IMG/VR virus record: IMGVR_UViG_3300029418_000119
Origin: a virus
DNA: 64,000 bases
Reading direction: 5' to 3' (one strand)
Shown here piece after piece: positions 1 to 64,000 of the stretch; position 1 is the stretch's first letter, and every line of letters begins with the position of its first letter. Below the pieces are notes generated by a model. The model was not told where the DNA came from and searched no databases. It saw only the letters and a list, made by a program, of their open reading frames with translations. A program made the position numbers and the translations under genes.

Positions 1-65
1 TGGCGATTTGTGAGATCAACAAGCTTCCCGCCGGGTATAAAAACGGGCACTACGCACCGAAGTCT

Positions 66-515
66 ATGGATGAAGCTACCATTGCAGGCAAGAGTCCGAA
101 TATAACGGCTCCGGCTGTAAAGTCAAATACATACGCATTTCACATGGAAGATTCTGAATGGCTGGCGGAACTTAAAAAGAATTTGGTTATCACAGATAAA
201 ACCATGTGTAATCTGAAAGAGATGTATTCAAAAGTGTACGGTGATTTGACTTCCGCAAGTGATGAGATTGATGATCTAGAACATGCTATTGAGTTTAAGA
301 CCGTGAATGCAGCGCAAGGTTATCAGCTTATGGCAGAGCTTAAAAAGGCTCGCCGGAAGCGTAGAGAAGCTAAGGACGCAAAGCTTTTGCTTGAGATCGT
401 TATGAATACAGAAACCAGAGAATGGGGAGATGGCAAGCTAGAGACTGCTATTGAGCAGCTTGGTACTCGTCAATTTACTCCGAAGGTTCGTAATGATCTA
501 TTTGAAAAGAATTGA
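66..515 (+). CDS. hypothetical phage protein
   Basis: Long ORF in AT-rich phage context; no motif recognised. Confidence 0.35.
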   Translation: MDEATIAGKSPNITAPAVKSNTYAFHMEDSEWLAELKKNLVITDKTMCNLKEMYSKVYGDLTSASDEIDDLEHAIEFKTVNAAQGYQLMAELKKARRKRREAKDAKLLLEIVMNTETREWGDGKLETAIEQLGTRQFTPKVRNDLFEKN

Positions 516-527
516 GGTACATAAAAA

Positions 528-776
528 ATGAAGGTCTATGTTTTACACGAATGCATTGATTCCAGTGACTTTTACGCAGAAGATAATGTGATTATGGTCA
601 CAAAGGATAGAGTCAAAGCAATTGATAAAATGGTATTCCTGTTTAATGAAAGCAAGAATGACCTACAGCCTGTAAGTAATGACGAGACATGGTGCGAAGC
701 TGCGGAAGCATCTGTTGTTTGTAGTGGTGAAAGTTATTATCGTCACCACTGGAAGATTGATGAATTCGAGGTGTAA
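528..776 (+). CDS. hypothetical phage protein
   Basis: ORF with RBS-like AGGTACATAAAAAATG upstream; no motif. Confidence 0.3.
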   Translation: MKVYVLHECIDSSDFYAEDNVIMVTKDRVKAIDKMVFLFNESKNDLQPVSNDETWCEAAEASVVCSGESYYRHHWKIDEFEV

Positions 777-779
777 GGT

Positions 780-1019
780 ATGCCTACTATCAGAGGAAAC
801 GGACACTGTAAGGTTTGTGGTGCGCCGGCTGCTATAAATCATGAGTATTGTGATCATTGCCGCAGGATAGTAAGAATCGAAGCGCGACAGGCTTATGAAA
901 GAAAGAGACGAGAACAGGAACGAAGCAAAAAGCCAATCTTGACATTCAGCGATGTTATTAAACTTGCGGATGCCGAGGGATTGTCTTACGGAAAATACTG
1001 TTTAAAGTATGGGATTTGA
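780..1019 (+). CDS. small zinc-ribbon protein (CxxC ... CxxC)
   Basis: HCKVCG and CDHC cysteine pairs; basic C-terminus. Confidence 0.35.
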   Translation: MPTIRGNGHCKVCGAPAAINHEYCDHCRRIVRIEARQAYERKRREQERSKKPILTFSDVIKLADAEGLSYGKYCLKYGI

Positions 1020-1848
1020 GGTGAATGTGATGAGTGCAGTTGTTGAAAGAAAAGAAGAACAGATATCTAAATTGGTCTATTTTAATCCTAAACCTTCCGT
1101 TCCGGCGAAAAAGCGTGGTGTTACAAAAAGTAAGCAGAAGCGTAAGCGTAATATTTCTCCAATTAGAAGCTTGGATGATGTTCAAATGATTTCGGAATAC
1201 TTCTGGGATAAAAAGCAATATCGCAATTGGTGTCTATTTAATGTCGGCATTGCAACTGGGTTGCGTGCTAGTGACTTACTTAAATTGAAAGTTTCTGATA
1301 TGTCTTACTGTCTTTATAATGGAAAAATTGAGGTGGTTGAGGACGCAGGAACTTGCATCGTCGAAGAAAAGACTTCCAAATATCGTGAAATCATTCTTAC
1401 TCCAGAAGCGAGAGACATCGTTGAAACGTACATTAAGATTGCAAATCTTGGATATGACGATTGGATGTTTCCGTCTCGGCAGGGGAGTTGGAAAAAGTCG
1501 TTGAGGACAAATGGTGGAGATGGGAAAACTGGTATTCCTCATATTGCAGAACCCAAAAAAGCCGGTGATCCTATTGATGTTGATTCTTTTGCTCGTATCC
1601 TTCGTAATGCTGGTAGAGATTTGAATCTTAATTATAAGATTGCGTCTCATTCTTGCCGTAAGACATTTGGTTATCGTGAGATGTGTCTTAATAAGGATGA
1701 TAACCAGGCATTGTCTTGGATTCAGGGTCAGTTGAATCATAGTAGTCAGGATATTACATTACGGTACGTTGGTTTTGATGAGGATAAGGCAAAAGAATAT
1801 TATAAGAAGACTTTTTATGGTGTGAATACACACAGCTTGGAAGACTGA
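1009..1848 (+). CDS. tyrosine site-specific recombinase (small, XerC/D-sized)
   Basis: Catalytic-domain motifs GLRASDLL (Arg I), HSCRKTFGY (H-x-x-R) and LNHSSQDITLRYV (C-terminal Tyr). Confidence 0.6.
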   Translation: MGFEVNVMSAVVERKEEQISKLVYFNPKPSVPAKKRGVTKSKQKRKRNISPIRSLDDVQMISEYFWDKKQYRNWCLFNVGIATGLRASDLLKLKVSDMSYCLYNGKIEVVEDAGTCIVEEKTSKYREIILTPEARDIVETYIKIANLGYDDWMFPSRQGSWKKSLRTNGGDGKTGIPHIAEPKKAGDPIDVDSFARILRNAGRDLNLNYKIASHSCRKTFGYREMCLNKDDNQALSWIQGQLNHSSQDITLRYVGFDEDKAKEYYKKTFYGVNTHSLED

Positions 1849-1853
1849 GGTGT

Positions 1854-2540
1854 ATGATGGCTGATACTTATATTAAAATCTGGGATACTTATGAGAGCTA
1901 CTTTGAACCCCTTAGTGCTGCTGAGGTGGGGCGTCTGGTACTGGCGATGATGAAATATAAATCGTCTGGAACGGAGCCTGAACTCAACGGAAATGAGCGG
2001 TATGTGTGGCCTGCTGTGAAGAGAGATTTGGATAAAGATGCCGAATACATCGAAGGTAAGAGGATTTCTGGTAAAGCTGGTGGCTCATCAAGCAAGCGTA
2101 AGCAAAACGAAGCAAACGCAAGCAAAACAAAGCTAGAAAAAGAAAAAGAGAAAGAAAAAGATAAGATATCGTCTTCGTCTTGTGATGAGATGACAACGAC
2201 AAAACCTATCGAGGATGTTTTCCGAGAGAATATCGGGAAGCTTGGTGCTACTGGTCAAAAGGCTTTAGCAGAATATGTTGAGCGCATGGGTGACGAACTT
2301 GTGCTTGCTGTGATTGGTAAGTGTTCTGATCTCGGCGGTAGCACATGGGCTTATGTGCGAAAAGCTCTGGACGAAGCAGAATCTCTTGGTTGCAAGACTG
2401 CTGATGATTATCGCCGGGCTTGTCCGATAGGGAGTGGTCGCAACACGAGAGTGGATAGACAATCTCCCAGTGGGAATGATTGGCTAAAAAATGCAACGAA
2501 ACGTCGTCCACTAGTAAAAAGAGAGCTGGAAACAGCATAA
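1854..2540 (+). CDS. hypothetical phage protein with KE-rich low-complexity linker
   Basis: 228-aa ORF; KEKEKEKEK tract encoded by a purine-rich run near 2140-2165. Confidence 0.4.
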   Translation: MMADTYIKIWDTYESYFEPLSAAEVGRLVLAMMKYKSSGTEPELNGNERYVWPAVKRDLDKDAEYIEGKRISGKAGGSSSKRKQNEANASKTKLEKEKEKEKDKISSSSCDEMTTTKPIEDVFRENIGKLGATGQKALAEYVERMGDELVLAVIGKCSDLGGSTWAYVRKALDEAESLGCKTADDYRRACPIGSGRNTRVDRQSPSGNDWLKNATKRRPLVKRELETA

Positions 2541-2555
2541 ATGGAGGCTTGAATT

Positions 2556-2957
2556 ATGGGACTGTTACTTGGTTTGGGTTTACTTGGCGCAGCATTTGCG
2601 ATTGATGGAGCAAAGCAAGCACCGTTTGATAAGGCGTATCGCCGTCTGGAAAACGAATGGGGGACTTGTACATCGGAAGAGAGTAAGCGGTGTGATGCTC
2701 TGAAGTATGCCGTGCAGAACGGTTTATGTTTCGAGGATGAAAAGAAGCCTGTGATTGAGTGGCAGAAGCTGAGAGACCTTCAGTGGAAGTATCAGCTGGC
2801 TGGTATTTCTTGGCCGAGAGAATCTGCGATTCGAGATGTATGCCGGTTGGCAGCTCGTGACCGTGGATTTGAGTATAAAGGGTATCTGCGAAATACATTG
2901 ACGTTTGGTTATATCACCGATCCGAAAAATATTTGCAAGCTTGGCATCGTAGATTGA
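2556..2957 (+). CDS. hypothetical protein with hydrophobic N-terminus (secreted or membrane)
   Basis: N-terminal MGLLLGLGLLGAAFA hydrophobic segment. Confidence 0.35.
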   Translation: MGLLLGLGLLGAAFAIDGAKQAPFDKAYRRLENEWGTCTSEESKRCDALKYAVQNGLCFEDEKKPVIEWQKLRDLQWKYQLAGISWPRESAIRDVCRLAARDRGFEYKGYLRNTLTFGYITDPKNICKLGIVD

Positions 2958-2963
2958 GGAGAT

Positions 2964-3275
2964 TTGAAAATGAATAACACTCGTAGAAAAGCTATTAAGC
3001 AGACTATTGATCGTTTTGATTCCATCCGTAAGAAGCTGGACGAGCTCGTGTCTGAGGTCGAAAGTGTAAAATCCGATGTTGAGAATATCCAGTGGGAAGA
3101 AGAAGAGTATCGTGACAACATGCCGGAGAATCTGCAGGGGAGTGAGCGGTATGACAAGGCAGACGAGGCTTGTACAAACCTGTCCGATGCTGTAGATGCT
3201 CTGGATGATATGATTGGTGCTCTGGATTTTGACTTTGGCGATGTGACCACATCTCTGGAGGAAGCGATGGAATGA
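2964..3275 (+). CDS. hypothetical acidic protein
   Basis: ORF with RBS GAGGAG upstream; highly acidic. Confidence 0.35.
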   Translation: MKMNNTRRKAIKQTIDRFDSIRKKLDELVSEVESVKSDVENIQWEEEEYRDNMPENLQGSERYDKADEACTNLSDAVDALDDMIGALDFDFGDVTTSLEEAME

Positions 3276-3560
3276 TTAACACAACAAACCCATTGAGGAG
3301 AAATGCATGGGCTGTGTTCTTGTACAGAGGTAGGCAAGTTTGTTCATACCTACTGCGTAATAGCAATCTTGGGGATAAGGAACGCATGGTAGAACTGCTG
3401 GCACGAAGGTACATGACAGAGCCTGAGAATATTGTTGTAGATATTGAATTTAGAGATTGAGGTGATAGAGAATGACCGCATTTGTAATGTTTGCTTTTAA
3501 TGTAGCGCTGATAATAACAGTGAATAGTAATCCGTTTGCGTTTTAAGTGGAGGTATAAAT

Positions 3561-3788
3561 ATGAAAGAACTGGAAGAAATTTACAATCGATTATATGATG
3601 AATACATTGACGCTAGACGAGAGCATTTTGAGTCTGCTCTCGATATGAAAAAGAATGGTGGCAGAATATATCTACATGGTAAAATGCATGGGTTAGAAAT
3701 TGCTATTAACATCGTCGATGAAGTGCTCGAAAGGGTTAAGGCAGAATATACCAAGGAAGCTTTTGACGTAGACCCATATAAAACCTAA
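3561..3788 (+). CDS. hypothetical protein
   Basis: RBS GGAGG 7 nt upstream of ATG. Confidence 0.3.
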   Translation: MKELEEIYNRLYDEYIDARREHFESALDMKKNGGRIYLHGKMHGLEIAINIVDEVLERVKAEYTKEAFDVDPYKT

Positions 3789-3809
3789 ATTCTTTGGAGG
3801 GAAAACTAA

Positions 3810-4328
3810 ATGATTGTTACTATGTATCGAAGAAAATGGAAATTCTCGGTGATGAGTGCAGAAGATGCAGAAGACTTTATCCGACAGCCACATTTTGAAC
3901 GGATACGGTTTATCTCAATCACTGAAGCTAATGGTCATCATATTGATTTTCATAAGTGTGAGGGCAATATTACTTTTCTCCCGCTGAAGTTTGATGATTG
4001 CACTACTGATTTAGAAGGCACCTGTATCACTGATATTCAGGCTAAGGATATCGTGAATTTTGTTCTGGATAATCACGAAGCAGATAAAACCGATTGGTTC
4101 TGCGTGAATTGTGCTGCTGGTGTATCGAGATCTGCCGCTGTGTGTGCTGCCATCATGAGAATCTTGTGCAATGACGATATGCCGGTATTTACCAACAGTC
4201 ATTTTTGCCCGAATATGACTGTGTATAGAGAAGTGTTGAACGCTTGGATTGATCGCCTATCTGATGAGAATGACAGCACTTCGACCGAGGTATGGAATTC
4301 TGTGAATCAGGATATTGTAGAGGAGTAA
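3810..4328 (+). CDS. CX5R protein phosphatase-like protein (dual-specificity/Tyr phosphatase fold)
   Basis: Signature FCVNCAAGVSRSAAV = C-x5-R(S) P-loop; size fits a minimal DUSP. Confidence 0.5.
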   Translation: MIVTMYRRKWKFSVMSAEDAEDFIRQPHFERIRFISITEANGHHIDFHKCEGNITFLPLKFDDCTTDLEGTCITDIQAKDIVNFVLDNHEADKTDWFCVNCAAGVSRSAAVCAAIMRILCNDDMPVFTNSHFCPNMTVYREVLNAWIDRLSDENDSTSTEVWNSVNQDIVEE

Positions 4329-4331
4329 AAC

Positions 4332-4595
4332 ATGAAATACACAAAGCGTGAAATCATTAGCGCATATCGAATTCTCACGAAGAATATTCAGCAGAATGAC
4401 CTCGGCTGGCGTGGGAAGATGATTTTGAGCGATGTACTTGATGACTATTTCAGCCGTATTGAGGGTGAAATAGTTGTCGTCGATCCGAAGCATGGAAGTT
4501 TTCGCTGTCCCAAATGCAATACGGTAATTACAAGTAGGTATGATCACTATTGCAGAGATTGTGGTCAGAAGTTTGATTGGAGAGAAACAAGATGA
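4332..4595 (+). CDS. zinc-ribbon protein, CxxC...CxxCGxxxDW family
   Basis: CPKCN ... CRDCGQKFDW C-terminal motif shared with three other ORFs in the window. Confidence 0.4.
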   Translation: MKYTKREIISAYRILTKNIQQNDLGWRGKMILSDVLDDYFSRIEGEIVVVDPKHGSFRCPKCNTVITSRYDHYCRDCGQKFDWRETR

Positions 4596-4804
4596 AGATT
4601 GATTTGACTCTCAATGAAGCACGAGTTATACAAGACGCACTTGATGCAACAAGCTTGTGTAGGGCTTACTGCTACATGGGATACAAGAGTAATGATGAGA
4701 ATCTGTGTTTTAGGCTTGACAAAGATGGTAATTGGCGTTGTAAGCTAATGCGTGAAATCGACTCCATCAACGGAAAGCTTGAGGATGCAATGGATGAAAA
4801 GTAA
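4592..4804 (+). CDS. hypothetical protein
   Basis: ATG at 4592 after GGAGAG RBS. Confidence 0.3.
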   Translation: MKIDLTLNEARVIQDALDATSLCRAYCYMGYKSNDENLCFRLDKDGNWRCKLMREIDSINGKLEDAMDEK

Positions 4805-5021
4805 TGACGAGAAAATCAAAGCGTTATGCAAAGGTATTAGACAGTTAACGAATGAGCTTGATGAACAATGGAAAGGGTTAGAACACTTTTCTGGAGATTT
4901 GTATGAAATAAAACTTGCTGAATACATGACAAAATTAGAGACCATCAAAACTCTTGGCGGATTTTATTTTCGTTATGATAACGGAAAGCATACAGTTTCC
5001 ATTATGGGGTTTGATGGCTAA
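4785..5021 (+). CDS. hypothetical protein
   Basis: ORF overlapping the end of the previous one; start uncertain (4785 or 4794). Confidence 0.3.
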   Translation: MQWMKSNDEKIKALCKGIRQLTNELDEQWKGLEHFSGDLYEIKLAEYMTKLETIKTLGGFYFRYDNGKHTVSIMGFDG

Positions 5022-5235
5022 TGATGTAAAGTATGCAAGAATTGATAAAATCCGGGTTCTTGTGGATACTTAACAAAAGGATGTGCAGACCGATGATATA
5101 ACTATTGATGACGTAGGATTATTAGTAAAATTTTGGTAATTTTGATAATTGTGTTGAATAATCTCTTTGTGCGGTGTATGCTTGAGACAACCTCAATACA
5201 AGATGGTCAAGCCAAAAGAATGTGAGGTTAATATA

Positions 5236-5370
5236 ATGTGGATTATGATAATTTTACTTATAGTATTGGATGCCGTGTACGCACTTAGTCTGTTAGGAGC
5301 GCTTTCCGATGCCGATGATCAGAGTGGGCGGCTGGAAATGAAACAGGGAAGGAATGGTCGAAATGGATAA
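5236..5370 (+). CDS. small membrane peptide
   Basis: ATG after GAGG RBS; MWIMIILLIVLDAVYALSLLGAL transmembrane segment. Confidence 0.3.
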   Translation: MWIMIILLIVLDAVYALSLLGALSDADDQSGRLEMKQGRNGRNG

Positions 5371-5593
5371 TTTGAAACCGTGTCCATTTTGCGGTGGAGA
5401 AGTTACTATTGCAGAGGGCGGTTATCGCCAAACACGATGGATGTATGTTACGAGAGGAAACAAAGAAAATAGGTGCAACTGCTATGTTATCATGGAAAGC
5501 AAAACTTACGACTTTGATTCCTCTGAAATGGAAAAAGCAAAAATTAAAGCCGATCTTATCGAAGCATGGAATAAACGGATTTATAAAAGTTAA
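5354..5593 (+). CDS. Lar-family (restriction-alleviation-like) zinc protein
   Basis: N-terminal LKPCPFCGGE motif typical of the Lar family. Confidence 0.45.
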   Translation: MVEMDNLKPCPFCGGEVTIAEGGYRQTRWMYVTRGNKENRCNCYVIMESKTYDFDSSEMEKAKIKADLIEAWNKRIYKS

Positions 5594-5609
5594 GATTTAA
5601 GGAGGCCGT

Positions 5610-5831
5610 ATGTGGATTAAAGTTGCTGATGAACCAATTCCAACTTATGGAATGAATGGAAAATCGTTTATGCTTAACCTTTATTACAAGGACTACTTCG
5701 GGCATACTCTTGAAAGAAGTAGTGATCTTGTGATTGCAATTTGGGATAGTATCTGCGAATGCTTTCGTGAGGTCGGAACAAAGAAAGAAATTAACGATGA
5801 TGATATTTCCGAGTGGTGGAAAGACATCTGA
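5610..5831 (+). CDS. hypothetical protein
   Basis: RBS AAGGAGG upstream. Confidence 0.3.
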   Translation: MWIKVADEPIPTYGMNGKSFMLNLYYKDYFGHTLERSSDLVIAIWDSICECFREVGTKKEINDDDISEWWKDI

Positions 5832-5861
5832 TAAAAACTAAGTTCTAATAGAGGTGATTCT

Positions 5862-6614
5862 ATGACAAGAAATGAATTGCTTGGAGCGTTATGCTTCCCA
5901 GAATATAGTTTTCTTCGGGAGAATGAGCATCTTGGCAAGCATATGATGTTCGTAACGGTCGGTGGCAGTCATGCTTACGGGACAAATGTTGAGGGCTCAG
6001 ATCTTGACATTCGAGGTGTAGCATTGAATTCAAAAGAAGACCTTCTTGGTCTCGGTGAGTTTGAGCATTATGTGGACACTCAGACCGATACAACGATTTA
6101 TAGCTTTAACAAAGCTGTGAAATTGATGTGCAGTGGAAATCCCAATATGCTGGAACAGTTAGGAAATGCCGATGAACTCGTTATTAGCTATAACCCAATG
6201 ACGCAGCTACTTATGGACAACAAAAACCTATTCCTTTCAAAGCGTGTGATTTACTCGTTTGGAGGTTTTGCAGGCAAGCTGATTCAGAAGTCTGATACAT
6301 TAGACAAAGATCCAATCTACCATAATTCAAAGAAAATGCACAAGACGGTAATGAATGCAGTTCGTGTATACCTGATGCTCTTTGACATCTTGGAAAAAGG
6401 TGAAATTAAAACCTATCGAGACAATGATCATAACTTCCTGACGCAGCTTCGCAACGGTGAATATGATTACAAAGAGATTCGTCAGCAACTGATTCCGGCC
6501 TATGAAAGCAGATTGTCAGTTGACAAGAGCGAGACTTACCTGCCGGACAATGTTGATTGGAAGCGGGTCAACGAGCTTGTGATGACCGTAAATGAGGAGT
6601 CTTTAAAGATCTGA
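5862..6614 (+). CDS. nucleotidyltransferase-fold protein (Pol-beta superfamily)
   Basis: VGGSHAYGTNVEGSDLDIRGV = GS...SDxD nucleotidyltransferase motif; about 250 aa, like standalone predicted nucleotidyltransferases. Confidence 0.55.
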   Translation: MTRNELLGALCFPEYSFLRENEHLGKHMMFVTVGGSHAYGTNVEGSDLDIRGVALNSKEDLLGLGEFEHYVDTQTDTTIYSFNKAVKLMCSGNPNMLEQLGNADELVISYNPMTQLLMDNKNLFLSKRVIYSFGGFAGKLIQKSDTLDKDPIYHNSKKMHKTVMNAVRVYLMLFDILEKGEIKTYRDNDHNFLTQLRNGEYDYKEIRQQLIPAYESRLSVDKSETYLPDNVDWKRVNELVMTVNEESLKI

Positions 6615-6638
6615 TAAAACCAATATTTTTGAAAGGAA

Positions 6639-7265
6639 GTGATTCTTATTAACTCTAATTTGTTAATAAATCGTGAGCAAAGTATTGCTATTGTGTGTAT
6701 AATGTGCCTGCTGACGGGGAATCTTGTATCGAAGATCAGTCCGGTAATTCAGAATCATGGTGATTCATACCTTTATAATAATAGCCCTCCGGCAGTGAGT
6801 GTAGTGCAGCAAGAGGAAAAGGAGCCAGAAGTCATTGTAGAAACCGTTACTGAGATGCGGATTGTAAACTTTGGTCAGGGCAAACATAAACTCACTGATG
6901 ACGAACGTGCTCTTGCGGAGCAGATCGTTGCTTGTGAAGCAGGTGCTGACAGTTTGGAAGGCCAGATGGCTGTGGCCCAATGCCTTTATGATTCCGCTGT
7001 ACTTGATAGTCTAACCATCCAGCAGGTCTTTAAGAAGTATGGTTATAGTTCCTTATATAATAGGAAGGTGACGGCAGAGAACGAACTGGCTGTGTCTATG
7101 GTGTTTGATTACGGCGCTAAGATTTCAGACAAACCTATTCAATGGTTTGTAACCCCGGCGGCTGCTCCAGGCAGTTGGCACGAGCGCGGAGCAACCTTTG
7201 CTGGGCAATTTGGCGCACACAGGTTTTATTATGACGCGAAGCTGGTTGTGGATGATGCTGAGTAA
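6639..7265 (+). CDS. cell-wall hydrolase, SleB/CwlJ (Hydrolase_2)-like
   Basis: N-terminal TM segment, then ALAEQIVACEAGADSLEGQMAVAQCLYDS resembling the Hydrolase_2 core. Confidence 0.5.
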   Translation: MILINSNLLINREQSIAIVCIMCLLTGNLVSKISPVIQNHGDSYLYNNSPPAVSVVQQEEKEPEVIVETVTEMRIVNFGQGKHKLTDDERALAEQIVACEAGADSLEGQMAVAQCLYDSAVLDSLTIQQVFKKYGYSSLYNRKVTAENELAVSMVFDYGAKISDKPIQWFVTPAAAPGSWHERGATFAGQFGAHRFYYDAKLVVDDAE

Positions 7266-7319
7266 ATGGCATCATCTAAAATTTTGATAAAGTAGCACAA
7301 CAAAATGGTGTGGTACATA

Positions 7320-7347
7320 TTGACGAAAACAAAAAGATGTGTATAAT
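7320..7347 (+). promoter_or_regulatory. sigma-A-type promoter (TTGACG - 16 nt - TATAAT)
   Basis: ttgacgaaaacaaaaagatgtgtataat upstream of ORF 7390. Confidence 0.5.
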
Positions 7348-7389
7348 ATATCTTGGAAGTTGTTTATGTGATCGGAAGGCGGTATTTCG

Positions 7390-7716
7390 ATGAGTGAGAA
7401 AAAGGTTTTGGGAGTTATACAGGTTGAGAACTTTTTGAAGTACATAAGAAAAAAGCGAGTGTGGGTCTGTTTTATTTGCAATGGTGTGGATGTTCACATG
7501 ATCTGCAAAAAGATGGACGACATTGGCGTAGAGACGCATGGGATTGTCAAAGGCATTGGATTTTTTGGAAACGAAAGTCATATTGAGTTGCGGCAAGAAT
7601 GTCACGAAGTAAGGAGGGTTGAGTTTAGGCCGGGCGATAAAGAGAAAGCGTATGAGATGATATTCGATAACACCAGCGTGTTCGTATCAGAGAATCCAGA
7701 GTTGTACGGGCACTAA
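7390..7716 (+). CDS. hypothetical protein
   Basis: ORF downstream of the promoter at 7320; no motif. Confidence 0.3.
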   Translation: MSEKKVLGVIQVENFLKYIRKKRVWVCFICNGVDVHMICKKMDDIGVETHGIVKGIGFFGNESHIELRQECHEVRRVEFRPGDKEKAYEMIFDNTSVFVSENPELYGH

Positions 7717-7735
7717 AAATATTTTTGAAAACCTA

Positions 7736-7764
7736 TTGACTTCTGTAAAGGTATCCTGTATAAT
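7736..7764 (+). promoter_or_regulatory. consensus promoter TTGACT - 17 nt - TATAAT embedding the repeated 20-bp motif (7751-7770)
   Basis: ttgact tctgtaaaggtatcctg tataat; identical 20-mer gtatcctgtataatatagct recurs at 31956-31975. Confidence 0.7.
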
Positions 7765-7807
7765 ATAGCTATGGAACGGAGCTACACTATTATAGAGGAG
7801 AAAGACT

Positions 7808-8227
7808 ATGGACAACAATATTGACCCAAAGGTCGGAGAGGTTTGGTTGGTTGATCTATCCAATGCGACAGGTCATCAGCAGCGCGGTATTCGACCGTTC
7901 GTTGTGACGAGCAACAATAAGCGCAACTTCTTTAGTCCAACAATTAAAGGGAATCCGTTGTCTTCCAGAATATACAAGCGCTCTCCGGTTCATGTTCTAC
8001 TCTCAAAGGAAGATTGTGATTTCCTAGAGGTTGATAGTATCGTTCTATGTGAAGAGACTGATACACTTAACAAAGGACAGTTCATTAAAAAACTTGGTGT
8101 CTTGTCGGAGCGTCAGATGAATATGATCGCAATGGCAAGATGCAAGGATGAACCGTTTTTGCTTGCAGCATTCCTGAGCGGCGTACAACATACCATGGAA
8201 TTTCAGAATTTTGCCGCATTTGCTTGA
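7808..8227 (+). CDS. mazF: PemK/MazF-family endoribonuclease toxin
   Basis: GEVWLVDLSNATGHQQRGIRPFVVT closely matches the PemK/MazF N-terminal signature (GEIWLVSLDPTAGHEQQGTRPVLIV). Confidence 0.7.
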   Translation: MDNNIDPKVGEVWLVDLSNATGHQQRGIRPFVVTSNNKRNFFSPTIKGNPLSSRIYKRSPVHVLLSKEDCDFLEVDSIVLCEETDTLNKGQFIKKLGVLSERQMNMIAMARCKDEPFLLAAFLSGVQHTMEFQNFAAFA

Positions 8228-8280
8228 TTTTTTATAAGGTTTAATGGTACACTACATATAATAAGAAGGAGTGTGCCACT

Positions 8281-9207
8281 ATGCTTACTGAAGAAAAAAT
8301 CAAAGCTTTTGCCGAAAAGTATTCTGATAGAAGCGGTGAGTTTGTTGCATCGACGATGCGTCACGTCATGGATTACGAGGCCGAGCGTGGGTATGAGTTG
8401 TTTGACTTCACAAAAGATGATTTCGTAAAGATGTTTGCCAAATATAATTGGGTGAATTCGAGTCGTTCGTTTAAAAATGTGAAGTCAATAATCACAGGCT
8501 ACATCAAAAGTGAAAACGAAACAAGCATGTATGATCTGGCTGACTTTTCAGAGAGCGATGTAAGCGCAGATGATATGTACAATGACAGTTATTTTGCGTC
8601 GGTTGACGAATTTGTTGACTTCTTAAATAAGTACGAAGAGCCATATCAGATTCGTATGAACGTAATTGCTGTTTTGTACTGGATTGGTCTTACTTCCGAT
8701 GAGATTTCTAATCTAACAATTAACGATGTGGATTTTGAATCTAATACCGTTCTTGATAAGACTGATGTTGACGCAAGGTTAATGGATATTATCAAGCAAT
8801 GTTACGAGATGAAACAGTATGATGCCCCCAATAAGAGCGGTTATAGAACATTTTATGTCATGAATGGCGATTATATCCTACGCAAAACGAAGGATAAACC
8901 CGGTGTAAACAGTGATCCAAAGACGTCTATAATTTCAATTCATGTCTATTTTTCGAGGTTGAACGATATCCTCGAAAAAAGGCATCATTCAAAAACCTTA
9001 GATCAAAGATATTTAGCCAGAAATTGTGAGTATATCAAGGTTTATAACTACTGTAAAACTCATCCAAAATTTAATCTTGCAGAACTTAGTTTCGGAAATG
9101 GTAAAGGTCCTCTTGCGGACATTATCGGAAGAAAGTGCAGTAAAGTTGCCTATCTTAGTTTCCGGCAAGGATATAAAGGTTGGGTTGAATATTTCCATGA
9201 AAATTAA
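8281..9207 (+). CDS. hypothetical protein (weak integrase-N-terminal-like segment)
   Basis: 308-aa ORF; segment IAVLYWIGLTSDEISNLTINDVDF resembles recombinase folds but no catalytic RHRY residues. Confidence 0.35.
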   Translation: MLTEEKIKAFAEKYSDRSGEFVASTMRHVMDYEAERGYELFDFTKDDFVKMFAKYNWVNSSRSFKNVKSIITGYIKSENETSMYDLADFSESDVSADDMYNDSYFASVDEFVDFLNKYEEPYQIRMNVIAVLYWIGLTSDEISNLTINDVDFESNTVLDKTDVDARLMDIIKQCYEMKQYDAPNKSGYRTFYVMNGDYILRKTKDKPGVNSDPKTSIISIHVYFSRLNDILEKRHHSKTLDQRYLARNCEYIKVYNYCKTHPKFNLAELSFGNGKGPLADIIGRKCSKVAYLSFRQGYKGWVEYFHEN

Positions 9208-9211
9208 AAAC

Positions 9212-9237
9212 AGGGGGCTTCGGCCCCTTCATTTTAA
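9212..9237 (+). terminator. rho-independent terminator (GGGGGC-UUCG-GCCCC hairpin)
   Basis: agggggcttcggcccct stem with UUCG tetraloop followed by tcatttt. Confidence 0.5.
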
Positions 9238-9243
9238 CATGCT

Positions 9244-9263
9244 AACTATATAACACAGGATAC
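9244..9263 (+). promoter_or_regulatory. copy of repeated phage promoter motif (aactatataacacaggatac)
   Basis: Identical 20-mer at 32085-32104; 15 nt upstream of pnkp start. Confidence 0.55.
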
Positions 9264-9278
9264 CTATTAGAAAGGGAG

Positions 9279-11498
9279 ATGCAGATGAGAACACTTTTAC
9301 TGTTCCGTGGAGCACCCGGTTGCGGGAAGTCCACCTATATTAAAGAGCATAATCTTGAGCAGTACGTATTGAGTGTTGATACACTTCGCCTTATGTGCCA
9401 GAGCGCACAGGAAACACCTGATGGGCAGATGGAGATTTCTCAGCAGAATGATGATGTTGTATGGGAGATGCTTTTCAAACTGCTTGAGGTGCGGATGAGC
9501 CATGGCGAGTTTACTGTGATTGATGCAACGAATTCCAAGACGGTCGAAATGAATTGTTATAAGAATCTTGCAAAACAGTATCGTTATCGGATGTATGTTA
9601 TTGATATGACGGACCTTCCGATCGAGGAATGCAAACGAAGAAACGCTCAGAGAGAATGGCTAAAGCGAGTTCCTGAAGCGGCTATTGATAAGATGTACGC
9701 TCGGTTTGCTACTCAAAAAGTTCCTTCTGGCGTGACAGTTCTTCCTTCTACTACGGATGTGATGTCCGATTTGAACTACTGCCCGAATGACTTTAACCAG
9801 TGGAAAAAGATACATATCATCGGTGATATTCATGGCTGCTATACCTGCTTGAGTGAATACCTTGGTGAGATGAAGGACGACGAGCTTTATATCTTCGTTG
9901 GTGATTATCTCGATCGTGGCATCGAAAACGTTGAGGTATTCAAGTTCTTGTGTGATGTTGTAAATAACAACCGCAAGAATGTGATCCTTTTGGAAGGGAA
10001 CCACGAGCATTGGCTGAACAAGTGGGGGCGTGATAAACCGGTTCAAAGTGAAGAGTTTGCAAACTACACTCGTCCGCAGCTCTTTAAAGCCGGTATTGAC
10101 AAGAACACTGCTCGTAAGATCTATTCCAGAGTCGGCCAGTGTGTCTACTTTGAGTATGATGGTAAGCGGTATTTCGTAAGTCACGGTGGTCTGAGCTATC
10201 TTCCTTATTTTCTTCCGTTCGTGTCTGCGGATCAGATGATTAAAGGCGTAGGCCGCTATCCTGATATACTGACCGTGGCTGAGTCTTGGGAAAAGTCGAT
10301 GCCGGATAGCTATATTCAGATCTTCGGCCATCGAAATGTACAGGATGTTCCTATTGATATGGGTCATCGGTGCTACAATCTTGAAGGCAAAATCGAGTTT
10401 GGTGGATATCTTCGTTGTGTGGAGCTTGAACACGGTCAGCCTATCAAATGCGTAGAAACCAAGAATGATGTATTCCGAAAAGAGGAGCCAAAGACTGAAA
10501 CTGCCGTTGAAATGAAAACTGAGTTCGATAACGCAGAACTTGTTAGTAAGATGCGTCAAAGCAAATATGTGTTTGAGAAGCGATTCGGAGATATTTCTTC
10601 TTTCAACTTCTCTCGTGAAGCATTTTATAAGAAGCACTGGGATGAGGTTTCTACCAAAGCAAGAGGGTTGTTCATTAACACAAAGACGAATAAGATTGTA
10701 GCTCGAAGCTATGATAAGTTCTTTGCGGTTGATGAGCGGAATGAAACGAGAATTGGAAACCTACAGAACACTTTGAAGTTCCCGGTGACTGCATATCTAA
10801 AAGAGAACGGATTTCTTGGTATCATTTCGTATGATGCAGAACAGGATGGTCTGTTCATTGCAAGTAAATCCACTCCTGATGGGCCTTTTGCAGATATGTT
10901 CCGAAAGATTCTCATGGATACGACTTCTGATGAAGATCGTAAGAATCTGAAAGAAGTTGCAAAAGAGAATGGCTCCATCATCTTCGAGGTGATTGATCCT
11001 GTGAATGATGCACATATCATCGAATATAAGAAACCGCACATTGTTTTGCTGGATATTATTGCAAATGATATGAATTTCAGTGTAATGGATTATGATGATT
11101 TGAAGCGTGTAGCCGAGAAGTGTCATCTGCAGATTAAGGAGAAGGTTAAAACCTTTGAGAACTGGAGTGAATTCTATCCTTGGTACGAAGAAGTCATGAA
11201 CGAGAACTATCTGCATCATGGTTTTGAACACGTTGAAGGCTTTGTTTTGCGAGACAGCAATAATTTCATGTTTAAGCTGAAGCTTCCGTATTATAAGCAC
11301 TGGAAGTTCTTGCGTGGTGTCATGCAGAGCGTTCAAAAACGTGGCTATTATGAAAATACCGCAAAGTTGTTTACTGCCGAGGATAACCTGTTCTATGGTT
11401 GGATGCGTGAACAACGAGAGAAAGATCAAGAGTCTTTCTGCAAGAAGGGTATTATTCAGCTGCGGAATGAGTTCTACGCAAGTCAGCAGAAGAGCTAA
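9279..11498 (+). CDS. pnkp: polynucleotide kinase-phosphatase-ligase (Pnkp-like RNA repair enzyme)
   Basis: N-terminal P-loop FRGAPGCGKST; central calcineurin-like phosphoesterase motifs GDIHGC / GDYLDRG / GNHE; C-terminal nucleotidyltransferase-ligase-like motifs KARG, HVEGFVLRD, KLKLP. Confidence 0.65.
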   Translation: MQMRTLLLFRGAPGCGKSTYIKEHNLEQYVLSVDTLRLMCQSAQETPDGQMEISQQNDDVVWEMLFKLLEVRMSHGEFTVIDATNSKTVEMNCYKNLAKQYRYRMYVIDMTDLPIEECKRRNAQREWLKRVPEAAIDKMYARFATQKVPSGVTVLPSTTDVMSDLNYCPNDFNQWKKIHIIGDIHGCYTCLSEYLGEMKDDELYIFVGDYLDRGIENVEVFKFLCDVVNNNRKNVILLEGNHEHWLNKWGRDKPVQSEEFANYTRPQLFKAGIDKNTARKIYSRVGQCVYFEYDGKRYFVSHGGLSYLPYFLPFVSADQMIKGVGRYPDILTVAESWEKSMPDSYIQIFGHRNVQDVPIDMGHRCYNLEGKIEFGGYLRCVELEHGQPIKCVETKNDVFRKEEPKTETAVEMKTEFDNAELVSKMRQSKYVFEKRFGDISSFNFSREAFYKKHWDEVSTKARGLFINTKTNKIVARSYDKFFAVDERNETRIGNLQNTLKFPVTAYLKENGFLGIISYDAEQDGLFIASKSTPDGPFADMFRKILMDTTSDEDRKNLKEVAKENGSIIFEVIDPVNDAHIIEYKKPHIVLLDIIANDMNFSVMDYDDLKRVAEKCHLQIKEKVKTFENWSEFYPWYEEVMNENYLHHGFEHVEGFVLRDSNNFMFKLKLPYYKHWKFLRGVMQSVQKRGYYENTAKLFTAEDNLFYGWMREQREKDQESFCKKGIIQLRNEFYASQQKS

Positions 11499-11507
11499 AT
11501 TAAAAAA

Positions 11508-11537
11508 TAGACATTTTATCGTGATTTTCGTTAGAAT
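11508..11537 (+). promoter_or_regulatory. candidate promoter for the tRNA array (TAGACA - 18 nt - TAGAAT)
   Basis: tagacattttatcgtgattttcgttagaat; overlapping direct repeats TATCGTGAT. Confidence 0.4.
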
Positions 11538-11615
11538 AATTAACGAAATATCGTGATATTTCTTCCTCCGAAAATGCCCTGCGCGGGGCTGACAGCCGGG
11601 AAAGACCGGCAATAT

Positions 11616-11700
11616 GGGGATATGGTGAAATTGGCAGCCACGCTTGATTCAAACTCAAGTGTCGAAAGACGTATCGGTTCAAATCCGATTATCCCTACCA
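11616..11700 (+). tRNA. tRNA-Leu (anticodon CAA), CCA encoded
   Basis: Acceptor GGGGATA/TATCCCT, anticodon loop TTCAAAC, long variable arm, T-loop TTCAAAT. Confidence 0.75.
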
Positions 11701-11900
11701 TGAAGATCAGTTGTTCTAGCTCGTTCGGGGATTGGCCGTACATTGGCGACCGGAAAGACGTCATACCGGTAAAGGACGTCAAGCCAGACAAGAAGAGAAA
11801 TAAGGTGTAAGCCGACTAGCTATCGGATAAATACTCTTCGGTTCGCCAGAAAACTAGAATGTAAAACGAATGGTTGGCTGTTTCTGATCTTCTTTTATAT

Positions 11901-11983
11901 GCGCCCGTGGTGGAATCGCAGACACAGGAGACTTAAGATCTTCTGCCAGAGATGGCGTGCGGGTTCAAGTCCCGCCGGGCGCA
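11901..11983 (+). tRNA. tRNA-Leu (anticodon TAA)
   Basis: Acceptor GCGCCCG/CGGGCGC, anticodon loop CTTAAGA, long variable arm, T-loop TTCAAGT. Confidence 0.75.
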
Positions 11984-11990
11984 TTTATAT

Positions 11991-12066
11991 CTGGGCGTAG
12001 CGAAGTTGGCATCGCACCTGTTTTGGGAACAGGGGACCGCAAGTTCAAATCTTGTCGCTCAGACCA
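11991..12066 (+). tRNA. tRNA-Pro (anticodon TGG), CCA encoded
   Basis: Acceptor CTGGGCG/CGCTCAG (one GU), anticodon loop TTTGGGA, T-loop TTCAAAT. Confidence 0.75.
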
Positions 12067-12070
12067 ATTC

Positions 12071-12130
12071 CTATTATTCCCAGCTCCTTAGCAGTAAGGC
12101 AGTAGGATGCTTCTCCAGTAAGCTGGGTAT
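12071..12130 (+). repeat. about 57-nt hairpin element, copy 1 (CTATTATTCCCAGCTC ... CAGTAG ... GTAAGCTGGGT)
   Basis: Shares conserved ends and a central CAGTAG with a copy at 12337-12392; stem CCCAGCT/AGCTGGG. Confidence 0.4.
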
Positions 12131-12134
12131 ATGA

Positions 12135-12205
12135 TGCGCCATCGCCAAGCGGTAAGGCAGAGGACTTTGACTCCTCCATCACAGGTTCGACCCCTGTTGG
12201 CGCAA
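12135..12205 (+). tRNA. tRNA-Gln (anticodon TTG)
   Basis: Acceptor TGCGCCA/TGGCGCA, anticodon loop CTTTGAC, T-loop TTCGACC. Confidence 0.7.
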
Positions 12206-12210
12206 TTTAT

Positions 12211-12292
<82 letters not shown>

Positions 12293-12336
12293 CGGTCATG
12301 AATCGTTGTTGTTCATGGTTGAACTCCTTTGACCAC

Positions 12337-12392
12337 TATTATTCCCAGCTCGCCAGTGATGGTGCAGTAGTGCTTTGTAAGCTGGGTTTTCA
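12337..12392 (+). repeat. about 57-nt hairpin element, copy 2
   Basis: CTATTATTCCCAGCTC...CAGTAG...GTAAGCTGGGT; see copy 1. Confidence 0.4.
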
Positions 12393-12393
12393 T

Positions 12394-12468
12394 GCAGCGG
12401 TCGTACAACGGCTAGTACATCAGCCTTCCAAGCTGAGGATGAGGTTTCGACTACCTTTCGCTGCTCCA
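12394..12468 (+). tRNA. tRNA-Gly (anticodon TCC), CCA encoded
   Basis: Acceptor GCAGCGG/TCGCTGC, discriminator U, anticodon loop CTTCCAA, T-loop TTCGACT. Confidence 0.65.
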
Positions 12469-12649
12469 ATCTTGTATGGGTAGGATCTTTAGCGGTCAGA
12501 TCCGGCCGCGCCTGTGCAAGATACCACCCAGAAAGGGGCTAACGAAATTATCCATGTACGTTATTCTCGGCTCGCTCGAAAGAGTGCAGCGTGCCTTTGC
12601 AAGCCGAGCATCCCAGCCTAGTGATGCCAGTTGCTAGGTTGGTTCTTAT

Positions 12650-12725
12650 GCGACTGTAGTTCAATTGGCAGAGCGTCAGATTTCCAATCTGAATGTTGCG
12701 GGATCGTCCCCCGTCAGTCGCTCCA
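12650..12725 (+). tRNA. tRNA-Gly (anticodon TCC), second copy, CCA encoded
   Basis: Acceptor GCGACTG/CAGTCGC, discriminator U, anticodon loop TTTCCAA, T-loop ATCGTCC. Confidence 0.6.
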
Positions 12726-12952
12726 CACGCAGCCCCTTACGCTGCACCGGTTACTCAGAGCCGAAAGGAACCTATATGTTACGACATGGTTGCCAAGAGT
12801 GATCATATTGGAACGCGACGTAGCTTGGATAGTGAGAATTAAATTCTGAGGTATACGGCTGGATAGCTTAATGGTAAAAGCGCTCGGAAACACCGAGAGA
12901 TGAGGTTCGATTCCTCCGCTGGCATCGCGCCGACGAAAGTCGGCGTTTGCAT

Positions 12953-13029
12953 GGGATAGTAGCTCAGTTGGTCAGAGCTGGCGGCTCATAACCGCTTGGT
13001 CGGGAGTTCGAATCTCTCCTGTCCCACCA
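12953..13029 (+). tRNA. tRNA-Met or Ile2 (anticodon CAT), CCA encoded
   Basis: Acceptor GGGATAG/CTGTCCC, G1-C72 (elongator type), anticodon loop CTCATAA, T-loop TTCGAAT. Confidence 0.75.
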
Positions 13030-13134
13030 GCCCGATAGGGCGTACATAAAACCTGCTAGAACTTTTGTTTTATAGGCGACGAAATAACATGACGTTGATA
13101 CGTCTATTATTTTTTCGCTCATTTTCTGAGTTTT

Positions 13135-13154
13135 AGCTATATAATACAGGATAC
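13135..13154 (+). promoter_or_regulatory. copy of repeated phage promoter motif (agctatataatacaggatac)
   Basis: Followed by RBS AAAAGGAGG and ATG 13166 of the methyltransferase gene. Confidence 0.55.
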
Positions 13155-13165
13155 GAAAAGGAGGA

Positions 13166-14642
13166 ATGAAAACTGAAGCATTACGGAGATATTACACAAC
13201 TTCATGGGTGGCAGATTGAACCGGTTTCCTGTATCACAGGAGGCAGTCCATGCCAAGATTTGAGTCAGGCCGGTAAACGTGAAGGTTTGGCTGGTGAACG
13301 CTCTGGATTGTTCCTTGAAATGATTCGTGTGATTACAGAAATGAGGGAGGCCACTAATGGAGAATATCCAAAATTCGCAATCTGGGAAAATGTCAGAGGA
13401 GCTTTCAGCTCAAGCAAAGGTGAAGACTTCAGATGTGTGTTGGAAAGATTTGCACGCATTGTCGAGCCAGACGTTTCAATTCCTCGACCTTCAGGGAAGA
13501 ACGGAAAGTGGGCAAAATCTGGAGCGATTTCCGGTAATGGATGGTCTATTGCATGGAGATTGTTCGACGCTAAATACTGGGGAGTCGCCCAGCGTCGCCA
13601 GAGAATCGCGCTTGTCATGGATTTTGGAGGACAACGTGCCTCAGAAATTCTATTTGAGCGCACGAGCATGTCAGGGGATTCTTGTGAGAGCATCCCGGCG
13701 TGGAAAACCTTTGCCCGAACTCCTGAAGCAAGCGTTGCTGGATATGATCGAATGGTGGAATCCAGGAACTCTGTCACAGGTGGTGCAGAAAGTGAAGGAA
13801 CAAGAAGGTCTGGAAGAGAAGGAATTGGACGAGTATTGGAGTCAGACCATCGAGAGACTTCGACTCGATGCACAGAACCTGCAGCCTACACTCTAAAAAT
13901 CCGTTCTGGATGTGAAGGTGGCGGTAAAGGCGCTCTGGTTCAAACTGAATTGAGCGCAACGATTTCTACGTTACAAGACCAGACGCTGATTTGCTTGGCA
14001 GAAAATCCCTCTTTACATAATTTAAAACAAAAGATTTCGCCGGTGGTGTTTGAGAGCCACAGTCAAGACGCTCGATACACTCAGCTGAGTGATACAAGTC
14101 CGACTTGTACTGCTCAGTGGGGAACTGGTGGCAATAATATGCCACTGGTCATTGAGAAGAAAGCCTTTGCGATGCAACGCATTGGTGAATACAAGGAAAG
14201 TGAACAGGCTAGTACGATGAAATCTCGTGATTACAAGGACGCTACTGACCTGATTACAGAAAAAGAAACGAAGAATCTACGATGGATTGTTCGCCGTTTG
14301 ACTCCTTTGGAGGATGAACGGCTTCAGGGGTTCCCTGATGGATGGACAGATATCGGTGACTGGATTGATGAGAACGAAAAGAAGCATAAAACTTCTGACG
14401 CAGTTCGTTATAAGGCACTCGGCAATTCAATCGCATTACCGCAATGGTATTGGATTTTTCAGAAGATGAAACCGTATATCGGTGAGAATCCTACTCTTGG
14501 TAGCCTCTTCGATGGGATCGGCGGCTTTCCGTTAGTATTTCAAAGCACATATGGTGAAGGTACTGCCATTTGGGGGTCAGAAATTGATAGCTTTTGCGTT
14601 GCAGTAACTAAGAAGCATTTTCCAGAAAAGCAAAGAGGATAA
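13166..14642 (+). pseudogene. C5-cytosine DNA methyltransferase, circularly permuted motif order and frame-disrupted at homopolymers
   Basis: In-frame motifs in the order III (KHYGDITQL), IV (GGSPCQDLS), VI (ENVRGAF), VIII (QRRQRIALV), TRD, IX (RRLTPLEDERLQGFPDGW), X (YKALGNSIALP), then an internal Met followed by I (LFDGIGGF) and II (SEID), then a stop. ATG 13166 is out of frame by one base at an A4 run (13169-13172). A second +1 shift at a T4 run (13622-13625) brings a protein-like frame-1 segment (YLSARACQGILVRASRRGKPLP) into the gene, ending at a stop at 13894-13896. Confidence 0.6.
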
Positions 14643-14644
14643 AA

Positions 14645-14920
14645 ATGGGAGCTTTTATTGCAAGACAGCCTAACGGTTTGCTGTGTCGGTTTTCTTCGGT
14701 GGTCGATTGTGTCACCGATTACAACATGACCGAAGAAGAATATATCGAGATGTGTGCTGAAAAGGCACGAAAAGAAGCACGAGATGTTCTTGACCATTAT
14801 ATTAAGCCGTTTGAAATGGTTGACAGGTGTTTCTTCCCGAACAACATGACAATCGAAGAACACAAGCGGATTATGAAGGAAATGGAAAAGCCCGTTGACA
14901 AAGCAACTCATATTCCGTAA
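14645..14920 (+). CDS. hypothetical protein
   Basis: ORF immediately downstream of the methyltransferase stop. Confidence 0.35.
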   Translation: MGAFIARQPNGLLCRFSSVVDCVTDYNMTEEEYIEMCAEKARKEARDVLDHYIKPFEMVDRCFFPNNMTIEEHKRIMKEMEKPVDKATHIP

Positions 14921-14964
14921 TAAGAAAATCTCATAAAAGGCTAATTCAAATAAGAGGTGACACG

Positions 14965-15195
14965 ATGAACAGCAAAAGTCCTATCAATGCAACCATAGAC
15001 CCTGGTTCTTTGAGCCTTCCGGCAAGTCCTATCTTCCAGAAGGAAAAGAGTACATATCTTTGTCCGTTCTGTGTAACGAAGCTGGAGAAGCTTGAACCGA
15101 AATGTCCAGAGTGTCAACATAAAATTGATTGGGGTGTGTGGATGGATAAGAATGCAAAGCACAATTATGCATTTGCTGAAAGTGGTGTGTTATGA
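14965..15195 (+). CDS. zinc-ribbon protein, CxxC...CxxCxxxxDW family
   Basis: CPFCVTKLEKLEPKCPECQHKIDW. Confidence 0.4.
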   Translation: MNSKSPINATIDPGSLSLPASPIFQKEKSTYLCPFCVTKLEKLEPKCPECQHKIDWGVWMDKNAKHNYAFAESGVL

Positions 15196-15566
15196 AAGAT
15201 TGGATGCACGCAAAGAAAAAAGAGATTGAGAACATGACTTTTGACCAAGCGAAGGAAATTGTAGAGAAACAAATTCGTCTTGGTAAAGAAGGAGGCCAGT
15301 GGTGCCCTCGTGAGCATTTAACAAAGGCTCTCGAAATTATTCTTTCAAAAGCTGAACTTTATGAGTTTAGAACAGATTACAAAGAGCCTCTTCTCGATGA
15401 CGTTTATAAACGTTATGAGTGCCCGGTTTGTTATTACACACTATCAAATCTTGATAACTTCTGTCCACGTTGCGGACAATTACTTGATTGGCGATTTGTA
15501 AGGCATTATGAGAGAACGATTCGTCCCACGCTTGAAAGACTGCAGAATGGGGAGGTGCAGGGTTGA
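15192..15566 (+). CDS. zinc-ribbon protein, CxxC...CxxCGxxxDW family
   Basis: CPVCYY ... CPRCGQLLDW. Confidence 0.4.
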   Translation: MKDWMHAKKKEIENMTFDQAKEIVEKQIRLGKEGGQWCPREHLTKALEIILSKAELYEFRTDYKEPLLDDVYKRYECPVCYYTLSNLDNFCPRCGQLLDWRFVRHYERTIRPTLERLQNGEVQG

Positions 15567-15841
15567 ATATAGATTTCTTCCAACGGCGCAAGACACAGCT
15601 TGAAGATACGCTTCTTTTGAAAAATCAGGCCATCGATATGCTTGATTATCTAAAGATGCATTGTATCAACAGCGATCAGTATTGTGCCATTCGAGATTAC
15701 ATTGAAGAAGCTGCTAAGATTCTGGAGAGTGACCTCGAATACGCAAACAACAAGCTGCAGTCCGCATTCAGACCTAAGTATGGTCGGAACAACAGATTGA
15801 CTCGTGCTCAATCTAAGATGTTCCGTGATAGAGAATATTAA
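15563..15841 (+). CDS. hypothetical protein
   Basis: ORF translationally coupled to the preceding gene. Confidence 0.3.
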   Translation: MNIDFFQRRKTQLEDTLLLKNQAIDMLDYLKMHCINSDQYCAIRDYIEEAAKILESDLEYANNKLQSAFRPKYGRNNRLTRAQSKMFRDREY

Positions 15842-15858
15842 AAATGGGGTGATGCCGT

Positions 15859-16071
15859 ATGAACACATGTAAGAAAATATGTAACTGGTGTGGTCGTGAA
15901 ATCAAGCCGATAGGTAGCGAGCAGGGAATCAGTTTTGAGCATCAATACTCTTATGGTAGCCAACTTGACGGTTCGCTTTTGAGTTTTGATTTGTGTCCTG
16001 AGTGTTCAGAACGGCTCCCAGTAGTGCTCGGCGCAATGTTTGTACATAATCCCTTAAAGGACGATTTCTAA
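15859..16071 (+). CDS. small zinc-ribbon protein
   Basis: CNWCGRE ... CPECSERL. Confidence 0.3.
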   Translation: MNTCKKICNWCGREIKPIGSEQGISFEHQYSYGSQLDGSLLSFDLCPECSERLPVVLGAMFVHNPLKDDF

Positions 16072-16216
16072 CGGCGAGTGCCGTATGAAATATAAGCCAT
16101 CAATAAGCCAGACGGAGGATAATACATAAAATGAATAGTGCATGAATTGATTTAAGACGATAACAGGAAACATAAGTGATTATCAATGAGACAAAATTAC
16201 ATAAAGGAGACTTGAT

Positions 16217-17320
16217 ATGGCAGATAGAATTTTTAATCTTCCTCAGACCCGTGGTTCTTTTGAGATGGCTGGTAAGGTCACCGGCACTCAGCGTAGTAAC
16301 TTCTATAACGAGAAGGAGACTAAGAGTGGTGCTATGCGCCGTGTCCTGAGTTTTGGCGTTCAGACTTCCAATGAAAACACTTTCTATGTTGATCTGGCTG
16401 GTATGCCTCGTGATAAGGTTTACTTCTTCCGCCGTGCCGATAAGGACAAGGGCATCGAAAAGGATAAGAAGGAAGTCGCTTGGAAGGATCGTTTGACTTA
16501 TGTTGCACCGGAAGGCTACGACATGATTGGCGTTAAGGTCGGTGTTACCAAGAAGACGAATGAGTCTGGTAAGGTCGTCAATGATAACAAGACTCTGACT
16601 GACTTTGATGCAGCCAAGGAGATTTCCGATAACCTGCATGACGGTGATAACGTGTATGTCCGTGGTAACATCGAGTACAGCACTTACAACGGCAAGCACC
16701 AGATTCGCTTTGTTCCTACTCAGGTTTCTCTGAGCTCTAAGGAAATCGACTTTGATACGGAGGGCTTTGAAGAGCTGGCTCTGTTCACTCAGACTATTGT
16801 GTACACTGGTTGCCGTAAGAGCGATGAGGACGATGAAGTAGTTGTCGATGCCAAGATTGTGAACTACAACACCATCGAGGACGCAGAATTCTTCATTGAT
16901 TATAAGGCAAACGCTCAGAATAAGGTTCTGGCTGATTCTATTCGTAAGCGTTTGAAGCCCTATACCAGCTTCGAGTGTTTTGGTCCTATCGTCAATCAGC
17001 AGAAGGTTGAGGAAGTTGAGACTGAGAATATCTGGGGTGGTCCTAATAAGATGAAGCGTCAGAGCACTCCGGCAGTTCGTAAGTTGTATATCGAGGGTGT
17101 TAATCCTGATTCTTTTGATCCGAATCCCGGCGACAAGGATGCGGAGCCAACTTATACTGAGGATAATATCTCTGAGGCGCGGGCAAAGATTGCTGCCAAC
17201 GCTCAGGCTAAGAAGGACTTCGACGGCAAGGCTGCTGAGAACGACACTTCTTGGTGGGGTGGTTCTAACAAGTCTACTGCAACTCCTGTAAACGAGGAAG
17301 AAGATGACTGGGGACTGTAA
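16217..17320 (+). CDS. putative ssDNA-binding protein (OB-fold-like, acidic C-terminal tail)
   Basis: Position next to the Sak4-like ATPase; C-terminal EEEDDWGL acidic tail typical of SSBs. Confidence 0.4.
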   Translation: MADRIFNLPQTRGSFEMAGKVTGTQRSNFYNEKETKSGAMRRVLSFGVQTSNENTFYVDLAGMPRDKVYFFRRADKDKGIEKDKKEVAWKDRLTYVAPEGYDMIGVKVGVTKKTNESGKVVNDNKTLTDFDAAKEISDNLHDGDNVYVRGNIEYSTYNGKHQIRFVPTQVSLSSKEIDFDTEGFEELALFTQTIVYTGCRKSDEDDEVVVDAKIVNYNTIEDAEFFIDYKANAQNKVLADSIRKRLKPYTSFECFGPIVNQQKVEEVETENIWGGPNKMKRQSTPAVRKLYIEGVNPDSFDPNPGDKDAEPTYTEDNISEARAKIAANAQAKKDFDGKAAENDTSWWGGSNKSTATPVNEEEDDWGL

Positions 17321-17331
17321 TTTTTAGCCTT

Positions 17332-17351
17332 AGCTAAGTAACACAGGATAC
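17332..17351 (+). promoter_or_regulatory. copy of repeated phage promoter motif (agctaagtaacacaggatac)
   Basis: Degenerate copy about 90 nt upstream of ORF 17441. Confidence 0.4.
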
Positions 17352-17440
17352 TTATAAAAGAAAAGATTTATCGTATTTACGCCAAAATAAATATCGTAGG
17401 TGCGATAAATAATTTTGATAAAACGGAGGAATTTACATAT

Positions 17441-18589
17441 ATGGCTATGATTCGTAAGGCATCTGCTGTTCGTAAGAAGCTTCATATGCTGATTTATGGT
17501 GAACAGGGAACTGGTAAGTCTCGTACTGCTATGCAGCTGTGCTATCTGAAGAATGCAGACGGTAAGCCGTTCCGTGTTCTGTATTTGGATACCGAGAATG
17601 GTTCTATTGATAATTACACCGAGGAGCTGGAAGCCAATGGTGTGAATCCTGATAATCTGCTGATTGTTTACACCCAGTCTCTGGCAGAAGTTCAGGATTA
17701 TATCAAGATGGTTACCAACGATGAGGACATTGAAGATGAGAATGGGGATGTTTATCTGGATGCAGATGGCAAGCCGTTCCGTGCAGACGCTCTGGTTGTT
17801 GACTCCGCTTCCATCCTCAAGATGACTGCTACCCAGGGCCTCACCGCCTTCTCGCAGAAGCGTGCCAAGGTTAAGGCTGCATCTCAGGGTCTGACCGGTG
17901 ATGAAAAGGCAGTTAAGATTGAGGGTGCTGGCATGGAGCTCAAGGATTTCAATACCCTGAACTTCAAGGGTCAGTCTCTGATTTTGGATCTGAATGCATC
18001 TGGTGTGAACTACATCGTTGTTTGCCGAGAGAAGGACGAGAAGCATACTAAGGTTGTGAATGGTTCTATCGTAAGTGAGCCTACTGGTCGTAAGATTCCT
18101 GATGGGTTTGCTGGTCAGGAGTACAACGTTGATACTGAGTTCCGCCTGTATTTTCAGGATGGTCAGCAGCTCGCTTTCTTCGATAAGGATCGTACCGGTA
18201 TGCATAAGGGCGGTGAGGTCGTTGAGGATCTGACCCTGCTTGAGTATCAGGATATTATCTCTAGTAGCGCAAAGAATCGGGAGAACGTCATCAAAAACGG
18301 CTTAAACGATGCTGTTAAGACTGAGGTTAAGCTGAGTATGCGTGACCTTGGTATCGAAAACGATGAGCCGGGTGATGTTCCGGCAGATAAGAGTTCTGAT
18401 AGTAAAGAGCCTTCTATGGATGACATCAAGGCAAAGCTGAATGACCTGATTGCTTCCGCTTCTCCTATGAAGAAGAGTGCCGCACAGAAGGCTGTTAAGG
18501 CGGCTGGCCTGTCTACCGCATTCCGTTCTATGACTGATATTGAGGAACTGAAGAAGGTTGCCGCAGTCATGGAGAAGGAACTGGCTTAA
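17441..18589 (+). CDS. RecA-fold ATPase, Sak4/AAA_24-like recombination protein
   Basis: Walker A GEQGTGKS, YLDTENGS signature, Walker B LVVDSASI. Confidence 0.6.
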   Translation: MAMIRKASAVRKKLHMLIYGEQGTGKSRTAMQLCYLKNADGKPFRVLYLDTENGSIDNYTEELEANGVNPDNLLIVYTQSLAEVQDYIKMVTNDEDIEDENGDVYLDADGKPFRADALVVDSASILKMTATQGLTAFSQKRAKVKAASQGLTGDEKAVKIEGAGMELKDFNTLNFKGQSLILDLNASGVNYIVVCREKDEKHTKVVNGSIVSEPTGRKIPDGFAGQEYNVDTEFRLYFQDGQQLAFFDKDRTGMHKGGEVVEDLTLLEYQDIISSSAKNRENVIKNGLNDAVKTEVKLSMRDLGIENDEPGDVPADKSSDSKEPSMDDIKAKLNDLIASASPMKKSAAQKAVKAAGLSTAFRSMTDIEELKKVAAVMEKELA

Positions 18590-19281
18590 TGGAATTAACC
18601 CGTAAATGCAAGATTTGCGGGAAGAACATTTTCATCGAGCGAGACCGTAGCACGTTTTTCTACGACAAGACTGGTTTTTATCATAAGGATTGTTTTGTAG
18701 AAAAAAAGAAAAATCAAAAACGCCCTTGGACAGATGACCTGCTAAGGGCATTTTTTGACAAAGTGAATGACACTACGGATAAAAAGGTCGATGATCTTCT
18801 TTCCAAAAAGAGAGAGCAAGACCACAATCGTGAGCTTGCACATATCAAACAGGAAGAGAAAAAGATTCTTTTCGACCATATTCGAGATATATACGCCCCG
18901 GCGGTTGTTCCGGGTAGCTTCTACTCGAAACTTACGCAGTTAATTTCCGGTAATTATTACAAATATAGAGGTTCTATTCCTCCGCTAGAACTCTACGATA
19001 TGTGGGTTCTAGCGAAACCCCGATTGGATAAAGTAATTGCCGAGAAAGAAGCAAAGGGTTGTGATATGAGTCAGCGATGGAATTACGACTTGGCTGTTTT
19101 GTTGGCTCAATATCCCAGTTATCTTGAACGAAAAGAAAGACTAGCTTCGATTCGCAGCGAAAGCGAAGGAAAAACGAAGGATAATCTGACTGAAACGGTA
19201 CTGAAACGGATGAAAACAGCACCGAAACAGAGTAAAAACGAGAATGAAATTGATATAAATGCAATTCTCGATGAAATATAA
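18589..19281 (+). CDS. hypothetical protein with N-terminal zinc finger
   Basis: CKICGKN ... HKDCF; start overlaps the preceding stop (TAATGG). Confidence 0.35.
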   Translation: MELTRKCKICGKNIFIERDRSTFFYDKTGFYHKDCFVEKKKNQKRPWTDDLLRAFFDKVNDTTDKKVDDLLSKKREQDHNRELAHIKQEEKKILFDHIRDIYAPAVVPGSFYSKLTQLISGNYYKYRGSIPPLELYDMWVLAKPRLDKVIAEKEAKGCDMSQRWNYDLAVLLAQYPSYLERKERLASIRSESEGKTKDNLTETVLKRMKTAPKQSKNENEIDINAILDEI

Positions 19282-19295
19282 AAAGAGGTTGGTAA

Positions 19296-19712
19296 ATGGA
19301 TAATACAGTTCATGACGCTCAAAGATTGAAGGAGCTTCAAGCACTTCCTCTTGAGCGAAAGATTCAGATCACTCAAAATCGCATCCAAGAATGGTATATG
19401 CACTACGACGGTGGCGTGTATGTCAGTTTTTCTGGTGGTAAGGATTCTACTGTACTTGCTCATCTGACGAAACAGCTGTTTCCAGATGTTCCGCTTGTGT
19501 TCAGTAACACGGGGTTGGAATACTCGTCTATCCAGAAGTTTGCACGAGATGCGGATGCGGTTTTTGTTTATCCCAAGATGGGATTTAGTGATGTTGTCTC
19601 TACATATGGTTATCCTCTTATCTCTAAAGAAGTGGCAGAAGCGATTTATTACGCTAGACGAATCAGAAATAGCGGCGCAGCCACCATGAGAGAGAGAGAG
19701 AGAGAGAGTTAA
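19296..19712 (+). CDS. PAPS-reductase-like PP-loop protein, N-terminal part (ends inside the (GA)10 repeat)
   Basis: PP-loop VSFSGGKDS; ORF terminates right after the GA repeat. Confidence 0.65.
   Translation: MDNTVHDAQRLKELQALPLERKIQITQNRIQEWYMHYDGGVYVSFSGGKDSTVLAHLTKQLFPDVPLVFSNTGLEYSSIQKFARDADAVFVYPKMGFSDVVSTYGYPLISKEVAEAIYYARRIRNSGAATMRERERES
19688..19708 (+). repeat. (GA)10 dinucleotide repeat
   Basis: gagagagagagagagagagag seen directly in the sequence. Confidence 0.95.
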
Positions 19713-19753
19713 GAACAACTCTCAGGAAAAGACAGGAACTTCTGGGTTTAAGG

Positions 19754-20518
19754 ATGAACAGTCCGGGAGGTGTCTTTAGCAACCCGTGGCTTTATGATAA
19801 AACAGGAGTATTTCAGGGAAATAGACGAACGATTCTACTTGGAAATGAACCGGGAGCTGAAATGCAAGCTGGAACGAAATCGATGTTCAACAAAGAGAAA
19901 TGGCTTCCAGCGACACAAGAACTTCCATTCGCAATTTCTCATTACTGTTGCTCAGTAATGAAGAAAAGTCCAATGAAGAAGTACGCAAGGGCAACTAAGC
20001 GGAAACCAATTATTGGAACTTTGACAGATGAAAGCCGTGTTCGCAAACAGGCGTGGATTCGACATGGGTGTAATGCCTTTGATAGCAAGTCGCCGTCTAG
20101 TCAGCCTATGAGTTTTTGGACTGAGCAAGATGTACTCGCTTTCATCAAACAGTCAGGAATTCAAATCGCTGATGTTTATGGCGATATCGTTCCCACGAGT
20201 GATAAGCCAGAAGCTCCACTGTGTTGTACTGGATGTGATCGCACCGGATGCACATTCTGCGGATTTGGAGCTCACAACAAAAATGATAACAGATTCTTGA
20301 CGCTTGCCGAACTTGATCCTAAGAAGTACGAGTACAGTATGAATGGTGGTCAGTGGGTGGATAACCCTGCGTATGATGCGATAGCACCTGAATACGACGG
20401 TGTATGGAAGAATTGGAACCCGAAGAAAATTTGGGTGCCCAGTAAGGAAGGTCTTGGCCTGAGAAAAGTTTTTGATATGTTCAATGAACTGTATCCAAAC
20501 AACAAAATTCAGTATTAA
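19754..20518 (+). CDS. PAPS-reductase-like protein, C-terminal part (its frame is open back through the GA repeat to 19673)
   Basis: GTLTDESRVRKQ and SFWTEQDVLAFIKQ resemble the C-terminal half of the PAPS reductase family; CCxxxKKxP and a CTGCDRTGCTFCGF cysteine cluster. Confidence 0.6.
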   Translation: MNSPGGVFSNPWLYDKTGVFQGNRRTILLGNEPGAEMQAGTKSMFNKEKWLPATQELPFAISHYCCSVMKKSPMKKYARATKRKPIIGTLTDESRVRKQAWIRHGCNAFDSKSPSSQPMSFWTEQDVLAFIKQSGIQIADVYGDIVPTSDKPEAPLCCTGCDRTGCTFCGFGAHNKNDNRFLTLAELDPKKYEYSMNGGQWVDNPAYDAIAPEYDGVWKNWNPKKIWVPSKEGLGLRKVFDMFNELYPNNKIQY

Positions 20519-20540
20519 AAGTATAAAGGGAGGTGGATGA

Positions 20541-22064
20541 GTGGAACTCATTTCAAATATCCCGAACGAAATTCTATTTGTTGGCGCAATTTACAAGCAT
20601 CCTGACTATTTGGTCGAGTATGGGCATTATGTCAAGAGCAAGTACGATTTTGCCGATGAAGCAACAAAATTTTTTTACGATGCAGCGTTGATTATTTATG
20701 AAACTCGGACTCAAGAATTTAATAAAACGTCTGTTTTAACGTTTATGGCTGAAGACGAGTCCAGATTGTCCCAATATAAGCGGCTGAAGGGCTGGTCAAC
20801 CATTGAATACTACATGAATCTTGCGAATGACGATGATATCAAGGGATATTTCAATATCCTGAAGAAATATTCGCTACTTCGTGAGTATCAGAGAAACGGA
20901 TTCAACATTGAAGGAATCTTGAAGCACCGGCAGTTTGAAATGTTTGGTGCTCAGGACATTTATAAACTGATTCGTGGCAAGGCCGACAAGATCAATACGG
21001 TTATCATTACAAACGATGATGCTGAGATTTTGAATAACGGTCTGCTGCCGATGGTTAATGAACGTTTGAGTGTTCCTGATATGGGCTTGCCGTTCCAGTA
21101 TCCTATCATGAACGATTTGTTCCGAGGATTGAAGCTGGGCACCGTGATGTTCAATGGTATGCCATCTAATGCTGGTAAGACTAGATACATGATGGCGATT
21201 GTTGCATACGTCACATTGGTTCAAAAGCAAAAAGCACTCCTGCTGCTGAACGAGATGGATCTTGAGTCAGTCCGATATTGCTTACTGGTCACCGCCATCA
21301 ATAATCCTGAGTTTCAAGAGTTGCATGGTCATCGTTTCCATAAGGACGAGCGAGAAATTACCCTTGGAATGTACCGGGATGCAAACGGAAATTTCATCTT
21401 CCGAAAGCAAAATGAAGATGGAGAATACATAGAAAGCATTGATGAGTTTACCGCTCGTGTCTACGAAGAAAGCGAAGAATACCGCAATGTGCTTGATGTT
21501 TGCCAGTGGATTGAGAACGAATCACAAGGCTTGATTATCGCAAAAGATGTTTCTGCCGATTATAGTGATAAGTCCCTGCGATTTGAAATTCAGAAGGCAG
21601 CTCTCACGCAGGGAGTTAAGTATGTGTTCTATGATACTTTAAAGAACGATATTGCATCTATTGGTGAATGGGCAGCGTTTAAAGTCACAGCCACAGAGCT
21701 TGAAGAGACTGCGAAAAACCTGAAGATCTTTATCTATGGTAGTATTCAGTTGGCCGAAAACGCTCATGAGTATCTTCCTGATGAGCTGAATTCAAACAAC
21801 ATTGCTGAGTCAAAAATGATTAAGCATGTTGCTTGGACGATGGTTCTGTTCAAGGAGATTCCAAAAGATAAGTTCGCGAAGTATCAATACATCTCTCATG
21901 ACCCTGAGTGGGGCGGTGACTGTGCCCATCGGCTAAATCCAGATAAGCGGTATTACGTTGGAAACATCGATAAGAACCGCTTTGGTGAGAAAAAGAAAAT
22001 CATGTTTGAAGTGAATTTGAATCAGAATATTTGGAGAGAGGTCGGTGTCTGCACCAGAAAGTAA
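20541..22064 (+). CDS. DnaB-like replicative DNA helicase
   Basis: Walker A-like NGMPSNAGKTRYMMAI (compare DnaB GARPSMGKT); primase gene follows; GTG start after AGGGAGGTGG RBS. Confidence 0.55.
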   Translation: MELISNIPNEILFVGAIYKHPDYLVEYGHYVKSKYDFADEATKFFYDAALIIYETRTQEFNKTSVLTFMAEDESRLSQYKRLKGWSTIEYYMNLANDDDIKGYFNILKKYSLLREYQRNGFNIEGILKHRQFEMFGAQDIYKLIRGKADKINTVIITNDDAEILNNGLLPMVNERLSVPDMGLPFQYPIMNDLFRGLKLGTVMFNGMPSNAGKTRYMMAIVAYVTLVQKQKALLLLNEMDLESVRYCLLVTAINNPEFQELHGHRFHKDEREITLGMYRDANGNFIFRKQNEDGEYIESIDEFTARVYEESEEYRNVLDVCQWIENESQGLIIAKDVSADYSDKSLRFEIQKAALTQGVKYVFYDTLKNDIASIGEWAAFKVTATELEETAKNLKIFIYGSIQLAENAHEYLPDELNSNNIAESKMIKHVAWTMVLFKEIPKDKFAKYQYISHDPEWGGDCAHRLNPDKRYYVGNIDKNRFGEKKKIMFEVNLNQNIWREVGVCTRK

Positions 22065-22073
22065 GGAACTACA

Positions 22074-23096
22074 ATGGTAAATATCGCAGATCTGAAAAAT
22101 TACATTCTTGAAGAACAGCAGATTGAACCGATTCTGGAGGAACTTGGTTGTCATCATATCAGTCACAAGACTGGTTATTACCAGTGTGCAAATCCAGATG
22201 GTGACAATAGAACGGCACTCTGTATCTACGAGAATGAAAATCTTACTGCGGTAGATTACACACGAGATATTGCCAATGGAAAGACCAGTTATGATTTGAT
22301 TTCTGTCGTCCAGTTCTTTCTGGAACTGTCTTTCCCAAAAGCTATTAAGCAAATCTGCGAATGGGTTGGACTTGACTACTATCACAACTTCGAGGAAGAC
22401 CTTCCTAAAAGTATGTTGATTCTAAAAGAACTCATCGCCATGCAAAGTGAAGGTGAAGAACACGAGGATGACCGTCCGATAGTCCCAATCTCCGAAGCCA
22501 TCCTCGGTTATTACAAACCTTATGTGAACCAGATTTTTGCTGACGATGGGATATCTTATGAGACGCAGCAGGAGTTTGAGATTGGCTTTGATGAACTGAC
22601 AAATAGAATCACGATTCCAATCAGAGATGAAATTGGTACTCTGGTTGGTGTAAAGGGAAGATATTTTGGCAAGCCGCCTGAAGGTGAATTAAAGTATCTA
22701 TATCTTGAGCCGTGTGCCAGAAACCGTATTCTGTATGGCCTGTATAAGACAGAGCCGTACATTAAGAATGAAGGTCTGGTATATGTTGGTGAAGCTGAAA
22801 AGTCTGTCATGCAGATGTGGAACATGGATGTCTACAACTGTGTGGCGACTGGCGGTAAGAAGGTTTCACAGAATCAAATTGAAATTTTAACACGTCTTTG
22901 CGTTGATATTTGTTTTGTATTTGATAAAGACGTTCAGCTTAGTGAGCTTATGGTTCTCGCTAATCGATTTGTCGATGGCGTAAGTGTGTATGCTGTAGTA
23001 GATGATAAAGGGATTCTGGATGAAAAGGAAGCCCCGACTGATAATCCTGAAAAATTTAAGGCATTGATTGAAAACTGTGTTAGGAGAATTAAATGA
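22074..23096 (+). CDS. DNA primase (zinc-binding plus TOPRIM)
   Basis: CHHISHKTGYYQCANP zinc motif; VYVGEAEKSVMQMW TOPRIM-like glutamate motif. Confidence 0.55.
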   Translation: MVNIADLKNYILEEQQIEPILEELGCHHISHKTGYYQCANPDGDNRTALCIYENENLTAVDYTRDIANGKTSYDLISVVQFFLELSFPKAIKQICEWVGLDYYHNFEEDLPKSMLILKELIAMQSEGEEHEDDRPIVPISEAILGYYKPYVNQIFADDGISYETQQEFEIGFDELTNRITIPIRDEIGTLVGVKGRYFGKPPEGELKYLYLEPCARNRILYGLYKTEPYIKNEGLVYVGEAEKSVMQMWNMDVYNCVATGGKKVSQNQIEILTRLCVDICFVFDKDVQLSELMVLANRFVDGVSVYAVVDDKGILDEKEAPTDNPEKFKALIENCVRRIK

Positions 23097-24835
23097 ATGT
23101 AAAACTCTGGAAGGGGAGTAGGAACGACCTATCAGACCCGATTGGAACGATTATGGAGAACAGAGGGGTTGAGGATTATAAGACCTACATGAACCTAGAT
23201 GATTCTTGTCTGAATTCTCCGTGGGAACTGGACAACATGGAAGATGCTGTCCGGCTGTTGAACAAACATATCTGGAATAAGTCTATTATCTCTATCCTTG
23301 TAGACTGTGATGTGGATGGATTCACAAGTGCTTCAATGATGTTTCAGTATTTGAAGACGATTGGTTATTTTGGAAAAATCAATGTTCTGCATCATAGTGG
23401 CAAAGAACACGGACTCTCTAAAGAAATTGAAGTTCCACCTGAAACTACCTTGCTGATTATTCCTGATGCTGGCAGCAATGATGTTGAGCAGTGTAAGGAA
23501 CTTCGTGATAATGGCATCGATATTCTGATTCTTGACCATCACATCTGCGACAGAGAGAATCCTTACGCAGTAATCGTCAATAACCAGAATGGTACATATC
23601 CTAATAAGGAATTGTCTGGCGCTGGCGTGGTGTATAAGTTCCTTCAGGCTGTTGATGAATATAATTGGACTGATGTTGCAGACAGGTATCTTGATCTAGT
23701 GGCCGTCGGAAATATCGGTGACGTCATGGATATGCACTCACACGAGACAAAGCGCCTTTGCACGAAAGGTCTTGCGAGAATTGTGAATCCAATGATTTGC
23801 GCTCTGGTTGAAGCGAATAGCTTCAATATTAAGGGTGACCCGACTATCAATGATGTTCAGTTCTACATCGTTCCGATGATGAATGCACTGATTCGTGTTG
23901 GTTCATCCGAGCAGAAGAAGCGGATGTTCCGTGCAATGGTCGGTGAGGAACAGACATTCCAGTACACTCCGACTCGTGGCAAGAATGCCGGTGTCACGAT
24001 TGACGAGACTCTGGCACAGCATGTAGCTCGTGAGTGTTCGTCTTGCAAGTATCAGCAAAACAAGACCAAAGACAAGGCTGTCGCAGAGCTTCAAAACTGG
24101 ATTTCTAAGTATGGAGCGGACAGAAGTAAAGTTTTGTTTTGTAATTCCACTGGCATTCTGGACAGTAATTTGACTGGCGTTGTAGCAATCAAGTTGGCTG
24201 AAATGTATGGTAAACCTTGCGTACTACTTCGAGAGATGGCCTGCCCTGAAGAGCCAGACGAGAATCAAGAGTATTTTGGTGGTTCAATGAGAAATCCTGA
24301 CGGTTCTCCGATTGAAAGTTTAAAAGAGTTTTTGATGAGCACCGGAGATTTTGAGTCGGTTCTTGGTCACGATAATGCCGCTGGCGTAAAAATCAAGAAA
24401 AAAAACGTACCAAAGGCGATTGCGGATTGCAATGAACTGCTTAAAGATGTCACGATGAGTAAGGCGATCGTGGTCGATTTTGATTTTGACTATAGTAAGT
24501 TGACTGTTGCATTGCCGAAGACCATGTATGAAATGCATAAAATCTGGGCACAGGGAATCTCCGAACCGTATTTCTACATTAAAAACATTCCGCTGATTCA
24601 TAGTGGATGTGCTCCGATGGGCAAGAATGGTAATATGTGGAAATATTCTGATGAAGAAAAAGGCATTGATTTTGTGTGCTTTGCTGATAATGGCCGGATG
24701 ATTGGCTGGATCAACAATGACTTTTATGGTGATCAGGAAGAAAAATACATCAATGCTGTATGCCGGTTATCTTTAAATCAGTACGGGAACAAAGTAACTC
24801 CGCAGGCGCAGATTGTTGATTTTGAGGTGATTTGA
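23093..24835 (+). CDS. DHH-family phosphoesterase, RecJ-like ssDNA exonuclease
   Basis: DHH motifs VDCDVDGFTSA, IPDAGS, LILDHH. Confidence 0.6.
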   Translation: MNVKLWKGSRNDLSDPIGTIMENRGVEDYKTYMNLDDSCLNSPWELDNMEDAVRLLNKHIWNKSIISILVDCDVDGFTSASMMFQYLKTIGYFGKINVLHHSGKEHGLSKEIEVPPETTLLIIPDAGSNDVEQCKELRDNGIDILILDHHICDRENPYAVIVNNQNGTYPNKELSGAGVVYKFLQAVDEYNWTDVADRYLDLVAVGNIGDVMDMHSHETKRLCTKGLARIVNPMICALVEANSFNIKGDPTINDVQFYIVPMMNALIRVGSSEQKKRMFRAMVGEEQTFQYTPTRGKNAGVTIDETLAQHVARECSSCKYQQNKTKDKAVAELQNWISKYGADRSKVLFCNSTGILDSNLTGVVAIKLAEMYGKPCVLLREMACPEEPDENQEYFGGSMRNPDGSPIESLKEFLMSTGDFESVLGHDNAAGVKIKKKNVPKAIADCNELLKDVTMSKAIVVDFDFDYSKLTVALPKTMYEMHKIWAQGISEPYFYIKNIPLIHSGCAPMGKNGNMWKYSDEEKGIDFVCFADNGRMIGWINNDFYGDQEEKYINAVCRLSLNQYGNKVTPQAQIVDFEVI

Positions 24836-24836
24836 T

Positions 24837-25184
24837 ATGGGAAATTGGAAACGTGCTATCGCCATCGACTTTGATGGCACTCTCTGTGAAAATAATTACC
24901 CTGATATCGGTGAGCCAAATTGGAATGTCATTTATCAAGCAATTCAGGAACAGAAACACGGTGCTGGTCTGATTCTCTGGACTTGCCGTGAAGGAAAGCT
25001 TTTGTATGATGCAATGGAGGCTTGCTTTGATTGGGGCATTCAGTTTGATGCAATCAATGAGAGTCTTCCTGAGTGGAAAGAGCATTTTGGCACTGCTCCT
25101 AGAAAGGTTGTAGCTGATGAATATTGGGATGATAAGGCTAAGGTTGTAAAAAATGGAGAGTTGATTGACAATGCTGATGCCTGA
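24837..25184 (+). CDS. HAD-like hydrolase (small)
   Basis: AIDFDGTL motif I of the HAD superfamily. Confidence 0.4.
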   Translation: MGNWKRAIAIDFDGTLCENNYPDIGEPNWNVIYQAIQEQKHGAGLILWTCREGKLLYDAMEACFDWGIQFDAINESLPEWKEHFGTAPRKVVADEYWDDKAKVVKNGELIDNADA

Positions 25185-25356
25185 ACAGTTTGAAGCAGAC
25201 GTTAAAGAATTTATCGCAGAATGCCAAAGCCATCCAGTGATAGATTTATCAAAAGATGATCCATGCGAAGGATGTCGCTTTGAGGACTTTTGCGATAGGT
25301 TTTATCCGGGCGATGGTAGCACATGGCATTGGCGAGTTTATGAGAGGGGTGAATGA
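25165..25356 (+). CDS. hypothetical protein
   Basis: Short ORF overlapping neighbours. Confidence 0.3.
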   Translation: MTMLMPEQFEADVKEFIAECQSHPVIDLSKDDPCEGCRFEDFCDRFYPGDGSTWHWRVYERGE

Positions 25357-26118
25357 ATGGTTTACATTACAGGCGATATTCATGGCGATTTTAATCGTCT
25401 CTTAGAGTTAAATAAATTTTGCATTAAACACAATCTTGGAAAGAATGATTGGATTATCTGTCTTGGTGATGTTGGTCTAAACTATTATGGTAAGGATAAC
25501 ATCAACGAATGGAGAGTTAAGACCATTGCTGCGGACATCCCTGCGAATTTATTCTGTATTCATGGAAATCACGAACGCCGCCCGTCTCGTAAGGATGGTT
25601 ATAGGACAAAGGAAATCAGTGGAGATATTTGTGGTAAGGTGTGGCATGATTCACATTATCCCAATCAGTATTTTGCTATTGATGGCGAAGTTTACCAGAT
25701 TCTTGCTGATAGGGAAATTCTGAACTGTCTTGTTTGCGGCGGAGCATATTCTGTAGATAAATATTATCGGTTGGAACGTGGATGGAACTGGTGGCCGGAC
25801 GAACAGCCTAATGAGAAGACTAAGAAAAAGATCTGGAATATTACACATGACCCTCAAATCGATGATATTGATGTTATGCTCACGCATACCTGTCCATTTC
25901 GGTTCATTCCAACTGAATTGTTTATCGGTGGTATTGATCAAAGCACAGTAGACCAGTCAACTGAAATATTCTTTGATAATATATACGAATGTTATCCTAA
26001 CGATTGTAAACCATTCTGGTACTTCGGCCATTTCCATGGCAACAAGTACACCGATGACTATGTGATGCTTTTCGACGATATTATTAAGTTTGGAGATAAG
26101 GTGAATACGAATGAGTGA
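25357..26118 (+). CDS. calcineurin-like metallophosphoesterase
   Basis: GDIHGD, GDVG, GNHE motifs. Confidence 0.65.
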   Translation: MVYITGDIHGDFNRLLELNKFCIKHNLGKNDWIICLGDVGLNYYGKDNINEWRVKTIAADIPANLFCIHGNHERRPSRKDGYRTKEISGDICGKVWHDSHYPNQYFAIDGEVYQILADREILNCLVCGGAYSVDKYYRLERGWNWWPDEQPNEKTKKKIWNITHDPQIDDIDVMLTHTCPFRFIPTELFIGGIDQSTVDQSTEIFFDNIYECYPNDCKPFWYFGHFHGNKYTDDYVMLFDDIIKFGDKVNTNE

Positions 26119-26353
26119 ATATCATGTGAGCTGTGGTATGTTTGGTATTTACGCAGGAACTGTTAAAAAGAATGGAACCGAATGGAAGGATAAAACTCGT
26201 GTCACGGATGAAGCTATCGAGGCAGTTCGTGATTGGCTTCTTTCTGAAGCTCAGTTCAACAATAGAACTTTTGGTGGATACACATGGACAACAAAGGACG
26301 GTAAGACTGTAACTTTGAGAGTGTCTATCGAAGATAAGGAGCAGACAGAATGA
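26111..26353 (+). CDS. hypothetical protein
   Basis: Short ORF with overlapping start. Confidence 0.3.
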   Translation: MSEYHVSCGMFGIYAGTVKKNGTEWKDKTRVTDEAIEAVRDWLLSEAQFNNRTFGGYTWTTKDGKTVTLRVSIEDKEQTE

Positions 26354-26384
26354 ATTTAAATAGTATGAAAGGTGGTGTTGCCTG

Positions 26385-29300
26385 ATGAGTAGCAGTTTAC
26401 ATACGCACTCATACTTTTAGCTTGCTCGATGGGTTCTCTTCTCCTGAAGAAAATCTAAAAAGAGCATCGGAACTTGGCTTGAAAGCTATTGCCATTACGG
26501 AACATGGTGAGGTGACAAGCTGGCCGTATTACTCAGAACTAAAAGACAAGTATCCTGACGTAAAGCTTCTTTATGGTATCGAGGCATATGAGTGCGAGGA
26601 TAGGGAAGTAAAGGACAAGAACAGTAAATACTGGCATCTGATCATCATCGCAAAGAATGAGGCTGGTCGTCAGACGGTTAATCGCTTATCTACACTCGGT
26701 CATCTTCATGGCTTTTATAGCCGTCCTCGTATCACAAAAGAGGATATCGCTAAGGAAGATACGAATAATTTGATTATCCTGTCTGCTTGTTTGGCGAGTA
26801 GACTGTCCAAAACGGATGATTATGACACTTGTGTCAAGCTAGTTCAAGAGTATAAGAGTTTATTCCCTCACTATTATCTTGAGGTTCAGGCTCATGCAAA
26901 TAGTGAACAAGCAAAATACAATCAGAAAATCATGCGGTTGGCAAACGACACTCATACAAAAGTAGTCGTCACAAACGATGTTCATGCTGCCACAAAAGAA
27001 GCTCTGTATTATCAAGACTACTTTCTGAGAATTGCTCATGATACAGAAACTGCCGCAGAAATCTACGAAGGATGCTACTTTATGTCTCGCAGGGAGCAAC
27101 ATGAAGTCCTTGACGGTCAGATTGGATATGATGCGGCAGAATGGTGTATCAACAATACCGATGAGATTGCTGACCTATGTGATTATGTGGATATGCCTTG
27201 GCACGAACCTGAACTTCCCAAAATCGAGATTCCTCCACAGTATTCCAACTCAGCAGCTTACTTAAAAGACCTTGTGAAAGAGGGATGGAAGAAACGCGGC
27301 ATTGACAAGTTTGATGTAGAAAAGCAGAAGATCTATCGTAAGCGTGTTGATGACGAGCTGTTTGTCATTGAGAAGAAAGACTTCTGTGATTATTTTTTGA
27401 TTCTGGTTGATTACATCAACTGGTGTAAGAAAAATGATGTCATTGTTGGCCCTGGTCGTGGTTCTGCCGCTGGTTCACTTGTATGTTACCTGATTGGCAT
27501 TACGCAACTTGATTCCATCAAATACGAGCTTGATTTCGGACGATTCCTTACCATTGAACGAAAAGACCTTCCCGACGTTGATGTAGATGTCAGTGATCGT
27601 GCCAAGGTTGTCGAGTATCTGACACGGAAGTACGGTGAAGATCGAGTAGTTCAGGTTATGAATATCGTGTACACCACTCCGGTCACTTCGATTCAGAATG
27701 TTGGCAAGGTGCTCGGTTTCCCGTATGCTGAGATTAGAAAAATCAGCGAGAAATTCGTTCAAAAGACATGGAAGGATTGTCTTGAAGCAAATCCAGAAGT
27801 GGCTGAGAATCCGAGATACAAAGAACTGCTTGATATTGCAGAGCACATCAATGGTCGCCCACGAGGGTATGGTATCCATGCTGGCGGTGTTATTGTCTGC
27901 CGACATCCTTATTATGAGTATATCGGTATCCGACACGGTGCCGATGGAGAGCACGTTATCTCTGTTGATAAGGTGATGGACGAGAAAATTGGACTTGTTA
28001 AGTTTGATATTCTTGGCGTTGCATCGCTTGTGGCTATTGATGAGGCAAAGCGTGAGGACAATATTCCAGACTGGGAAATTGACATTAACAATCCTGAGTT
28101 TGAAAATGACAAGGCATCCTATGATTTGATTTGTTCTGGCCGGACAGACAATCTATTCCAGATTGAGTCGTCTGGTATGAAGGATCTGGTTGCACAGCTT
28201 CAGCCGAGGTCGATTGAGGAGCTGTCAGCATTGATTGCTCTTTATCGTCCTGACGCAATGCCGTCTATTCCTACATACGTTGATTGCAAGTATCATCCAG
28301 AACACATTCATTATTTCCATCCTGATATGGAACCAATTTTCCGCAGCACCTATGGCGTGAACATCTATCAGGAACAGAGTATGAAGCTCACAAAGGTCTT
28401 TGGTGGCCGAAGCGATGCTGGTGCTGATAGAATGCGTAAGTGCTTAGCAAAGAAGAAACCTGAGAAGGTCAAGGAAGAGGTAGAACTTCTTCACGATGAA
28501 ATTCTTGCAAATGGATACGATAAAGCAACCGCCGAGTATATTTGTAACGAGTTGTCAACGAAGGGCGGCTACGGCTTCAACGCTAGTCATTCTCAAGCAT
28601 ACGCCGTCATCTGTCTTCAGACCGCATACTTGAAAGCCCATCATCCGCTTGCGTTCTTTAAGGCTATGCTGAACCTGAATAAAGCAAAGGTCGGTAAGGT
28701 CAATAAGATTATGGTGGACGCACGCAGCTTTGATATTCAGATTCTTCCTCCGAGTATCAATCGTTCCGGCATGGATTTTACTGTGTCAAATGGTAAAATC
28801 CTATTTGGCTTGTCTGCTATCGGTGGTATTGGCAATACACTTGCTGAGACTATCATTGCAGAACGAGATAGGAATGGAAAATTTAAGGGACTTGATGATT
28901 TCACGAGTCGTGTTCGTGCAACGAAAGCGCAGATCATTGCGTTGGTCAAATCCGGTGCGATTCCTACAAAAAACAAACGAATATTCTTGGAAAAGTACAT
29001 TGCCAGCGGTTTGGAACAATCTGAGTTTAAACCAGTCAGTACACTTCCTACCAAGGCAGTTTTGCTGAGTAAGTGGGATATTGATACAGAGCATTATAAG
29101 GTTGGTAAGAAGGTTGATAAAGAAACCGTCCTACGAATCTATAATGAAAAGCGCCGTGTCGTACATGAAACTGAAAAACTCAAGAAAAAGGAAGCGTACA
29201 TGGCCGAGCAGTCAGAGAAGTATTTGAAGGACGAGCAATTCTGGGAGTTCCAGACGTTGCAGACGTTTATTATCGATAAGAATCCGTTTGAAAAGGCATA

Positions 29301-29601
29301 CGAATACATTAAGGATTTCTCTGAGCTTGAAACTGGTGACTCCTGTGTACTGGTTGGTATTATCGCAAAGATTCAAAAGAAGAAAACAAAGACTGGTATG
29401 CAGTTTGCGTTTGTGAATCTGTATTCTGGCGATGGTATCATTGAGTTGACAGTATGGCCGAGAATCTTGTCAGATTATCAGGATTTGATTGTAAAGGGAA
29501 GTCAGGTAGCTGTGCTTGGAAAGAAGGAAGATGAATCACACGTTATTGCAAACGACTTCAAACCTTACAAGCAGTGGCTACATGATAGAGAGATAGCGTA
29601 A
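26385..29601 (+). CDS. dnaE: DNA polymerase III alpha subunit (PHP plus polymerase core), requires a +1 frame change at UUU-UAG (26415-26420)
   Basis: RBS AAAGGTGGTG then ATG 26385 gives MSSSLHTHSYF-stop. The +1 frame continues SLLDGFSSPEENLKRASELGLKAIAITEHGEV, which together match the PolIII alpha N-terminal PHP consensus (HLHVHSEYSLLDG). Later GPGRGSAAGSLVCYLIGIT signature. ORF-tool start 26422 is a TTG. Confidence 0.85.
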
Positions 29602-29613
29602 GAGGGTTATAAA

Positions 29614-31944
29614 GTGGCAGATAAGAAATTTAATGAAAATATGATTCGTTGCTACATCAGGATAAAACGAGTCTTTTATCCGAAAGATGGGAGGGAGGTG
29701 GAGCCCGGCGGCTTCGCCACTTTCTCTGCCGAGGTGGTAAAAGTCAAGCAGGGAAATCCTATCATGAGTCGATATAGTGACCTCCGACTGAAGGGCAATG
29801 TCCCTAGTCTTGATATGAATAAAACTTATTCGTTCTGTGGTGAGTATGTTCATCATGAAAAGTTTGGTGATCAGTACAAAATCATCTACATGAATGAGTT
29901 TCAAGAGATCACTGACCCGGAAGAACAAAAAAGCTTTCTCCGTTTTATTTTGACCGATCATCAGTTTGAGATGCTTTATGAAGCATTCGATAATCCGTAT
30001 GAAGTTATCAAGAATGGTGACATCAAGGCTCTTTGTACTATTAGCGGTATTACGGAAGGTCGAGCACAAAAGATCATTGACTCTTTTGAACGCAACATTG
30101 ATAACAGTGAAGCGTACACAAAACTGATTGAGTACGGTCTGACTCCCAGTGCTATTGAAAAGCTTGTTCGTCAGTATCACGGTGCAGACATTCTGGTAAA
30201 AAAGATTGAGGAGAATCCTTACGTCCTGATTGATGATGTGTATGGTATCGGCTGGAAAAAAGCTGACGCTATTGCTTTGAATATGGGCTTAAAGCACAAT
30301 TCGCAATTTAGAATCGAAGCTTACGTCATGCATTTTCTTGCCGCTCGTGCCGAAGAAGGTAACTCTATTATCCCGGCAAACCAGACAATCAATAGCTGTA
30401 TTAAGGAACTTGATTTGAACGAGGGTGATCAAGAAGTCATCAAAAGGGCACTTTTCCATTTACATGATGTCCGTGAAACGCTTTGGTGGAGTGATGACCG
30501 TCAGGAATTTGCTTTAACTAGAGTGTGGAATCTTGAAGATAAAATCGCAAAGGAAATCAAGCGACTGGCTGATGCACCTGTTGAGCCGATTGGTCGAAAC
30601 ATGGATGCTGCAATCAATGAAGCCGGGAATGCGCTTGGCATCGAGTATACTGAGGAGCAAAGAGATGCTATTAAAAAGGTATGCTCTAGCAACGTCTGTA
30701 TCTTAACAGGCTACGGCGGAACTGGTAAAAGTACCGTTGTCGCTGGTGTTTTAAAGGTTCTTCGTGGCAAGTCTTTCGCTCAGACTGCACTTTCTGGTCG
30801 TGCCGCAGCTCGTATGCAGGAGATTACTGGTCAGGATGGAAAGACCATTCACCGTCTTCTTGGCTACGACATCGAGAATGGTGGTTTCATCCATAACAAG
30901 GACAATCCTCTTGAAGAAGACATTATTATTCTGGATGAGACCTCTATGGTTGGAGCTCAGTTATTCTATGACTTGATTCAGGCAATCGAGACCGGCAAGC
31001 GATTCATCATGATTGGTGATGACGGCCAGCTTGAGAGTATTGGTATGTGTAACATCTTCAAGGATATGCTTGCATCTAAGGTTGTTCCTGTGGCTCGTTT
31101 GACTAAGATCCATCGTCAGGCAGCTAAGTCTGCAATTATCACGGAAAGCATTAAGGTTCGTAACGCTACGCAGTTGGTGCCTTATGGCTGGGCTGGTAGT
31201 GAGATTCGTGGTGAACTTCGTGATTTGGAGCTTGATATCTATAAAGACGCAAGTGAGTCATTCAACCACATCATCAATCAGTACCGTACCTTATATAATA
31301 AGGTAGGGAATGATAGTGCGAAGATTCAGATTGTACTTCCACAGAAGCTACGTGGCAGTATCTGCACATACGAAGTTAATAATGCTATTCAGGAAATTGT
31401 GAATCCGAGTCGTGGTCAAGCAGAAGCAAAGGTTACAATCTATGGTGATGGCAAGGATAGGGTGTATACTCTGCGTGAGGGCGATCAGGTTATTATCAAC
31501 AAGAATAACTATGAGCTTCACACATACAATCTCAAGACAAAGAAAAAGGAAGAGAAGTGTCCGGTGTTCAATGGAAACCGTGGCATTATCCGAAAGATTG
31601 AGAGTAGTTTTATTCTGGTTGATTTTGACCAGTGGGGCACGATCTTTATTCCACATTATTTTGGTGGGAATAACATCTGGGCAACGCTTGAACTTGCCTA
31701 TGCTCTGAGTTGTCATAAACTGCAGGGCAGTGAGGCTCCGTATGTGATTGTTGGCATGGACAACTCTGCGTACCTGATGTTGACGAGAGAATGGCTCTAT
31801 ACGGCCATCACTCGTGCCAAGAAGTATTGTGTGATTTGCGCCGAAACTCACGCTCTTGATCGGGCTGTAAAGACTTCGAGAGTGCCATATAAGCGGACGT
31901 TCTTGAAGGAATTTTTACGGAAAGAATTTTCAGAAAAGCATTGA
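29614..31944 (+). CDS. RecD-like SF1B DNA helicase
   Basis: Walker A GYGGTGKST, Walker B IILDETSMV, motif YALSCHKLQGSEAPYVIV; GTG start after AGAGGG RBS. Confidence 0.8.
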   Translation: MADKKFNENMIRCYIRIKRVFYPKDGREVEPGGFATFSAEVVKVKQGNPIMSRYSDLRLKGNVPSLDMNKTYSFCGEYVHHEKFGDQYKIIYMNEFQEITDPEEQKSFLRFILTDHQFEMLYEAFDNPYEVIKNGDIKALCTISGITEGRAQKIIDSFERNIDNSEAYTKLIEYGLTPSAIEKLVRQYHGADILVKKIEENPYVLIDDVYGIGWKKADAIALNMGLKHNSQFRIEAYVMHFLAARAEEGNSIIPANQTINSCIKELDLNEGDQEVIKRALFHLHDVRETLWWSDDRQEFALTRVWNLEDKIAKEIKRLADAPVEPIGRNMDAAINEAGNALGIEYTEEQRDAIKKVCSSNVCILTGYGGTGKSTVVAGVLKVLRGKSFAQTALSGRAAARMQEITGQDGKTIHRLLGYDIENGGFIHNKDNPLEEDIIILDETSMVGAQLFYDLIQAIETGKRFIMIGDDGQLESIGMCNIFKDMLASKVVPVARLTKIHRQAAKSAIITESIKVRNATQLVPYGWAGSEIRGELRDLELDIYKDASESFNHIINQYRTLYNKVGNDSAKIQIVLPQKLRGSICTYEVNNAIQEIVNPSRGQAEAKVTIYGDGKDRVYTLREGDQVIINKNNYELHTYNLKTKKKEEKCPVFNGNRGIIRKIESSFILVDFDQWGTIFIPHYFGGNNIWATLELAYALSCHKLQGSEAPYVIVGMDNSAYLMLTREWLYTAITRAKKYCVICAETHALDRAVKTSRVPYKRTFLKEFLRKEFSEKH

Positions 31945-31969
31945 CAATTATGTGCGTATCCTGTATAAT
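31941..31969 (+). promoter_or_regulatory. consensus promoter TTGACA - 17 nt - TATAAT embedding the repeated motif (31956-31975)
   Basis: ttgaca attatgtgcgtatcctg tataat; 20-mer identical to 7751-7770. Confidence 0.65.
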
Positions 31970-32015
31970 ATAGCTATAAAAAGTCTCCATCCCGGAGGCT
32001 TAAAATTCTCTCTTT

Positions 32016-32035
32016 AGCTATATAATGCAGGATAC
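32016..32035 (+). promoter_or_regulatory. copy of repeated phage promoter motif (agctatataatgcaggatac)
   Basis: Second of three motif copies in the 170-bp region upstream of the ligase gene. Confidence 0.5.
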
Positions 32036-32084
32036 GGGAAAGAAATGGCTTGCTCGTAACGACAAGCCTTTCTTTATTAGCTAC

Positions 32085-32104
32085 AACTATATAACACAGG
32101 ATAC
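32085..32104 (+). promoter_or_regulatory. copy of repeated phage promoter motif (aactatataacacaggatac)
   Basis: Identical to the 9244-9263 copy; 13 nt upstream of RBS AAGGAGG and ATG 32118. Confidence 0.55.
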
Positions 32105-32117
32105 GCAAGGAGGTTTT

Positions 32118-33431
32118 ATGACAGATAAAGAGCTTATAGGTAAGCTTGATGCGATGGTTAAAGCATTGCAGAAAGCAAAGAAAAAGACGGACAAGACCCG
32201 CATTTTGCTGGATGCACGTAAGGATTTTGGAGATGAAGCTGATGAGTTGATGGCATTCTTTCGATTCCTGCTTGATCCGGCAATTATTACTGGTCTGTCT
32301 GATGCAAAAATCAATAAGAAGGTAACTGCAATGCCTGATATCGACATTCAGTATCTCAGCTGCGGATACCTTTATATTATGGGTGCTGGTCACAACACCG
32401 GCTCCGACGCATCCATCGCAACAATCCAGAATTATTTACATAAAAATCCTGAATATGAAGAGTTTCTGAAACGACTGTTTACTAAGAACCTGCCAATTGG
32501 AGTCGAGGCGGCTACCATTAATAAGGTATATGGCGAAGAGATAATTCCTGTCTGGGAGGTTCAGCAGGGATACCCGATTGATAAATATAAATTCAGAAAA
32601 GGTGAATTGATTTTTGCCTCGCGCAAACTCAATGGATCGAGAGGTACATATTTTAAGGGCGATATAATCTCTCGCCAGGCACAGAAGTTCGAGGGACTTG
32701 ACTATATCATCAAGGACATTGAAAAAATCATTGGCACTGATTACGCAGTTGATGGCGAGCTGATTCGACGGAATATCGACGGATTAACTGATGGGCAAAA
32801 CTTCCGCGAGACAATCTCTATCTTGAATAGCGATGGCAACGACAAGAGCCTGATTAAATTTGTCATCTTTGATATTGTGCCGATTGATGAATTTGAGAGG
32901 GATGCTTGCACAGAGAATTACTCAGTAAGAAAGAAACGGCTGCTCGATCTGAAAAACAAGATCCAGAAGAACGGCACACAGAATATCGAAGTGGTCCAGA
33001 TGGTCTACGAAGGTACTGATGTGAATGATGTATATGATTGGCTCGATTATGCGGTTAAACACGATTGGGAAGGGTTGGTTGTGAACCGGCAGGTTCCATA
33101 TCGCCGCACTCGTCACAATGGTTGCTTGAAGGTAAAACGATTCTATACGGTCGATCTGCGAATCACTGCGATTGAAGAAGGTCAGAACCGTCTGGCTGGT
33201 ACGATGGGCGCTCTTGTTGTTGACTACAAGGGCAACGAGCTTCGAGTAGGCTCTGGATTTGATGACGCTACGAGAGCTGCTGTGTGGGAAAATCCTGATA
33301 ATTACATCGGTAAGATTGTGGAAGTAAAGTTCAAGGAAAAGAGCTGTGACAAAAAGACTGGTCTTGAGTCTCTGCAATTCCCGACATTTGTGCGATTCCG
33401 AGATGATAAGAACGAAGTAAGCTACGGCTAA
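32118..33431 (+). CDS. ATP-dependent DNA ligase
   Basis: Motif I KLNGSRG (KxDG-type); size and motifs consistent; start chosen at ATG after AAGGAGG. Confidence 0.8.
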   Translation: MTDKELIGKLDAMVKALQKAKKKTDKTRILLDARKDFGDEADELMAFFRFLLDPAIITGLSDAKINKKVTAMPDIDIQYLSCGYLYIMGAGHNTGSDASIATIQNYLHKNPEYEEFLKRLFTKNLPIGVEAATINKVYGEEIIPVWEVQQGYPIDKYKFRKGELIFASRKLNGSRGTYFKGDIISRQAQKFEGLDYIIKDIEKIIGTDYAVDGELIRRNIDGLTDGQNFRETISILNSDGNDKSLIKFVIFDIVPIDEFERDACTENYSVRKKRLLDLKNKIQKNGTQNIEVVQMVYEGTDVNDVYDWLDYAVKHDWEGLVVNRQVPYRRTRHNGCLKVKRFYTVDLRITAIEEGQNRLAGTMGALVVDYKGNELRVGSGFDDATRAAVWENPDNYIGKIVEVKFKEKSCDKKTGLESLQFPTFVRFRDDKNEVSYG

Positions 33432-33441
33432 GGAGAAAGCT

Positions 33442-33714
33442 ATGAATCTTTCTAAGAAGTCCATTAAACACATTCTTCGGATTCTTGATAACAAATGCGT
33501 CGAGGTTCCTCCAAAGACATCCGCTTATAACAGCGGTGGACGTAGAATTTTGACTCGTGATTTTGAGCCAAAGGTGTCACATGGCATGAATGGCTGGCAA
33601 CGAATCGTCTATGTACCATCCGAAGGATATTTCTACGGAATTTATAACGGAAAATCGGAAGAAGATTGGGATATTCCAGATATCTTGTCTCCTGCACAGC
33701 TTGCTGATTTGTGA
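33442..33714 (+). CDS. hypothetical protein
   Basis: ORF with RBS AAGGAGAAAG. Confidence 0.3.
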   Translation: MNLSKKSIKHILRILDNKCVEVPPKTSAYNSGGRRILTRDFEPKVSHGMNGWQRIVYVPSEGYFYGIYNGKSEEDWDIPDILSPAQLADL

Positions 33715-33944
33715 GGTGTAAAATGCTACTTTTAACGCAAGACAAAAGAATTGTGAATCTCGATTGTATGGCGATTATTGATACTGCTAGTCTTCAGGTT
33801 TTTGCAAGGCAGGATGCGCATGGACGTGGAATTACTCTTGGTGAGTACGATTCAGAAGAAAGGTGTAAATACATTCTTGGTGATATTTTCGCCAGTTATT
33901 GCTGTGATGGCAGTGAGAATGTTTATGTAATGCCGGATAAATGA
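33711..33944 (+). CDS. hypothetical protein
   Basis: Overlapping stop/start with neighbours. Confidence 0.3.
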   Translation: MRCKMLLLTQDKRIVNLDCMAIIDTASLQVFARQDAHGRGITLGEYDSEERCKYILGDIFASYCCDGSENVYVMPDK

Positions 33945-34183
33945 TGAATGATTTCCGAAAATTAGCCATCCCAAAGAAAGAACGACTTGAAGTTCAACTT
34001 ACGGATGGCACAGATGAACACAATATATTGTACATAATTACATCTCTAGCCACTATTAAAGGTGCTGAGATTTTTAAAAATTTTCGTTTGTATTCTGTAG
34101 GCTCCGCCGGGGAGCTCAACTTATTAGAGAAGCGAGACGGCGATCCCTACTTTGATAAGCTGAAAGGAACAGAATATGAGTAA
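33941..34183 (+). CDS. hypothetical protein
   Basis: Coupled ORF. Confidence 0.3.
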   Translation: MMNDFRKLAIPKKERLEVQLTDGTDEHNILYIITSLATIKGAEIFKNFRLYSVGSAGELNLLEKRDGDPYFDKLKGTEYE

Positions 34184-34523
34184 TTCAATGAACCGAGAAG
34201 ACCGGCGCAGAGAGCAGCGTAAGGCACGAATCCTTGCCCGGCGAATCAAGAAAGCTGGTGGTCCCGACTTTCTGGCTGGAATGCCCGCAGAGGAATGGGA
34301 ACCAAAGATTGGTGATGAGGTCACTATTAAGGTAAAGAGAATTCAGGGTAAGAAAGATTTCTTTAAGATGAGTCCTCAGTATCAGGACTTTATCAATAGC
34401 CTTGAGGACGGAAAACCTTACAAAATCACCAGTACAGGTATGAAGGGTCAGGTTTACGGCATTGACGCACATCCTTATTTCCAGATTTGGAAGGGTGATA
34501 TGGAACCCTACAAGGAGTCCTAA
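34176..34523 (+). CDS. hypothetical basic protein
   Basis: Arg/Lys-rich N-terminus. Confidence 0.3.
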   Translation: MSNSMNREDRRREQRKARILARRIKKAGGPDFLAGMPAEEWEPKIGDEVTIKVKRIQGKKDFFKMSPQYQDFINSLEDGKPYKITSTGMKGQVYGIDAHPYFQIWKGDMEPYKES

Positions 34524-34783
34524 TGAAGCAGATGTACTTCAGGACGAACTATCATGCTTGTTATTGTGTGGAGTGCATGAATCAATTCATTTTAATGCGA
34601 AAAGGGTATTTTTATGATGTGATATGGGAAACGGATACTTATTATCTTGTATGTACAGATAAAGGTGACCCATTCCAACAACCATTTAATATCGTAAAAA
34701 TTCTCAAAGAAGATCTCGAAGATGATGTATATGTCGTGACCGGTAAGAGTGAAGAATTTAAGGAAGGAGGTGGGGTGATATGA
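34523..34783 (+). CDS. hypothetical protein
   Basis: Coupled ORF. Confidence 0.3.
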   Translation: MKQMYFRTNYHACYCVECMNQFILMRKGYFYDVIWETDTYYLVCTDKGDPFQQPFNIVKILKEDLEDDVYVVTGKSEEFKEGGGVI

Positions 34784-34983
34784 TTGGTATTGACCATCGT
34801 GAGCAGGGGCGTAAAGAACGAGCCCTTGCAGAATATTACAGAACCTTGGCTCGATATCCTACCGAGTGTGGAGAGCCGATTACATATCAGCTGTCAGAAG
34901 AGCAACTTAGACATGTTCTCTGCGGAGATGTTACTGTTGATGAACTGATTGAAAGAGGTGAGGTAAGTGAAAGATACGATTAA
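34780..34983 (+). CDS. hypothetical protein
   Basis: Coupled ORF. Confidence 0.3.
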   Translation: MIGIDHREQGRKERALAEYYRTLARYPTECGEPITYQLSEEQLRHVLCGDVTVDELIERGEVSERYD

Positions 34984-35142
34984 AATGTGGATCGCTTTCA
35001 TTAAGATTTTTAAGGATTATCTTATTGCGGTCGGAATCATGATTGCGTTGTGGATGTTGTCTTGCCTTATCAAGTATGGGATTTCAGTATCCAATTTTCC
35101 AGATTGGTTTAAGTTTGCACTTCTAAAGTAAAGGAGGATTAA

Positions 35143-35367
35143 ATGGTAACCGATATTCTTAATAGAGAGATTCATGTTGGCGATACAGTGCTTAGAGCTA
35201 GAACTCGAAATGGTCGCGGAGTTCTTTGGAGTATTCGTAAAGTTGTCGCCATTATGAACGTAATGATTAAAGTTCAAGACGGAAAGTACACAACGAATGT
35301 TGCACCTAAAAATTGCATCGTAATTGGTGAGAACGACATTCCTGAAAACTGGCAGGACGAATATTAA
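35143..35367 (+). CDS. hypothetical protein
   Basis: RBS AAAGGAGG upstream. Confidence 0.3.
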   Translation: MVTDILNREIHVGDTVLRARTRNGRGVLWSIRKVVAIMNVMIKVQDGKYTTNVAPKNCIVIGENDIPENWQDEY

Positions 35368-35377
35368 GGAGAGTTGA

Positions 35378-36169
35378 ATGGTAGTTAAACTGATTACACA
35401 TACTCCTGATCCTGAAAAGGTAGTAGCTGCAGCCGCAAAACTGTGTTACTCCAATTCGAGTATTCAGGATCTGATGGATGGACTGACCGATGAGAAGGTC
35501 GATGAGTTTCTGAATCGGCTTTCTAGCCTTGGTCACGCTAGCCCTACGGAGCATGTGACTTTTACTTTTGGAATTGAAGGTGTGAGCCGGTCTTTGCTTG
35601 CCCAGATTACTAGGCATCGCATTGCATCGTTCAGTGTGCAGAGTCAGCGCTATGTGCGAATGAATAATGCTGAAATCATCATTCCTGATGTTATTGACGA
35701 TGATAGCGAAGCAAGAGAGGTATTTGAACAGGCAATTCAGACTGCTGAATATTCCTATAAGCACCTGTGCCAGATTCTTGAGGACAAGATTACTGAGGAA
35801 CTGATGGTTGCTGATTCTCGTTTGACTGAGAAAAAGGCACGTGCAAAGGCATCTAAGATTGCAAATGAGAATGCACGTTCTGTTCTTCCAAATGCTTGTT
35901 CTACAAAGATGATTGTTACAATGAACGCTCGTTCGTTGAATAATTTCTTTAATCTGCGTTGCTGTGAACGTGCACAGTCTGAAATCAGGGAACTTGCAAC
36001 TGAGATGCTAAAGCTTGTCTATCCGATTGCTCCTCATCTGTTTAAGTGTGCTGGCCCCAACTGCTGTGGTAACGGTTGTACTGAAGGTATGATGTCTTGT
36101 GGTAAGCTCCACGAGATTCGTGATAAATACGACAAACTGAAACAGGAGGCATTAAATGCAAACACTTGA
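35378..36169 (+). CDS. thyX: flavin-dependent thymidylate synthase ThyX
   Basis: ThyX motif QITRHRIASFSVQSQRY (RHRxxxxxS). Confidence 0.85.
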   Translation: MVVKLITHTPDPEKVVAAAAKLCYSNSSIQDLMDGLTDEKVDEFLNRLSSLGHASPTEHVTFTFGIEGVSRSLLAQITRHRIASFSVQSQRYVRMNNAEIIIPDVIDDDSEAREVFEQAIQTAEYSYKHLCQILEDKITEELMVADSRLTEKKARAKASKIANENARSVLPNACSTKMIVTMNARSLNNFFNLRCCERAQSEIRELATEMLKLVYPIAPHLFKCAGPNCCGNGCTEGMMSCGKLHEIRDKYDKLKQEALNANT

Positions 36170-36686
36170 CGAAATTAAGAAGAACGTCGAGCACCCGTCT
36201 TATTACGGCGGTGCAGACAATCCCTACGAGGCCATCAAAGTACTGCGAGAGTGGCAACTGGACAAGGATGCTTATCTTTGGAATGTTGGTAAGTATCTGA
36301 GTCGGGCAGGGCACAAAGATGGTAATTCTCAGCTTCAAGATTTAACGAAGGCACGTTGGTATTTGGACTATAAAATCCGGCTTTTAGAGGAACAGCAGAA
36401 GATTGCCGAAAGTGTCGTAGATACGCTCAAGAAGATTCCTGATGAGGCAAATGATAAGCTGGCTACGATGCCGAAAAAAGACAGCCAAGGAAATTTTTAC
36501 GATCCTAGACTTAATTGTTGGGTAAACGATTGTGTTTATCGTCCAAACGCATACGAGCAGAACATCGAAACTGCCGTGGTTCCGAGTGTTCATAATGATG
36601 CTATGTCTCCGAATAACAAAGGAGTTAATAAGGTTGACCATTCGATGCTGAACTCTAAAGTCCATGTCGATGAAGTCAAGTTTTAA
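36156..36686 (+). CDS. DUF3310-like phage protein
   Basis: HPSYYGG...PYEAIKVL...GKYLSRAGHK...LTKARWYL pattern typical of this phage family. Confidence 0.4.
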   Translation: MQTLDEIKKNVEHPSYYGGADNPYEAIKVLREWQLDKDAYLWNVGKYLSRAGHKDGNSQLQDLTKARWYLDYKIRLLEEQQKIAESVVDTLKKIPDEANDKLATMPKKDSQGNFYDPRLNCWVNDCVYRPNAYEQNIETAVVPSVHNDAMSPNNKGVNKVDHSMLNSKVHVDEVKF

Positions 36687-36699
36687 GAGGTTTACATAA

Positions 36700-37257
36700 A
36701 TGAGATACAACTGGAAGTTACCTATTATCGTTATTTGTGTCGTGTTAATTTCCATTCTTGGCATGACCTTTATTGTGCAGGGACCTAAGAACACGGCCAT
36801 CTCTTATGAAGAGCAGATTCAGGAAGCTAAGTCTGGCATTGGGAATCAGGAGAAGCGCAGAGCTGATCTGATTCCAAATCTGGTTGAAACCGTCAAGGCT
36901 TATGACCAACATGAGTATCAGACTTTGATGGATGTTGTGAATGCTCGTGGCACTTCCGGCCAGACCGCTCAAGAGATTACGACTCAGATTGCAGCTATTG
37001 CGGAAGCATATCCTGAACTGAAGTCTAGCGACAACTACAAGGAGCTTATGAATGAGCTATCCGTCACTGAAAATTTGATTGCAAACTATCGTGGCGATTA
37101 CAATCGTGTCGTGAAGGAATATAAGCAGAGCGTTCGTAAGTTTCCGAACTCATTTCTGCTTGGTCTGACTGGATATGAGGTTCAGAATTATGAGTATCTG
37201 TCCTATGAGGGGAATGAGGCGGCACCGGCAGTCGGTAACCTTTTTGGAAATCGGTAA
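36700..37257 (+). CDS. LemA-family membrane protein
   Basis: N-terminal TM segment and EEQIQEAKSGIGNQEKRRADLIPNLVETVKAYDQHE LemA core. Confidence 0.65.
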   Translation: MRYNWKLPIIVICVVLISILGMTFIVQGPKNTAISYEEQIQEAKSGIGNQEKRRADLIPNLVETVKAYDQHEYQTLMDVVNARGTSGQTAQEITTQIAAIAEAYPELKSSDNYKELMNELSVTENLIANYRGDYNRVVKEYKQSVRKFPNSFLLGLTGYEVQNYEYLSYEGNEAAPAVGNLFGNR

Positions 37258-37981
37258 TGCCGAAATTACTTATCGTGAATTGATCGTCAGTGTTGGTATT
37301 GTGTTCATTATGCTGATACTTGGTAGCGTTATCGCTGGAAATATCACCAGAGATTCACTTGAGCAGAAAAAAGAATATAATACAGCAATTTCGATTGAGT
37401 CCGAAAATATGTTCGATTATGGAATGAGAACCAACGTAGGTAATGCGTTTTGCCAAGGCGCACTAGAAGCAGTAGATACCGTAAGCGATCCACGTATCGA
37501 CGGCCAGTGGATGTACATCTATTGCGAAGAAAAGCACTATACGATGCATACACGAACTGTCACTACTACGGATGGTAAAGGCCATACAAGAACAAGAGTC
37601 GAAACGTACTGGACTTGGGACTATTACAGCTCAGAAGAGCACAGTTCCAAAAATGTAACGTTTCTGGGAAAAGAATTTAAGTATGGTGACATCAAAATGC
37701 CATCCAGCAAGTACCTGACCACTGTACAAGTCAGTTCTCATGTAAAGTTCGAGTTTTATGTCAAAGATGTTCGTTATGGTGGTACATTATACGCGAATTT
37801 GAGCGATAAAAGTATACATGATGCACAATTCATTAAGGATAAAAACATCGAAGAAGCACGAGATTATATGATTTCTGCAGCTGGTACACGAGTGATTTGG
37901 TTTTGGGTATTCTGGGTCGTATTGATGGTAGTTGCGGTTGGAGCTTTCTATGTGGCAGAAAATCGTTGGTTGGAAGATTAA
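37214..37981 (+). CDS. membrane protein (LemA-partner-like)
   Basis: ATG 37214 after GAGGGG RBS; TM helices near both ends; overlaps the lemA 3-prime end. Confidence 0.4.
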   Translation: MRRHRQSVTFLEIGNAEITYRELIVSVGIVFIMLILGSVIAGNITRDSLEQKKEYNTAISIESENMFDYGMRTNVGNAFCQGALEAVDTVSDPRIDGQWMYIYCEEKHYTMHTRTVTTTDGKGHTRTRVETYWTWDYYSSEEHSSKNVTFLGKEFKYGDIKMPSSKYLTTVQVSSHVKFEFYVKDVRYGGTLYANLSDKSIHDAQFIKDKNIEEARDYMISAAGTRVIWFWVFWVVLMVVAVGAFYVAENRWLED

Positions 37982-37992
37982 GGAGTGATTGC

Positions 37993-40188
37993 ATGGAATA
38001 TGTGATTAAACGCGATGGAACGAAAGTTCCTTTTGATAAAAGTAAGATTGTAAATGCGATTGAGAAGGCAATGACGAATACGACTGGAGGAGTTGATTCT
38101 CGCGTATCTAACGCTATTGCAGACTACATCGCGGACATCCATGATACGATGTCTGTAGAGCAGATTCAGGATGTGGTTATTGACCAGTTGAAAAATAGCC
38201 CTCTTTCGGATGTGGCTGACGCTTATAGTCACTGGCGTATTCTTCGGCAGGAGATTCGTGAGAAACAGCGAGCATATGGCGAAATTCTTTCCATCTGTGA
38301 TGTAGACAATGAGAAGGTCAAGCAGGAAAACAGCAACAAAAATCCTGTTGTGAATAGCGTGCAGCGTGACTATATGGCTGGCGAGGTCTCCAAAGATCTG
38401 AGCTTCAATCTGCTTCTCCCGAAAGATATTGTGGACGCTCACTATGATGGCCGAATTCATTTTCACGATTCCGACTATTTTGCCCAGCACATGTTTAACT
38501 GCTCGCTAGTCAATCTGGAAGACATGCTTCAAAACGGCACTGTGATTTCTGGCACTGGAATCGACAAACCACATAGTTTCTCTACAGCGTGCAATATTGC
38601 AACCCAGATTATTGCACAGGTTGCTTCCAACCAATATGGTGGTCAGAGTATTACTCTGTCTCATTTGGCTCCTTTCGTGGACGTCTCTCGAAAGAAGATT
38701 ACGGGTGAAGTCCATGAGGAGTTTTACGACATGATTCAAAACAATGAGATTGACAAGATGCCAAATCAGGAGACTATCAATCGAATTGTAGAGAAGCGTT
38801 TACATAAAGAAATCGTTGCAGGCGTTCAGACTATTCAGTATCAGGTTATTACTTTGATGACCACTAACGGGCAAGCTCCTTTTATTACTATTTTTATGTA
38901 TCTGGATGAAGTTCCTGAAGGCCAGACCCGTGATGACCTTGCAATTATCATTGAAGAAGTCCTTCGTCAGCGTATTAAAGGCGTGAAGAATGAGACTGGT
39001 GCATGGATTACTCCGGCTTTCCCAAAGCTGATTTATGTGCTGGAAGAAGATAACATTCGAGATAATTCTAAGTATTACTATCTGACTGAACTGGCAGCTA
39101 AATGTACGGCCAAGAGATTTGTACCTGACTACATTTCTGAGAAGAAGATGTTGGAGTACAAAGGTGCTTGCTACCCCTGTATGGGATGTCGCAGCTTCTT
39201 GACTCCTGATCGAACCACCGAGAATGTTTCTGGTGCCATGAATTGGGAGAAGGGCCACAAGTACTATGGTCGCTTTAATGCCGGTGTTGTCACCATCAAT
39301 CTGGTAGATGTTGCTTGTAGCTCTAAGAAGGATGTTTCTGAGTTTTGGGAAATTTTTGATGAGCGTCTTGAACTGTGCCATCGAGCACTTCAGATTCGGT
39401 ATAAGCGATTGATGGGTACGCCTTCTGATGTGAGTCCAATTCATTTTCAGCATGGTGCAATCGCACGTTTGAAGAAGGGCGAGAAGATTGATAAATTGCT
39501 GTTTGACGGATATGCAACCATCAGTTTAGGTTACGCAGGTCTGTATGAATGCGTAAAGTACATGACCGGTAAGAGCCATACTGATGATGAAGCAAAACCT
39601 TTTGCTCTTGAGATTATGCAACACATGAACGACAAGTGCAGTGAGTGGAAGGCAGCAGAAAATATTGATTACAGTCTCTACGGCACCCCGCTGGAATCCA
39701 CCACCTACAAGTTCGCCAAGTGCCTGCAGAAGCGGTTCGGCATCATTCCAGATGTAACCGACCATGATTACATCACCAATAGCTATCATGTCGTGGTTCG
39801 TGAGCATATTGATGCATTCAAGAAGCTGAAGTTTGAGTCTGAGTTTCAGCAGCTGTCTCCCGGAGGAGCGATTTCTTATATTGAATGCCCGAACATGACC
39901 AACAACATCCCCGCTGTGATGAGTGTCATCAAATACATCTACGACACTATTATCTACGCAGAGCTGAACATCAAGTCTGATTATTGTCAGGTTTGTGGCT
40001 ATGACGGCGAGATTAAGATTGTTGAAGATAACGGCAAGCTCATTTGGGAATGCCCGAACTGTGGTAATCGTGACCAGAATAAACTGAATGTTGCACGACG
40101 TACCTGCGGTTTTATTGGGACTCAGTTCTGGAACCAGGGACGCACGCAGGAGATCAAGGATCGTGTGGTTCATTTGAGCGATAACTAA
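37993..40188 (+). CDS. nrdD: anaerobic ribonucleoside-triphosphate reductase NrdD
   Basis: N-terminal ATP-cone (MEYVIKRDGTKVPFDKSKIVNAIEKA), C-terminal zinc site CPNCG and glycyl-radical motif RRTCGFIG. Confidence 0.9.
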   Translation: MEYVIKRDGTKVPFDKSKIVNAIEKAMTNTTGGVDSRVSNAIADYIADIHDTMSVEQIQDVVIDQLKNSPLSDVADAYSHWRILRQEIREKQRAYGEILSICDVDNEKVKQENSNKNPVVNSVQRDYMAGEVSKDLSFNLLLPKDIVDAHYDGRIHFHDSDYFAQHMFNCSLVNLEDMLQNGTVISGTGIDKPHSFSTACNIATQIIAQVASNQYGGQSITLSHLAPFVDVSRKKITGEVHEEFYDMIQNNEIDKMPNQETINRIVEKRLHKEIVAGVQTIQYQVITLMTTNGQAPFITIFMYLDEVPEGQTRDDLAIIIEEVLRQRIKGVKNETGAWITPAFPKLIYVLEEDNIRDNSKYYYLTELAAKCTAKRFVPDYISEKKMLEYKGACYPCMGCRSFLTPDRTTENVSGAMNWEKGHKYYGRFNAGVVTINLVDVACSSKKDVSEFWEIFDERLELCHRALQIRYKRLMGTPSDVSPIHFQHGAIARLKKGEKIDKLLFDGYATISLGYAGLYECVKYMTGKSHTDDEAKPFALEIMQHMNDKCSEWKAAENIDYSLYGTPLESTTYKFAKCLQKRFGIIPDVTDHDYITNSYHVVVREHIDAFKKLKFESEFQQLSPGGAISYIECPNMTNNIPAVMSVIKYIYDTIIYAELNIKSDYCQVCGYDGEIKIVEDNGKLIWECPNCGNRDQNKLNVARRTCGFIGTQFWNQGRTQEIKDRVVHLSDN

Positions 40189-40202
40189 ACAAAGGATAAA
40201 AT

Positions 40203-40535
40203 ATGGATACTACACAACAGATTTTAGAGCGAGATTGGGATAATGGTTTTGTTAAAAAGATGCAGAATCGTATTTTGGTATCTCATTATAAATATGGTTG
40301 GATGAATCAGACATATCCAGATTTGGCTCAAGCTGTAAAGGAAATTTATCCAAGAGTCAAAAAGTATTTAGAGACAGGAAATACAGAATGGCTCATTGAT
40401 GTTGCTAATTTTGCAATGATTGAATATTTGCATCCTAGTGTTGTTGGAGCGCATTTCAAAGGAACGGATAGTGAAGAGTCTCCGGGACTGACAAGTGGAA
40501 TCAGCTACAAAGAACTCGAAGAGAGTATGAAGTAA
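40203..40535 (+). CDS. hypothetical protein
   Basis: RBS AAAGGATAAAATATG. Confidence 0.3.
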   Translation: MDTTQQILERDWDNGFVKKMQNRILVSHYKYGWMNQTYPDLAQAVKEIYPRVKKYLETGNTEWLIDVANFAMIEYLHPSVVGAHFKGTDSEESPGLTSGISYKELEESMK

Positions 40536-40659
40536 AATTTGAATACAAGTGGTGGGTTGGTGGGATTACATATGAAAGAAATCATTGTTTTCTTTGTGAT
40601 TGTATGGGTTATCGCCTATTACGTTTTGAAAGATAACTACAAAGATTAAGGAGATACTT

Positions 40660-41511
40660 ATGAAGAAATTTATGGCAATTTTTGTTGCATTCCTCGTTGC
40701 AGTTGGTGCAGTGCTTTGTACTGAGCGGGTACATACTGGTTATGTTGGTGTTGTTTACTCCGCAAAGGGAGTTGAGCAGCAGACCATTTCTCAGGGCTGG
40801 CACTTTATGAGTCCTCTGAAGCATGTATCTGAGTTCCCGATTACTCAGCAGCGAGTGGTATTCTCTAATGCTCCGTCCGACTATGGCGCAAAGGAACACG
40901 CAGATTGGCATATCGATGCCCCTGCTAATGGCGGTACAATTGCAATCAACCTGACTGTCAATTATAACTTCCTGCCGGAACATGTTGTTGAACTGTACAC
41001 CAAGTTTGGTGGTATGGACGGCGAGAGCCTGATGGAGAGTAAAATCCAGAACGACATTATTGCTTATGTTAAGGAAGTCACTCCTCAGTTCAGTGTCATG
41101 CAGATTTACTCTGATGATCGTGCAGGTGTTAATACTGCAATCACCGATTATCTGAATGAGAAGCTGACCGCAGAATATGGTATCAATGTTTCTTCTGCAC
41201 TGATTGTTGACGCACAGCCTGACGATACATTGATGCAGAAGATTCGCGCAAAGGAGCAGGCGAAGCAGGACGCAGAGATTGCAGAGCTGAATAAGCAGAC
41301 CGCCCTAGCTCAGGCAGAGACTGATAAGGTTAAGGCACAGACGGAAGCTGATGTTAAGATGATTGAAGCACAGGCTGAGGCTGATGCGAATAAGGTGCTT
41401 TCCGAGTCTATCACTCCTGAGTTGATTCAGATGAAGGAAGCAGAAGCTCGTCTGAAGCATGGTTGGATCACCGTTCAGGGCGCAGATACAGTCGTTACCA
41501 AGGGTGAGTAA
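40660..41511 (+). CDS. SPFH/band-7 (stomatin/prohibitin-like) membrane protein
   Basis: N-terminal TM then GYVGVVYSAKGVEQQTISQGWHFMSP SPFH core; C-terminal coiled coil. Confidence 0.65.
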   Translation: MKKFMAIFVAFLVAVGAVLCTERVHTGYVGVVYSAKGVEQQTISQGWHFMSPLKHVSEFPITQQRVVFSNAPSDYGAKEHADWHIDAPANGGTIAINLTVNYNFLPEHVVELYTKFGGMDGESLMESKIQNDIIAYVKEVTPQFSVMQIYSDDRAGVNTAITDYLNEKLTAEYGINVSSALIVDAQPDDTLMQKIRAKEQAKQDAEIAELNKQTALAQAETDKVKAQTEADVKMIEAQAEADANKVLSESITPELIQMKEAEARLKHGWITVQGADTVVTKGE

Positions 41512-41521
41512 ATAACATCTA

Positions 41522-41827
41522 TTGGATTACATTCGTGTTCAAAAAGGAGGCTTAATTATGATTATTACAGGTATGGTACATTACGAGAGCGTTTGTAAGA
41601 ACGCACTGGTTAAGTGGTATAACGATCATATGTCCAATAAAATTACGCTGGAGAACGTCTTTGTGGTTTGGAGTTGCAAGACGCTCCAGAACTACAAGGC
41701 GCTGCTTTCTACCACCGTCAGCGGTGACGGTATCTATGCTGAGTACACCTACAACGGTGATAAACAGGAACTGTATGAGGATGTGTACAAGAAACTGACC
41801 AACCAGTGCATTAAAAAGGAACTATAA
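41522..41827 (+). CDS. hypothetical protein
   Basis: RBS AAAGGAGG upstream. Confidence 0.3.
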   Translation: MDYIRVQKGGLIMIITGMVHYESVCKNALVKWYNDHMSNKITLENVFVVWSCKTLQNYKALLSTTVSGDGIYAEYTYNGDKQELYEDVYKKLTNQCIKKEL

Positions 41828-41848
41828 AATGAAAATTTTTGAAAGAAG

Positions 41849-42076
41849 GTGATTAACATAAACGCATGGAAGAAATTCTTTAAGGCACTTGGTTCTTTTC
41901 TTGGAATCATTCTGATTTTTGTGGCTACATATTTTATCTCGTGGATTACCACGATCGGTATTATCTGGCTGATTTTTAAGCTGCTGAATATTATGTTTAC
42001 CATCAAAGTAGCAACCGGTATCTGGCTGATACTGATTTTGCTTGAATGTTTTATCAAAGGTAGCCGAGGTAAATAA
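41849..42076 (+). CDS. small multi-TM membrane protein
   Basis: GTG start after AGAAGGTG; two or three hydrophobic helices. Confidence 0.3.
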   Translation: MININAWKKFFKALGSFLGIILIFVATYFISWITTIGIIWLIFKLLNIMFTIKVATGIWLILILLECFIKGSRGK

Positions 42077-42093
42077 ATAAACTAGTAGGGTGG

Positions 42094-42294
42094 GTGTGGT
42101 GGCATGAAAGGAGCTATATGGATTATTGGTCTGTTGAAGTAATGTATTACGATGATGGGAATCAGGCATTCAATACATATATGGTAAAGGCGCAGGATCA
42201 GAATGACGCTATGAATAAGGCACATCATCGCTTTGAGAAGGCGCATCCTAACATGAACTGCATGATTCACAACGCAGAAAAGGCAGGTGGCTGA
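42094..42294 (+). CDS. hypothetical protein
   Basis: Short ORF. Confidence 0.25.
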   Translation: MWWHERSYMDYWSVEVMYYDDGNQAFNTYMVKAQDQNDAMNKAHHRFEKAHPNMNCMIHNAEKAGG

Positions 42295-42508
42295 GGTGGA
42301 AGACGATAGCGTTATCTATGAAAACATCAATTCCAAAGACGATGATGAAAAATTTGTTCTAGCGCCTTGGGGTTGCCTTAATTGTGCATTCAAGGATTTC
42401 GGTTTAAAACTTCCTAAAATCTCCAGAAAGATGGCAGAAGCTTTAATGGATGATTTCTTTGAAATTATGGAAATGTCCGGCATTATAGAGAGGGAAAATG
42501 AACCTTGA
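42287..42508 (+). CDS. hypothetical protein
   Basis: Short ORF. Confidence 0.25.
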   Translation: MAEVEDDSVIYENINSKDDDEKFVLAPWGCLNCAFKDFGLKLPKISRKMAEALMDDFFEIMEMSGIIERENEP

Positions 42509-42578
42509 TAAAAGTGCCGTTTTATCGTAAAATTCTATCAAATTTATAACGTAGATACGTTAAATAACAGGAGACAAA

Positions 42579-43013
42579 ATGAAGAAGCGGACAGAAAAGC
42601 TGCTTGAAGCTGAAGGATACGAGATCCGAAATGCACAAATCAAGAATGTTAGCCTTAACATGGCCGATCATGGAGTTTTGACTTCTGATTTGACGTTGGA
42701 TGGTCATGGATGGGGCGTTTGCTATGGAGGATATGTTCTTGGTAAAGGATATGTAGGAGCAAAAACTTTCAAAGGATATGCTTCTGGTATGGAAGCCATC
42801 ATGCGAATCATGGACACTGTTGGCTGCGATAAGTACGAGAACATGAAAGACAAGTATATCCGTGTGGCAACTAAAGGCTGGGGTAGTACAGTAAAAATTA
42901 TCGGCAATATTCTTGAGGATAAGTGGTTTGATTATGAATCTTTCTTTGATGATATGAAAAACGACACTGCCGATGATAAGGGTACTGAGGTAATATGGAG
43001 AAGAAATACGTAA
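42579..43013 (+). CDS. hypothetical protein
   Basis: RBS AGGAGACAAAATG. Confidence 0.35.
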   Translation: MKKRTEKLLEAEGYEIRNAQIKNVSLNMADHGVLTSDLTLDGHGWGVCYGGYVLGKGYVGAKTFKGYASGMEAIMRIMDTVGCDKYENMKDKYIRVATKGWGSTVKIIGNILEDKWFDYESFFDDMKNDTADDKGTEVIWRRNT

Positions 43014-43249
43014 AAATCTTTAAATGCCGTGGATGCAATCGCGATATCATTAAAAATGATGTTGATTTATCTATTGCTGAGAAATGGACTCTTTCAGGAA
43101 TGTTTCAAGATGGGTGTAAACCCGTTGAAGTGTCTGGCGGGTCTAGGCTTTCTGGACAGAACAAATTCCTGCTTCATCGGTGTGATCCAGAGAAGCTTTG
43201 TATTTGTGATTTCATTGGATGGAAAGAAATCGAGGCTAAAAATGATTAA
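42995..43249 (+). CDS. small zinc-ribbon protein
   Basis: CRGCNR ... HRCDPEKLCIC. Confidence 0.3.
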   Translation: MEKKYVKIFKCRGCNRDIIKNDVDLSIAEKWTLSGMFQDGCKPVEVSGGSRLSGQNKFLLHRCDPEKLCICDFIGWKEIEAKND

Positions 43250-43580
43250 CAATCCTTTTGCAGAAAAAGGTATTATTGCCTGCCAGTGCTGTGGCAGCGG
43301 TGAATATCTCTTTAATGAAGATGGTAACCGTAATGGTTACTGTGGTAACTGCGGAGCTAGAATCGACTGGCCGGAAGTAGAGTTAGATGACTGGAATATC
43401 CCAGCGGTGAATCTCCCAAAACTTTGTAGCACCGTTATGGCAAAATACGGCGAGAGAGAAGTTAAAGTGTGGTACTCAAAATATGGCAATTGGATGCCTG
43501 ACGGCGTGATGACGTACTTGAAGTCACCTGATTATTGGCGTTATTTAACGGAGAACGAGCATGAAGAAAGTAACACTTGA
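43242..43580 (+). CDS. zinc-ribbon protein, CxxC...CxxCGxxxDW family
   Basis: CQCCGSG ... CGNCGARIDW; ATG 43242 chosen over the longer overlapping ORF start at 43029. Confidence 0.4.
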   Translation: MINNPFAEKGIIACQCCGSGEYLFNEDGNRNGYCGNCGARIDWPEVELDDWNIPAVNLPKLCSTVMAKYGEREVKVWYSKYGNWMPDGVMTYLKSPDYWRYLTENEHEESNT

Positions 43581-43938
43581 ACTTCTGGTTGATGAAAACG
43601 GAGACGAGGACATCAACCCCATTAAAGGCGACATCTGCGATAGACTCGAGCGTTGTTATCATAATATAAAGTTGGTTTCATACGAAGAAGAAAGCATCGA
43701 TGCACGATGGTTTTGCGCGAAAGACGTAACTCCTCCAGTCCCAGAGCACGGAATGTGTTCAGAGGATGTCATCATAAAATACAAGGACGGAACAGAAAGC
43801 GTTGCGTGCATCACATTTAATGGTGAGTGGTATGATACTGATTATTATGAGGTTGCTGATACGGTAGTATATTGGCGCTACATGACGGAGAGAGAAACAA
43901 AGCTTGACAAAAAGCTAAGAAATTCCAAATTTCAGTAA
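43561..43938 (+). CDS. hypothetical protein
   Basis: ATG overlaps the previous gene. Confidence 0.3.
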   Translation: MKKVTLELLVDENGDEDINPIKGDICDRLERCYHNIKLVSYEEESIDARWFCAKDVTPPVPEHGMCSEDVIIKYKDGTESVACITFNGEWYDTDYYEVADTVVYWRYMTERETKLDKKLRNSKFQ

Positions 43939-43944
43939 AATTAT

Positions 43945-44322
43945 TTGACGCATTATCGCAATAAATTTATAACAAATTTTGATAGAATTCCGCTTTTAAC
44001 AGAAAGGAAATATATGTTTAAGAATTTCAAAAATACTGTCGTATGCATACTTCTAGCAGCTATTATACTGACTGGATGCAGTACAAGTGTGAAAGACTCA
44101 GTGGGGAATGCAGCTGTAGAGAATGACTGGTTCTATCGTATCAGTGATACACCTATGGTATACAACAAGGATACACACATTATGTATTACTTATTTTATA
44201 AAGGTGCAGTCAATCGAGGCTACGGCTATATGTCTCCTTATTATAATGAGTACGGTCAGATGTGCTACTATGTTGATGGTCAGATTATTCCTGTCGAGGA
44301 GGTGTTAATCGATGTTGACTGA
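43945..44322 (+). CDS. putative lipoprotein
   Basis: Signal peptide with lipobox ILTGC. Confidence 0.35.
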   Translation: MTHYRNKFITNFDRIPLLTERKYMFKNFKNTVVCILLAAIILTGCSTSVKDSVGNAAVENDWFYRISDTPMVYNKDTHIMYYLFYKGAVNRGYGYMSPYYNEYGQMCYYVDGQIIPVEEVLIDVD

Positions 44323-44512
44323 GATTACTTGGCTTACAACCAAAGCTTATATTATTTTGCTTTTAACCGCAACTGTAATTCGCTCCGAGCAGATTCTGTA
44401 TGATACCTCTACATATATTTTTGGAGGCGATAAGAAGAATGGAATGTATGGCTGCGTCGCGCTAAATGTTTTTATTATCGTTTGTGCAAGTATGTGGACG
44501 GTGGTGTTTTAA

Positions 44513-44791
44513 ATGAACTACATAAAACTGGTTAATGCTGATAGATTAAAAGATTGTCTTTTGCTGGAAGGAAATCTTGGACATATCAAAACTCTAAAAG
44601 ATGTTGAACGAGTTATTGATTTTCAAGTAGATCGCCAGCCAACAACTGTATTTGAGTTCGTAGATAATTGTGAGAGCTCGGCATGGGTGTGTGATTGTTG
44701 TGGTGGCGAAATTAAAGGGCAAGAGTCGCCAGAAAGCCTTGGCTATAATTGTTGCCCGTTCTGCGGTCTTTTAATCGAGGTTGGAAAATGA
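44513..44791 (+). CDS. small zinc-ribbon protein
   Basis: CDCCGG ... CCPFCG. Confidence 0.3.
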   Translation: MNYIKLVNADRLKDCLLLEGNLGHIKTLKDVERVIDFQVDRQPTTVFEFVDNCESSAWVCDCCGGEIKGQESPESLGYNCCPFCGLLIEVGK

Positions 44792-45342
44792 ACTACGCTA
44801 AAATCGTTCCATGTGATATAGCAAATGGTGAAGGGGTGCGTGTCACACTTTTCGTGCAGGGTTGTGATCACCATTGTCCAGGTTGTCAAAATCCTACCAC
44901 ATGGGACCCGAATGGTGGTCAGCCATTCACTGATGAAACGCTTGATAAAATTGTAGATTTACTTCGACCTGATTATATTCAGGGGCTTACGCTTACTGGT
45001 GGAGATCCACTGTATCCAGAGAACAGGGAGATGATTTGCAAAATTCTAATAAGAGTCAGACACGAGTTTGAAGGAAGCAAAGACATTTGGATGTGGACTG
45101 GATATACATGGGAAGAATTGATTCAACAGGCGGCAGAAGAATTGGAATATCAAACTATTCCGACAACGGTAACAATTATTCGAAACATAAACGTGCTAGT
45201 CGATGGCCCATATATTGAATCTAAACGAGATATCTCTTTGCCGTACATGGGGAGTTCCAATCAACGTGTAATCGGCTGTAATAAGAGTTTTGCTTTGCGA
45301 AGACCAGTCCTTTGGTGGACTCCAGAAGAGAAAGGAAAATAA
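44788..45342 (+). CDS. nrdG: anaerobic ribonucleotide reductase activating protein NrdG (radical SAM)
   Basis: MNYAKIVPCDIANGEGVR ... CDHHCPGC radical-SAM cysteine motif. Confidence 0.8.
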   Translation: MNYAKIVPCDIANGEGVRVTLFVQGCDHHCPGCQNPTTWDPNGGQPFTDETLDKIVDLLRPDYIQGLTLTGGDPLYPENREMICKILIRVRHEFEGSKDIWMWTGYTWEELIQQAAEELEYQTIPTTVTIIRNINVLVDGPYIESKRDISLPYMGSSNQRVIGCNKSFALRRPVLWWTPEEKGK

Positions 45343-45343
45343 C

Positions 45344-45877
45344 ATGGATTTAGGAAACACAACTATTAATCTTGGCTATGGCATGAGTCAGATGCCGTAT
45401 CGCCCCAACATTAAAATCAACAAATTGCACGATGACGCTCATCTGCCGACTTATGGTTCTGCAAATGCTGCTTGTGCAGACCTGTATGCCTATATTGGTT
45501 TTGATGATGCAACGATGGTAAACAAGAATGGCGATCGTTGTATTATGATTCAGCCGCATGAGACCGTTAAGGTACATACTGGTTTGCGAATGGCTCCGCC
45601 GGAAGGTTGGTACATTCAGGGCTTCGCCCGCAGCGGTCTTTCCACAAAGCAGGGACTTGCACCTGTAAACGCTGTGCCAATCATCGACCAGGATTATCGT
45701 GGAGAGATCATTATTCCTCTCCACAACTATTCCAACATCCCGCAGATGATTACTCATGGCGACCGCATTGCTCAGATGGCAGTTGTTCCGTTTTGGCAGG
45801 CTGATTTTGAAGAAGTTTCCAAATTGGACGAAACTGAGCGTGGAGCCGGTGGGTTTGGTTCTACTGGAAAACAGTAA
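45344..45877 (+). CDS. dut: dUTP diphosphatase
   Basis: dUTPase motifs GSANAACADLYA, RSGLSTKQGL, IDQDYRGE, GDRIAQ. Confidence 0.8.
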   Translation: MDLGNTTINLGYGMSQMPYRPNIKINKLHDDAHLPTYGSANAACADLYAYIGFDDATMVNKNGDRCIMIQPHETVKVHTGLRMAPPEGWYIQGFARSGLSTKQGLAPVNAVPIIDQDYRGEIIIPLHNYSNIPQMITHGDRIAQMAVVPFWQADFEEVSKLDETERGAGGFGSTGKQ

Positions 45878-45882
45878 TCGAG

Positions 45883-46350
45883 GTGTTTATGGGAAAGACA
45901 ATCGATACGTCCGAGCTTCTGTATCGGATGGGCAAGTACGCAGAAATCGATGCTGAGCAGGATAAGCATGATGCGTTTATGCATTTCATGCTTCTTTTGA
46001 CACGCACAATTGAAAAGATGCCGAATGCTGCATTGACTCATAAAAATCCGATTGATGATGAGATTATGGAAAATCAGTACGAGCTGACGAACGCAATCTC
46101 ACTGGTAACTGGCCGCACTCGAAACGACGGCTGGTATCTAACTTGGATTGGCATGACAATGAAAATCGTGCATCTGAAGATCGGAGAATCAGCTGGTTTC
46201 CGATACATCAAAGATAATGATGGACATGATTATCCGGGCGCAATGCACACATCTTGTGTTGTTGATTATTACATCTCAAGTGACAAGAAAAATGTTATTG
46301 TCCAGACTGAGAATACAGTTTATAAGTTTGAAAAGATCGAGGAGAATTAA
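45883..46350 (+). CDS. hypothetical protein
   Basis: ORF. Confidence 0.3.
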   Translation: MFMGKTIDTSELLYRMGKYAEIDAEQDKHDAFMHFMLLLTRTIEKMPNAALTHKNPIDDEIMENQYELTNAISLVTGRTRNDGWYLTWIGMTMKIVHLKIGESAGFRYIKDNDGHDYPGAMHTSCVVDYYISSDKKNVIVQTENTVYKFEKIEEN

Positions 46351-46353
46351 ATT

Positions 46354-46659
46354 ATGGCTAAATATTTTTACGTTTACAATATCGCTGGTGTCGAAGATTC
46401 TGTTGTGAAGATGTTTAACACTGATACTGGTGCAATGGGCGAGAAGAGTGTCAAGAAGGATCGCATGGATGGTTTTATTGATGGTATCAAGACGAGCGGC
46501 TTTGTTTTGAACAAGGAGCTGGCAGAGGCTGACGTTGCAGAGGCCGAAGCAAAGCGTGTCCTTGCAGAGAAGATGACTTCTTATCAGGCAGCTCGCGATG
46601 ACTATCACAACAAGAGTGAGACTTTGAAGAAGGTCAAAGCTAAGTACGGCATTAAGTAA
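46354..46659 (+). CDS. hypothetical protein
   Basis: ORF. Confidence 0.3.
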   Translation: MAKYFYVYNIAGVEDSVVKMFNTDTGAMGEKSVKKDRMDGFIDGIKTSGFVLNKELAEADVAEAEAKRVLAEKMTSYQAARDDYHNKSETLKKVKAKYGIK

Positions 46660-46671
46660 GGAGAATACATA

Positions 46672-46887
46672 ATGTACGATAGATACACTGGGCGCAAAGG
46701 CGTTGCTTTGGAAAATCTCATGGACGAAGATTGGAAAACTGCACTTGCCTTACACAAGGAAGATATCCCAAAAGGTGCTGAGGTGTATATTCAAAAGATG
46801 ATTCAAAATCTTTATGGATGTTATCTTGTAGTTAAGTATAATAATTCTGTTTATTATGTTAAACCAGAAGGTATTAAGCTGATTTGA
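46672..46887 (+). CDS. hypothetical protein
   Basis: ORF. Confidence 0.3.
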   Translation: MYDRYTGRKGVALENLMDEDWKTALALHKEDIPKGAEVYIQKMIQNLYGCYLVVKYNNSVYYVKPEGIKLI

Positions 46888-46894
46888 GGTATGT

Positions 46895-47218
46895 ATGAAG
46901 TATTACACTGTCGAATCTCATTACGAGAAAGAAGCTCCATTTGGAATTGCATGGCAAGTAAAGCTGTTTGACGGGCATACGCTTTTGGAAGAGTACAACC
47001 ACATCTTCTATAACGAGATTGCTGGCTACTGCAAATGCCTTGAGGATATGGGGTTTATCGAGAATGTCGAAGTGAAACTGGACATCGAAAGCGAATTGAA
47101 GAAGCTACAGGATTTCCAAAAGAGTATCGATGAAATCACGGCGAAGGCCGCGATGCTGGAAAATCCTGCAAAAAGTGTAGAAACACCTTCAATTAGAACG
47201 AAATATTCATTCTGGTAA
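46895..47218 (+). CDS. hypothetical protein
   Basis: ORF. Confidence 0.3.
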   Translation: MKYYTVESHYEKEAPFGIAWQVKLFDGHTLLEEYNHIFYNEIAGYCKCLEDMGFIENVEVKLDIESELKKLQDFQKSIDEITAKAAMLENPAKSVETPSIRTKYSFW

Positions 47219-47234
47219 AAGGTAAATTTTACGG

Positions 47235-47474
47235 GTGGGTGGGAGGAATAAATACATGAAAGCACATATTCGAGAAGAAAAGAAAACAGAACCATTAAAA
47301 CTTGGTAAAGGAACGTTGTTCCAAAATAAAGACGGCGAGATATACAAAGTCTGCGACACAGCAGAATATGATGAAACGTATACTGACGATGAGATTATCA
47401 AAGTCGCTTTGTCCGAAGAAAATATGATTATTGGATCGAATTTTTTTAATACATCGTTTGTGTTTGCGGATTGA
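47235..47474 (+). CDS. hypothetical protein
   Basis: ORF. Confidence 0.3.
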   Translation: MGGRNKYMKAHIREEKKTEPLKLGKGTLFQNKDGEIYKVCDTAEYDETYTDDEIIKVALSEENMIIGSNFFNTSFVFAD

Positions 47475-47483
47475 GGCGTAGAT

Positions 47484-47714
47484 ATGCATAAGACTGATAG
47501 TTTAAAAAATCCGGTAATCGTATTTCCATGTAAGAATTGCGGTTGTACAACTAAGATTCGAGTGGCTTCTTTTGAAAATCCTGATTTGGACATTCCTGAG
47601 AATAATGTGATTGCGTGCTATAGATGTAGAGCGGAAGTTGCTGGGGCTGAGTTTATTTCTTGGAAAGAAGCAACTAAAACTATTTTTACCGTGGAGGTGC
47701 CAGATGGCGATTAA
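47484..47714 (+). CDS. small zinc-ribbon protein
   Basis: CKNCGC ... CYRCR. Confidence 0.3.
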   Translation: MHKTDSLKNPVIVFPCKNCGCTTKIRVASFENPDLDIPENNVIACYRCRAEVAGAEFISWKEATKTIFTVEVPDGD

Positions 47715-47937
47715 GATTATTGAACACAAACATGAGCGAAAGAAAACAAGATATGCCGTTAAATTCCTTTGTAAATGTGGATGCGTATTTTGGGCTGATG
47801 AAGAAGATACGAAAATTCCAAAAGAATTTGATTGGACTGAATACTCACCGGTTAAACAGGCGATTTGCCCAGAATGCAACACAGAAGTTTCATCTTGTTT
47901 ATCTACAGTTCCAAGAGAAAAGATTTTTGTGGATTGA
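47704..47937 (+). CDS. small zinc-ribbon protein, tandem paralog 1 (MAIKIIEH...)
   Basis: MAIKIIEHKHERKKTRYAVKFLCKCGCVFWAD ... CPECN; RBS GGAGGTG. Confidence 0.4.
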   Translation: MAIKIIEHKHERKKTRYAVKFLCKCGCVFWADEEDTKIPKEFDWTEYSPVKQAICPECNTEVSSCLSTVPREKIFVD

Positions 47938-47945
47938 GGTGCCAA

Positions 47946-48245
47946 ATGGCTATACGAATTGAAGTCCATGGTAAAGAAAGAGAAAAAACAAAATACTCAG
48001 TAGAGTTTAGATGTTCTAGCTGCGGTTGCGAGTTTTGGGTTGATGCAGATTCTCTTGGAGAGTTCAAGCCAGCCAATTATTGTGATTTGAAATACAACTG
48101 TCCTGAATGTGATTCTAGTTCTTATCCGGTTGATATTATGGAGAACAGCCGTATCTTTAATAAACACAAGTGGAAACCTATATTTTGGCAGATTATCGAA
48201 TCTCCGTTTCATCGGTATTGCAGAATTTGCGATAAAGAAAAATAA
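47946..48245 (+). CDS. small zinc-ribbon protein, tandem paralog 2 (MAIRIEVH...)
   Basis: MAIRIEVHGKEREKTKYSVEFRCSSCGCEFWVD ... CPECD; clear paralogy to the preceding gene. Confidence 0.4.
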   Translation: MAIRIEVHGKEREKTKYSVEFRCSSCGCEFWVDADSLGEFKPANYCDLKYNCPECDSSSYPVDIMENSRIFNKHKWKPIFWQIIESPFHRYCRICDKEK

Positions 48246-48302
48246 TATGCCAAAGCAAGTTTATTTTCAAGAATGTATGTTTTAGAAAGAGGTGAGAAAA
48301 AA

Positions 48303-48683
48303 ATGGCTATTTGCAGTAAATGTCTACATAAAGAAGTATGCGCTTATAGAAAGCAAACAAGAGATAGTTGCGCCGAATCTTGCGAAGACTTTCTCGGTTG
48401 GGTTAAGGTCATGGATGAGCGTCCGATTCTTTTAAAAGACAACGTTGTAATAAGCGATTGTGGTCTGTCATTTATTGGATATTACGATTACAATAAGAGA
48501 GATCGAGAACACTTTTGCGATGCAAACACACTTGAAAAAATTTATGAATGTCCATCTTACTGGCTGAAAGGACTTGAATTGCATGAGCAAGAACGAATCG
48601 CAAACAAAGAATATAAACAACGATTGGCTCGCAAAGAAGCGGAGAGCGTACTTCAAACTGTTTCTGATGCAGACGAGAGTTGA
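48303..48683 (+). CDS. hypothetical cysteine-rich protein
   Basis: ATG after AGAGGTGAGAAAAAA. Confidence 0.3.
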   Translation: MAICSKCLHKEVCAYRKQTRDSCAESCEDFLGWVKVMDERPILLKDNVVISDCGLSFIGYYDYNKRDREHFCDANTLEKIYECPSYWLKGLELHEQERIANKEYKQRLARKEAESVLQTVSDADES

Positions 48684-48735
48684 CTTTTGACGCAATTTGC
48701 AGAGCGTGTGAGAAAATCAAAGGATGGTGTATGAG

Positions 48736-49032
48736 ATGAAAGTTATAGAACTTATCAAAAAACTGAATGAAATAGGCTATGATGAAAATACCGAATTGAC
48801 CTTTGGGGTTGTTAATAGAGAAAACGGCAACTGGTATGAGGCTCCGTTCGATGAAATCAACTATGGAATTGATTTGACTGGAGAGCCATACCACAATGAT
48901 GTAATCAATATTGACGTTGATGTAGATTCTGTAGAAGAATATCAGAAAGAAAAAACAGATTCTGCTGTTGAAAGTTTTGTTGATGAGATTCAGGAAGTTT
49001 TAAATAAATATCAGCGTAAGCTTATTTTTTAA
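48736..49032 (+). CDS. hypothetical acidic protein
   Basis: ORF; start 48724 or 48736. Confidence 0.3.
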   Translation: MKVIELIKKLNEIGYDENTELTFGVVNRENGNWYEAPFDEINYGIDLTGEPYHNDVINIDVDVDSVEEYQKEKTDSAVESFVDEIQEVLNKYQRKLIF

Positions 49033-49057
49033 GAACTAGACTTTTATGAGGTGACTT

Positions 49058-49282
49058 ATGGGTGACTTTGCATTTTGTAGTACATTCACAGAAGACTATA
49101 AACTATTTTTAGAGAAAATTAAGAATGGCACTCTTACGGAAGAAGAACTAATAGAGTTTGATAAAAAATATGGCTGCAAATTAGAATACACTTATTATGC
49201 AGATCAAACGCCTGAATATCTCAGACATCTTTTTAAACAAAAGAAAAGTATCTATAACAATCCAATCATTAAAAGTCGGTAA
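49058..49282 (+). CDS. hypothetical protein
   Basis: ORF. Confidence 0.3.
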   Translation: MGDFAFCSTFTEDYKLFLEKIKNGTLTEEELIEFDKKYGCKLEYTYYADQTPEYLRHLFKQKKSIYNNPIIKSR

Positions 49283-49287
49283 CGTAA

Positions 49288-49752
49288 ATGGTAAATAAAG
49301 ATTTTTCAATCGAAAAGAATCACTGGGAAATACAAAATCCAGAATGGGAAAACTATTCTCATTTCATCTGCACTAAAGACCATTATTGGACTGGTGTACA
49401 CGGTATCAGCAACTATTTTCTTCAATATAAGAATTTTGGCAGAAGTAAACCAGTCGAACGATTTTCTGTAGAATGGCCGAACTTCGTAAAGCACATGTGG
49501 TTTATCCATTGGCGTGGCCCATGGGATTATATTTTTGCTTCATATAAATTATCCGAAATCAAACGATTTTTAGAACTTGATATTGACGCTATTAAAAAGA
49601 ACCATTGGCCGGATGGCCGCTGCACTTGCTACAGTATTTATGACTACGTGACGAAGAAATGGTACTATTTTAAAATCGAAAATTTGGGAACATTTTATGG
49701 ATGCACGTGGCCGTTGGGTGATGATACGGGGGATGTGATTAGTTGTGACTAA
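49288..49752 (+). CDS. hypothetical Trp-rich protein
   Basis: ORF. Confidence 0.3.
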   Translation: MVNKDFSIEKNHWEIQNPEWENYSHFICTKDHYWTGVHGISNYFLQYKNFGRSKPVERFSVEWPNFVKHMWFIHWRGPWDYIFASYKLSEIKRFLELDIDAIKKNHWPDGRCTCYSIYDYVTKKWYYFKIENLGTFYGCTWPLGDDTGDVISCD

Positions 49753-50233
49753 ACAAATAGGCTATTATAAATCCGACTGGTACATTATGGGCATTGATGG
49801 AAAATATAACAATGCCTGTATCTCGCATACAGAATCGCAGCTTCGATATACAGTTCCAAGGTCGCCAGAATGGACCATCAATGGATTGGGTTTTGCTTAT
49901 CTTAGAGAACATGGATTTAAAGATTATCCTGAATTCTATGGTATTGTATTCTATGATATGGAGTGGTGGCGACGAAAACGCTATCCGGGTGACTTTTATG
50001 TAGAAATACCGATTTGCGATTTGTGCGGAGATGCCTTTCATTTAAAATGGCGTTGTAAGGAATTTCGTGTACATCAATGGTCTTGCTTGCGTAAAGAAAC
50101 AAAGTGGGTGAAAGGCAGAAGTAACTACACTATTTATGAGCTTGCCGATAAGTTGCCACACGAAGAATTTATAGAATATCTTAAAGACAACGGTATCTAT
50201 ATTGTAAACGAAGGTGGTATTGAACTTGGATGA
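49745..50233 (+). CDS. hypothetical Trp/Cys-rich protein
   Basis: ORF. Confidence 0.3.
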   Translation: MTKQIGYYKSDWYIMGIDGKYNNACISHTESQLRYTVPRSPEWTINGLGFAYLREHGFKDYPEFYGIVFYDMEWWRRKRYPGDFYVEIPICDLCGDAFHLKWRCKEFRVHQWSCLRKETKWVKGRSNYTIYELADKLPHEEFIEYLKDNGIYIVNEGGIELG

Positions 50234-50633
50234 TAATAACGAAAAACTCACTCTTGGAGAAAAGATCTTGTTTTTGACAGTCGGTGTGCTCATTACTCTT
50301 ATTGTTGGATATTTTGTATGGGCGATTGGCGACGGTATCTATCGTCATTATAATCCGATTAAGTGGACTGCCACTATTGAAGAACTGGAACCGGGTATCT
50401 ACGGATATACATCTACTATGGTATCTAATGTCCCAGCAGAAAATTACGAGATGCTTACGGTTCTTTGTAATGGCACATACATGAATATCAAAGGCCATGT
50501 ACAGATTGTGTACGATAGTAATACTCCGTATATCGAATATAAATCGACCAGTATTGTCAATGCAGACTCTGTAATAATTCATGCTCAAAAAGGACAGATT
50601 AAAAATAATGGAGTTAGTACAGTAACGAGGTGA
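50214..50633 (+). CDS. membrane-anchored hypothetical protein
   Basis: N-terminal TM helix. Confidence 0.3.
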   Translation: MVLNLDDNNEKLTLGEKILFLTVGVLITLIVGYFVWAIGDGIYRHYNPIKWTATIEELEPGIYGYTSTMVSNVPAENYEMLTVLCNGTYMNIKGHVQIVYDSNTPYIEYKSTSIVNADSVIIHAQKGQIKNNGVSTVTR

Positions 50634-50873
50634 TTCTTATGGAAGAATTAGGGTTTTATGAAGGGAAATATCAATGAAAGATTTTGACTTTTATAGAGCT
50701 AAATATATTCGTGATGGGAAATGGCGAATTGAGTTTTTTGATAAAGACAAAAAGTATGTTGGCTCTATTTATAAAGTAGGGTCGGACGGCGTCCGTGGGT
50801 ATTGCCAGTGTTTAAATGATCTTGGCTACAAAGCAATTTTATAAAACTTGGATTCTTATAAAGGAGGTTCACA

Positions 50874-51701
50874 ATGATTATTGACTGCAAATCTATTGCA
50901 CAAGACATCAAAAATAAAATCAAGAATATTATTGCAGAAGCCGACTACGCTCCTGTTTTATATATTTATCAAGTAGGGGACAACCCTGCGTCTAATGCTT
51001 ATATCCGTGGCAAGCTGCGTGACTGTGAAGAGGTTGGAATCGAAGCAAACCTTATCAAACTGCCAGAAAATATCACTGAAGACGAATTGAACAACAAGAT
51101 ACTAGAAGATTATAATTGGGAAGATGTGGACGGTATCATCGTCCAGCTTCCACTGCCAAAACATATCAACCCCCAAAATATCTGCATTCCAGACGCGGTT
51201 GATGTTGATGGTTTTAATTCTACATCTCCATTTCAGCCGTGCACTCCGCTGGGCGTTATGAAGATTTTTGACTCCATCGGTTACGATCTGGATGGCAAGA
51301 ATGCGCTTGTGTGTGGTCAATCTGATATCGTAGGTCGTCCGTTGGTCGATATGCTGATTAAACGACACTGTAATGTGATCTCTGTGAATAGCACTGGTTC
51401 CGCTATGAAAGCAACTGCTCTTGAATTTGAAATGGTCGATGTGATTATTTCTGCTGTGGGTAAGCGCAACTTTATCATACCGTTTGATATTGATCGGGTT
51501 AAAGTGTGTATCGATGTTGGTATCAACTATGACGAAAACGGCAAGCAGCACGGTGACTGTGCTGACGCTGTTTATGATATGAAAGATATCAAAGTGACTC
51601 CTCGAATCGGTGGGGTTGGACTAATGACACGCGCCATGCTACTTTATAATGTATGTGTAGCGAAATATGGTGAGTATAAGATGGAGAAGGTGATTGAATG
51701 A
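50874..51701 (+). CDS. folD: bifunctional methylene-THF dehydrogenase/methenyl-THF cyclohydrolase FolD
   Basis: DGIIVQLPLPKHI signature and downstream VDVDGF; RBS AAAGGAGG. Confidence 0.85.
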   Translation: MIIDCKSIAQDIKNKIKNIIAEADYAPVLYIYQVGDNPASNAYIRGKLRDCEEVGIEANLIKLPENITEDELNNKILEDYNWEDVDGIIVQLPLPKHINPQNICIPDAVDVDGFNSTSPFQPCTPLGVMKIFDSIGYDLDGKNALVCGQSDIVGRPLVDMLIKRHCNVISVNSTGSAMKATALEFEMVDVIISAVGKRNFIIPFDIDRVKVCIDVGINYDENGKQHGDCADAVYDMKDIKVTPRIGGVGLMTRAMLLYNVCVAKYGEYKMEKVIE

Positions 51702-51892
51702 AAGAAGTCCCAATCTGGGAAAAAACGACGCTTACTGTGGAAGAAGCCGCTGCGTACTCTAATATCGGCACACATAAATTAAGAGAAATTACAGACAAGG
51801 ACGACAAGCAGCTTGTGCTGTGGGTTGGATCAAAACGCTTGATTAAACGCAAAGCACTTGAAAAATACATAGACCAGTCTTATTCGATTTGA
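51698..51892 (+). CDS. xis: excisionase-like HTH DNA-binding protein
   Basis: LTVEEAAAYSNIGTHKLREI helix-turn-helix immediately upstream of the integrase. Confidence 0.5.
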   Translation: MKEVPIWEKTTLTVEEAAAYSNIGTHKLREITDKDDKQLVLWVGSKRLIKRKALEKYIDQSYSI

Positions 51893-51965
51893 AATCAGAG
51901 CTTTGGTGTGGTATACTTATAGTGTCACATCAAGGCTCTTTATAGTAAATGTAAGGAGTCTATTT

Positions 51966-53123
51966 ATGGAAAGACGTAAAGATAGTAAAGGCAGAGTTTT
52001 AAAAAATGGAGAAAGCCAAAGAAAGGATGGCATGTATCAATATCGATGGACTGATAAAACTGGAAAACGTCACACAATTTATGCGAAAGATTTAAAAGTT
52101 CTTCGAGAAAAAGAAAATAATGCTAGTAAAATAATTTCTCAAGGGATAGATTTTGAAGGCGGTAAAATAACAACATATCAGTTTCTTATAAGATATTATG
52201 AATTTAAGAAAACATCAATAAAGAAATCGAGTTTGAAGACATATTATACAACGACAAACAAGTTGAAGGATACGTCTATCGGTAATACAAAAATCATTGA
52301 CGTAAAAATTTCAGACGCAAAACAACTGATTATTGATTTGAGCCAGAATGGGTTGAAATACAGTACAATAAAAACTATAAAAACACTGATAAAAGCTGCA
52401 TTTAAAATGGCTCAAGAAGATGATTTAATTTTAAAGAATCCGTTTGATTTTCAGCTGAATGAAGTTATAAAAAACGACACTAAAAAAAGAGTCGCATTAA
52501 CTGAACAACAGTATTCTGATTTGCTTGAATTCGTTTTATGTGATCGAGTCTTTCATAAGTATTATGATGACATCGTATTTTTGTATGAAACTGGAATTCG
52601 CGTAAGTGAATTTTGTGGATTAACACTTTCGGACATTGATTTTGTGAAACATGAAGTTGTAATTGATAAACAACTCATCAAAACCTCAAAAGGAGAACTC
52701 TACATCACAGATCCAAAATCAAAAGCTGGGTTTCGGACGATTCCATTGAGCGCTGAAGCATATCACGCGATTAAAGCCATTATCAATCGTCGGCCACAAA
52801 CAAACGAGATGATGGTCGATGGTTATTGTGGTTTCATCTCAATTCATTCAAATGGAACCCCGAAGACCTCTTGGAACATTGAATATGAGCTAAGAGAAAT
52901 TGCAAAGGCGTATAACAGCCTTTACCCAGAGTGCCAATTACCAAATCTCACACCTCACGTTCTTCGACACACTTTTTGTACCAGAAAAGTTAGCAGCGGC
53001 ATGAACATCAAGGCAGTTCAATATCTAATGGGGCATAGCTCAGTACAAATTACGCTCGATGTATACACATCAATCGACGCTGATATGATAAAAACTGAGT
53101 TTGCAAAAGTGGCACAGATGTGA
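51966..53123 (+). CDS. int: tyrosine integrase (phage integrase family)
   Basis: C-terminal HVLRHTFCTRKV ... LMGHSSVQITLDVYT; ATG after AAGGAG; lies at the right end of the AT-rich block. Confidence 0.85.
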   Translation: MERRKDSKGRVLKNGESQRKDGMYQYRWTDKTGKRHTIYAKDLKVLREKENNASKIISQGIDFEGGKITTYQFLIRYYEFKKTSIKKSSLKTYYTTTNKLKDTSIGNTKIIDVKISDAKQLIIDLSQNGLKYSTIKTIKTLIKAAFKMAQEDDLILKNPFDFQLNEVIKNDTKKRVALTEQQYSDLLEFVLCDRVFHKYYDDIVFLYETGIRVSEFCGLTLSDIDFVKHEVVIDKQLIKTSKGELYITDPKSKAGFRTIPLSAEAYHAIKAIINRRPQTNEMMVDGYCGFISIHSNGTPKTSWNIEYELREIAKAYNSLYPECQLPNLTPHVLRHTFCTRKVSSGMNIKAVQYLMGHSSVQITLDVYTSIDADMIKTEFAKVAQM

Positions 53124-53300
53124 GAGTTACTACACCAATCACTACACCAATTTTGGTGAAAATACGCCAAGATATGCGAAGATATGCCATACCATGCGGC
53201 ACATAATAGATTATTGAATACAAATAATTCACGAATTAACGTAATAAAATGCCGATATGTTAAAAAACTGAAAACTTTCTCATAAAAATTGCAAAACCCC

Positions 53301-53329
53301 TTGATTTTTCAGAGCAAGATGAGTACAAT
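53301..53329 (+). promoter_or_regulatory. groESL promoter (TTGATT - 17 nt - TACAAT)
   Basis: ttgatttttcagagcaagatgagtacaat directly upstream of CIRCE. Confidence 0.6.
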
Positions 53330-53333
53330 ACAA

Positions 53334-53360
53334 TTAGCGCTCAGAGAAAAGGAGTGCTAA
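53334..53360 (+). promoter_or_regulatory. CIRCE operator (HrcA binding site)
   Basis: TTAGCGCTC-N9-GAGTGCTAA inverted repeat, consensus TTAGCACTC-N9-GAGTGCTAA. Confidence 0.85.
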
Positions 53361-53441
53361 ACCGCTGCGGAGCACACACGAAGCCCCCGCAGGACGCAAC
53401 AAAGTTTCAAATAAATTCAATATAATTGGAGGGCAAGAATT

Positions 53442-53729
53442 ATGAAGATCATTCCTCTTGCAGACCGTGTTGTCATTAAGACTGTTGAAGTTGAGGAGAC
53501 CACCAAGGGCGGCCTGATCCTGACCGGCAGCGCAAAAGAGAAGCCGCAGGTGGCACAGGTCATCGCAGTCGGCCCCGGCGGTGTCGTGGACGGCAAGGAA
53601 GTCAAGATGACCGTCAAGGTCGGCGATAAGGTCCTCACCAGCAAGTACTCCGGCACCGAAGTCAAGGTGGACGGCGAAGAGTGCACCATTGTGCGCCAGA
53701 GCGACATTTTGGCTGTTGTGGAAGACTGA
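53442..53729 (+). CDS. groES: co-chaperonin GroES
   Basis: MKIIPLADRVVIK...GGLILTGSAKEKPQ canonical GroES; GC-rich host DNA. Confidence 0.95.
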   Translation: MKIIPLADRVVIKTVEVEETTKGGLILTGSAKEKPQVAQVIAVGPGGVVDGKEVKMTVKVGDKVLTSKYSGTEVKVDGEECTIVRQSDILAVVED

Positions 53730-53754
53730 AACTGAATTTTCCCTTTTCAATTGA

Positions 53755-55416
<1,662 letters not shown>

Positions 55417-55527
55417 TAACTGCCAAAAAACCGCATGAATCCTTGATTTTTGGAGCGCGCAAAAGCGGATTTACGCCAAACTTACGCCACTTACGCCAAA
55501 AATCAAAGCGCACTATAGGGTAACAAA

Positions 55528-55565
55528 ATCGGCACTCGCTGAAAAGCGGGTGCCGATTTTTTGCG
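55528..55565 (+). terminator. rho-independent terminator of groEL
   Basis: atcggcactcgc-tgaaaa-gcgggtgccgat followed by tttttt. Confidence 0.75.
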
Positions 55566-55585
55566 TCTAGGGGATTTGAAGACTC

Positions 55586-55933
55586 ATGAAACCCCCACTG
55601 ATGGATTCTGCGAGCGGCAGACTGTCAGCGGCTTTATTGTTGACGAAAAACAAAGGTAGGGATACAATAAAAAAAGAATGTAAAACCGGAAGGGAGCGTG
55701 CCGCCGTGGAAAACCAGAGAGACTTCTGCACAGAATGCCGCAGAGAAACAAACTACACCCTGAAGAAAATCAAAATCAACCAGACCATCCGGGAAAAGGA
55801 ATATACTTTTGAGATTACGGCTGCTTTCTGCAACGAATGCGGCGGCGAAATGGGGATTCCCGGTCTGATGGACTATAACATAAAGGAAATCGACGAGCAG
55901 TACCGCAAAGCCAGTGACAACATTGGCGGATAA
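55586..55933 (+). CDS. YgiT-type (MqsA-like) zinc-finger protein
   Basis: CTECRRE ... CNECGGE separated by a beta-rich segment (TLKKIKINQTIREKEYTFEI), as in YgiT-type zinc fingers; no HTH domain. Confidence 0.35.
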   Translation: MKPPLMDSASGRLSAALLLTKNKGRDTIKKECKTGRERAAVENQRDFCTECRRETNYTLKKIKINQTIREKEYTFEITAAFCNECGGEMGIPGLMDYNIKEIDEQYRKASDNIGG

Positions 55934-55964
55934 GAATAGAAATAATCAAAAAGAGGCTGATAAT

Positions 55965-56732
55965 ATGTCAGAAGAAATTATTCGGTATGAAGAAGTTTCA
56001 CCAACGGCCAAACTTTGGCGTTATATGGATTTAGCTAAGTTCATTTCTTTGATTGGAAAGAAAAAGTTGTATTTTGCATCACTAGAATCATTTGAGGATA
56101 TATTTGAAGGAGCGAAAGGAACAGTAAATCGTAAGGGAATATGGGATGGGTTTTATTCGGATTTTTTCAAAAAAGCAATACAAACGGTCCCCGGAATGAA
56201 TCGAGAAGATTTGACAGATGAATATATAGAGAAGAATTCTATGAGGCTATTGTCTGAATGGGGTGCGATGGGCGAACTGGAAAGAAAAAATGTGTTTGTG
56301 AGTTGTTGGCATTGCAATCAGTATGAATCTGATGCTATGTGGAAATTATACTCTGCAAATGTGAAAAACGCACTTGCAATTCAGACAACAGGGCGACAAT
56401 TATTTGAAGCACTTGGAAAAGACCCATCAGTAGAAATAGGAAAAGTACGGTACATTGACTATACAAAGCAGTTTGCTCCCATAAATGGCGCATATTGGTA
56501 TAAACGAAAATCGTTTGAGTATGAACAAGAAGTAAGGGCAGTTACGCATGTGAGAAAAGCTGCTTGTTGTGGGGTTGAAAAAGATGTCGATATTGAGAAA
56601 TTGATTGCAGGAGTCTATATTTCGCCGTATGCACCTAAATGGTTTGAAGATGTAGTGCGTGATATTACAGAAAAGTATGGGTTGAATAAACCAATCTTTT
56701 ATTCGGAAATGAAAGCAAAACCATTTTACTGA
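55965..56732 (+). CDS. DUF2971-family protein
   Basis: LWRYMDLAKFISLI..KKLYFAS...FEDIFEG and later VFVSCWHCNQYESDAMWKLY match the DUF2971 pattern; AT-rich insert in GC-rich surroundings. Confidence 0.5.
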   Translation: MSEEIIRYEEVSPTAKLWRYMDLAKFISLIGKKKLYFASLESFEDIFEGAKGTVNRKGIWDGFYSDFFKKAIQTVPGMNREDLTDEYIEKNSMRLLSEWGAMGELERKNVFVSCWHCNQYESDAMWKLYSANVKNALAIQTTGRQLFEALGKDPSVEIGKVRYIDYTKQFAPINGAYWYKRKSFEYEQEVRAVTHVRKAACCGVEKDVDIEKLIAGVYISPYAPKWFEDVVRDITEKYGLNKPIFYSEMKAKPFY

Positions 56733-56750
56733 TATGCTATTATAAACAAA

Positions 56751-56793
56751 CAGCCGCCCAGCATGACCATAGCGGTCAACTGCTGGGCGGCTG
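56751..56793. terminator. bidirectional terminator hairpin (cagccgcccagca ... tgctgggcggctg)
   Basis: 13-bp stem between convergent DUF2971 (+) and hicB (-); T-rich on the minus-strand side. Confidence 0.55.
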
Positions 56794-56808
56794 TTGTTGT
56801 ACTTATAC

Positions 56809-57186
56809 TTATGCTAGATGGAGTTTCTCTTTCAGCGCATCCTGAAGGACGCCGGAAAAGTTGATGTGTGCCGATTCGGCGGCATCGTTGAGCCAGCCGG
56901 GAATGGAAAGGGTTTTCTTTACGGGTCTGTACCGCTTTTCGTACTCTTCCATATCGAAAGGCACCATCACCACAAAATCTTCCGGATCAACATGGAGTGC
57001 AGAAGGGACAGAAGGCTCCGGGCAGACTTTGCAATCTTCCAGCATAAGGCCGATGGCATCCTGTGCCATGCGGACAGCTTCGTCCATGGTATCGCCTTGG
57101 GTGAAGCAGCCCTCAATATCGGGAATCTCAACAGAGTACCCGGTTTCTTCCGGGTGAAAAATTGCGGGATAGAAAATAGCATTCAT
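56809..57186 (-). CDS. hicB: HicB-family antitoxin
   Basis: MNAIFYPAIFHPEETGYSVEIPDIEGCFTQGDTMDEAVRMAQDAI typical HicB N-terminal domain. Confidence 0.7.
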   Translation of the reverse strand: MNAIFYPAIFHPEETGYSVEIPDIEGCFTQGDTMDEAVRMAQDAIGLMLEDCKVCPEPSVPSALHVDPEDFVVMVPFDMEEYEKRYRPVKKTLSIPGWLNDAAESAHINFSGVLQDALKEKLHLA

Positions 57187-57326
57187 AATGTGACCTCACC
57201 TTTTATAATTCAACAAACAATCAATGTACCTTCACATAACAGGCCTACATTATTGGTTGGAAATTGTAGAATAGTCTATGCAGTGCTTCGCAGTTTCAGA
57301 ATATGGAGTCTACAATCATCATATTC

Positions 57327-57518
57327 TTACTTTTTGAGTCCGGCTAATTTGAGAATATTTTTCTCGGTACCGGGTTTCAGATCCTTTGCGTGAAATGGAA
57401 CGACAGTGGTTTTGTTGGTAGTTGGGTTATGGTACTTGTAGTGTGACCCATTTGCACTGACTAAAACAAAGCCGTTCTGCTCCAGCAAGCGAATCATTTG
57501 CTTGGGAGTCATCGGCAT
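57327..57518 (-). CDS. hicA: HicA-family mRNA interferase toxin
   Basis: MPMTPKQMIRLLEQNGFVLVSANGSHYKYHNP...VVPFHAKDLKPGTEKNILKLAGL. Confidence 0.8.
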   Translation of the reverse strand: MPMTPKQMIRLLEQNGFVLVSANGSHYKYHNPTTNKTTVVPFHAKDLKPGTEKNILKLAGLKK

Positions 57519-57555
57519 GGCGGGTGCCCCTCCTTTCTTTCATGATTACAGTTTT

Positions 57556-57584
57556 ATTGTATACGTATTTTACGTATTTGTCAA
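57556..57584 (-). promoter_or_regulatory. hicAB promoter (TTGACA - 17 nt - TACAAT on minus strand) with TACGTA palindromes in the spacer
   Basis: Minus strand reads cttgacaaatacgtaaaatacgtatacaat; RBS AAAGGAGG then ATG of hicA. Confidence 0.65.
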
Positions 57585-57594
57585 GAGGGCAAAT

Positions 57595-57640
57595 AAGCCG
57601 CCCAGCGACCTTACGGTCTCGCTGGGCGGCTTATTTTTTG
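57595..57640. terminator. bidirectional terminator hairpin (aagccgcccagcgacc ... ggtctcgctgggcggctt) plus T-run
   Basis: Stem shares GCCGCCCAGC / GCTGGGCGGC with the hairpin at 56751-56793; terminates the XRE gene. Confidence 0.6.
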
Positions 57641-57957
57641 CGTTTCCACAACAGATATTCTTCGTAGCGGTGCATCTCGTTTTGTTCTTCTTCGGTCAGG
57701 CGCTGGCGCTGTTTGCGAGCCTCGTCTGAGGGGTCGATGTCGGTCAGACCCAGCAGGTAGTCGGCAGAGGTGCCATAGTACCTGCAAATGGCAATCAACA
57801 TCTCGTGGTTTGGGGAACTCTTTTCATGCTCCCAACTGCGGATGGTAGAGGTTGCAACGTTAAGGGCTTTGGCGAGTTCTTCCTGCGTTTGGTTATTCCA
57901 ATCTCGCAGGTCGGCTAATCGTGCTCCAATCATCTTTTTCCCGCCTTTCTTTGCCAT
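57631..57957 (-). CDS. XRE-family helix-turn-helix transcriptional regulator
   Basis: QTQEELAKALNVATSTIRSWEHEKSSPNHEMLIAICRYYGTSADYLLGL. Confidence 0.7.
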   Translation of the reverse strand: MAKKGGKKMIGARLADLRDWNNQTQEELAKALNVATSTIRSWEHEKSSPNHEMLIAICRYYGTSADYLLGLTDIDPSDEARKQRQRLTEEEQNEMHRYEEYLLWKRKK

Positions 57958-58110
57958 AAGTATAGGTGTTTCATATCACTTTTGGTAAAAAACGCCGAGA
58001 ATCTTGTTAATTTGCCTCGAAAGTGATAAGATACTTGTTAGTATAGGCCGAAAGTGCTAAGAATATTATCACTTCCGCCGCAACGCTAAGGCAAAGCGAG
58101 GGAATCCCCG

Positions 58111-60147
58111 TTGGAACAACTGATCGACTTTCACGCACCGGAAGTGCAGGCGGTGCTGGATACGCTACTAAAAGATAAATCCACCGGTAAAAACATCATC
58201 TGGGCCACCGACCCGCCGGAGGAACTGCAAACGGTGATGTACGAACCTGTCACGGATAGATCCCAGATCACCACCCAGCAGCTCGGGCTGACCCACTACG
58301 AGGTGGTGCTGCCCCGGATGATGAAGCAGACCGACACCCAGCAGCAGCGCACCCGCAAAAAAGGCGAGGTGTTCAGCCCCGCATGGGTCTGCAACAAGAT
58401 GAACAACGCACTGGACGCCGACTGGTTCCGTGGGCTGGGGGCAGGAGAGACCGCCGGGCAGTTTACGGTGGAGCTGCCCCAAGGCTGGCAGACGGTGGAA
58501 ACGCCGGTGCAGTTCCCGGTTTGCGGGGGCAGGACCCCGGCATGGGTGCGGTATGTGCAGAGCCGCCGCTTGGAGGTGACCTGCGGCGAAGCCCCCTTTC
58601 TGGCGTCCCGGTACGATGCCGCCACAGGCGAGATGATCCCGGTAGCCCGGCGCATTGGCATTCTGGACCGCAAGCTGCGTGTGGTAAGCGAGAACGCCGC
58701 CACAGAGGACGAATGGCGCAAATATGCCACCCATGCGGTGCAGTCTACCTACGGCTACGAGTATCAGGGCGATAATCTTTTGCTGGCACGGGTCAACCTT
58801 CTGCTGACCTATGCAGAGCACTTGCAAGCCCGCTGGCAGCGCAAACCCACAAAAGAAGAGTTACAGCCTATCGCCAACATCATCAGCTGGAACATGTGGC
58901 AAATGGACGGCTTGCACCGGTCCGTGCCCGGCGGCAAGCCTCAGCCGGAGGCAGAACAGCTTAATCTCTTTTCCATGTTCGGGGCGGCAGAGCCGCAGCC
59001 GCCCACGGTATCCTGTAAAGTGAAAAACTGGCGCAAGGGCAGCCATGGAACGACCCAGAACTTTGAAACTATTCAGGAAGGGAGTACCAGCATGAAGTTT
59101 GATTATGTCATCGGAAACCCGCCGTATCAGGAAATGTATAACGGAAATTCTTCAGGAGCAAATTCGGTATATGATAAATTTCTTGATGCATCACATGAAG
59201 TGGCAGATAAAGTCGAAATGATTCATCCCGCACGGTTCTTGTTTAATGCGGGATCTACGCCTAAAGCTTGGAATGAGAAGATGTTAAATAATCCGCATTT
59301 TAAGATTTTGTCGTATGAATCTAATAGTGACGTGATTTTTCCTAATTTGTCAGCCCCTATTGAAGGAGGCGTTGCAATTTCATACTGGGATAAAAAGAAG
59401 GATTTTGGAGTAATTGGAACGTTTACACCGTTTGTGGAATTGAACTCTATTTTAGAAAAAGTCCGTGATAATGGGAAATTCTCTTCTTTTGCTGATATTG
59501 TAGTTACAAGCTTTGCATACCACTTCACACAGAAAATGCATGATGATTATCCTGATGCGGCTTCGTTGATGAGTAAGGGACACGCATACGATTTGAAGTC
59601 TAATGTGTTTGATAGACTTTCAATGATTTTTTATGATGAAAAACCAAATGATGGTCATGAATACATTCGAATTTTTGGGCGAGATGGAAGCAATCGAACG
59701 CTTAAATATATCAGAAAAGAATATGTCAATAAAGTATCAAATCTTGACAAGTACAAACTTTTAATTTCTAAAGCAGATGGCGCATCAGGGCATATCGGAA
59801 AACCAATCCCGGCAAGAATTATTGGCAAGGCAGAAATTGTTGAACCATGGGTTGGTTCAACAGAAACATTTCTGGGAATTGGAAGGTTTGAAACACGCAA
59901 TGAAGCAGAAAACTGCTTGAAATACATAAAAACTAAATTTGCAAGAACAATGCTTGGTGTTTTGAAGGTGACGCAAGATATCACGCCAACAAAATGGAAA
60001 TATGTTCCCCTTCAAGACTTTACTGCCCATTCCGACATTGATTGGAGCAAGTCGGTGGCGGAGATTGACCAGCAACTTTACCGCAAGTATGACCTGACCG
60101 CAGACGAGATCGAATTTATCGAGACCCATGTAAAGGAGATGGCATAA
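58111..60147 (+). CDS. gamma-class N6-adenine DNA methyltransferase with C-terminal target-recognition region (Eco57I-like)
   Basis: Motif X-like GEVFSPAWVCNKM, motif I-like LEVTCGEAPFL, LLARVNLLL, motif IV VIGNPPYQE, then about 340 aa of AT-rich putative TRD; TTG start after GAGGGA. Confidence 0.65.
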   Translation: MEQLIDFHAPEVQAVLDTLLKDKSTGKNIIWATDPPEELQTVMYEPVTDRSQITTQQLGLTHYEVVLPRMMKQTDTQQQRTRKKGEVFSPAWVCNKMNNALDADWFRGLGAGETAGQFTVELPQGWQTVETPVQFPVCGGRTPAWVRYVQSRRLEVTCGEAPFLASRYDAATGEMIPVARRIGILDRKLRVVSENAATEDEWRKYATHAVQSTYGYEYQGDNLLLARVNLLLTYAEHLQARWQRKPTKEELQPIANIISWNMWQMDGLHRSVPGGKPQPEAEQLNLFSMFGAAEPQPPTVSCKVKNWRKGSHGTTQNFETIQEGSTSMKFDYVIGNPPYQEMYNGNSSGANSVYDKFLDASHEVADKVEMIHPARFLFNAGSTPKAWNEKMLNNPHFKILSYESNSDVIFPNLSAPIEGGVAISYWDKKKDFGVIGTFTPFVELNSILEKVRDNGKFSSFADIVVTSFAYHFTQKMHDDYPDAASLMSKGHAYDLKSNVFDRLSMIFYDEKPNDGHEYIRIFGRDGSNRTLKYIRKEYVNKVSNLDKYKLLISKADGASGHIGKPIPARIIGKAEIVEPWVGSTETFLGIGRFETRNEAENCLKYIKTKFARTMLGVLKVTQDITPTKWKYVPLQDFTAHSDIDWSKSVAEIDQQLYRKYDLTADEIEFIETHVKEMA

Positions 60148-63100
60148 TGGCTGGCATAACCCTGCGCACTGCCCGGCAGGTGGTGCCCATGATCTACGCC
60201 TATACCACCCCGGAAATTGCTCGGCACAACGGCTGGACGAAGATCGGCTACACCGAGCAGTCGGTGGACAAACGCCTGAAACAGCAGACCCACACCGCAG
60301 ATGTGCTGTTCCACGAGGAGTGGCGGGGCAATGCCGTCTACGACGACGGCAGCGGCGAGGTGTTCACCGACCACGATTTCCACGCCTACCTCCGCAAGCT
60401 GAACGTGGAGAACGACCGCAAAAACGAGTGGTTCCATCTGGATGGGCAGCAGTCCCGGCGGTATTTTCAGGATTTCCGCATGAACCGGGGCCGGGTGCAG
60501 CTGGATGCCGCCATCTCCTACACCCTGCGGGAGGAGCAGGCAAGGGCTGTCCGCGACACCAAGACCTATTACCGGAGCCACCCCGGCGGGGAATACCTCT
60601 GGAACGCCAAGCCCCGCTTTGGCAAGACCCTCTCCGTCTACGACTTCTGCAAGCAGGTCGATGCACAGACGGTGCTTATCGTCACAAACCGCCCCGCCAT
60701 CGCCAATAGCTGGTACAGCGACTATGTGCGCTTTCTGGGCAGGGAGTCCGGCTATCTGTTTGTCAGCCATGTGGATGCCCTTGCCGGGCAGCCCCATGTG
60801 CTTGACGAGCAGGGCTATCTGGATGCCGCCGCACAGGGCGAGGAACTGTATAAGCGCATTGAGTTCGTCAGCCTGCAGGACATGAAAGGCTCCAAGTATT
60901 TCGGCGGCGAGTACGACAAGCTGCGCCACCTGACCGAGCTGAACTGGGATGTGCTGGTCATCGACGAAGCCCACGAGGGCGTGGACACCTACAAGACCGA
61001 CCTTGCCTTTGACCGCATCTGCCGCCGCTTCACGCTGCACCTGTCCGGCACGCCCTTCAAGGCACTGGCGAACGATAAGTTTGCCGGGGATGCCATCTTC
61101 AACTGGACCTACGCCGACGAGCAGGCTGCCAAGCGGAACTGGCAGGGCGCACCGGGGCAGCAGAACCCCTACGCAAACCTCCCCATGCTCAACCTCTACA
61201 CCTACCAGATGTCCGAGATCATCCGGGACGAAATCCGGCAGGGCGTGGAGATCGACGGCGAAACGCAGGAATTTGCCTTTGACCTGAACGAGTTCTTCAA
61301 GGTGAAGCCCAGCGGTAGCTTTGAGCACGAAGCCGAGGTGGACCGCTTTCTGGATGCCATGACTACCCAGAATAAATTTCCGTTTTCCACCCCGGAGCTG
61401 CGTGCCGAACTGAAGCACACCTTCTGGCTGCTGAACCGGGTGGACAGCGCCAGAGCGCTGGCGAAAAAACTGCAGGCGCACCCGGTGTTCCGGGACTATG
61501 AGGTGATCCTTGCCGCCGGAGACGGCAAACTGGACGACACGGACGAGAACCAGAAGAGCTTTGACCGGGTAAAAGCCGCCATCGCTCACCACGAAAAGAC
61601 CATCACCCTGTCGGTGGGGCAGCTGACTACCGGTGTGACTATCCCGGAGTGGTCGGCGGTGCTGATGCTCTCCAACCTGAAAAGCCCGGCGCTGTATATG
61701 CAGGCAGCGTTCCGTGCCCAGAACCCCTGCCTTTTCTACGAAAACGGCACCTTCCGCCGCAAAGAGAACGCCTATGTGTTCGATTTTGACCCTGCCCGCA
61801 CTCTGCTGATCTACGAGCAGTTCGCCAACGACCTTTCACAGGACACCGCCAGCGGCAAGGGCGACACCGAGGAGCGCAAGGCGCACATCCAGAATCTGCT
61901 CAACTTCTTCCCGGTCATCGGCGAGGACGAGGAAGGGGAGATGATCCCGCTGGATGCAGAAAAAGTCCTCAGCATCCCCCGGAAGATCAAGTCCAAAGAA
62001 GTGGTGCGGATGGGTTTCCAGAGCAATTTTTTGTTCCAGAACATTTCCAACGTGTTCAGTGCCCCGCAGGAGGTGCTGGACATTCTGCAAAACTTCCAGC
62101 CCATCAGCGAGGCGAAGGCAAAGCCCATCCAGATCACCCCGGAGACCGGCGCAGACCTCTCCCTGAACGACAAGGGCGAGGTGGATTTGGACGAGGGCTA
62201 CGTCATCGGCAAGGCAGCGGATGTGTTCGGGGCGAAGATCTACGAAAGCACCCCCGCACTGGACACCGCCCTGCAAGACCTGACCGATGCCCCGGCTCCT
62301 TCCAAAGAAGAGCATCTGGAACCCCTGAAAAAGAGCATCACCAAGGAGATCATCACCCCCATGGTGGAGCAGGCAAAGCAGGAGTATGGCCGGGACCTGA
62401 AGCTGTCCGACCAGAAGCGGTTTGAGAGCACCGCCAAGGCAAAAATGGACGTAGCGGTGAACAAGGTGGTGGACAACTACCGCATCGACCAGAGCCAGCT
62501 GGAGACCCAGCGCACCCAGCAGCTGCAAAGCTGCACCACCGCCCAGCAGCGCCAGCAGGTGAACCGGGAATTTGACGCAAAGCAGCAGCAGAGCACCGCC
62601 GCCCTGATGGAGACGCTGCAATCCACCATCCAGCAGACGGCGCAGGAAATGCAGCAGACCATCGTGCGCACTGTGGAGACCAACCAGAAGGAGCAGGAGA
62701 AAAAGGGATACGAGGACACCGTCCGTGACCATCTGCGGGGCTTCTCCCGCACCATCCCGTCCTTCCTCATGGCCTACGGCGACGAGACCGTGACACTGGC
62801 AAACTTTGACCAGATCATCCCGGAGAAGGTCTTTCAGGAGGTCACCAGCATCACGCTAGAGCAGTTCCGCTTTTTGCGGGACGGCGGGCCGTACATCAAC
62901 CAAGCCACCGGACAGGAGGAGCACTTTGCAGGCCACCTGTTCGACCCGGTAGTGTTTGACGATTCGGTGAAGGAGTTCTTGAACCTGAAGGTCAAGCTGG
63001 CGGATTACTTTGACGAGAGCCGCACCGAGGATATCTTCGATTACATCCCGCCCCAGAAAACCAACCAGATCTTCACCCCCAAGTGGGTGGTGAAAAAGAT

Positions 63101-63455
63101 GGTAGACCTGCTGGAGCAGGAAAACCCCGGCTGCTTCGATGACCCCGGCAAGACCTTCCTGGACCCCTACATGAAGTCCGGCCTGTACATTACGGAAATC
63201 GTCAAGCGCCTTTACCGCAGCGAGAAGATGCGGCAAGCCTTCCCGGACGATAACGCCCGGCTGGAACATATCTTTGCCAAGCAGGTCTATGGGCTTGCCC
63301 CCACCGAGATCATCTACCGCATTGCCATCAGCTACATTCTGGGTTTTGCAAAGGGTCACGGCATCACCGCCCACCATATCCGTCAGGCGGATACGCTGGA
63401 ATTTGCCAAGGCGGGCACCATGGAAAGGGAACTGGATAAGATTTTCAGAGACTGA
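60147..63455 (+). CDS. GIY-YIG/T5orf172-like domain plus SF2 DEAH helicase (ResIII-like) plus coiled coil plus partial N6-methyltransferase N-terminal half
   Basis: N-terminal MIYAYTT...GWTKIGYTEQSVDKRLKQQ; Walker A NAKPRFGKT, DEAH VLVIDEAHEG, motif III LSGTPF, motif VI QAAFRAQN; Q-rich coiled coil; C-terminal QIFTPKWVVKKM...FLDPYMKSGLY...QVYGLAPTEI resembling methyltransferase motifs X-I-II. Start overlaps the mod stop (ATAATGG). Confidence 0.65.
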   Translation: MAGITLRTARQVVPMIYAYTTPEIARHNGWTKIGYTEQSVDKRLKQQTHTADVLFHEEWRGNAVYDDGSGEVFTDHDFHAYLRKLNVENDRKNEWFHLDGQQSRRYFQDFRMNRGRVQLDAAISYTLREEQARAVRDTKTYYRSHPGGEYLWNAKPRFGKTLSVYDFCKQVDAQTVLIVTNRPAIANSWYSDYVRFLGRESGYLFVSHVDALAGQPHVLDEQGYLDAAAQGEELYKRIEFVSLQDMKGSKYFGGEYDKLRHLTELNWDVLVIDEAHEGVDTYKTDLAFDRICRRFTLHLSGTPFKALANDKFAGDAIFNWTYADEQAAKRNWQGAPGQQNPYANLPMLNLYTYQMSEIIRDEIRQGVEIDGETQEFAFDLNEFFKVKPSGSFEHEAEVDRFLDAMTTQNKFPFSTPELRAELKHTFWLLNRVDSARALAKKLQAHPVFRDYEVILAAGDGKLDDTDENQKSFDRVKAAIAHHEKTITLSVGQLTTGVTIPEWSAVLMLSNLKSPALYMQAAFRAQNPCLFYENGTFRRKENAYVFDFDPARTLLIYEQFANDLSQDTASGKGDTEERKAHIQNLLNFFPVIGEDEEGEMIPLDAEKVLSIPRKIKSKEVVRMGFQSNFLFQNISNVFSAPQEVLDILQNFQPISEAKAKPIQITPETGADLSLNDKGEVDLDEGYVIGKAADVFGAKIYESTPALDTALQDLTDAPAPSKEEHLEPLKKSITKEIITPMVEQAKQEYGRDLKLSDQKRFESTAKAKMDVAVNKVVDNYRIDQSQLETQRTQQLQSCTTAQQRQQVNREFDAKQQQSTAALMETLQSTIQQTAQEMQQTIVRTVETNQKEQEKKGYEDTVRDHLRGFSRTIPSFLMAYGDETVTLANFDQIIPEKVFQEVTSITLEQFRFLRDGGPYINQATGQEEHFAGHLFDPVVFDDSVKEFLNLKVKLADYFDESRTEDIFDYIPPQKTNQIFTPKWVVKKMVDLLEQENPGCFDDPGKTFLDPYMKSGLYITEIVKRLYRSEKMRQAFPDDNARLEHIFAKQVYGLAPTEIIYRIAISYILGFAKGHGITAHHIRQADTLEFAKAGTMERELDKIFRD

Positions 63456-63480
63456 CAAATAGAATACAGCATAAAAAACC

Positions 63481-63521
63481 AAAGGCGGCTGTCTGCATGG
63501 GTGCAGATGGCCGCCTTTTTG
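63481..63521 (+). terminator. rho-independent terminator
   Basis: aaaggcggc...gccgccttttt with internal ctgcatgggtgcag hairpin. Confidence 0.75.
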
Positions 63522-63749
63522 TGCTATACGATTACGAAAACGGACGAATTTGTCAGTTCTCGTTACATCGGAGCCGGACGAGCTGTCCATTCCAGGACAG
63601 CTTGCCCGGAGCAAGAGTGCAGAGAGGTGCGGGTCGCCTGCGGCGACCTCAAAAGGCCACTGGTCTTTTGAAGCACCGACCGAGCCGACAGGCGAGACCA
63701 ACTCTTTGCAAGGGGCAAGGATGAAACCCTTGCCCAGCGATATGATGCT

Positions 63750-63989
63750 GTGCGTCATATCCTACTGGGTATATATTATCTGGCGCAAAATGGCGGCAGA
63801 TCCAGCAGCTCCGCTGCTGCGTTTTTCCACGCCAAGCTGTTGAAACGGAGATTAGAAAAATCATTTATAGTCAGATTATTTACATATAAACTTGATATAG
63901 AAAATCCGATTATCCGCATAAATACAGCATTTAAGGGCTGTTCATCACTTGAAAAAATAAGTGTTTTACCACGAATTTACCATAATTGA
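63750..63989 (+). CDS. hypothetical protein
   Basis: ORF after the terminator; no motif. Confidence 0.2.
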   Translation: MRHILLGIYYLAQNGGRSSSSAAAFFHAKLLKRRLEKSFIVRLFTYKLDIENPIIRINTAFKGCSSLEKISVLPRIYHN

Positions 63990-64000
63990 ATATGAGTCTT

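Follow-up and report, generated by a model that had tools for sequence, protein, structure and literature searches.

The closest described systems come from the phages SPbeta and phi3T. In SPbeta, the integrase-fold protein MrpR (YopR), whose active site is degenerate, binds the 15-bp element SPBRE at about 10 promoters, including that of yonP upstream of yonO and that of its own yopM-R operon (Kohm et al. 2023, PMC10516654). In phi3T, an SroF monomer recognises an asymmetric box of 26 bp, with contacts to 24 of its base pairs (bioRxiv 10.1101/2025.11.27.690993). The window analysed here, that is, the whole stretch of 64,000 nt, corresponds to the right-hand ~53 kb of an SPbeta-like prophage of ~135 kb, which is large, uncharacterised and derived from human gut Faecalibacterium. 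Like SPbeta, this prophage is a temperate phage of about 135 kb that carries a YonO-type RNA polymerase. The window thus covers only a part of the phage, and other regulators may lie elsewhere in it.

The sequence-only reading of this DNA had proposed that a 20-bp motif recurs at least seven times in front of phage genes. Searching with the consensus AGCTATATAATACAGGATAC returned exactly seven copies with 0–3 mismatches, at the coordinates and with the variant sequences that had been reported (Table 1); at ≤3 mismatches, 100 shuffles of the window yielded no match, so that 0 are expected by chance. In a PWM scan of the 64 kb, the seven boxes scored 29.8–34.8 bits and the next-best site 10.5. 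Reading of the flanks placed every copy in an intergenic region, between the end of the preceding gene and the ribosome-binding site of the following one. The three copies preceding the ligase gene, which had been placed within 170 bp, span 149 bp in total, and direct copies were separated from the ribosome-binding site that follows by about 3–85 nt rather than the 13–100 nt given earlier. The box is asymmetric and ~20–21 bp long, with the extended form (T)ARCTATATWAYACAGGATAC, an invariant part ACAGGATAC and a GC-containing core, CAGGATAC. The operons that it precedes in the window have functions in replication, repair and nucleotide metabolism.

Table 1. Boxes, promoters, terminator-like hairpins and the proposed repressor operon in the 64,000-nt window.
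Feature	Coordinates	Strand	Evidence or context
Sigma-A-type promoter TTGACT-17-TATAAT	7736–7764	+	11/12 matches; drives the operon of the mazF-like and repressor genes
Box, inverted class, AGCTATATTATACAGGATAC on the - strand	7751–7770	-	Motif search, flanks, PWM
PemK/MazF-like toxin gene, first in the boxed operon	7808–8227	+	Pfam PemK_toxin, E 2e-19
308-aa integrase-fold protein, MrpR/YopR/SroF family, proposed box-binding repressor	8281–9207	+	Profiles, fold
Terminator-like hairpin closing the repressor operon	9212–9228	+	
Box, direct class	9244–9263	+	Terminator before; ribosome-binding site of the pnkp/RNA-ligase gene and tRNA operon after
Terminator-like hairpin behind the tRNA array	13091–13104	+	
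Box, direct class, exact consensus	13135–13154	+	Directly followed by an AAGGAGG ribosome-binding site, ahead of the C5-methyltransferase region
Box, direct class, AGCTAAGTAACACAGGATAC	17332–17351	+	90 nt upstream of the Sak4-like gene and replication operon
Sigma-A-type promoter TTGACA-17-TATAAT	31941–31969	+	12/12 matches
Box, inverted class, inside promoter 31941–31969	31956–31975	-	Motif search, flanks
Box, direct class	32016–32035	+	At about +35 to +54 of transcripts started at the 31941 promoter; inverted box 60 bp away
GC-rich terminator-like hairpin between A and T runs	32047–32068	.	Separates the two direct boxes
Box, direct class	32085–32104	+	Followed after 3 nt by the ribosome-binding site of the gene for ATP-dependent DNA ligase (start 32118)

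More than 100 related IMG/VR contigs, each of about 110–140 kb, carried the box as well, at about 12 orthologous positions. In a scan that covered 596 Gb of representative genomes, matches were only single and at chance level, and they had no similarity to the window. When the orientation of the box contexts was set independently from GC skew, the 194 unique contexts of the family divided into 68 inverted and 126 direct copies, and the two classes differed in their promoter surroundings. Among the inverted copies, 65/68 had a -35 hexamer with 5–6 of 6 matches, located 16–18 bp from TATAAT, TATTAT or TATTCT, whereas the -35 match was ≤3/6 in 125/126 direct contexts. In the window, both inverted copies likewise satisfied the sigma-A pattern (-35 and -10 hexamers separated by 16–18 bp, A at -11 and T at -7) and the five direct copies did not, so that the TTGAC(T/A)-17-TATAAT promoters and the missing -35 element that the sequence-only reading had described were both borne out, the promoters being near-perfect. 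A box-less promoter, TTGACG-16-TATAAT, precedes the ORF at 7390–7716, which had no Pfam match.

Direct boxes do contain a TATAAY hexamer, yet this -10-like part is their least conserved part: the putative critical -7 T (box position 11) is T in 68/68 inverted copies but C in 69/126 direct copies. At the 17332 position, where the TATA part of the window copy has degenerated, the hexamer reads AGTAAC, TATTAA or TGTAAT across the family, while ACAGGATAC remains intact. The same box positions are conserved, and equally so, in both orientations, although every gene lies on one strand. Since ACAGGATAC precedes the -10 in one class but follows it in the other, the box fits a DNA-binding site better than a directional promoter. 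Of the earlier suggestion of a phage-specific promoter with a built-in operator, the phage-specific regulatory element and the operator were therefore retained, and the idea that the motif is itself a promoter was not.

A likely binding protein, which the sequence-only reading had overlooked, is encoded just downstream of the first boxed promoter, behind the MazF-like gene, and boxes flank this operon on both sides. A profile of the 308-aa protein built with remote homologues matched the YopR/MrpR PDB sequences over their full length (E 1.4e-19), and hhalign against YopR gave a probability of 98.5% (E 2.5e-15). The Pfam family MrpR_N_CB was matched by 28/41 family members; the protein alone scored below threshold (E 6e-4). 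Since the profile of the close family by itself gave no match to YopR, the homology to YopR is transitive via the remote homologues. When an AF2 model of the protein (pLDDT 89.4) was compared with the PDB, the seven top matches (E 3e-8 to 3e-6) were SroF-DNA, SroF-Sar, YopR and MrpR structures, with DNA-bound SroF first (E 3e-8, TM 0.60), whereas true recombinases reached E of about 1e-3 at best. The catalytic Arg I (R225 of Tn1549 Int) aligned with Thr138, and at least 90% of close homologues also have Thr there. The profiles, the model and the replacement of Arg I by Thr indicated that the protein belongs to the MrpR/YopR/SroF family and has an integrase fold that is catalytically degenerate. 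Scans of 40 other window ORFs revealed neither a sigma factor nor an HTH regulator, and neither a Sar-like antirepressor nor arbitrium genes were identified in the window.

It is fairly probable, judging from sequence, structural model and analogy, that the ~20–21-bp box is the operator of the 308-aa protein and that this protein acts as a master repressor that controls lytic operons by predicted binding. We infer the link between protein and box from homology, adjacency and shared architecture. By analogy with SroF of phi3T, one repressor monomer would clamp one box and read most of its bases, which would explain the length of the box, its non-palindromic form and its use in either orientation. 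The inverted boxes occupy about -21 to -2 of strong sigma-A promoters (the box at 7751 spans the final 8 nt of the spacer, the -10 hexamer and the 6 nt that follow it), and a bound repressor would occlude the -10 and the spacer; at the promoter of its own operon, this would result in negative autoregulation. Simple promoter occlusion is insufficient for the direct boxes, because 5/7 boxes overlap no recognisable promoter. These copies lie in the transcribed leader, closely behind a terminator or a transcription start and closely ahead of the ribosome-binding site, where the clamp may act as a roadblock that insulates the lytic operons from read-through, namely pnkp and the tRNAs, the methylase, replication, ligase and nucleotide metabolism, and also the yonO-like RNA polymerase gene outside the window. 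Removal of the repressor upon induction would then open all boxed operons together.

The layout shared with SPbeta is consistent with this operator reading. The SPBRE and the box are both asymmetric and AT-rich, are present in about 10–12 intergenic copies, and lie either over the spacer and -10 of sigma-A promoters or against a ribosome-binding site; in both phages, a copy stands at the repressor's own operon and another upstream of the yonO operon. The two elements are nevertheless unrelated in sequence (AAAAATATGTATATAAT for SPBRE, compared with AGCTATATAATACAGGATAC), and the 308-aa repressor is only about 14% identical to that of SPbeta. All eight SPBRE copies that we located in SPbeta have one orientation with respect to the gene that follows them, whereas about one third of the boxes in the present family are inverted, a difference that speaks against the operator reading; promoter contexts here also differ between the two orientations. 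The repressor here is co-transcribed with a MazF-like toxin gene, whereas that of SPbeta ends a yopMNOPQR-type operon, and the host is Faecalibacterium (Clostridia) instead of Bacillus. The closest structure is that of SroF (PDB 9rd5, 9rgl), whose monomer reads 24/26 bp of the non-palindromic phi3T box; a long asymmetric site would therefore be usable either way round. The phi3T phage has a Sar antirepressor; in the window, no Sar-like protein was identified, and no LexA-type palindrome GAAC-N4-GTTC was found near the boxes or the repressor module. No extended similarity was detected between the box and the SPBRE consensus (recovered from SPbeta) or the published phi3T box, which has A-tracts in contrast to the GC-containing core seen here. 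Differing box specificities are expected between repressor clades.

In distant relatives, the PemK gene and the repressor gene remain paired (repressor 24–28% identical). The promoter of the repressor operon and the region behind its terminator shared an element at 13–14/16 positions in 4/6 loci, and this element differed between lineages; per locus the test was weak (p 0.005–0.06), and two loci were negative. Distant relatives thus appear, from their sequences, to retain the same layout with different box sequences.

We next weigh the possibility, which we consider unlikely, that the direct copies are -35-less phage promoters started by a bound phage factor (an activator, a sigma-like protein or the YonO-like polymerase), with binding at the inverted copies shutting early sigma-A promoters in an early-to-middle switch; this is essentially the idea of the sequence-only reading. 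The direct boxes lie between terminator hairpins and ribosome-binding sites, where an operon needs a promoter, and the TATAAY hexamer they contain would suit that role. The box also resembles T7-type 23-bp promoters and the YonO promoter in being a ~20-bp conserved phage-specific motif that stands before operons, often behind terminators. The family encodes a YonO-like polymerase, a type whose promoter is still undefined even in SPbeta. However, the weak conservation of the -10-like part and the decay of the hexamer at the 17332 position argue against a promoter, as does the early-type character (replication, nucleotide metabolism) of the boxed genes. Phage-polymerase promoters are strictly co-oriented with transcription, whereas the box is inverted in 2/7 cases here and in 68/194 family contexts. 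Again unlike such promoters, the box stands directly upstream of the yonO-like polymerase gene itself and was not found at the late operon presumed here: the 5.8 kb that follow that gene, the region in which SPbeta carries its YonO promoter, contain no copy. The scanned window ORFs, moreover, include neither a sigma factor nor an activator, and at the divergent locus a direct box has the position of an operator, at about +4 to +23 relative to a TTGAAC-17-TGgTATAAT promoter.

Somewhat less probable still is that the box is the operator of another protein, either a phage regulator encoded beyond the window or a host factor, and that the MrpR-like protein has other targets. About 80 kb of the phage lie beyond the window, some distant relatives carry HTH genes near the module, and the MrpR-like protein is assigned to the box by inference. 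A 20-bp non-palindromic site is, however, ill-suited to the usual dimeric HTH repressors and suits a monomeric integrase-fold clamp. The position of boxes on both sides of the MrpR-like operon in this family and the lack of a LexA-type palindrome nearby also favour the MrpR-like protein, and so does the covariation of the flanking element with this protein in distant relatives, a signal that is weak at any single locus.

It is very improbable that the boxes are sites of a tyrosine recombinase and that the 1.5-kb segment between 7751 and 9244 is invertible. Formally, asymmetric repeats placed both ways round, with an inverted pair bracketing a recombinase-like gene, resemble the Rci/sfx shufflons. 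However, the upstream flank and the interior of the segment were colinear and in the same orientation in 80/80 related contigs, as was the downstream flank in 59/60 contigs where it was found; the protein has Thr at Arg I and its nearest structures are non-recombining repressors; and recombination between direct copies would delete essential genes. An action of the motif as RNA, either as a leader or processing element or, for inverted pairs, as the arms of a long double-stranded stem for RNase III, is equally improbable: direct copies do stand in 5' leaders and a read-through transcript could fold the pair at 31956/32016 into a 20-bp stem (an inverted and a direct box 60–61 bp apart were also seen at a second locus of the family), but the inverted copies are equally conserved although they lie largely upstream of the start site of their promoter and would be antisense in RNA, few copies have a partner close by, and an Rfam scan of the window found only 9 tRNAs and no match at any box.

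A doubtful extension of the repressor reading is that one clamp protein has two outputs, with the inverted box in a sigma-A promoter giving repression and the direct box serving as a positive, promoter-defining element that would bring either the host RNA polymerase or the YonO-like one to sites that lack a -35, closely behind terminators. If this were true, the pseudo-recombinase would be the early-to-middle transcription switch of the phage, and its box would provide a YonO-type system with a defined promoter element for the first time. Most likely, the 308-aa protein and its operator boxes constitute an integrase-like repressor switch of the kind already known from SPbeta, here in a Faecalibacterium prophage.

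The sequence-only reading had listed seven copies of a 20-bp repeated motif in front of phage genes (hereafter the box, which includes the stretches ACAGGATAC, CAGGATAC and AGCTA). A search of the window with AGCTATATAATACAGGATAC, allowing up to 3 mismatches, recovered exactly those seven, and none was found in 100 shuffles of the sequence. In a PWM scan of the 64 kb, the seven sites scored 29.8–34.8 bits and everything else 10.5 bits or less. The two copies on the minus strand do not differ from each other, nor do the two AACTATATAACACAGGATAC copies. Examination of the flanks placed all copies in intergenic DNA, after one gene ends and before the RBS of the next, and a consensus scan confirmed that both inverted copies lie in promoters, which match the consensus at 11 of 12 (TTGACT-17-TATAAT) and 12 of 12 positions (TTGACA-17-TATAAT). 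The consensus scan also revealed terminator-like hairpins immediately 5' of direct copies 9244 and 13135; one more hairpin separates the direct copies at 32016 and 32085. The motif is real, strongly non-random and regulatory.

The pattern CTATATWAYRCAGGATAC matched more than 115 stretches of IMG/VR contigs, nearly all of 110–140 kb, and the box was recovered from more than 100 contigs. Box spacings in these relatives are those of the window, with two boxes separated by about 1,495 bp and three at intervals of 60 and 69 bp. PWM scanning yielded 209–269 unique box contexts, depending on the number of loci fetched, which sort into about 12 orthologous positions; ACAGGATAC and AGCTA are near-invariant in family boxes and positions 6–11 (the TATA part) are variable. 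An inverted-box promoter followed 60–61 bp on by a direct box occurs at two places in the genome, and a divergent control region about 20 kb left of the window holds a divergent box pair 60 bp apart, with a direct box covering roughly +4 to +23 of the promoter TTGAAC-17-TGgTATAAT. A scan of 596 Gb of representative genomes with the pattern yielded 55 single matches, which is chance level; none was similar to the window, and they gave no lead to the host. The box thus belongs to this phage family alone.

We then compared 68 inverted contexts, from 3 orthologous positions, with 126 direct contexts. Family sites were oriented by flank GC skew, which is independent of promoter features, in place of an earlier ORF-based coding-strand classifier that had left 147 of 209 sites unassigned. 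The best -35 match at a distance of 16–18 bp agreed at 5–6 of 6 positions in 65 of the 68 inverted contexts, whereas it agreed at 3 or fewer in 125 of the 126 direct ones. The coding-strand -10-like hexamer was TATAAT, TATTAT or TATTCT in inverted contexts, and TATAAC (52), TATAAT (38) or one of many degenerate forms in direct contexts. Motif position 11 was T in every inverted context (A at -11 on the coding strand) and C in 69/126 direct contexts, where the critical -7 T would be. At the 17332 position in relatives, the hexamer was AGTAAC, TATTAA or TGTAAT, with ACAGGATAC unchanged. The constant part of the motif lies 5' of the -10 in one class and 3' of it in the other, a placement at odds with the earlier proposal that the motif is itself a directional promoter. 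It is equally conserved in both classes, even where untranscribed; placement and conservation therefore fit a protein-binding DNA site.

All genes of the window are on the plus strand. On the 3' side of the integrase, GC content rises from about 40–42% to about 56%, and the host groEL follows, whose product shares 90–94% identity with named sequences of Candidatus Faecalibacterium. This identifies the window as the right end of a Faecalibacterium prophage. Megablast against isolated phages detected no close relative, and DnaE is about 34% identical to its nearest matches, from Alicyclobacillus and Brevibacillus phages. In the host flank, the Eco57I-like methylase and a 1,102-aa protein with T5orf172/MUG113 and ResIII helicase domains probably form a restriction or defence system beside the prophage.

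Boxes, promoters and genes of the window
Feature	Position	Strand	Source
Second tyrosine-recombinase-like ORF, 273 aa	1027-1848	+	Pfam Phage_integrase (E 2e-15)
RlaP-family nucleotidyltransferase	5862-6614	+	
Box-less promoter	7320-7347		
Promoter P7736	7736-7764		consensus scan
Inverted box	7751	-	
MazF/PemK-like gene	7808-8227	+	Pfam
Candidate repressor ORF, 308 aa	8281-9207	+	
Direct box	9244		
Pnkp/RNA-ligase fusion	9285-11498	+	Pfam
Nine tRNA genes	11616-13026	+	Rfam
Direct box	13135		
Methylase region	13155-14642		
C5 methylase, Sak4-like AAA_24 protein, DnaE, RecD2		+	Pfam
Direct box	17332		
PAPS-reductase-like ORF pair	19296-19712, 19754-20518	+	
Promoter P31941	31941-31969		consensus scan
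Inverted box	31956	-	
Direct box	32016		
Direct box	32085		
ATP-dependent ligase, ThyX, NrdD, FolD		+	Pfam
Tn916-type integrase	51966-53123	+	Pfam
Host groEL	53782-55416	+	
Eco57I-like N6 methylase	58111-60147	+	
Restriction or defence system (probable)	58111-63455		

The inverted-box promoter P7736 drives the MazF-like gene and the 308-aa ORF, our candidate for the binding protein. This ORF matched Pfam MrpR_N_CB below threshold (E 6e-4), and its close homologues carry a precomputed annotation of PF22823, which is MrpR_C_cat according to a scan of SPbeta YopR. No significant YopR match was obtained with the ORF by phmmer against the PDB, with the close-family profile against the PDB, or with close-family hhalign against YopR; tblastn of the ORF against phages failed or was weak as a route to MrpR, and a first AF2 model from a shallow alignment had a pLDDT of 59.7. 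An exhaustive profile search of representative sequences returned 76 remote homologues, and no other route supplied homologues able to bridge the gap to MrpR. A 41-sequence alignment matched the YopR/MrpR PDB sequences over the full length (E 1.4e-19) and YopR by hhalign (probability 98.5%, E 2.5e-15), and 28 of its members matched MrpR_N_CB. The AlphaFold model from this alignment had a pLDDT of 89.4, and its seven best PDB matches were to DNA-bound phi3T SroF (E 3.3e-8, TM 0.60), SroF-Sar, YopR and MrpR, with genuine recombinases appearing only from E about 1e-3. Thr138, nearly invariant in the family, aligns with the catalytic Arg I of Tn1549 Int.

In SPbeta, the master repressor is MrpR/YopR. 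Its ChAP-seq profile showed ten peaks, every one at a promoter with the 15-bp SPBRE, including yonP (5' of yonO), aimR and yopM, which opens the operon ending in mrpR (PMC10516654). SroF of phi3T binds as a monomer to a 26-bp non-palindromic box, encircling the DNA and reading 24 of the 26 bp (bioRxiv 10.1101/2025.11.27.690993). SPBRE copies in the SPbeta record either lie against an RBS or overlap TAGACA-17-TATAAT promoters at their spacer and -10. This geometry is that of the window box, but the two sequences are unrelated and SPBRE is used in a single orientation. The reading we favour is that the box is the SPBRE-equivalent operator of a repressor of the MrpR/SroF type. It would belong to an SPbeta-like family of Faecalibacterium prophages not characterised before, and its one new feature is that two orientations are used, each with a distinct context.

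We propose that one repressor monomer would occupy each box. At inverted boxes it would occlude strong early promoters, P7736 among them, over their spacer and -10; at P7736 this would lead to autoregulation of the repressor's own operon. At direct boxes it would sit in the leader, between the terminator (or transcription start) and the RBS, and stop read-through into the pnkp/tRNA, methylase, replication, ligase/nucleotide and yonO operons. Inactivation of the repressor would release all boxed operons.

The main rival holds that direct boxes are promoters dependent on a phage polymerase or an activator, and they do lie exactly where an operon after a terminator needs a promoter. However, their -10 is degenerate, and no sigma factor or activator was found among 40 other ORFs scanned. 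Moreover, in the IMG/VR relatives a box lies directly 5' of the polymerase gene itself, with none in the 5.8 kb downstream; this gene (L012:1340-4132, minus strand, also in the related loci L045 and L047) codes for a 930-aa homologue of SPbeta YonO, 23% identical to it (tblastn E 1e-22; Pfam RdRP). We consider this rival unlikely, and the phage-polymerase form was rejected as a general explanation on that arrangement. The YonO promoter of SPbeta has been placed downstream of yonO, and no sequence has yet been defined for it (PMC5467207). Binding of the box by a different protein, one not seen here, is also unlikely. Site-specific inversion of the 7751/9244 segment was rejected as a general explanation, as the upstream flank and interior are colinear in 80/80 related contigs, the downstream flank, located in 60 contigs, is colinear in 59, and the ORF at 8281-9207 is without Arg I. 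An RNA element was likewise discarded, given the conservation of untranscribed copies; Rfam reported only the nine tRNAs in the window. As a separate observation, YonO-like transcription, by a two-barrel RNA polymerase of the YonO type, thus extends to phages of gut Clostridia.

Remote homologues of the candidate repressor, 24–28% identical, lie in the same gene module, in the order PemK-like, MrpR-like, pnkp/RNA ligase or YorF, AAA_24, YorH, DnaB, DnaE. The PemK/MazF-like and MrpR-like pair is kept at this identity in L253, L255, L257, L259 and L260, loci of distant relatives. The ACAGGATAC box was absent from the orthologous terminator-pnkp gap of a 37%-identical relative. A related-locus search that started from the close-family alignment found no relatives other than those of 81% identity or more, useless for covariation; an IMG/VR search with one remote homologue (P0083) returned nothing, and generic repeat finding in the distant loci was uninformative. 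We therefore looked for elements shared by the module's promoter region and the stretch that follows its terminator. The shared element in the window was the box (inverted, 14/16, approximate p 0). Inverted elements matching at 13/16 were shared in L255 (TACTAACAAA..., approximate p 0.045), L253 (TATAYTAACAA..., 0.06) and L257 (TTACCWACAYATAWAC, 0.04), and a direct element in L259 (ATARGCACACRAACAC, 14/16, 0.005), whereas L258 and L260 gave nothing significant. A rough Fisher combination, with each p doubled for the two orientations, gave an overall p of about 0.02, which suggests, but does not prove, that each repressor clade has its own box in the same layout.

Several features of the module and its surroundings were recorded in addition. 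RNA damage and repair is a recurrent theme: Pnkp (kinase/phosphatase) is fused to a T4-type RNA ligase and followed by the tRNA genes in one boxed operon (9285-13026), and the RlaP-family and MazF-like endoribonuclease genes are nearby. The lysis-lysogeny switch of SPbeta and phi3T works via host MazF, whereas here the phage's own MazF-like gene lies beside the repressor; no obvious antitoxin was seen with it. The box-less promoter, close to consensus (TTGACG-16-TATAAT), precedes a 108-aa ORF directly 5' of the repressor operon (region 7320-7716), which had no Pfam match and, by position, is a candidate antirepressor or other switch component. No LexA-type box was found near this ORF or the module. 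The second recombinase-like ORF is shorter and lies in the early region, as YopP lies near YopR in SPbeta, and has a counterpart in L255 (1367-2182). SPbeta-like phages have an aimX region, and the ~1.9 kb right of the divergent box pair (L012:7125-8970) contains no ORF of at least 70 aa on the expected strand and may, by analogy, harbour a non-coding RNA or small genes. The C5 cytosine methylase ORF has a TTG start at 13260 and matches Pfam only from profile position 74, and so apparently lacks the region of SAM-binding motif I; AAGGAGG occurs right after the box at 13135, followed by a 17-codon ORF ending at 13218-13220. Possible explanations are a frameshift, a split gene and an unusual start. 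In the replication operon, a PAPS-reductase-like domain is spread over two adjacent ORFs, which may encode two subunits or be the remains of a disrupted gene.

To our knowledge, integrase-fold monomeric repressors were recognised only in 2023–2025 and only in Bacillus SPbeta-like phages. If our reading is true, this repressor system also occurs in ~135-kb prophages that form a widespread family in Faecalibacterium, a bacterium abundant in the human gut, and provides a sharply defined candidate operator together with a map of the phage's early operons. The conserved module of MazF-like toxin and repressor recalls the connection between MazF and the arbitrium switch. The split between inverted boxes in promoters and direct boxes in leaders, which has not been described for SPbeta, would offer a natural test of whether a clamp-type repressor blocks elongating RNA polymerase in an orientation-dependent manner.

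Follow-up and report, generated by a model that had tools for sequence, protein, structure and literature searches.

The window, that is, the whole 64,000-nucleotide stretch of viral DNA analyzed here, carries on its plus strand a single open frame (13173-14642) in which the motifs of a C5-cytosine methyltransferase follow one another in the order III, IV, VI, VIII, target-recognition domain (TRD), IX, X, I, II. A tRNA cluster lies upstream and small open reading frames (ORFs) lie downstream. A second ORF is nested in the +1 frame. The features of the locus are the following.

13133-13150, plus strand: repeated promoter-like motif TTAGCTATATAATACAGG, containing TATAAT, present in six copies in the window
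13158-13164, plus strand: Shine-Dalgarno sequence AAGGAGG, read directly and kept in related loci
13166-13219, plus strand: out-of-frame ATG with a 17-codon upstream ORF overlapping the methyltransferase start, from frame translation
13173-14642, plus strand: C5-cytosine methyltransferase gene, type B circular permutation, 489 codons plus stop, probable CTG start
13176-13202, plus strand: motif III (KHYGDITQL), new N terminus, aligned to M.HhaI residues 57 to 67; the family consensus begins MKHLGDITK
13239-13265, plus strand: motif IV (GGSPCQDLS), catalytic Cys codon at 13251-13253
13357-13896, plus strand: +1-frame overlapping ORF of 179 codons with its own ATG, AGGGAGG and 6-nt spacer
13386-13406, plus strand: motif VI (ENVRGAF), from frame translation, M.HhaI alignment and family alignment
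13590-13616, plus strand: motif VIII (QRRQRIALV), from frame translation and family alignment
13612-13757, plus strand: conserved core of the +1-frame ORF (LSWILEDNVPQKFYLSARACQGILVRASRRGKPLPELLKQALLDMIEWW), from codon periodicity in the alternative frame
13617-14291, plus strand: variable region and target-recognition modules (YTLKIRSGCEGGGKGALVQ..., FESHSQDARY...GTGGNNMPLV, ...KSRDYKDATDL), modeled with low AlphaFold2 (AF2) confidence
14292-14345, plus strand: motif IX (RRLTPLEDERLQGFPDGW), from frame translation, PDB alignment and family alignment
14409-14441, plus strand: motif X (YKALGNSIALP), with G417, N418 and S419 invariant
14442-14492, plus strand: old C-terminal helix (422-436 in the model) and X-to-I linker (QWYWIFQKMKPYIGENP); M432 is encoded at 14466-14468
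14493-14528, plus strand: motif I (TLGSLFDGIGGF), the AdoMet-binding loop, near the new C terminus and aligned to M.HhaI residues 16 to 27
14571-14588, plus strand: motif II (WGSEID), in which E470 is the conserved acidic residue, from PDB and family alignment
14616-14642, plus strand: new C terminus HFPEKQRG (14616-14639) and stop codon

All of these motif strings are in phase with position 13170, and no internal stop occurs between 13170 and the stop codon at 14640-14642. A preliminary description of this DNA had assumed that the frame would need repair; the gene contains no internal frame break. Its central claim, a circularly permuted C5-methyltransferase with motifs I and II after motif X, was borne out by two family profiles and by alignment to a solved structure. 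The Pfam profile PF00145 matched in four stretches with 121.6 bits (cut-off, 22) and TIGR00675 with 119 bits (threshold, 100.65), which places the protein in both families. In a phmmer search against the PDB, residues 4 to 90 of the query aligned with residues 57 to 136 of M.HhaI and residues 445 to 490 with residues 16 to 59, so that the permuted order is shown through alignment as well as by eye. The sequence elements typical of C5-methyltransferases are present: GGSPCQ (13239-13256), ENV (13386-13394) and QRRQR (13590-13604), conserved in the family from at least 90% to invariance, together with LFDGIGGF (14505-14528; FxGxG), the acidic residue in SEID (14577-14588) and GNS (14421-14429). 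Within motif IV, G24, P26, C27 and Q28 are invariant across 106 permuted representatives, as are F446, G448, G451 and F452 of motif I in the family. The canonical linear order I to X is not found, and the fold family still applies.

An AF2 model was built from 106 diverse permuted sequences (15 close homologues alone gave a pLDDT of 30.8). It reached a pTM of 0.68, with pLDDT values of 93 to 98 for residues 380 to 480 (IX, X, helix, I and II), including 96 to 98 for motif I, and for most of residues 1 to 160; values exceeded 90 for residues 1 to 170 and 370 to 489. Confidence was low at residues ~165 to 240 and fell below 50 from residue 181. The best Foldseek matches were M.HhaI, M.MpeI and M.HaeIII, with E values of ~1e-8 and an rmsd of 1.4 Å over 146 columns in what is an order-dependent comparison. 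Both catalytic halves are modeled confidently. Motifs I and II at the C terminus would supply the AdoMet-binding strand-helix-strand after a linker of ~10 residues from motif X. Since the N and C termini of canonical C5-methyltransferases adjoin, the same fold can be formed by the permuted chain.

The type B topology is defined by termini between motifs II and III (PMC5944983). The window protein has this arrangement, with its end matching M.HhaI residue 59 and its start residue 57. Two normal-order relatives, P0365 and P0373, read KHFPEMKHLGDITK across the break, with HFPEMKHLGD contiguous, which places the break exactly between motifs II and III and agrees with the earlier proposal that the C- and N-terminal pieces join there. 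In the type H topology the N terminus lies in the variable region and IX and X precede I to VIII; the window protein, beginning at motif III, does not belong to this class. The idea that the ancestral start Met was retained at the X-to-I junction did not hold. M432 varies between M, I, V and L in the family, and in normal-order relatives its counterpart is a hydrophobic position within the C-terminal helix ("RWIAERM", "TRIKEAL"). The closest of these relatives start with "MTLGSLFDG", so the old start lay directly before TLGSLFDG. At the other end of the gene, the last methyltransferase codons also serve the following gene (ATG at 14645) as its ribosome-binding site.

With up to three mismatches, six copies of TTAGCTATATAATACAGG were counted in the whole window versus 0.05 expected; a generic sigma-70 scan made no call at this motif. 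The promoter copy and strong ribosome-binding site noted earlier are both present. The ATG that had been placed exactly at the new N terminus, however, is out of frame: AAGGAGG lies only 1 nt from ATG 13166 and 8 nt from CTG 13173, and TGA 13167-13169 closes the methyltransferase frame just upstream. In the group of related sequences with CTG at this position, ATG 13166 is invariant and out of frame in 46 of 46 cases, whereas the 4 nt that separate it from the CTG vary. At the position of this CTG, shared by the 46 sequences, 21 sister loci have GTG and 12 have ATG; the CTG is a conserved feature and not a sequencing error. We therefore regard CTG 13173 as the probable initiation codon, by which the gene, preceded by a repeated promoter motif of the phage, would probably be translated at a low level. 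Two other routes into the frame were rejected. Slippage by +1 on AAAA after ATG 13166 does not fit a run that is variable (AACT, AAAC, AAGA, GAAA, GGAA) next to an invariant CTG. Recoding of TAG or TGA as sense, for the upstream TGA or for the TAG found in loci of the L038 type, is contradicted by noncoding frames beyond these stops, and no suppressor tRNA was found.

A decaying or silenced remnant is the alternative that survives best, and we still consider it unlikely. The gene of this lineage would then give no active enzyme, or only the product that gene callers predict from TTG 13260, a 460-aa protein that would lack the catalytic Cys. Besides this call and the CTG in place of ATG or GTG, two signs of loss are compatible with such a fate: two recognition modules (25 and 36 aa) present in the relatives P0097, P0107 and P0118 are deleted in the window gene, and sister lineages carry disrupted copies, with motif IV frameshifted in 21 loci and shifts in a poly-G tract in the Faecalibacterium phages FP_Toutatis and Lelie. 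The disrupted copies imply that some phages can do without the gene or have it switched off. A further point against a functional enzyme is motif IX, where the window gene has LEDERLQ and the family LECERLQ. Gain and loss of the 25-aa and 36-aa modules within 13617-14291 is common to relatives. What speaks against a remnant is the constraint on the CTG group itself. The CTG is invariant in all 46 sequences amid variable flanking bases and sits at an ideal 8-nt distance from AAGGAGG. Among the 43 distinct sequences of the group, polymorphic sites in the 28 codons that precede TTG 13260 number 6, 5 and 20 at codon positions 1, 2 and 3, and from CTG 13173 to TTG 13260 there are 14 codons with synonymous variants only versus 7 with amino acid variants. 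Internal stops are absent in 43 of 43, and all catalytic motifs are intact. Over the gene as a whole, variability at third codon positions was 0.26 to 0.42 versus 0.05 to 0.17 at positions 1 and 2 (13170-13350 and 13890-14600), and between 13350 and 13610 the third position is still the most variable. By these substitution patterns, the whole methyltransferase frame is under purifying selection.

The intervening segment holds the nested +1-frame ORF. Its start signals are kept in related loci as AGGGAGG-N6-ATG or AAGGAG-N7-ATG, and in the 87 codons that lead up to the core, the +1 frame contains 1 stop across 78 loci versus ~170 expected. The core (13612-13757) is better conserved in the alternative frame (22 codons with synonymous variants only versus 11 with amino acid variants) than in the methyltransferase frame (4 versus 30), which here runs past DFGGQRASEILFE into the low-confidence linker. 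The ORF thus has the features expected of a same-strand overlapping gene: a second frame that stays open, start signals of its own and purifying selection of its own. Normal-order dcm genes have the alternative peptide in their +1 frame at 6 of 6 plasmid loci and, in a scan of GTDB genomes with a three-sequence alignment, at 80 of 80 loci; the possibility that ordinary methyltransferases read it in frame was rejected on these counts. PF00145 was detected in none of the best 120 of 1,736 database proteins matching the peptide. The single exception carrying it in frame, P0249, has lost motif VIII. Searches with the ORF gave no matches in Pfam, NCBIfam or the PDB and only a weak match, phrog_16143, in PHROGs; a PF26675 label on P0134 belongs to a chimeric protein and was uninformative. 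Full-text literature searches found no paper on the nested ORF.

On balance we favor, with some reserve, the view that the +1 ORF is an ancient nested gene for an independently translated second protein, conserved after motif VIII, that outlived the permutation of its host gene. Its range on that reading would comprise phages, plasmids and chromosomes of Proteobacteria, Actinobacteria, Deinococcus, Acidobacteria, Planctomycetes and Saccharibacteria and the phages of gut Firmicutes, and its product might act as the methyltransferase's partner or regulate it. In the Faecalibacterium phages, the poly-G tract (G7, G9, G14) could then switch the N-terminal methyltransferase part into the +1 frame. 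It is improbable that the locus yields mainly such other products, either the +1 protein (13357-13896) or an N-terminal fragment fused to the +1 frame, the form in which gp14 of FP_Toutatis is annotated. Coding periodicity at 13620-13757 does lie in the alternative frame and is absent from the methyltransferase frame, and Toutatis gp14 and P0249 both run from the N-terminal part into the alternative frame. Yet the methyltransferase frame is open and selected on both flanks of the overlap and through it, with "EILFE" conserved and no stops in ~160 loci, and nothing else would account for the conservation of motifs IX, X, I and II. A shift into the alternative frame and back as the sole product was rejected, the methyltransferase frame being open and partly conserved through the overlap. 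The methyltransferase and the +1 protein are compatible readings of the locus, the second an addition to the first and not its replacement.

Homologs with the same motif order, as the preliminary description had advised looking for, were found in databases of several kinds. More than 120 proteins at 87 to 100% identity share the permuted order, on contigs of up to 430 kb; these protein clusters come from NCBI, ENA, JGI and Logan assemblies. A further 80 IMG/VR loci (65 to 100% identity) match query residues 1 to 490 contiguously. Of the best 150 cluster representatives (50% identity), 111 have the order IV..X..I and ~20 the normal order. The subfamily as a whole counts 28,878 hits. The cultured phages FP_Toutatis and Lelie have the same IX-X-linker-I-II junction. 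A megablast search of the region against GenBank phages returned short fragments only. The earlier description of such enzymes as rare applies to characterized enzymes and not to metagenomic sequence space, where the permuted clade is large. A collapsed tandem repeat or a join across a duplicated gene could mimic the permuted order and hide a real I-to-X gene. An explanation by such an artefact of assembly or sequencing is refuted for practical purposes and has a negligible chance of being correct: nothing was found for it, the out-of-frame ATG at the start being the sole oddity, and against it stand the recurrence of the order in the protein clusters, the IMG/VR loci, the diverse representatives and the two cultured phages, flanking genes that differ between phage groups of ~130 kb and ~55 to 60 kb, and codon-position statistics that show the fused frame to be under selection across both junctions.

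We consider it likely that 13173-14642 is an apparently solitary phage C5-methyltransferase, permuted at the II/III boundary, with the following origin and role. The subfamily marked by "MTLGSLFDGIGGF...HFPEMKHLGDITK..." most likely provided its ancestor, a normal-order gene. That gene would have been duplicated in tandem, motif X would have become fused in frame to motif I, and the outer parts would have been lost, with a Met already present between motifs II and III serving as the new start. This duplication-fusion-truncation model, invoked in the preliminary description, fits a family in which normal-order, type B and type H-like members share the X-linker-I junction. The type H-like order is seen in the complete genes P0312, P0345 and P0387, the only ones in the present clade, which read TRD-IX-X-I-II-III..VIII, have the X-I linker of type B and have type B genes as nearest relatives. 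The enzyme, presumably active, would likely protect phage DNA from host restriction by methylating it. In a profile scan of ORFs of at least 367 aa, which gave replication and repair genes, no nuclease partner came up.

The normal-order relatives P0365, P0373 and P0323 are 52 to 56% identical to the window protein over all matched stretches. With two further ones, from Corynebacterium phiCATYP2070I (L086) and from a Deinococcus plasmid dcm gene (L084), they share with it the signature blocks and a modular recognition region. The blocks of all five read TLGSLFDGxGGFPL, WASEIE, GSPCQDLS, IKEMREATNGxYP, WENVPGAFSS and DFGGxxAxEILFE. The +1-frame ORF is present in L084 and L086, both of which were checked. 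In the normal-order relatives, motifs I and II stand at the N terminus and the chain runs unbroken into HFPEMKHLGDITK, whereas the window protein is broken there. That the C5 fold tolerates chain breaks is known from M.AquI, which consists of two polypeptides split in the variable region; the window gene, in contrast, is a single ORF with reordered motifs. The catalytic domains of plant DRM2 and tobacco DRM, among the sequence and fold matches (4onj, 7l4c), also have a permuted C5 fold with a solved structure. These eukaryotic, RNA-directed enzymes have the order VI to X and then I to V, a break point unlike that of the window protein.

Natural type H enzymes (M.BssHII, M.Alw26I, M2.Eco31I, M.Esp3I and M2.BsaI) resemble the window protein in having X before I and a permutation that is explained by duplication and truncation. 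Their N terminus, however, lies in the variable region past motif VIII (IX, X, I to VIII), unlike the order III to X, I, II found here. Type H was the sole natural topology previously seen; a 2018 REBASE survey reported type B as absent from nature, and weaker AdoMet binding was speculated to select against it (PMC5944983). Termini between motifs II and III, as in the window protein, occur in cp62M.MpeI, cp58M.SssI and the first group of cpM.HaeIII variants obtained by directed evolution; cp62M.MpeI and cp58M.SssI were the most active permutants, with cp62M.MpeI close to wild type (PMC5944983). All three are laboratory constructs of small CG- or GGCC-specific enzymes, whereas the window gene is natural, has a large modular recognition region and belongs to a diverse natural clade. 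No publication describing a naturally occurring type B permutation came up in our literature searches.

As the loci described here show, the type B topology does occur in nature, in gut phages, where it forms a large clade under selection. For annotation, gene callers shorten the gene to the downstream TTG, and a search rule of "motif I near the N terminus" would be expected to overlook type B enzymes. If translated, the nested +1 gene would rank among the same-strand overlapping genes with the widest conservation across bacteria and phages, and a very common class of genes for DNA modification would gain a further component. C5-methyltransferase permutation is a textbook test of topology evolution by duplication and truncation. 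With normal-order and type H-like relatives within one subfamily, the model becomes testable on natural intermediates, and culturable systems are on hand in the Faecalibacterium phages Toutatis and Lelie.

The methyltransferase frame (the phase of position 13170) of the predicted gene at 13173-14642 (+) contains no stop codon from 13170 to the TAA at 14640-14642. Read in this frame, the elements of a C5-cytosine methyltransferase follow each other in this order:

motif III, KHYGDITQL
motif IV, GGSPCQDLS, containing the catalytic Cys
motif VI, ENVRGAF
motif VIII, QRRQRIALV, followed by a long variable region
motif IX, RRLTPLEDERLQGFPDGW
motif X, YKALGNSIALP
helix and short linker, QWYWIFQKMKPYIGENP
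motif I, TLGSLFDGIGGF
motif II, WGSEID
C terminus, HFPEKQRG, then the stop codon

The Pfam model PF00145 scored 121.6 bits on the encoded protein, split over four stretches, and TIGR00675 scored 119 bits. In a phmmer alignment against the PDB, the last 46 residues matched residues 16-59 of M.HhaI and the first 90 matched residues 57-136, which places the end of the protein at the end of motif II and its beginning at the start of motif III. Frame reading, profile matches, and alignment to M.HhaI all bear out the permuted motif order claimed in the preliminary description. The permuted methyltransferase is thus genuine and the main interpretation stands; what that description said about the start codon and the "ancestral Met" had to be corrected.

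Searching for homologs with the same order, as had been proposed, was productive. The first protein search revealed the architecture in more than 120 clusters (87-100% identity) from independent assemblies, on contigs of up to 430 kb. In IMG/VR, at least 80 loci with 65-100% identity and a contiguous match to residues 1-490 were found, located in phage contigs of two sizes (~130 kb and ~55-60 kb), and the junction from motif IX via X and the linker to I and II is also present in two cultured Faecalibacterium phages, FP_Toutatis and Lelie. Across 70 distinct sequences, the third codon position is the most variable over 13170-13610 and 13890-14640, including the relocated motifs I and II. The permuted order is not an artifact, and the gene is under selection. 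Searched exhaustively with HMMER, 1.84 billion cluster representatives yielded 28,878 matches, and topology was scored on the best 150 (43-75% identity to the window protein over the matched stretches). The order IV..X..I was clear in 111 of these; permuted representatives start with MKH[LY]GDITK and end with '...WASEIEEFPIAVTK.RF..'. About 20 of the 150 have the normal order (I to X) and start with 'MTLGSLFDGIGGF'. Lengths range from ~340 to 900 aa with a varying number of recognition modules, and the family consensus keeps all catalytic motifs.

An AlphaFold model of the window protein, obtained with 106 diverse permuted sequences, reached a pTM of 0.68, with pLDDT values above 90 for most of residues 1-160, 93-98 for residues 380-480, and low confidence in the recognition region (181-366). 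In this predicted structure, the C-terminal strand 442-445, helix 451-460, strand 465-469, and helix 473-482 correspond to the beta1-alphaA-beta2-alphaB order expected for the AdoMet-binding half. A chain-order-dependent Foldseek comparison returned M.HhaI, M.MpeI, and M.HaeIII as top matches (E ~1e-8; rmsd, 1.4 A; 146 columns).

A published list of natural permuted C5-methyltransferases comprises M.BssHII, M.Alw26I, M2.Eco31I, M.Esp3I, M2.BsaI, and 22 others taken from REBASE (Slaska-Kiss et al. 2018, PMC5944983). Every enzyme in that list is of a single type, type H, with the N terminus past motif VIII (order IX, X, I-VIII) (PMC5944983). The window gene differs from the five named enzymes in having its termini between motifs II and III, the type B topology. 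Among engineered permutants, those with type B termini, cp62M.MpeI and cp58M.SssI, were by far the most active, and cp62M.MpeI had approximately wild-type activity (PMC5944983). In the full-text literature, no report of a natural type B permutation later than PMC5944983 was found. Judged by its sequence, the methyltransferase of the window represents type B in nature and belongs to a large clade.

Across the break, the closest normal-order relatives (cluster representatives P0365 and P0373) read '...ITKRHFPEMKHLGDITKING...', and the permuted proteins end with ...HFPE and begin with MKHLGD. This makes the break exact, with a formerly internal Met serving as the new initiator. By reading through the junction, these relatives confirm the break between motifs II and III that had been claimed. 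The proposal that M432 (14466-14468) is the retained ancestral start did not hold up, as this position varies between M, I, V, and L within the family and aligns with a hydrophobic helix position. The C-terminal helix of normal-order relatives reads, for example, '...LPCVIFVLTRIKEALCRI' or '...RWIAERMAAAL', and their N terminus is MTLGSLFDG; in permuted proteins, the C-terminal helix is followed by ~10 residues and then TLGSLFDG. More probably, the old start lay directly ahead of TLGSLFDG. Furthermore, three complete genes with unrelated flanking genes (P0312, P0345, and P0387; loci L167-L170) show the type H-like order TRD-IX-X-I-II-III-...-VIII. They have the X-I linker in common with type B proteins, the junction FPxM[KQ]HLG is restored, and the nearest relative of each is a different type B protein. 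One subfamily thus contains normal, type B, and type H-like forms, and such coexisting topologies are what the previously invoked model of duplication, fusion, and truncation predicts.

The following features bear on the start of the gene:

7755-7772 (-), 9242-9259, 13133-13150, 17330-17347, 31960-31977 (-), and 32014-32031, copies of TTAGCTATATAATACAGG
13158-13164, ribosome-binding site AAGGAGG
13166, out-of-frame ATG, 1 base past the ribosome-binding site, starting a 17-codon ORF that ends at 13219
13167-13169, TGA in the methyltransferase frame
13173, CTG aligned with the family initiator, 8 nt past the ribosome-binding site

The six copies of TTAGCTATATAATACAGG (0.05 expected in the window) lie ahead of several genes, and this sequence is probably a phage-specific promoter. 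The preliminary description had placed a promoter copy, a ribosome-binding site, and an ATG at the new N terminus; the first two are there, but the ATG at 13166 is out of frame and CTG 13173 aligns instead. In related loci, the initiator-aligned codon is CTG (n = 46), GTG (n = 21), or ATG (n = 12). Within the 46 CTG sequences, both the ATG and the CTG are invariant and the 4 bases between them vary. Gene callers start at a TTG, and in the 28 codons from CTG to TTG the same group has 6, 5, and 20 polymorphic sites at codon positions 1, 2, and 3, with synonymous-only variants in 14 codons versus amino acid variants in 7. By this pattern of variation, the stretch, catalytic Cys included, is translated, and CTG 13173 is the somewhat favored start of translation. 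The AAAA run near the start lacks conservation, which makes slippage on it unlikely. As a separate observation, the ATG of the 13166-13219 ORF is never in frame, yet invariant in 46 sequences; this ORF may serve as a decoy or regulator in translation.

Several relatives carry disrupted or altered genes. In FP_Toutatis (about 1790-1800 of its locus), a run of 9 G interrupts the permuted gene, leading from the N-terminal part into the +1-frame ORF described below, annotated as gp14 (201 aa), with the remainder annotated as gp15. Lelie has 14 G at this site (about 1093-1106), and ten IMG/VR relatives (L067, L070, L071, L073-L078, and L080) have 7 G, in frame; the window gene itself has no poly-G tract. 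The tract looks like a candidate phase-variable methyltransferase switch, although the length differences may be homopolymer sequencing errors. In a sister group of 21 GTG-start loci (L038, L042, L044-L047, L050-L058, L063-L066, L068, and L069; about 3070-3090), a 4-nt insertion creates a TAG directly past GGSPC of motif IV, and the remaining gene is intact in another frame; either frameshifting conserved in the group or an inactivation that its members share may explain this. L036, L037 (3001-4992), and P0094 contain an in-frame insertion of ~175 aa with HNH_3 (PF13392) inside motif IX, between RLQGFP and GWTDIG, resembling the homing 'ShiLan' insertion of an actinophage methylase (PMC11855218). 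Compared with window positions 14030-14290, whole recognition modules (25 aa, 'CVLNDQGGSVMNVSYDIVGTLRAQEHGHQP'; 36 aa, 'CAGF...') are present or absent in the close relatives P0097, P0118, and P0107, suggesting modular change of target specificity.

The methyltransferase gene also harbors a +1-frame ORF of 179 codons, from the ATG at 13357 to the TAA at 13894-13896, with a core (13612-13757) that is more conserved than the methyltransferase frame there. At 13620-13757, main-frame position 1, i.e., position 3 of the alternative frame, is the most variable (0.18-0.27) and main-frame position 3 is nearly invariant (0.02-0.05). In the CTG group, the alternative frame has synonymous-only variants in 22 codons versus amino acid variants in 11; for the main frame, the counts are 4 and 30. 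The alternative-frame peptide LSWILEDNVPQKFYLSARACQGILVRASRRGKPLPELLKQALLDMIEWW is almost constant even where the methyltransferase frame diverges widely between loci. By tblastn, it was found in 525 plasmid records beneath annotated dcm or dmt genes, and in all six plasmid loci inspected (Xenorhabdus, a P1-like E. coli plasmid, Brucella, Deinococcus, Corynebacterium, and Bifidobacterium; L081-L086) it follows motif VIII directly and is encoded in the +1 frame of a normal-order gene. Two exact patterns for the peptide matched 511 loci in GTDB species genomes, and the 80 fetched (L087-L166; Alpha-, Beta-, and Gammaproteobacteria, Acidobacteria, Planctomycetes, Saccharibacteria, Nitrospirae, and others) all have the same arrangement. 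Over the 87 codons that precede the core, 78 loci together have 1 stop in the +1 frame versus 172 in the +2 frame; elsewhere in these genes, the +1 frame has 2.2-2.9% stops. The ATG and ribosome-binding site of the ORF are conserved in two types, AGGGAGG-N6-ATG inside 'EMREATNG' (gut phages, actinobacteria, and Deinococcus) and AAGGAG-N7-ATG inside 'KFKEWPD' (proteobacteria). The Gly of motif VIII is encoded by GGA in 44 of 49 loci versus 29% at other Gly codons of the same genes, which keeps Glu or Asp in the alternative frame. The methyltransferase frame is likewise open across the overlap and retains 'DFGG..EILFE'; the residues beyond (~165-240) have low model confidence (<50 from 181), in keeping with a linker tolerating the overlap. 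Searches of Pfam, NCBIfam, and PDB gave no hit for the predicted +1-frame product; in a 5.8-billion set, it matched 1,736 short 'hypothetical proteins', the best 120 of which lack PF00145; a literature search found no paper on this ORF. These sequence patterns point to a likely nested gene that is probably translated independently. In the cluster representative P0249, the N-terminal methyltransferase part and the downstream part share a frame with the alternative-frame peptide, and motif VIII is lost; either a natural double frameshift or an error in assembly underlies this arrangement.

The window covers the part of a large gut phage genome that serves replication and repair, with genes for Pnkp/RNA ligase, DnaB, RecJ, DNA polymerase, an exonuclease V-like helicase, DNA ligase, NrdD, and GroEL. 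Directly upstream of the methyltransferase gene, 9279-13029 holds the polynucleotide kinase-phosphatase/RNA ligase gene (739 aa) and then eight tRNA genes (11616-13029; three Leu, Pro, Gln, two Gly, and Met), an arrangement suggestive of a module for tRNA supply and repair. No nuclease partner was seen among the profiled ORFs (at least 367 aa), and the predicted methyltransferase is best read as a solitary, probably protective enzyme. The conserved second frame in its gene was unexpected and merits its own study.

Follow-up and report, generated by a model that had tools for sequence, protein, structure and literature searches.

The window, by which we mean the whole 64-kb stretch of phage DNA that was analyzed, contains a gene in which a (GA)10G repeat leaves the two halves of a PAPS-reductase-fold enzyme in different reading frames. 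We are highly confident that the repeat is a hypermutable simple-sequence repeat (SSR) that switches the frame of one real gene, and we consider it probable that a contingency locus of this kind within a single phage gene is the whole explanation. The locus combines the features of contingency loci, namely a long uninterrupted non-triplet repeat, a polymorphic unit number, toggling of the reading frame and an intact gene under purifying selection.

A GA repeat divides one phage gene into two frames

Direct reading of the sequence places the (GA)10G tract at positions 19688 to 19708 of the plus strand, where it is followed by TT and then by AAGAAC; around the tract start the sequence reads ATG-(AGAGAG...). 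TRF scored the tract as period 2 with 10.5 copies and 100% matches. It is the sole dinucleotide run of at least five units in the 64-kb window, in which the A8 at 24398 is the sole mononucleotide run of at least eight, and (GA)7 arose in none of 100 dinucleotide-preserving shuffles. In the frame of the first ORF, the tract encodes (Arg-Glu)n. As AGA makes up just 53 of 367 Arg codons, the tract is not accounted for by codon bias.

The gene is preceded by a Shine-Dalgarno-like GAGG (19285 to 19288, plus strand, by direct reading) located 7 nt upstream of its ATG. The N-terminal ORF (19296 to 19712, plus strand) encodes a truncated product of 138 residues that contains SFSGGKDS and ends in TMRERERES at a TAA stop codon (19710 to 19712); the TT of the junction and this stop together occupy 19709 to 19712 (plus strand). 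A second frame, which encodes the second enzyme half, stays open from 19673 across the tract as far as the stop codon at 20516 to 20518 (plus strand). The listed ORF2 (19754 to 20518, 254 residues) is just the portion of this C-terminal frame that begins at its first ATG. Direct reading and the ORF coordinates thus agree with the original prediction that the tract at 19688 to 19708 splits a PAPS-reductase-like gene into two frames. The predicted fusion into a protein of about 400 residues upon loss of one GA or gain of two was also borne out by computation: removal of one unit (−2 nt) from the window gene gives a 406-residue protein, and addition of two (+4 nt) gives one of 408 residues.

Alignment of alleles showed that the junction GAG-TT-AAGAAC of the window has an extra T limited to the lineage of the window allele, every relative outside that lineage having GAG-T-AAGAAC or a shorter form. 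Owing to this extra T, the in-frame unit numbers are 6, 9 and 12 with the window's TT junction; in most relatives they are 5, 8, 11 and 14. The window gene (n=10, TT junction) is therefore an OFF allele, one unit from ON.

The two halves form one PAPS-reductase-fold enzyme

The gene encodes one PAPS-reductase-fold enzyme of about 400 residues having a PP-loop and a Cys cluster (all motif coordinates are on the plus strand). The PP-loop motif SFSGGKDS, an ATP pyrophosphatase signature (19425 to 19448), lies in the N-terminal half and is invariant in 78 homologs (S46 to T52). The second half contains HYCC (19940 to 19951), an invariant Cys-Cys pair (C214 and C215) of putative Fe-S ligands; TLTDESRVRKQ (20018 to 20050), a conserved PAPS-reductase core motif with invariant E242 and R246; and the Cys cluster CCTGCDRTGCTFC (20222 to 20260). 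The CxxC of this cluster is part of a CC...CxxC Fe-S-type motif in which C307, C315 and C318 are invariant and C310 is nearly so.

Pfam PF01507, the PAPS reductase superfamily domain with the adenine-nucleotide alpha-hydrolase fold, matched above its gathering score (58.7 versus 22.5 bits), the best stretch being residues 42–85. The top Foldseek matches were CysH and APS reductases (probability 1.00), at 12–13% identity and with poor superposition (TM of about 0.33 by query length). In the AF2 model of the protein (P0001) pLDDT was 42–70 at residues ~121–194 and above 90 in the flanking core, and the conserved core fold is predicted to span both halves. The low-confidence segment is a variable insert (19665 to 19876) that lies between the helix AEAIYYARRI and the motif KSMFNKEKW, both of which are conserved, and its length among homologs ranges from 46 to 474 nt. 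The repeat encodes residues at the start of this insert, a site that the model suggests is permissive.

Single-chain homologs, for which the original prediction had advised a search, span both halves: a 403-residue protein is 98% identical, and among phage records, 26 match the fused query over 80% of its length or more. Both ORF callers and public annotations give two ORFs at the locus, as would be expected if it encoded a natural two-subunit enzyme or were a dead pseudogene, and we give either of these readings almost no weight. The two-subunit form conflicts with the single-chain homologs and with the core fold modeled across both halves. Moreover, the ATG that ORF callers choose for ORF2 (19754 to 19756, plus strand) is not conserved (it is ACG in relative L001) and lacks a ribosome-binding site at proper spacing, and a search for an internal promoter for the second half found none. 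Independent expression of the second half was rejected on these grounds.

The original assignment of the enzyme as PAPS-reductase/DndC-like held for the PAPS-reductase fold and domain; the DndC resemblance is confined to the PP-loop. PADLOC gave low scores (40, 29 and 14 bits) for DndC, BrxP and SspD over ~35–60 residues, and these matches were local to the PP-loop (residues 20–86) with no full-length match; hence membership in these families was rejected. No DndA/DndD/DndE or BREX partner genes were found nearby. The suggested link to DUF3440 failed, because a Pfam scan at E up to 0.1 returned PF01507, DUF7411, Radical_SAM and ATP_bind_3 only, the IbrA-like DUF3440 domain being absent. A bona fide CysH or APS reductase was also rejected: scores were 25.5 versus 154 bits for PRK02090 and 17.4 versus 235 bits for TIGR02055, all NCBIfam equivalog scores fell far under the cut-off, and the protein lacks the C-terminal ECG[LI]H catalytic motif. 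The neighbors of the window gene are replication genes rather than sulfur genes. In cultured phages the homologs lie between portal and protease, after SSB, or after portal, and this inconsistent synteny gives no support for a DNA-modification role.

A megablast search of 50,697 GenBank phage records with the locus returned no match, and it therefore has no close cultured relative; tblastn against GenBank phages reached at most 41% identity. Scanning 185,579 species-representative genomes for the exact pattern likewise gave no match, and a host or prophage is not assignable by that route. A family-level scan found distant relatives in gut Clostridia MAGs (Oscillospiraceae, Lachnospiraceae and Ruminococcus).

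Unit number and frame vary among related phages

The allele set comprised 49 alleles from human-gut phage contigs of ~120–140 kb, with an unbiased subset of 38. Unit numbers were 4, 5 and 7–15, and the tract was uninterrupted in all 49. ON alleles encode proteins of 398–407 residues, whereas OFF alleles encode an N-terminal fragment of 136–162 residues that stops short of both the conserved DESR motif and the Cys cluster. Of the 38 unbiased alleles, 12 were in frame (95% CI 0.18–0.49), a fraction that equals the one-third expected without selection on the state.

Neither of the two observations that would have told against the original prediction was made: the homologs are single-chain rather than pairs of separate proteins, and the repeat is not fixed at (GA)10. 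Close relatives carry 4–15 units, with in-frame and out-of-frame numbers on near-identical backgrounds. Among pairs with identical 345-nt flanks, 16 of 35 had unequal unit numbers, and of 11 multi-member haplotype groups, six had more than one tract allele and four had both ON and OFF alleles. Alleles L015 (ON) and L047 (OFF) are identical over 2,425 bp, the pair L026/L046 has 12 differences in 6,968 bp, and genomes at 0–12 differences over ~2–7 kb are unlike in both unit number and ON/OFF state. Repeat number changes faster than point substitution. The variation depends on length: the n=4 and n=5 groups were monomorphic and most groups with n of at least 7 were polymorphic. Junction variants (TT, or loss of GT) also reset the frame. 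These comparisons were made across assemblies rather than within the reads of a single population, and the rate and reversibility of switching are inferred indirectly, from ON and OFF alleles on identical backgrounds. At that level the polymorphic tract and the ON and OFF alleles support the proposal of a phase-variation-type repeat.

Dinucleotide repeats are subject to PCR stutter and the window is a single assembly, so the (GA)10 count could be a sequencing or assembly error in a gene that is truly in frame. Several findings make such an error exceedingly improbable. The n=10 allele with the TT junction was present in four other independent contigs (L016, L025, L040 and L041), and the exact 138-residue and 254-residue products are found on 27 and 44 public contigs, respectively. 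Other alleles are reproducible across samples (n=4 in three samples; the n=9 OFF fragment in 379 indexed blocks of the collection), and the 21-nt tract is shorter than both the reads and the assembly k-mers. Genomes that share the window's n=10 TT allele diverge by 1–6% in their outer flanks, and some alleles (n=9 OFF and n=10 with TT) are stable or spread by recombination.

Both halves of the gene are under purifying selection

The repeat junction is the sole lesion in 48 of the 49 alleles. The N-terminal half is intact in 44 of 45 readable alleles, the exception being a 13-nt deletion in L037. From the tract onward, the C-terminal frame runs uninterrupted to its own stop codon in each of the 43 alleles for which the end of the gene could be placed. 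Median dN/dS was 0.022 for the N-terminal half and 0.046 for the C-terminal half, with the same result among OFF alleles alone, and wrong-frame controls gave values of about 2. Both gene halves are under strong purifying selection, and this together with the absence of other lesions rules out pseudogene decay. One allele (L049, protein P0004) has a (GA)4 tract plus a compensating 1-nt deletion 33 nt downstream that restores a 400-residue ORF, which suggests selection for the full-length protein.

Strong purifying selection on both halves in a gene that is out of frame in two-thirds of alleles would be jointly explained if the frame were corrected during expression. RNA polymerase could realign by 2 nt, or the ribosome could slip by +2 or −2 and re-pair perfectly (AGA/GAG), as a period-2 tract would permit; some full-length protein would then be made from any allele, and its frame in the genome would be of little consequence. 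We consider slippage of this type distinctly unlikely. No X XXY YYZ slippery heptamer is present and no downstream stimulatory RNA structure was found (fold z=+0.88). Alleles occur in frame and in both out-of-frame classes, so no single programmed shift fits them all, and programmed ribosomal frameshifting was rejected for these reasons. Moreover, the (GA)4 OFF allele gained its compensating frameshift in DNA, and thus the DNA frame matters there. To our knowledge, elongation-phase transcriptional slippage is established for A/T homopolymers and not for dinucleotide tracts.

Repeats recur at the same insert in distant homologs

In 158 distant homolog loci, we found 18 SSRs in 16.6 kb of insert versus 71 in 582 kb elsewhere, a ninefold enrichment (p=4e-11). 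The insert SSRs included polyG, (AG)9–12 and (GACA)19, and an SSR was present in the insert of each of the six loci whose halves are out of frame with one another. In the L109/L217 homolog, (GACA)n had 19 units in one contig and 4 in another, the two being identical over the ~100 nt of flank compared. The GACA unit is also used by Haemophilus influenzae lgtC. For the G10 tract of L143, a scan for other lengths yielded no additional contigs.

A cassette consisting of an 18-nt leader followed by (AG)6–15, TTCACARAMNGTTMAWGT+(AG)n, was identified in 12 genes for DNA methyltransferases, of N6/N4 and other types, and in 4 PAPS-reductase-like genes. PHROGs assigned the second methyltransferase-like family as DNA methyltransferase and the small PAPS-like protein as phrog_424; Pfam gave no match for either. 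Without an AG tract, the 18-nt leader gave chance-level matches in unrelated genes only. The window's own short leader plus tract was found in this gene clade only, and therefore the window tract is not itself shown to be a portable cassette.

These data bear on whether the repeat could be a tolerated mutational hot spot, the by-product of a low-complexity permissive loop in a conditionally dispensable accessory gene. Frameshifts would then be frequent with nothing selecting for switchability, and OFF losses would be mildly deleterious or neutral and repeatedly reverted or recombined away. The ON fraction is exactly that of neutral drift among three frames, the insert that holds the tract is modeled with low confidence and varies greatly in length, OFF alleles are both very common and persistent, and SSRs could have converged on this location because the structure there is permissive and not because switching is selected. 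However, the dN/dS of 0.02–0.05 among OFF alleles and the lack of a second lesion in 48 of 49 alleles require a gene in use, and the tract has stayed uninterrupted in every allele despite lineage divergence. In coding DNA, long non-triplet repeats carry the cost of frequent frameshifts, and selection normally removes them. In addition, different non-triplet SSR types recur at the same insert in distant clades, and the cassette recurs in methyltransferases. We therefore consider a mere hot spot unlikely and lean, on balance, toward a switch that is selectively maintained.

Discussion

Contingency loci are textbook knowledge for bacterial pathogens. Bacterial SSR loci include the CT tracts of Helicobacter pylori oipA and sabA, the tetranucleotide tracts of H. 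influenzae lic1 and lgtC, and the Type III mod "phasevarions". The phage locus resembles these in its uninterrupted non-triplet repeat within an ORF, in its frame-shifting ON and OFF alleles, in the polymorphism of near-identical genomes and in a gene that is otherwise intact. It differs in that the carrier is a virulent-looking gut phage of ~135 kb and the target is a cytoplasmic PAPS-reductase-fold enzyme in a replication module, rather than a surface structure or a restriction-modification gene.

For phages, such loci have been proposed only very recently, and solely on the basis of homopolymers, from laboratory coliphages and from Campylobacter phages. Sorensen et al. in 2021 reportedly described polyG tracts in Campylobacter phage receptor-binding genes. 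In phages T2 and T4 the proposed loci are A-runs in genes that include the DNA-glucosylation gene agt, and the switched DNA-modification enzyme of T2 is an advantage against one restriction system and a handicap against another; this preprint scans homopolymers of at least 6 bases only, and the word "dinucleotide" is absent from it (Gomez, Barrick and Waters, bioRxiv 10.1101/2025.10.21.683753). The window gene shares with the T2/T4 and Campylobacter phage loci a hypermutable repeat in a phage ORF, which in those phages gives mixed ON and OFF progeny. Those loci are homopolymers of 6–9 or more bases in cultured phages, whereas the window locus is a dinucleotide repeat represented by 49 metagenome alleles, and at this site other clades of the window gene carry repeats of the polyG or tetranucleotide type. 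The literature searched contained no earlier description of a phage gene switched by a di- or tetranucleotide repeat, nor of a phase-variable phage PAPS reductase.

The proposed mechanism would begin with slipped-strand mispairing during phage DNA replication, giving reversible gain and loss of repeat units. Each one-unit change shifts the frame, every allele being either ON or OFF, and the switch would let a phage population hold both enzyme-positive and enzyme-negative genomes, a form of bet-hedging. The enzyme would act on nucleic acid, most likely in DNA modification, and the modification may help against some host defenses and be costly or a liability against others, the same logic as that of T2. 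A DNA-modification role as such we regard as possible, at somewhat less than even chances. The tie to DNA modification or anti-restriction raised in the original prediction gains support from the presence of a leader plus (AG)n cassette in phage DNA methyltransferases.

The window protein shares with DndC, BrxP and SspD, the PAPS-reductase-like enzymes of DNA phosphorothioation systems, the PP-loop ATP-pyrophosphatase domain of the PAPS-reductase superfamily, conserved cysteines and an association with DNA modification, but its C-terminal ~100 residues and its variable insert are specific to the phage family. With CysH, APS reductase and CysD, which serve assimilatory sulfate reduction and supply the usual "viral AMG" annotation, it shares PF01507 and the best Foldseek matches. 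Its CC...CxxC cysteine pattern also resembles that of APS reductases. Unlike CysH and APS reductase, it shows low identity, equivalog scores under the cut-off, no ECG[LI]H and a replication-gene setting. As judged from these sequence features, the window gene is more likely to encode a nucleic-acid modification or counter-defense enzyme than CysH, because it is phase-variable, lies among replication genes, fails the CysH tests and belongs to a family that shares a cassette with DNA methyltransferases.

The locus adds natural-population evidence from dozens of human-gut metagenomes: a gene kept intact by selection is nevertheless out of frame in about two-thirds of the sampled genomes by virtue of a dinucleotide repeat. 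"PAPS reductase/cysH" is among the commonest supposed auxiliary metabolic genes in viromes. Gene callers cut genes with a repeat of this kind into two ORFs, and so their abundance and "pseudogene" status in virome catalogs are misjudged. A broader and more doubtful proposition is that the window's switch belongs to a family-wide strategy that arose by convergence: PAPS-reductase-like genes of many unrelated gut and rumen phages would have gained non-triplet SSRs (polyG, (AG)n or (GACA)n) again and again at a single permissive site, and one group of phages would have placed an identical leader plus (AG)n cassette in both PAPS-reductase-like and DNA methyltransferase genes. If this were true, phages would stochastically switch their own DNA-modification repertoire in a "phasevarion-like" manner, possibly by means of a portable cassette, and the abundant viral "cysH/PAPS reductase auxiliary metabolic genes" would be nucleic-acid-modifying enzymes in the arms race of defense and counter-defense.

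A GA tract separates two halves of one gene

Direct reading of the sequence together with the ORF coordinates confirmed the original prediction that a (GA)10G tract at 19688-19708 cuts the gene into two frames (...GCC ACC ATG AGA GAG AGA GAG AGA GAG AGT TAA GAA...). ORF1 (19296-19712, 138 aa) encodes the PP-loop motif SFSGGKDS and ends in TMRERERES with its stop codon at 19710-19712. The second frame is open through the tract from 19673 to 20518 and, from its first ATG onward, corresponds to the 254-aa "ORF2" (19754-20518). Loss of one GA unit or gain of two had been expected to fuse the halves into a protein of about 400 aa; the computed products are 406 and 408 aa, respectively. No other dinucleotide run in the 64 kb reaches five units, and (GA)7 did not occur in 100 dinucleotide-preserving shuffles. 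As AGA is a minor arginine codon in this phage (53 of 367 Arg codons), the pure AGA-GAG run is not due to codon preference. The tRNA gene cluster of the window (11616-13029) has eight genes (three Leu, Pro, Gln, two Gly, and Met) and a ninth, weak Rfam match at 12858-12924; a tRNA-Arg(UCU) to read the tract's AGA codons was not found in the cluster. Directly upstream of the tract, at 19669-19687, lies an imperfect short inverted repeat, ATAGCGGC-GCA-GCCACCAT, which had been flagged solely as a terminator-like site on the minus strand. If a hairpin forms beside the tract, it might affect slippage.

The fused protein matches Pfam PF01507 with 58.7 bits (cut-off 22.5) and PHROG 424 over residues 13-358. 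By tblastn, 26 phage records align to 80% or more of its length, the top one in a single piece. Homologs are not naturally two proteins: full-length relatives of 403, 406, 401, and 400 aa (98%, 89%, 87%, and 84% identity, respectively) are present in a large protein database, and the C-terminal-only pieces found there trace to other split alleles. Moreover, the in-frame relative closest to the window has ACG in place of the ATG at 19754, an AAGGA abuts that ATG with zero spacer, and no promoter-like site was found between the two halves. Together with the full-length homologs, these features exclude a two-subunit enzyme.

Natural alleles differ in unit number and the gene is under selection

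We assembled 49 alleles: the window, 10 loci found via proteins, and 38 retrieved from IMG/VR and ENA/JGI metagenomes by an exact pattern of flanking DNA, the last being sampled independently of frame. All are from human-gut phage contigs, mostly of 120-140 kb. The tract was uninterrupted in all 49, and its unit number (n) is not fixed at 10, for comparison between contigs gave 4, 5, 7, 8, 9, 10, 11, 12, 13, 14 or 15 units. The junction following the tract is mostly G plus T; it is G plus TT in the lineage of the window, is missing from a second lineage, and consists of T alone in a single contig. Which unit numbers are in frame also changes with the TT and "no GT" variants. In-frame (ON) alleles made up 12 of the 38 pattern-based alleles (95% CI 0.18-0.49), indistinguishable from one-third. 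This fraction fits the main rival explanation, that the gene is conditionally dispensable and the tract a tolerated hot spot within it, whereas the uninterrupted tracts do not.

Unit number differed in 16 of 35 pairs having identical 345-nt flanks. Among the 11 haplotype groups with at least two members, six held more than one tract allele and four held both ON and out-of-frame (OFF) alleles. The loci L015 (n = 9, ON) and L047 (n = 10, OFF) had no differences over 2,425 bp, L002 (n = 7) and L005 (n = 9) had three over 5,180 bp, and L026 (n = 12) and L046 (n = 8, ON) had 12 over 6,968 bp. Short-tract groups (n = 4 or 5) were monomorphic, whereas most groups with n of at least 7 were polymorphic, the pattern expected of slippage. 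Alleles can persist as well as change. The exact allele of the window (n = 10 plus TT) was found in four more contigs (L016, L025, L040, and L041) with identical 345-nt flanks and outer flanks 1-6% different from those of the window, which suggests that the gene segment spreads by recombination among diverged phage genomes. For the n = 9 allele, the N-terminal fragment of 137 aa appears in 379 indexed blocks of a public collection. Random sequencing error was ruled out because identical alleles recur in independent assemblies. Note that one locus lies at 213-217 kb of a 468,450-bp scaffold (L050, ERZ28576188 scaffold_2), whereas the usual phage genome is 120-140 kb, and that the longest contigs of cluster members with the phage locus are 250-470 kb. 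Such scaffolds could be concatemers, mis-scaffolds, or the result of integration into or linkage to host DNA, and might reveal the phage host.

The N half (390 nt, 5' of the tract) was open outside the repeat junction in 44 of 45 readable alleles, and the C frame was open to its stop codon in all 43 alleles in which the gene end was located. The sole allele with a second lesion, L037 (OLSO01010984.1), has n = 10 and lacks 13 nt (GTTGTCTCTACAT) of the N half. Either this allele is truly decaying, or its low-coverage contig of 2.1 kb contains an error. Median pairwise dN/dS (Nei-Gojobori) was 0.022 for the N half and 0.046 for the C half (0.022 and 0.045, respectively, for OFF alleles only), and a wrong-frame control on the same DNA gave about 2. 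The low values in both halves and the otherwise open frames exclude a pseudogene; the gene is maintained by purifying selection. In the allele encoding P0004 (locus L049) the tract is (GA)4 and out of frame, and loss of one nucleotide 33 nt further downstream (AGAACTTCTGG to AGAATTCTGG) brings back an ORF of 400 aa in which 10-11 codons are shifted to a different frame. This second-site suppressor implies selection for the full-length product, and such suppressors do not fit a tolerated hot spot. Slippage by 2 nt at the level of expression would account for OFF alleles staying under selection; however, no signal supporting it was found and the (GA)4 suppressor allele speaks against it.

The tract lies in a variable insert of a PAPS-reductase superfamily protein

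An AlphaFold2 model of a 403-aa relative (P0001), built from a 78-sequence alignment (mean pLDDT 85.5, pTM 0.81), has a confident core of residues 1-120 and 195-403, with low confidence (block means 42-70) for the stretch between, residues ~121-194. The repeat-encoded residues start at 131, the beginning of a weakly predicted helix. The corresponding insert (19665-19876 in the window) ranges from 46 to 474 nt among homologs. Given this low-confidence and length-variable setting, in-frame changes of (Arg-Glu)n are likely tolerated. The conserved DESR motif, the invariant CC pair, and the CxxC cluster are all encoded downstream and are lost upon frameshift.

The top structural matches were CysH, APS reductase, CysD, and TtuA (12-13% identity, TM ~0.33 by query length), which a sequence profile also recovered weakly. 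Every NCBIfam model scored far below its cut-off, the PADLOC matches to BrxP, SspD, and DndC covered only the PP-loop, and the ECG[LI]H motif was absent from the protein. Judged by these matches, the enzyme is a PAPS-reductase superfamily member and not a CysH, DndC, or IbrA equivalog. Hence, of the predicted "PAPS-reductase/DndC-like" assignment the superfamily is supported by the PF01507 score, and the DndC part is not supported; DUF3440, also suggested, was not among the Pfam hits.

The gene lies in a replication module, preceded by genes for a Sak4-like protein and a 230-aa protein lacking a PHROG match, and followed by those for a DnaB-like helicase, primase, RecJ-like exonuclease, Pol III alpha-like polymerase, helicase/exonuclease, and ligase. 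In OFF alleles ~800 nt upstream of the helicase gene would go untranslated, which could affect downstream expression. Synteny in cultured phages gave no clue to enzyme function.

Different repeats recur at the same site in distant homologs

We mapped 158 distant homolog loci (35-67% identity) from IMG/VR phages and gut Clostridia MAGs or prophages. Simple sequence repeats (SSRs) numbered 18 in 16.6 kb of insert versus 71 in 582 kb elsewhere (1.08 versus 0.12 per kb, binomial p = 4e-11), a count that includes three loci from the clade of the window and, as weak cases, four A8 runs at the insert boundary. The tract itself is the point at which the halves go out of frame in L076 (G9; SSR positions 1894 and 2082), L143 (G10, 1897), and L158 (G8, 1911); the halves are also out of frame in L089 ((AG)12; SSR positions 1944, 2080, and 2168). 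They are in frame in L060 ((AG)9, 1887), L062 (G9, 838), and L109 ((GACA)19 encoding (TDRQ)n, 1899). In L071, which has (AG)9, the frame changes further downstream, near a G5 run and not at the tract. An insert SSR was present in all six loci whose halves differ in frame. The (GACA)n repeat has 19 units in L217 versus 4 in L218, the compared flanks (60 nt upstream and 40 nt downstream) being identical.

The intermediate relatives P0005-P0007 (67-74% identity) have no tract of any kind, which indicates repeated gain and loss of tracts. That several kinds of non-triplet repeat occur at this one site points to selection for switchability, and this convergence does not fit a tolerated hot spot; structural permissiveness of the site is an alternative contributor. 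The insert itself seems to evolve by duplication plus frameshift, since P0003 contains both SPGGVFS and WKDWRRNCL; at ~2030-2060 of L071 two reading frames of the same DNA give ...TGEGGVFSN... and ...TDWRRGCL..., respectively.

Other repeats were seen in and around homologs. Another clade has a second recurrent SSR position, G8-G9 ~736 nt into the gene (L124:2237, L126:2236, L157:2242, and L177:2236, the last a Dysosmobacter segnis BX15 contig), plus C8-C9 ~500 nt upstream of the gene start. L071 has five separate G8 tracts (264, 472, 593, 730, and 1012) within ~750 nt upstream of the homolog, which suggests that a neighbouring gene contains several polyG tracts. An (AT)16 at L125:1835, ~334 nt into the gene and just before the mapped insert boundary, was left out of the enrichment test.

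A leader plus repeat is shared with DNA methyltransferase genes

In L060, L071, and L089 the (AG)n tract is preceded by the 18-nt TTCACARAMNGTTMAWGT (peptide SQTV[QNH]V), which includes a small palindrome, ACAGNCTGT. An IMG/VR scan found this leader plus (AG)n (n = 6-15) in 16 contigs with unrelated flanks, L219-L234 (e.g., L230:5289, L232:998, and L221:4251, minus strand). Four of the 16 genes are PAPS-reductase-like (three homologs plus a smaller phrog_424 gene), five encode N6/N4 DNA methyltransferases and carry the tract right behind the DPPY motif (the two scanned with Pfam both match PF01555), and seven belong by PHROGs assignment to a second DNA methyltransferase family. In many of the 16 the leader frame differs from the longest downstream open frame. 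The leader without AG gave only chance-level matches in unrelated genes, and among 114 unselected tracts of (AG)10 or longer it occurred only at the known locus, plus a near-variant in L271. The window's own leader is confined to its gene clade. At the sequence level, these data show one repeat unit installed in both DNA-modification and PAPS-reductase-like genes of those phages. The shared cassette is our main new argument, an indirect one, that the PAPS-reductase-like enzymes act on DNA.

Discussion

The best explanation of the tract is a contingency locus of which the window holds an OFF allele. Slipped-strand mispairing during replication would alter the unit number and thereby switch one enzyme of ~400 aa from ON to a truncated OFF form and back. 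Such switching would be reversible within a population and may be of adaptive benefit. The mechanism is the same as that of bacterial SSR phase variation. Campylobacter phages have contingency loci with homopolymer tracts, and to our knowledge phage contingency loci have so far been documented only for such tracts. Those of T2/T4 are also homopolymers (bioRxiv 10.1101/2025.10.21.683753). In contrast to the T2/T4 and Campylobacter phage loci, the unit here is a dinucleotide.

Phage PAPS-reductase genes are usually treated in publications as sulfur-metabolism auxiliary genes, and defence-system relatives of these enzymes have a role in DNA phosphorothioation. A DNA-modification role may apply here. 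What is new is that the switch is built of dinucleotides, was documented in natural populations of gut phages, and affects a member of a gene family whose customary annotation is that of a metabolic auxiliary gene. If the recurrence across the family and the shared cassette are confirmed, this locus could be more than another case of phage contingency.
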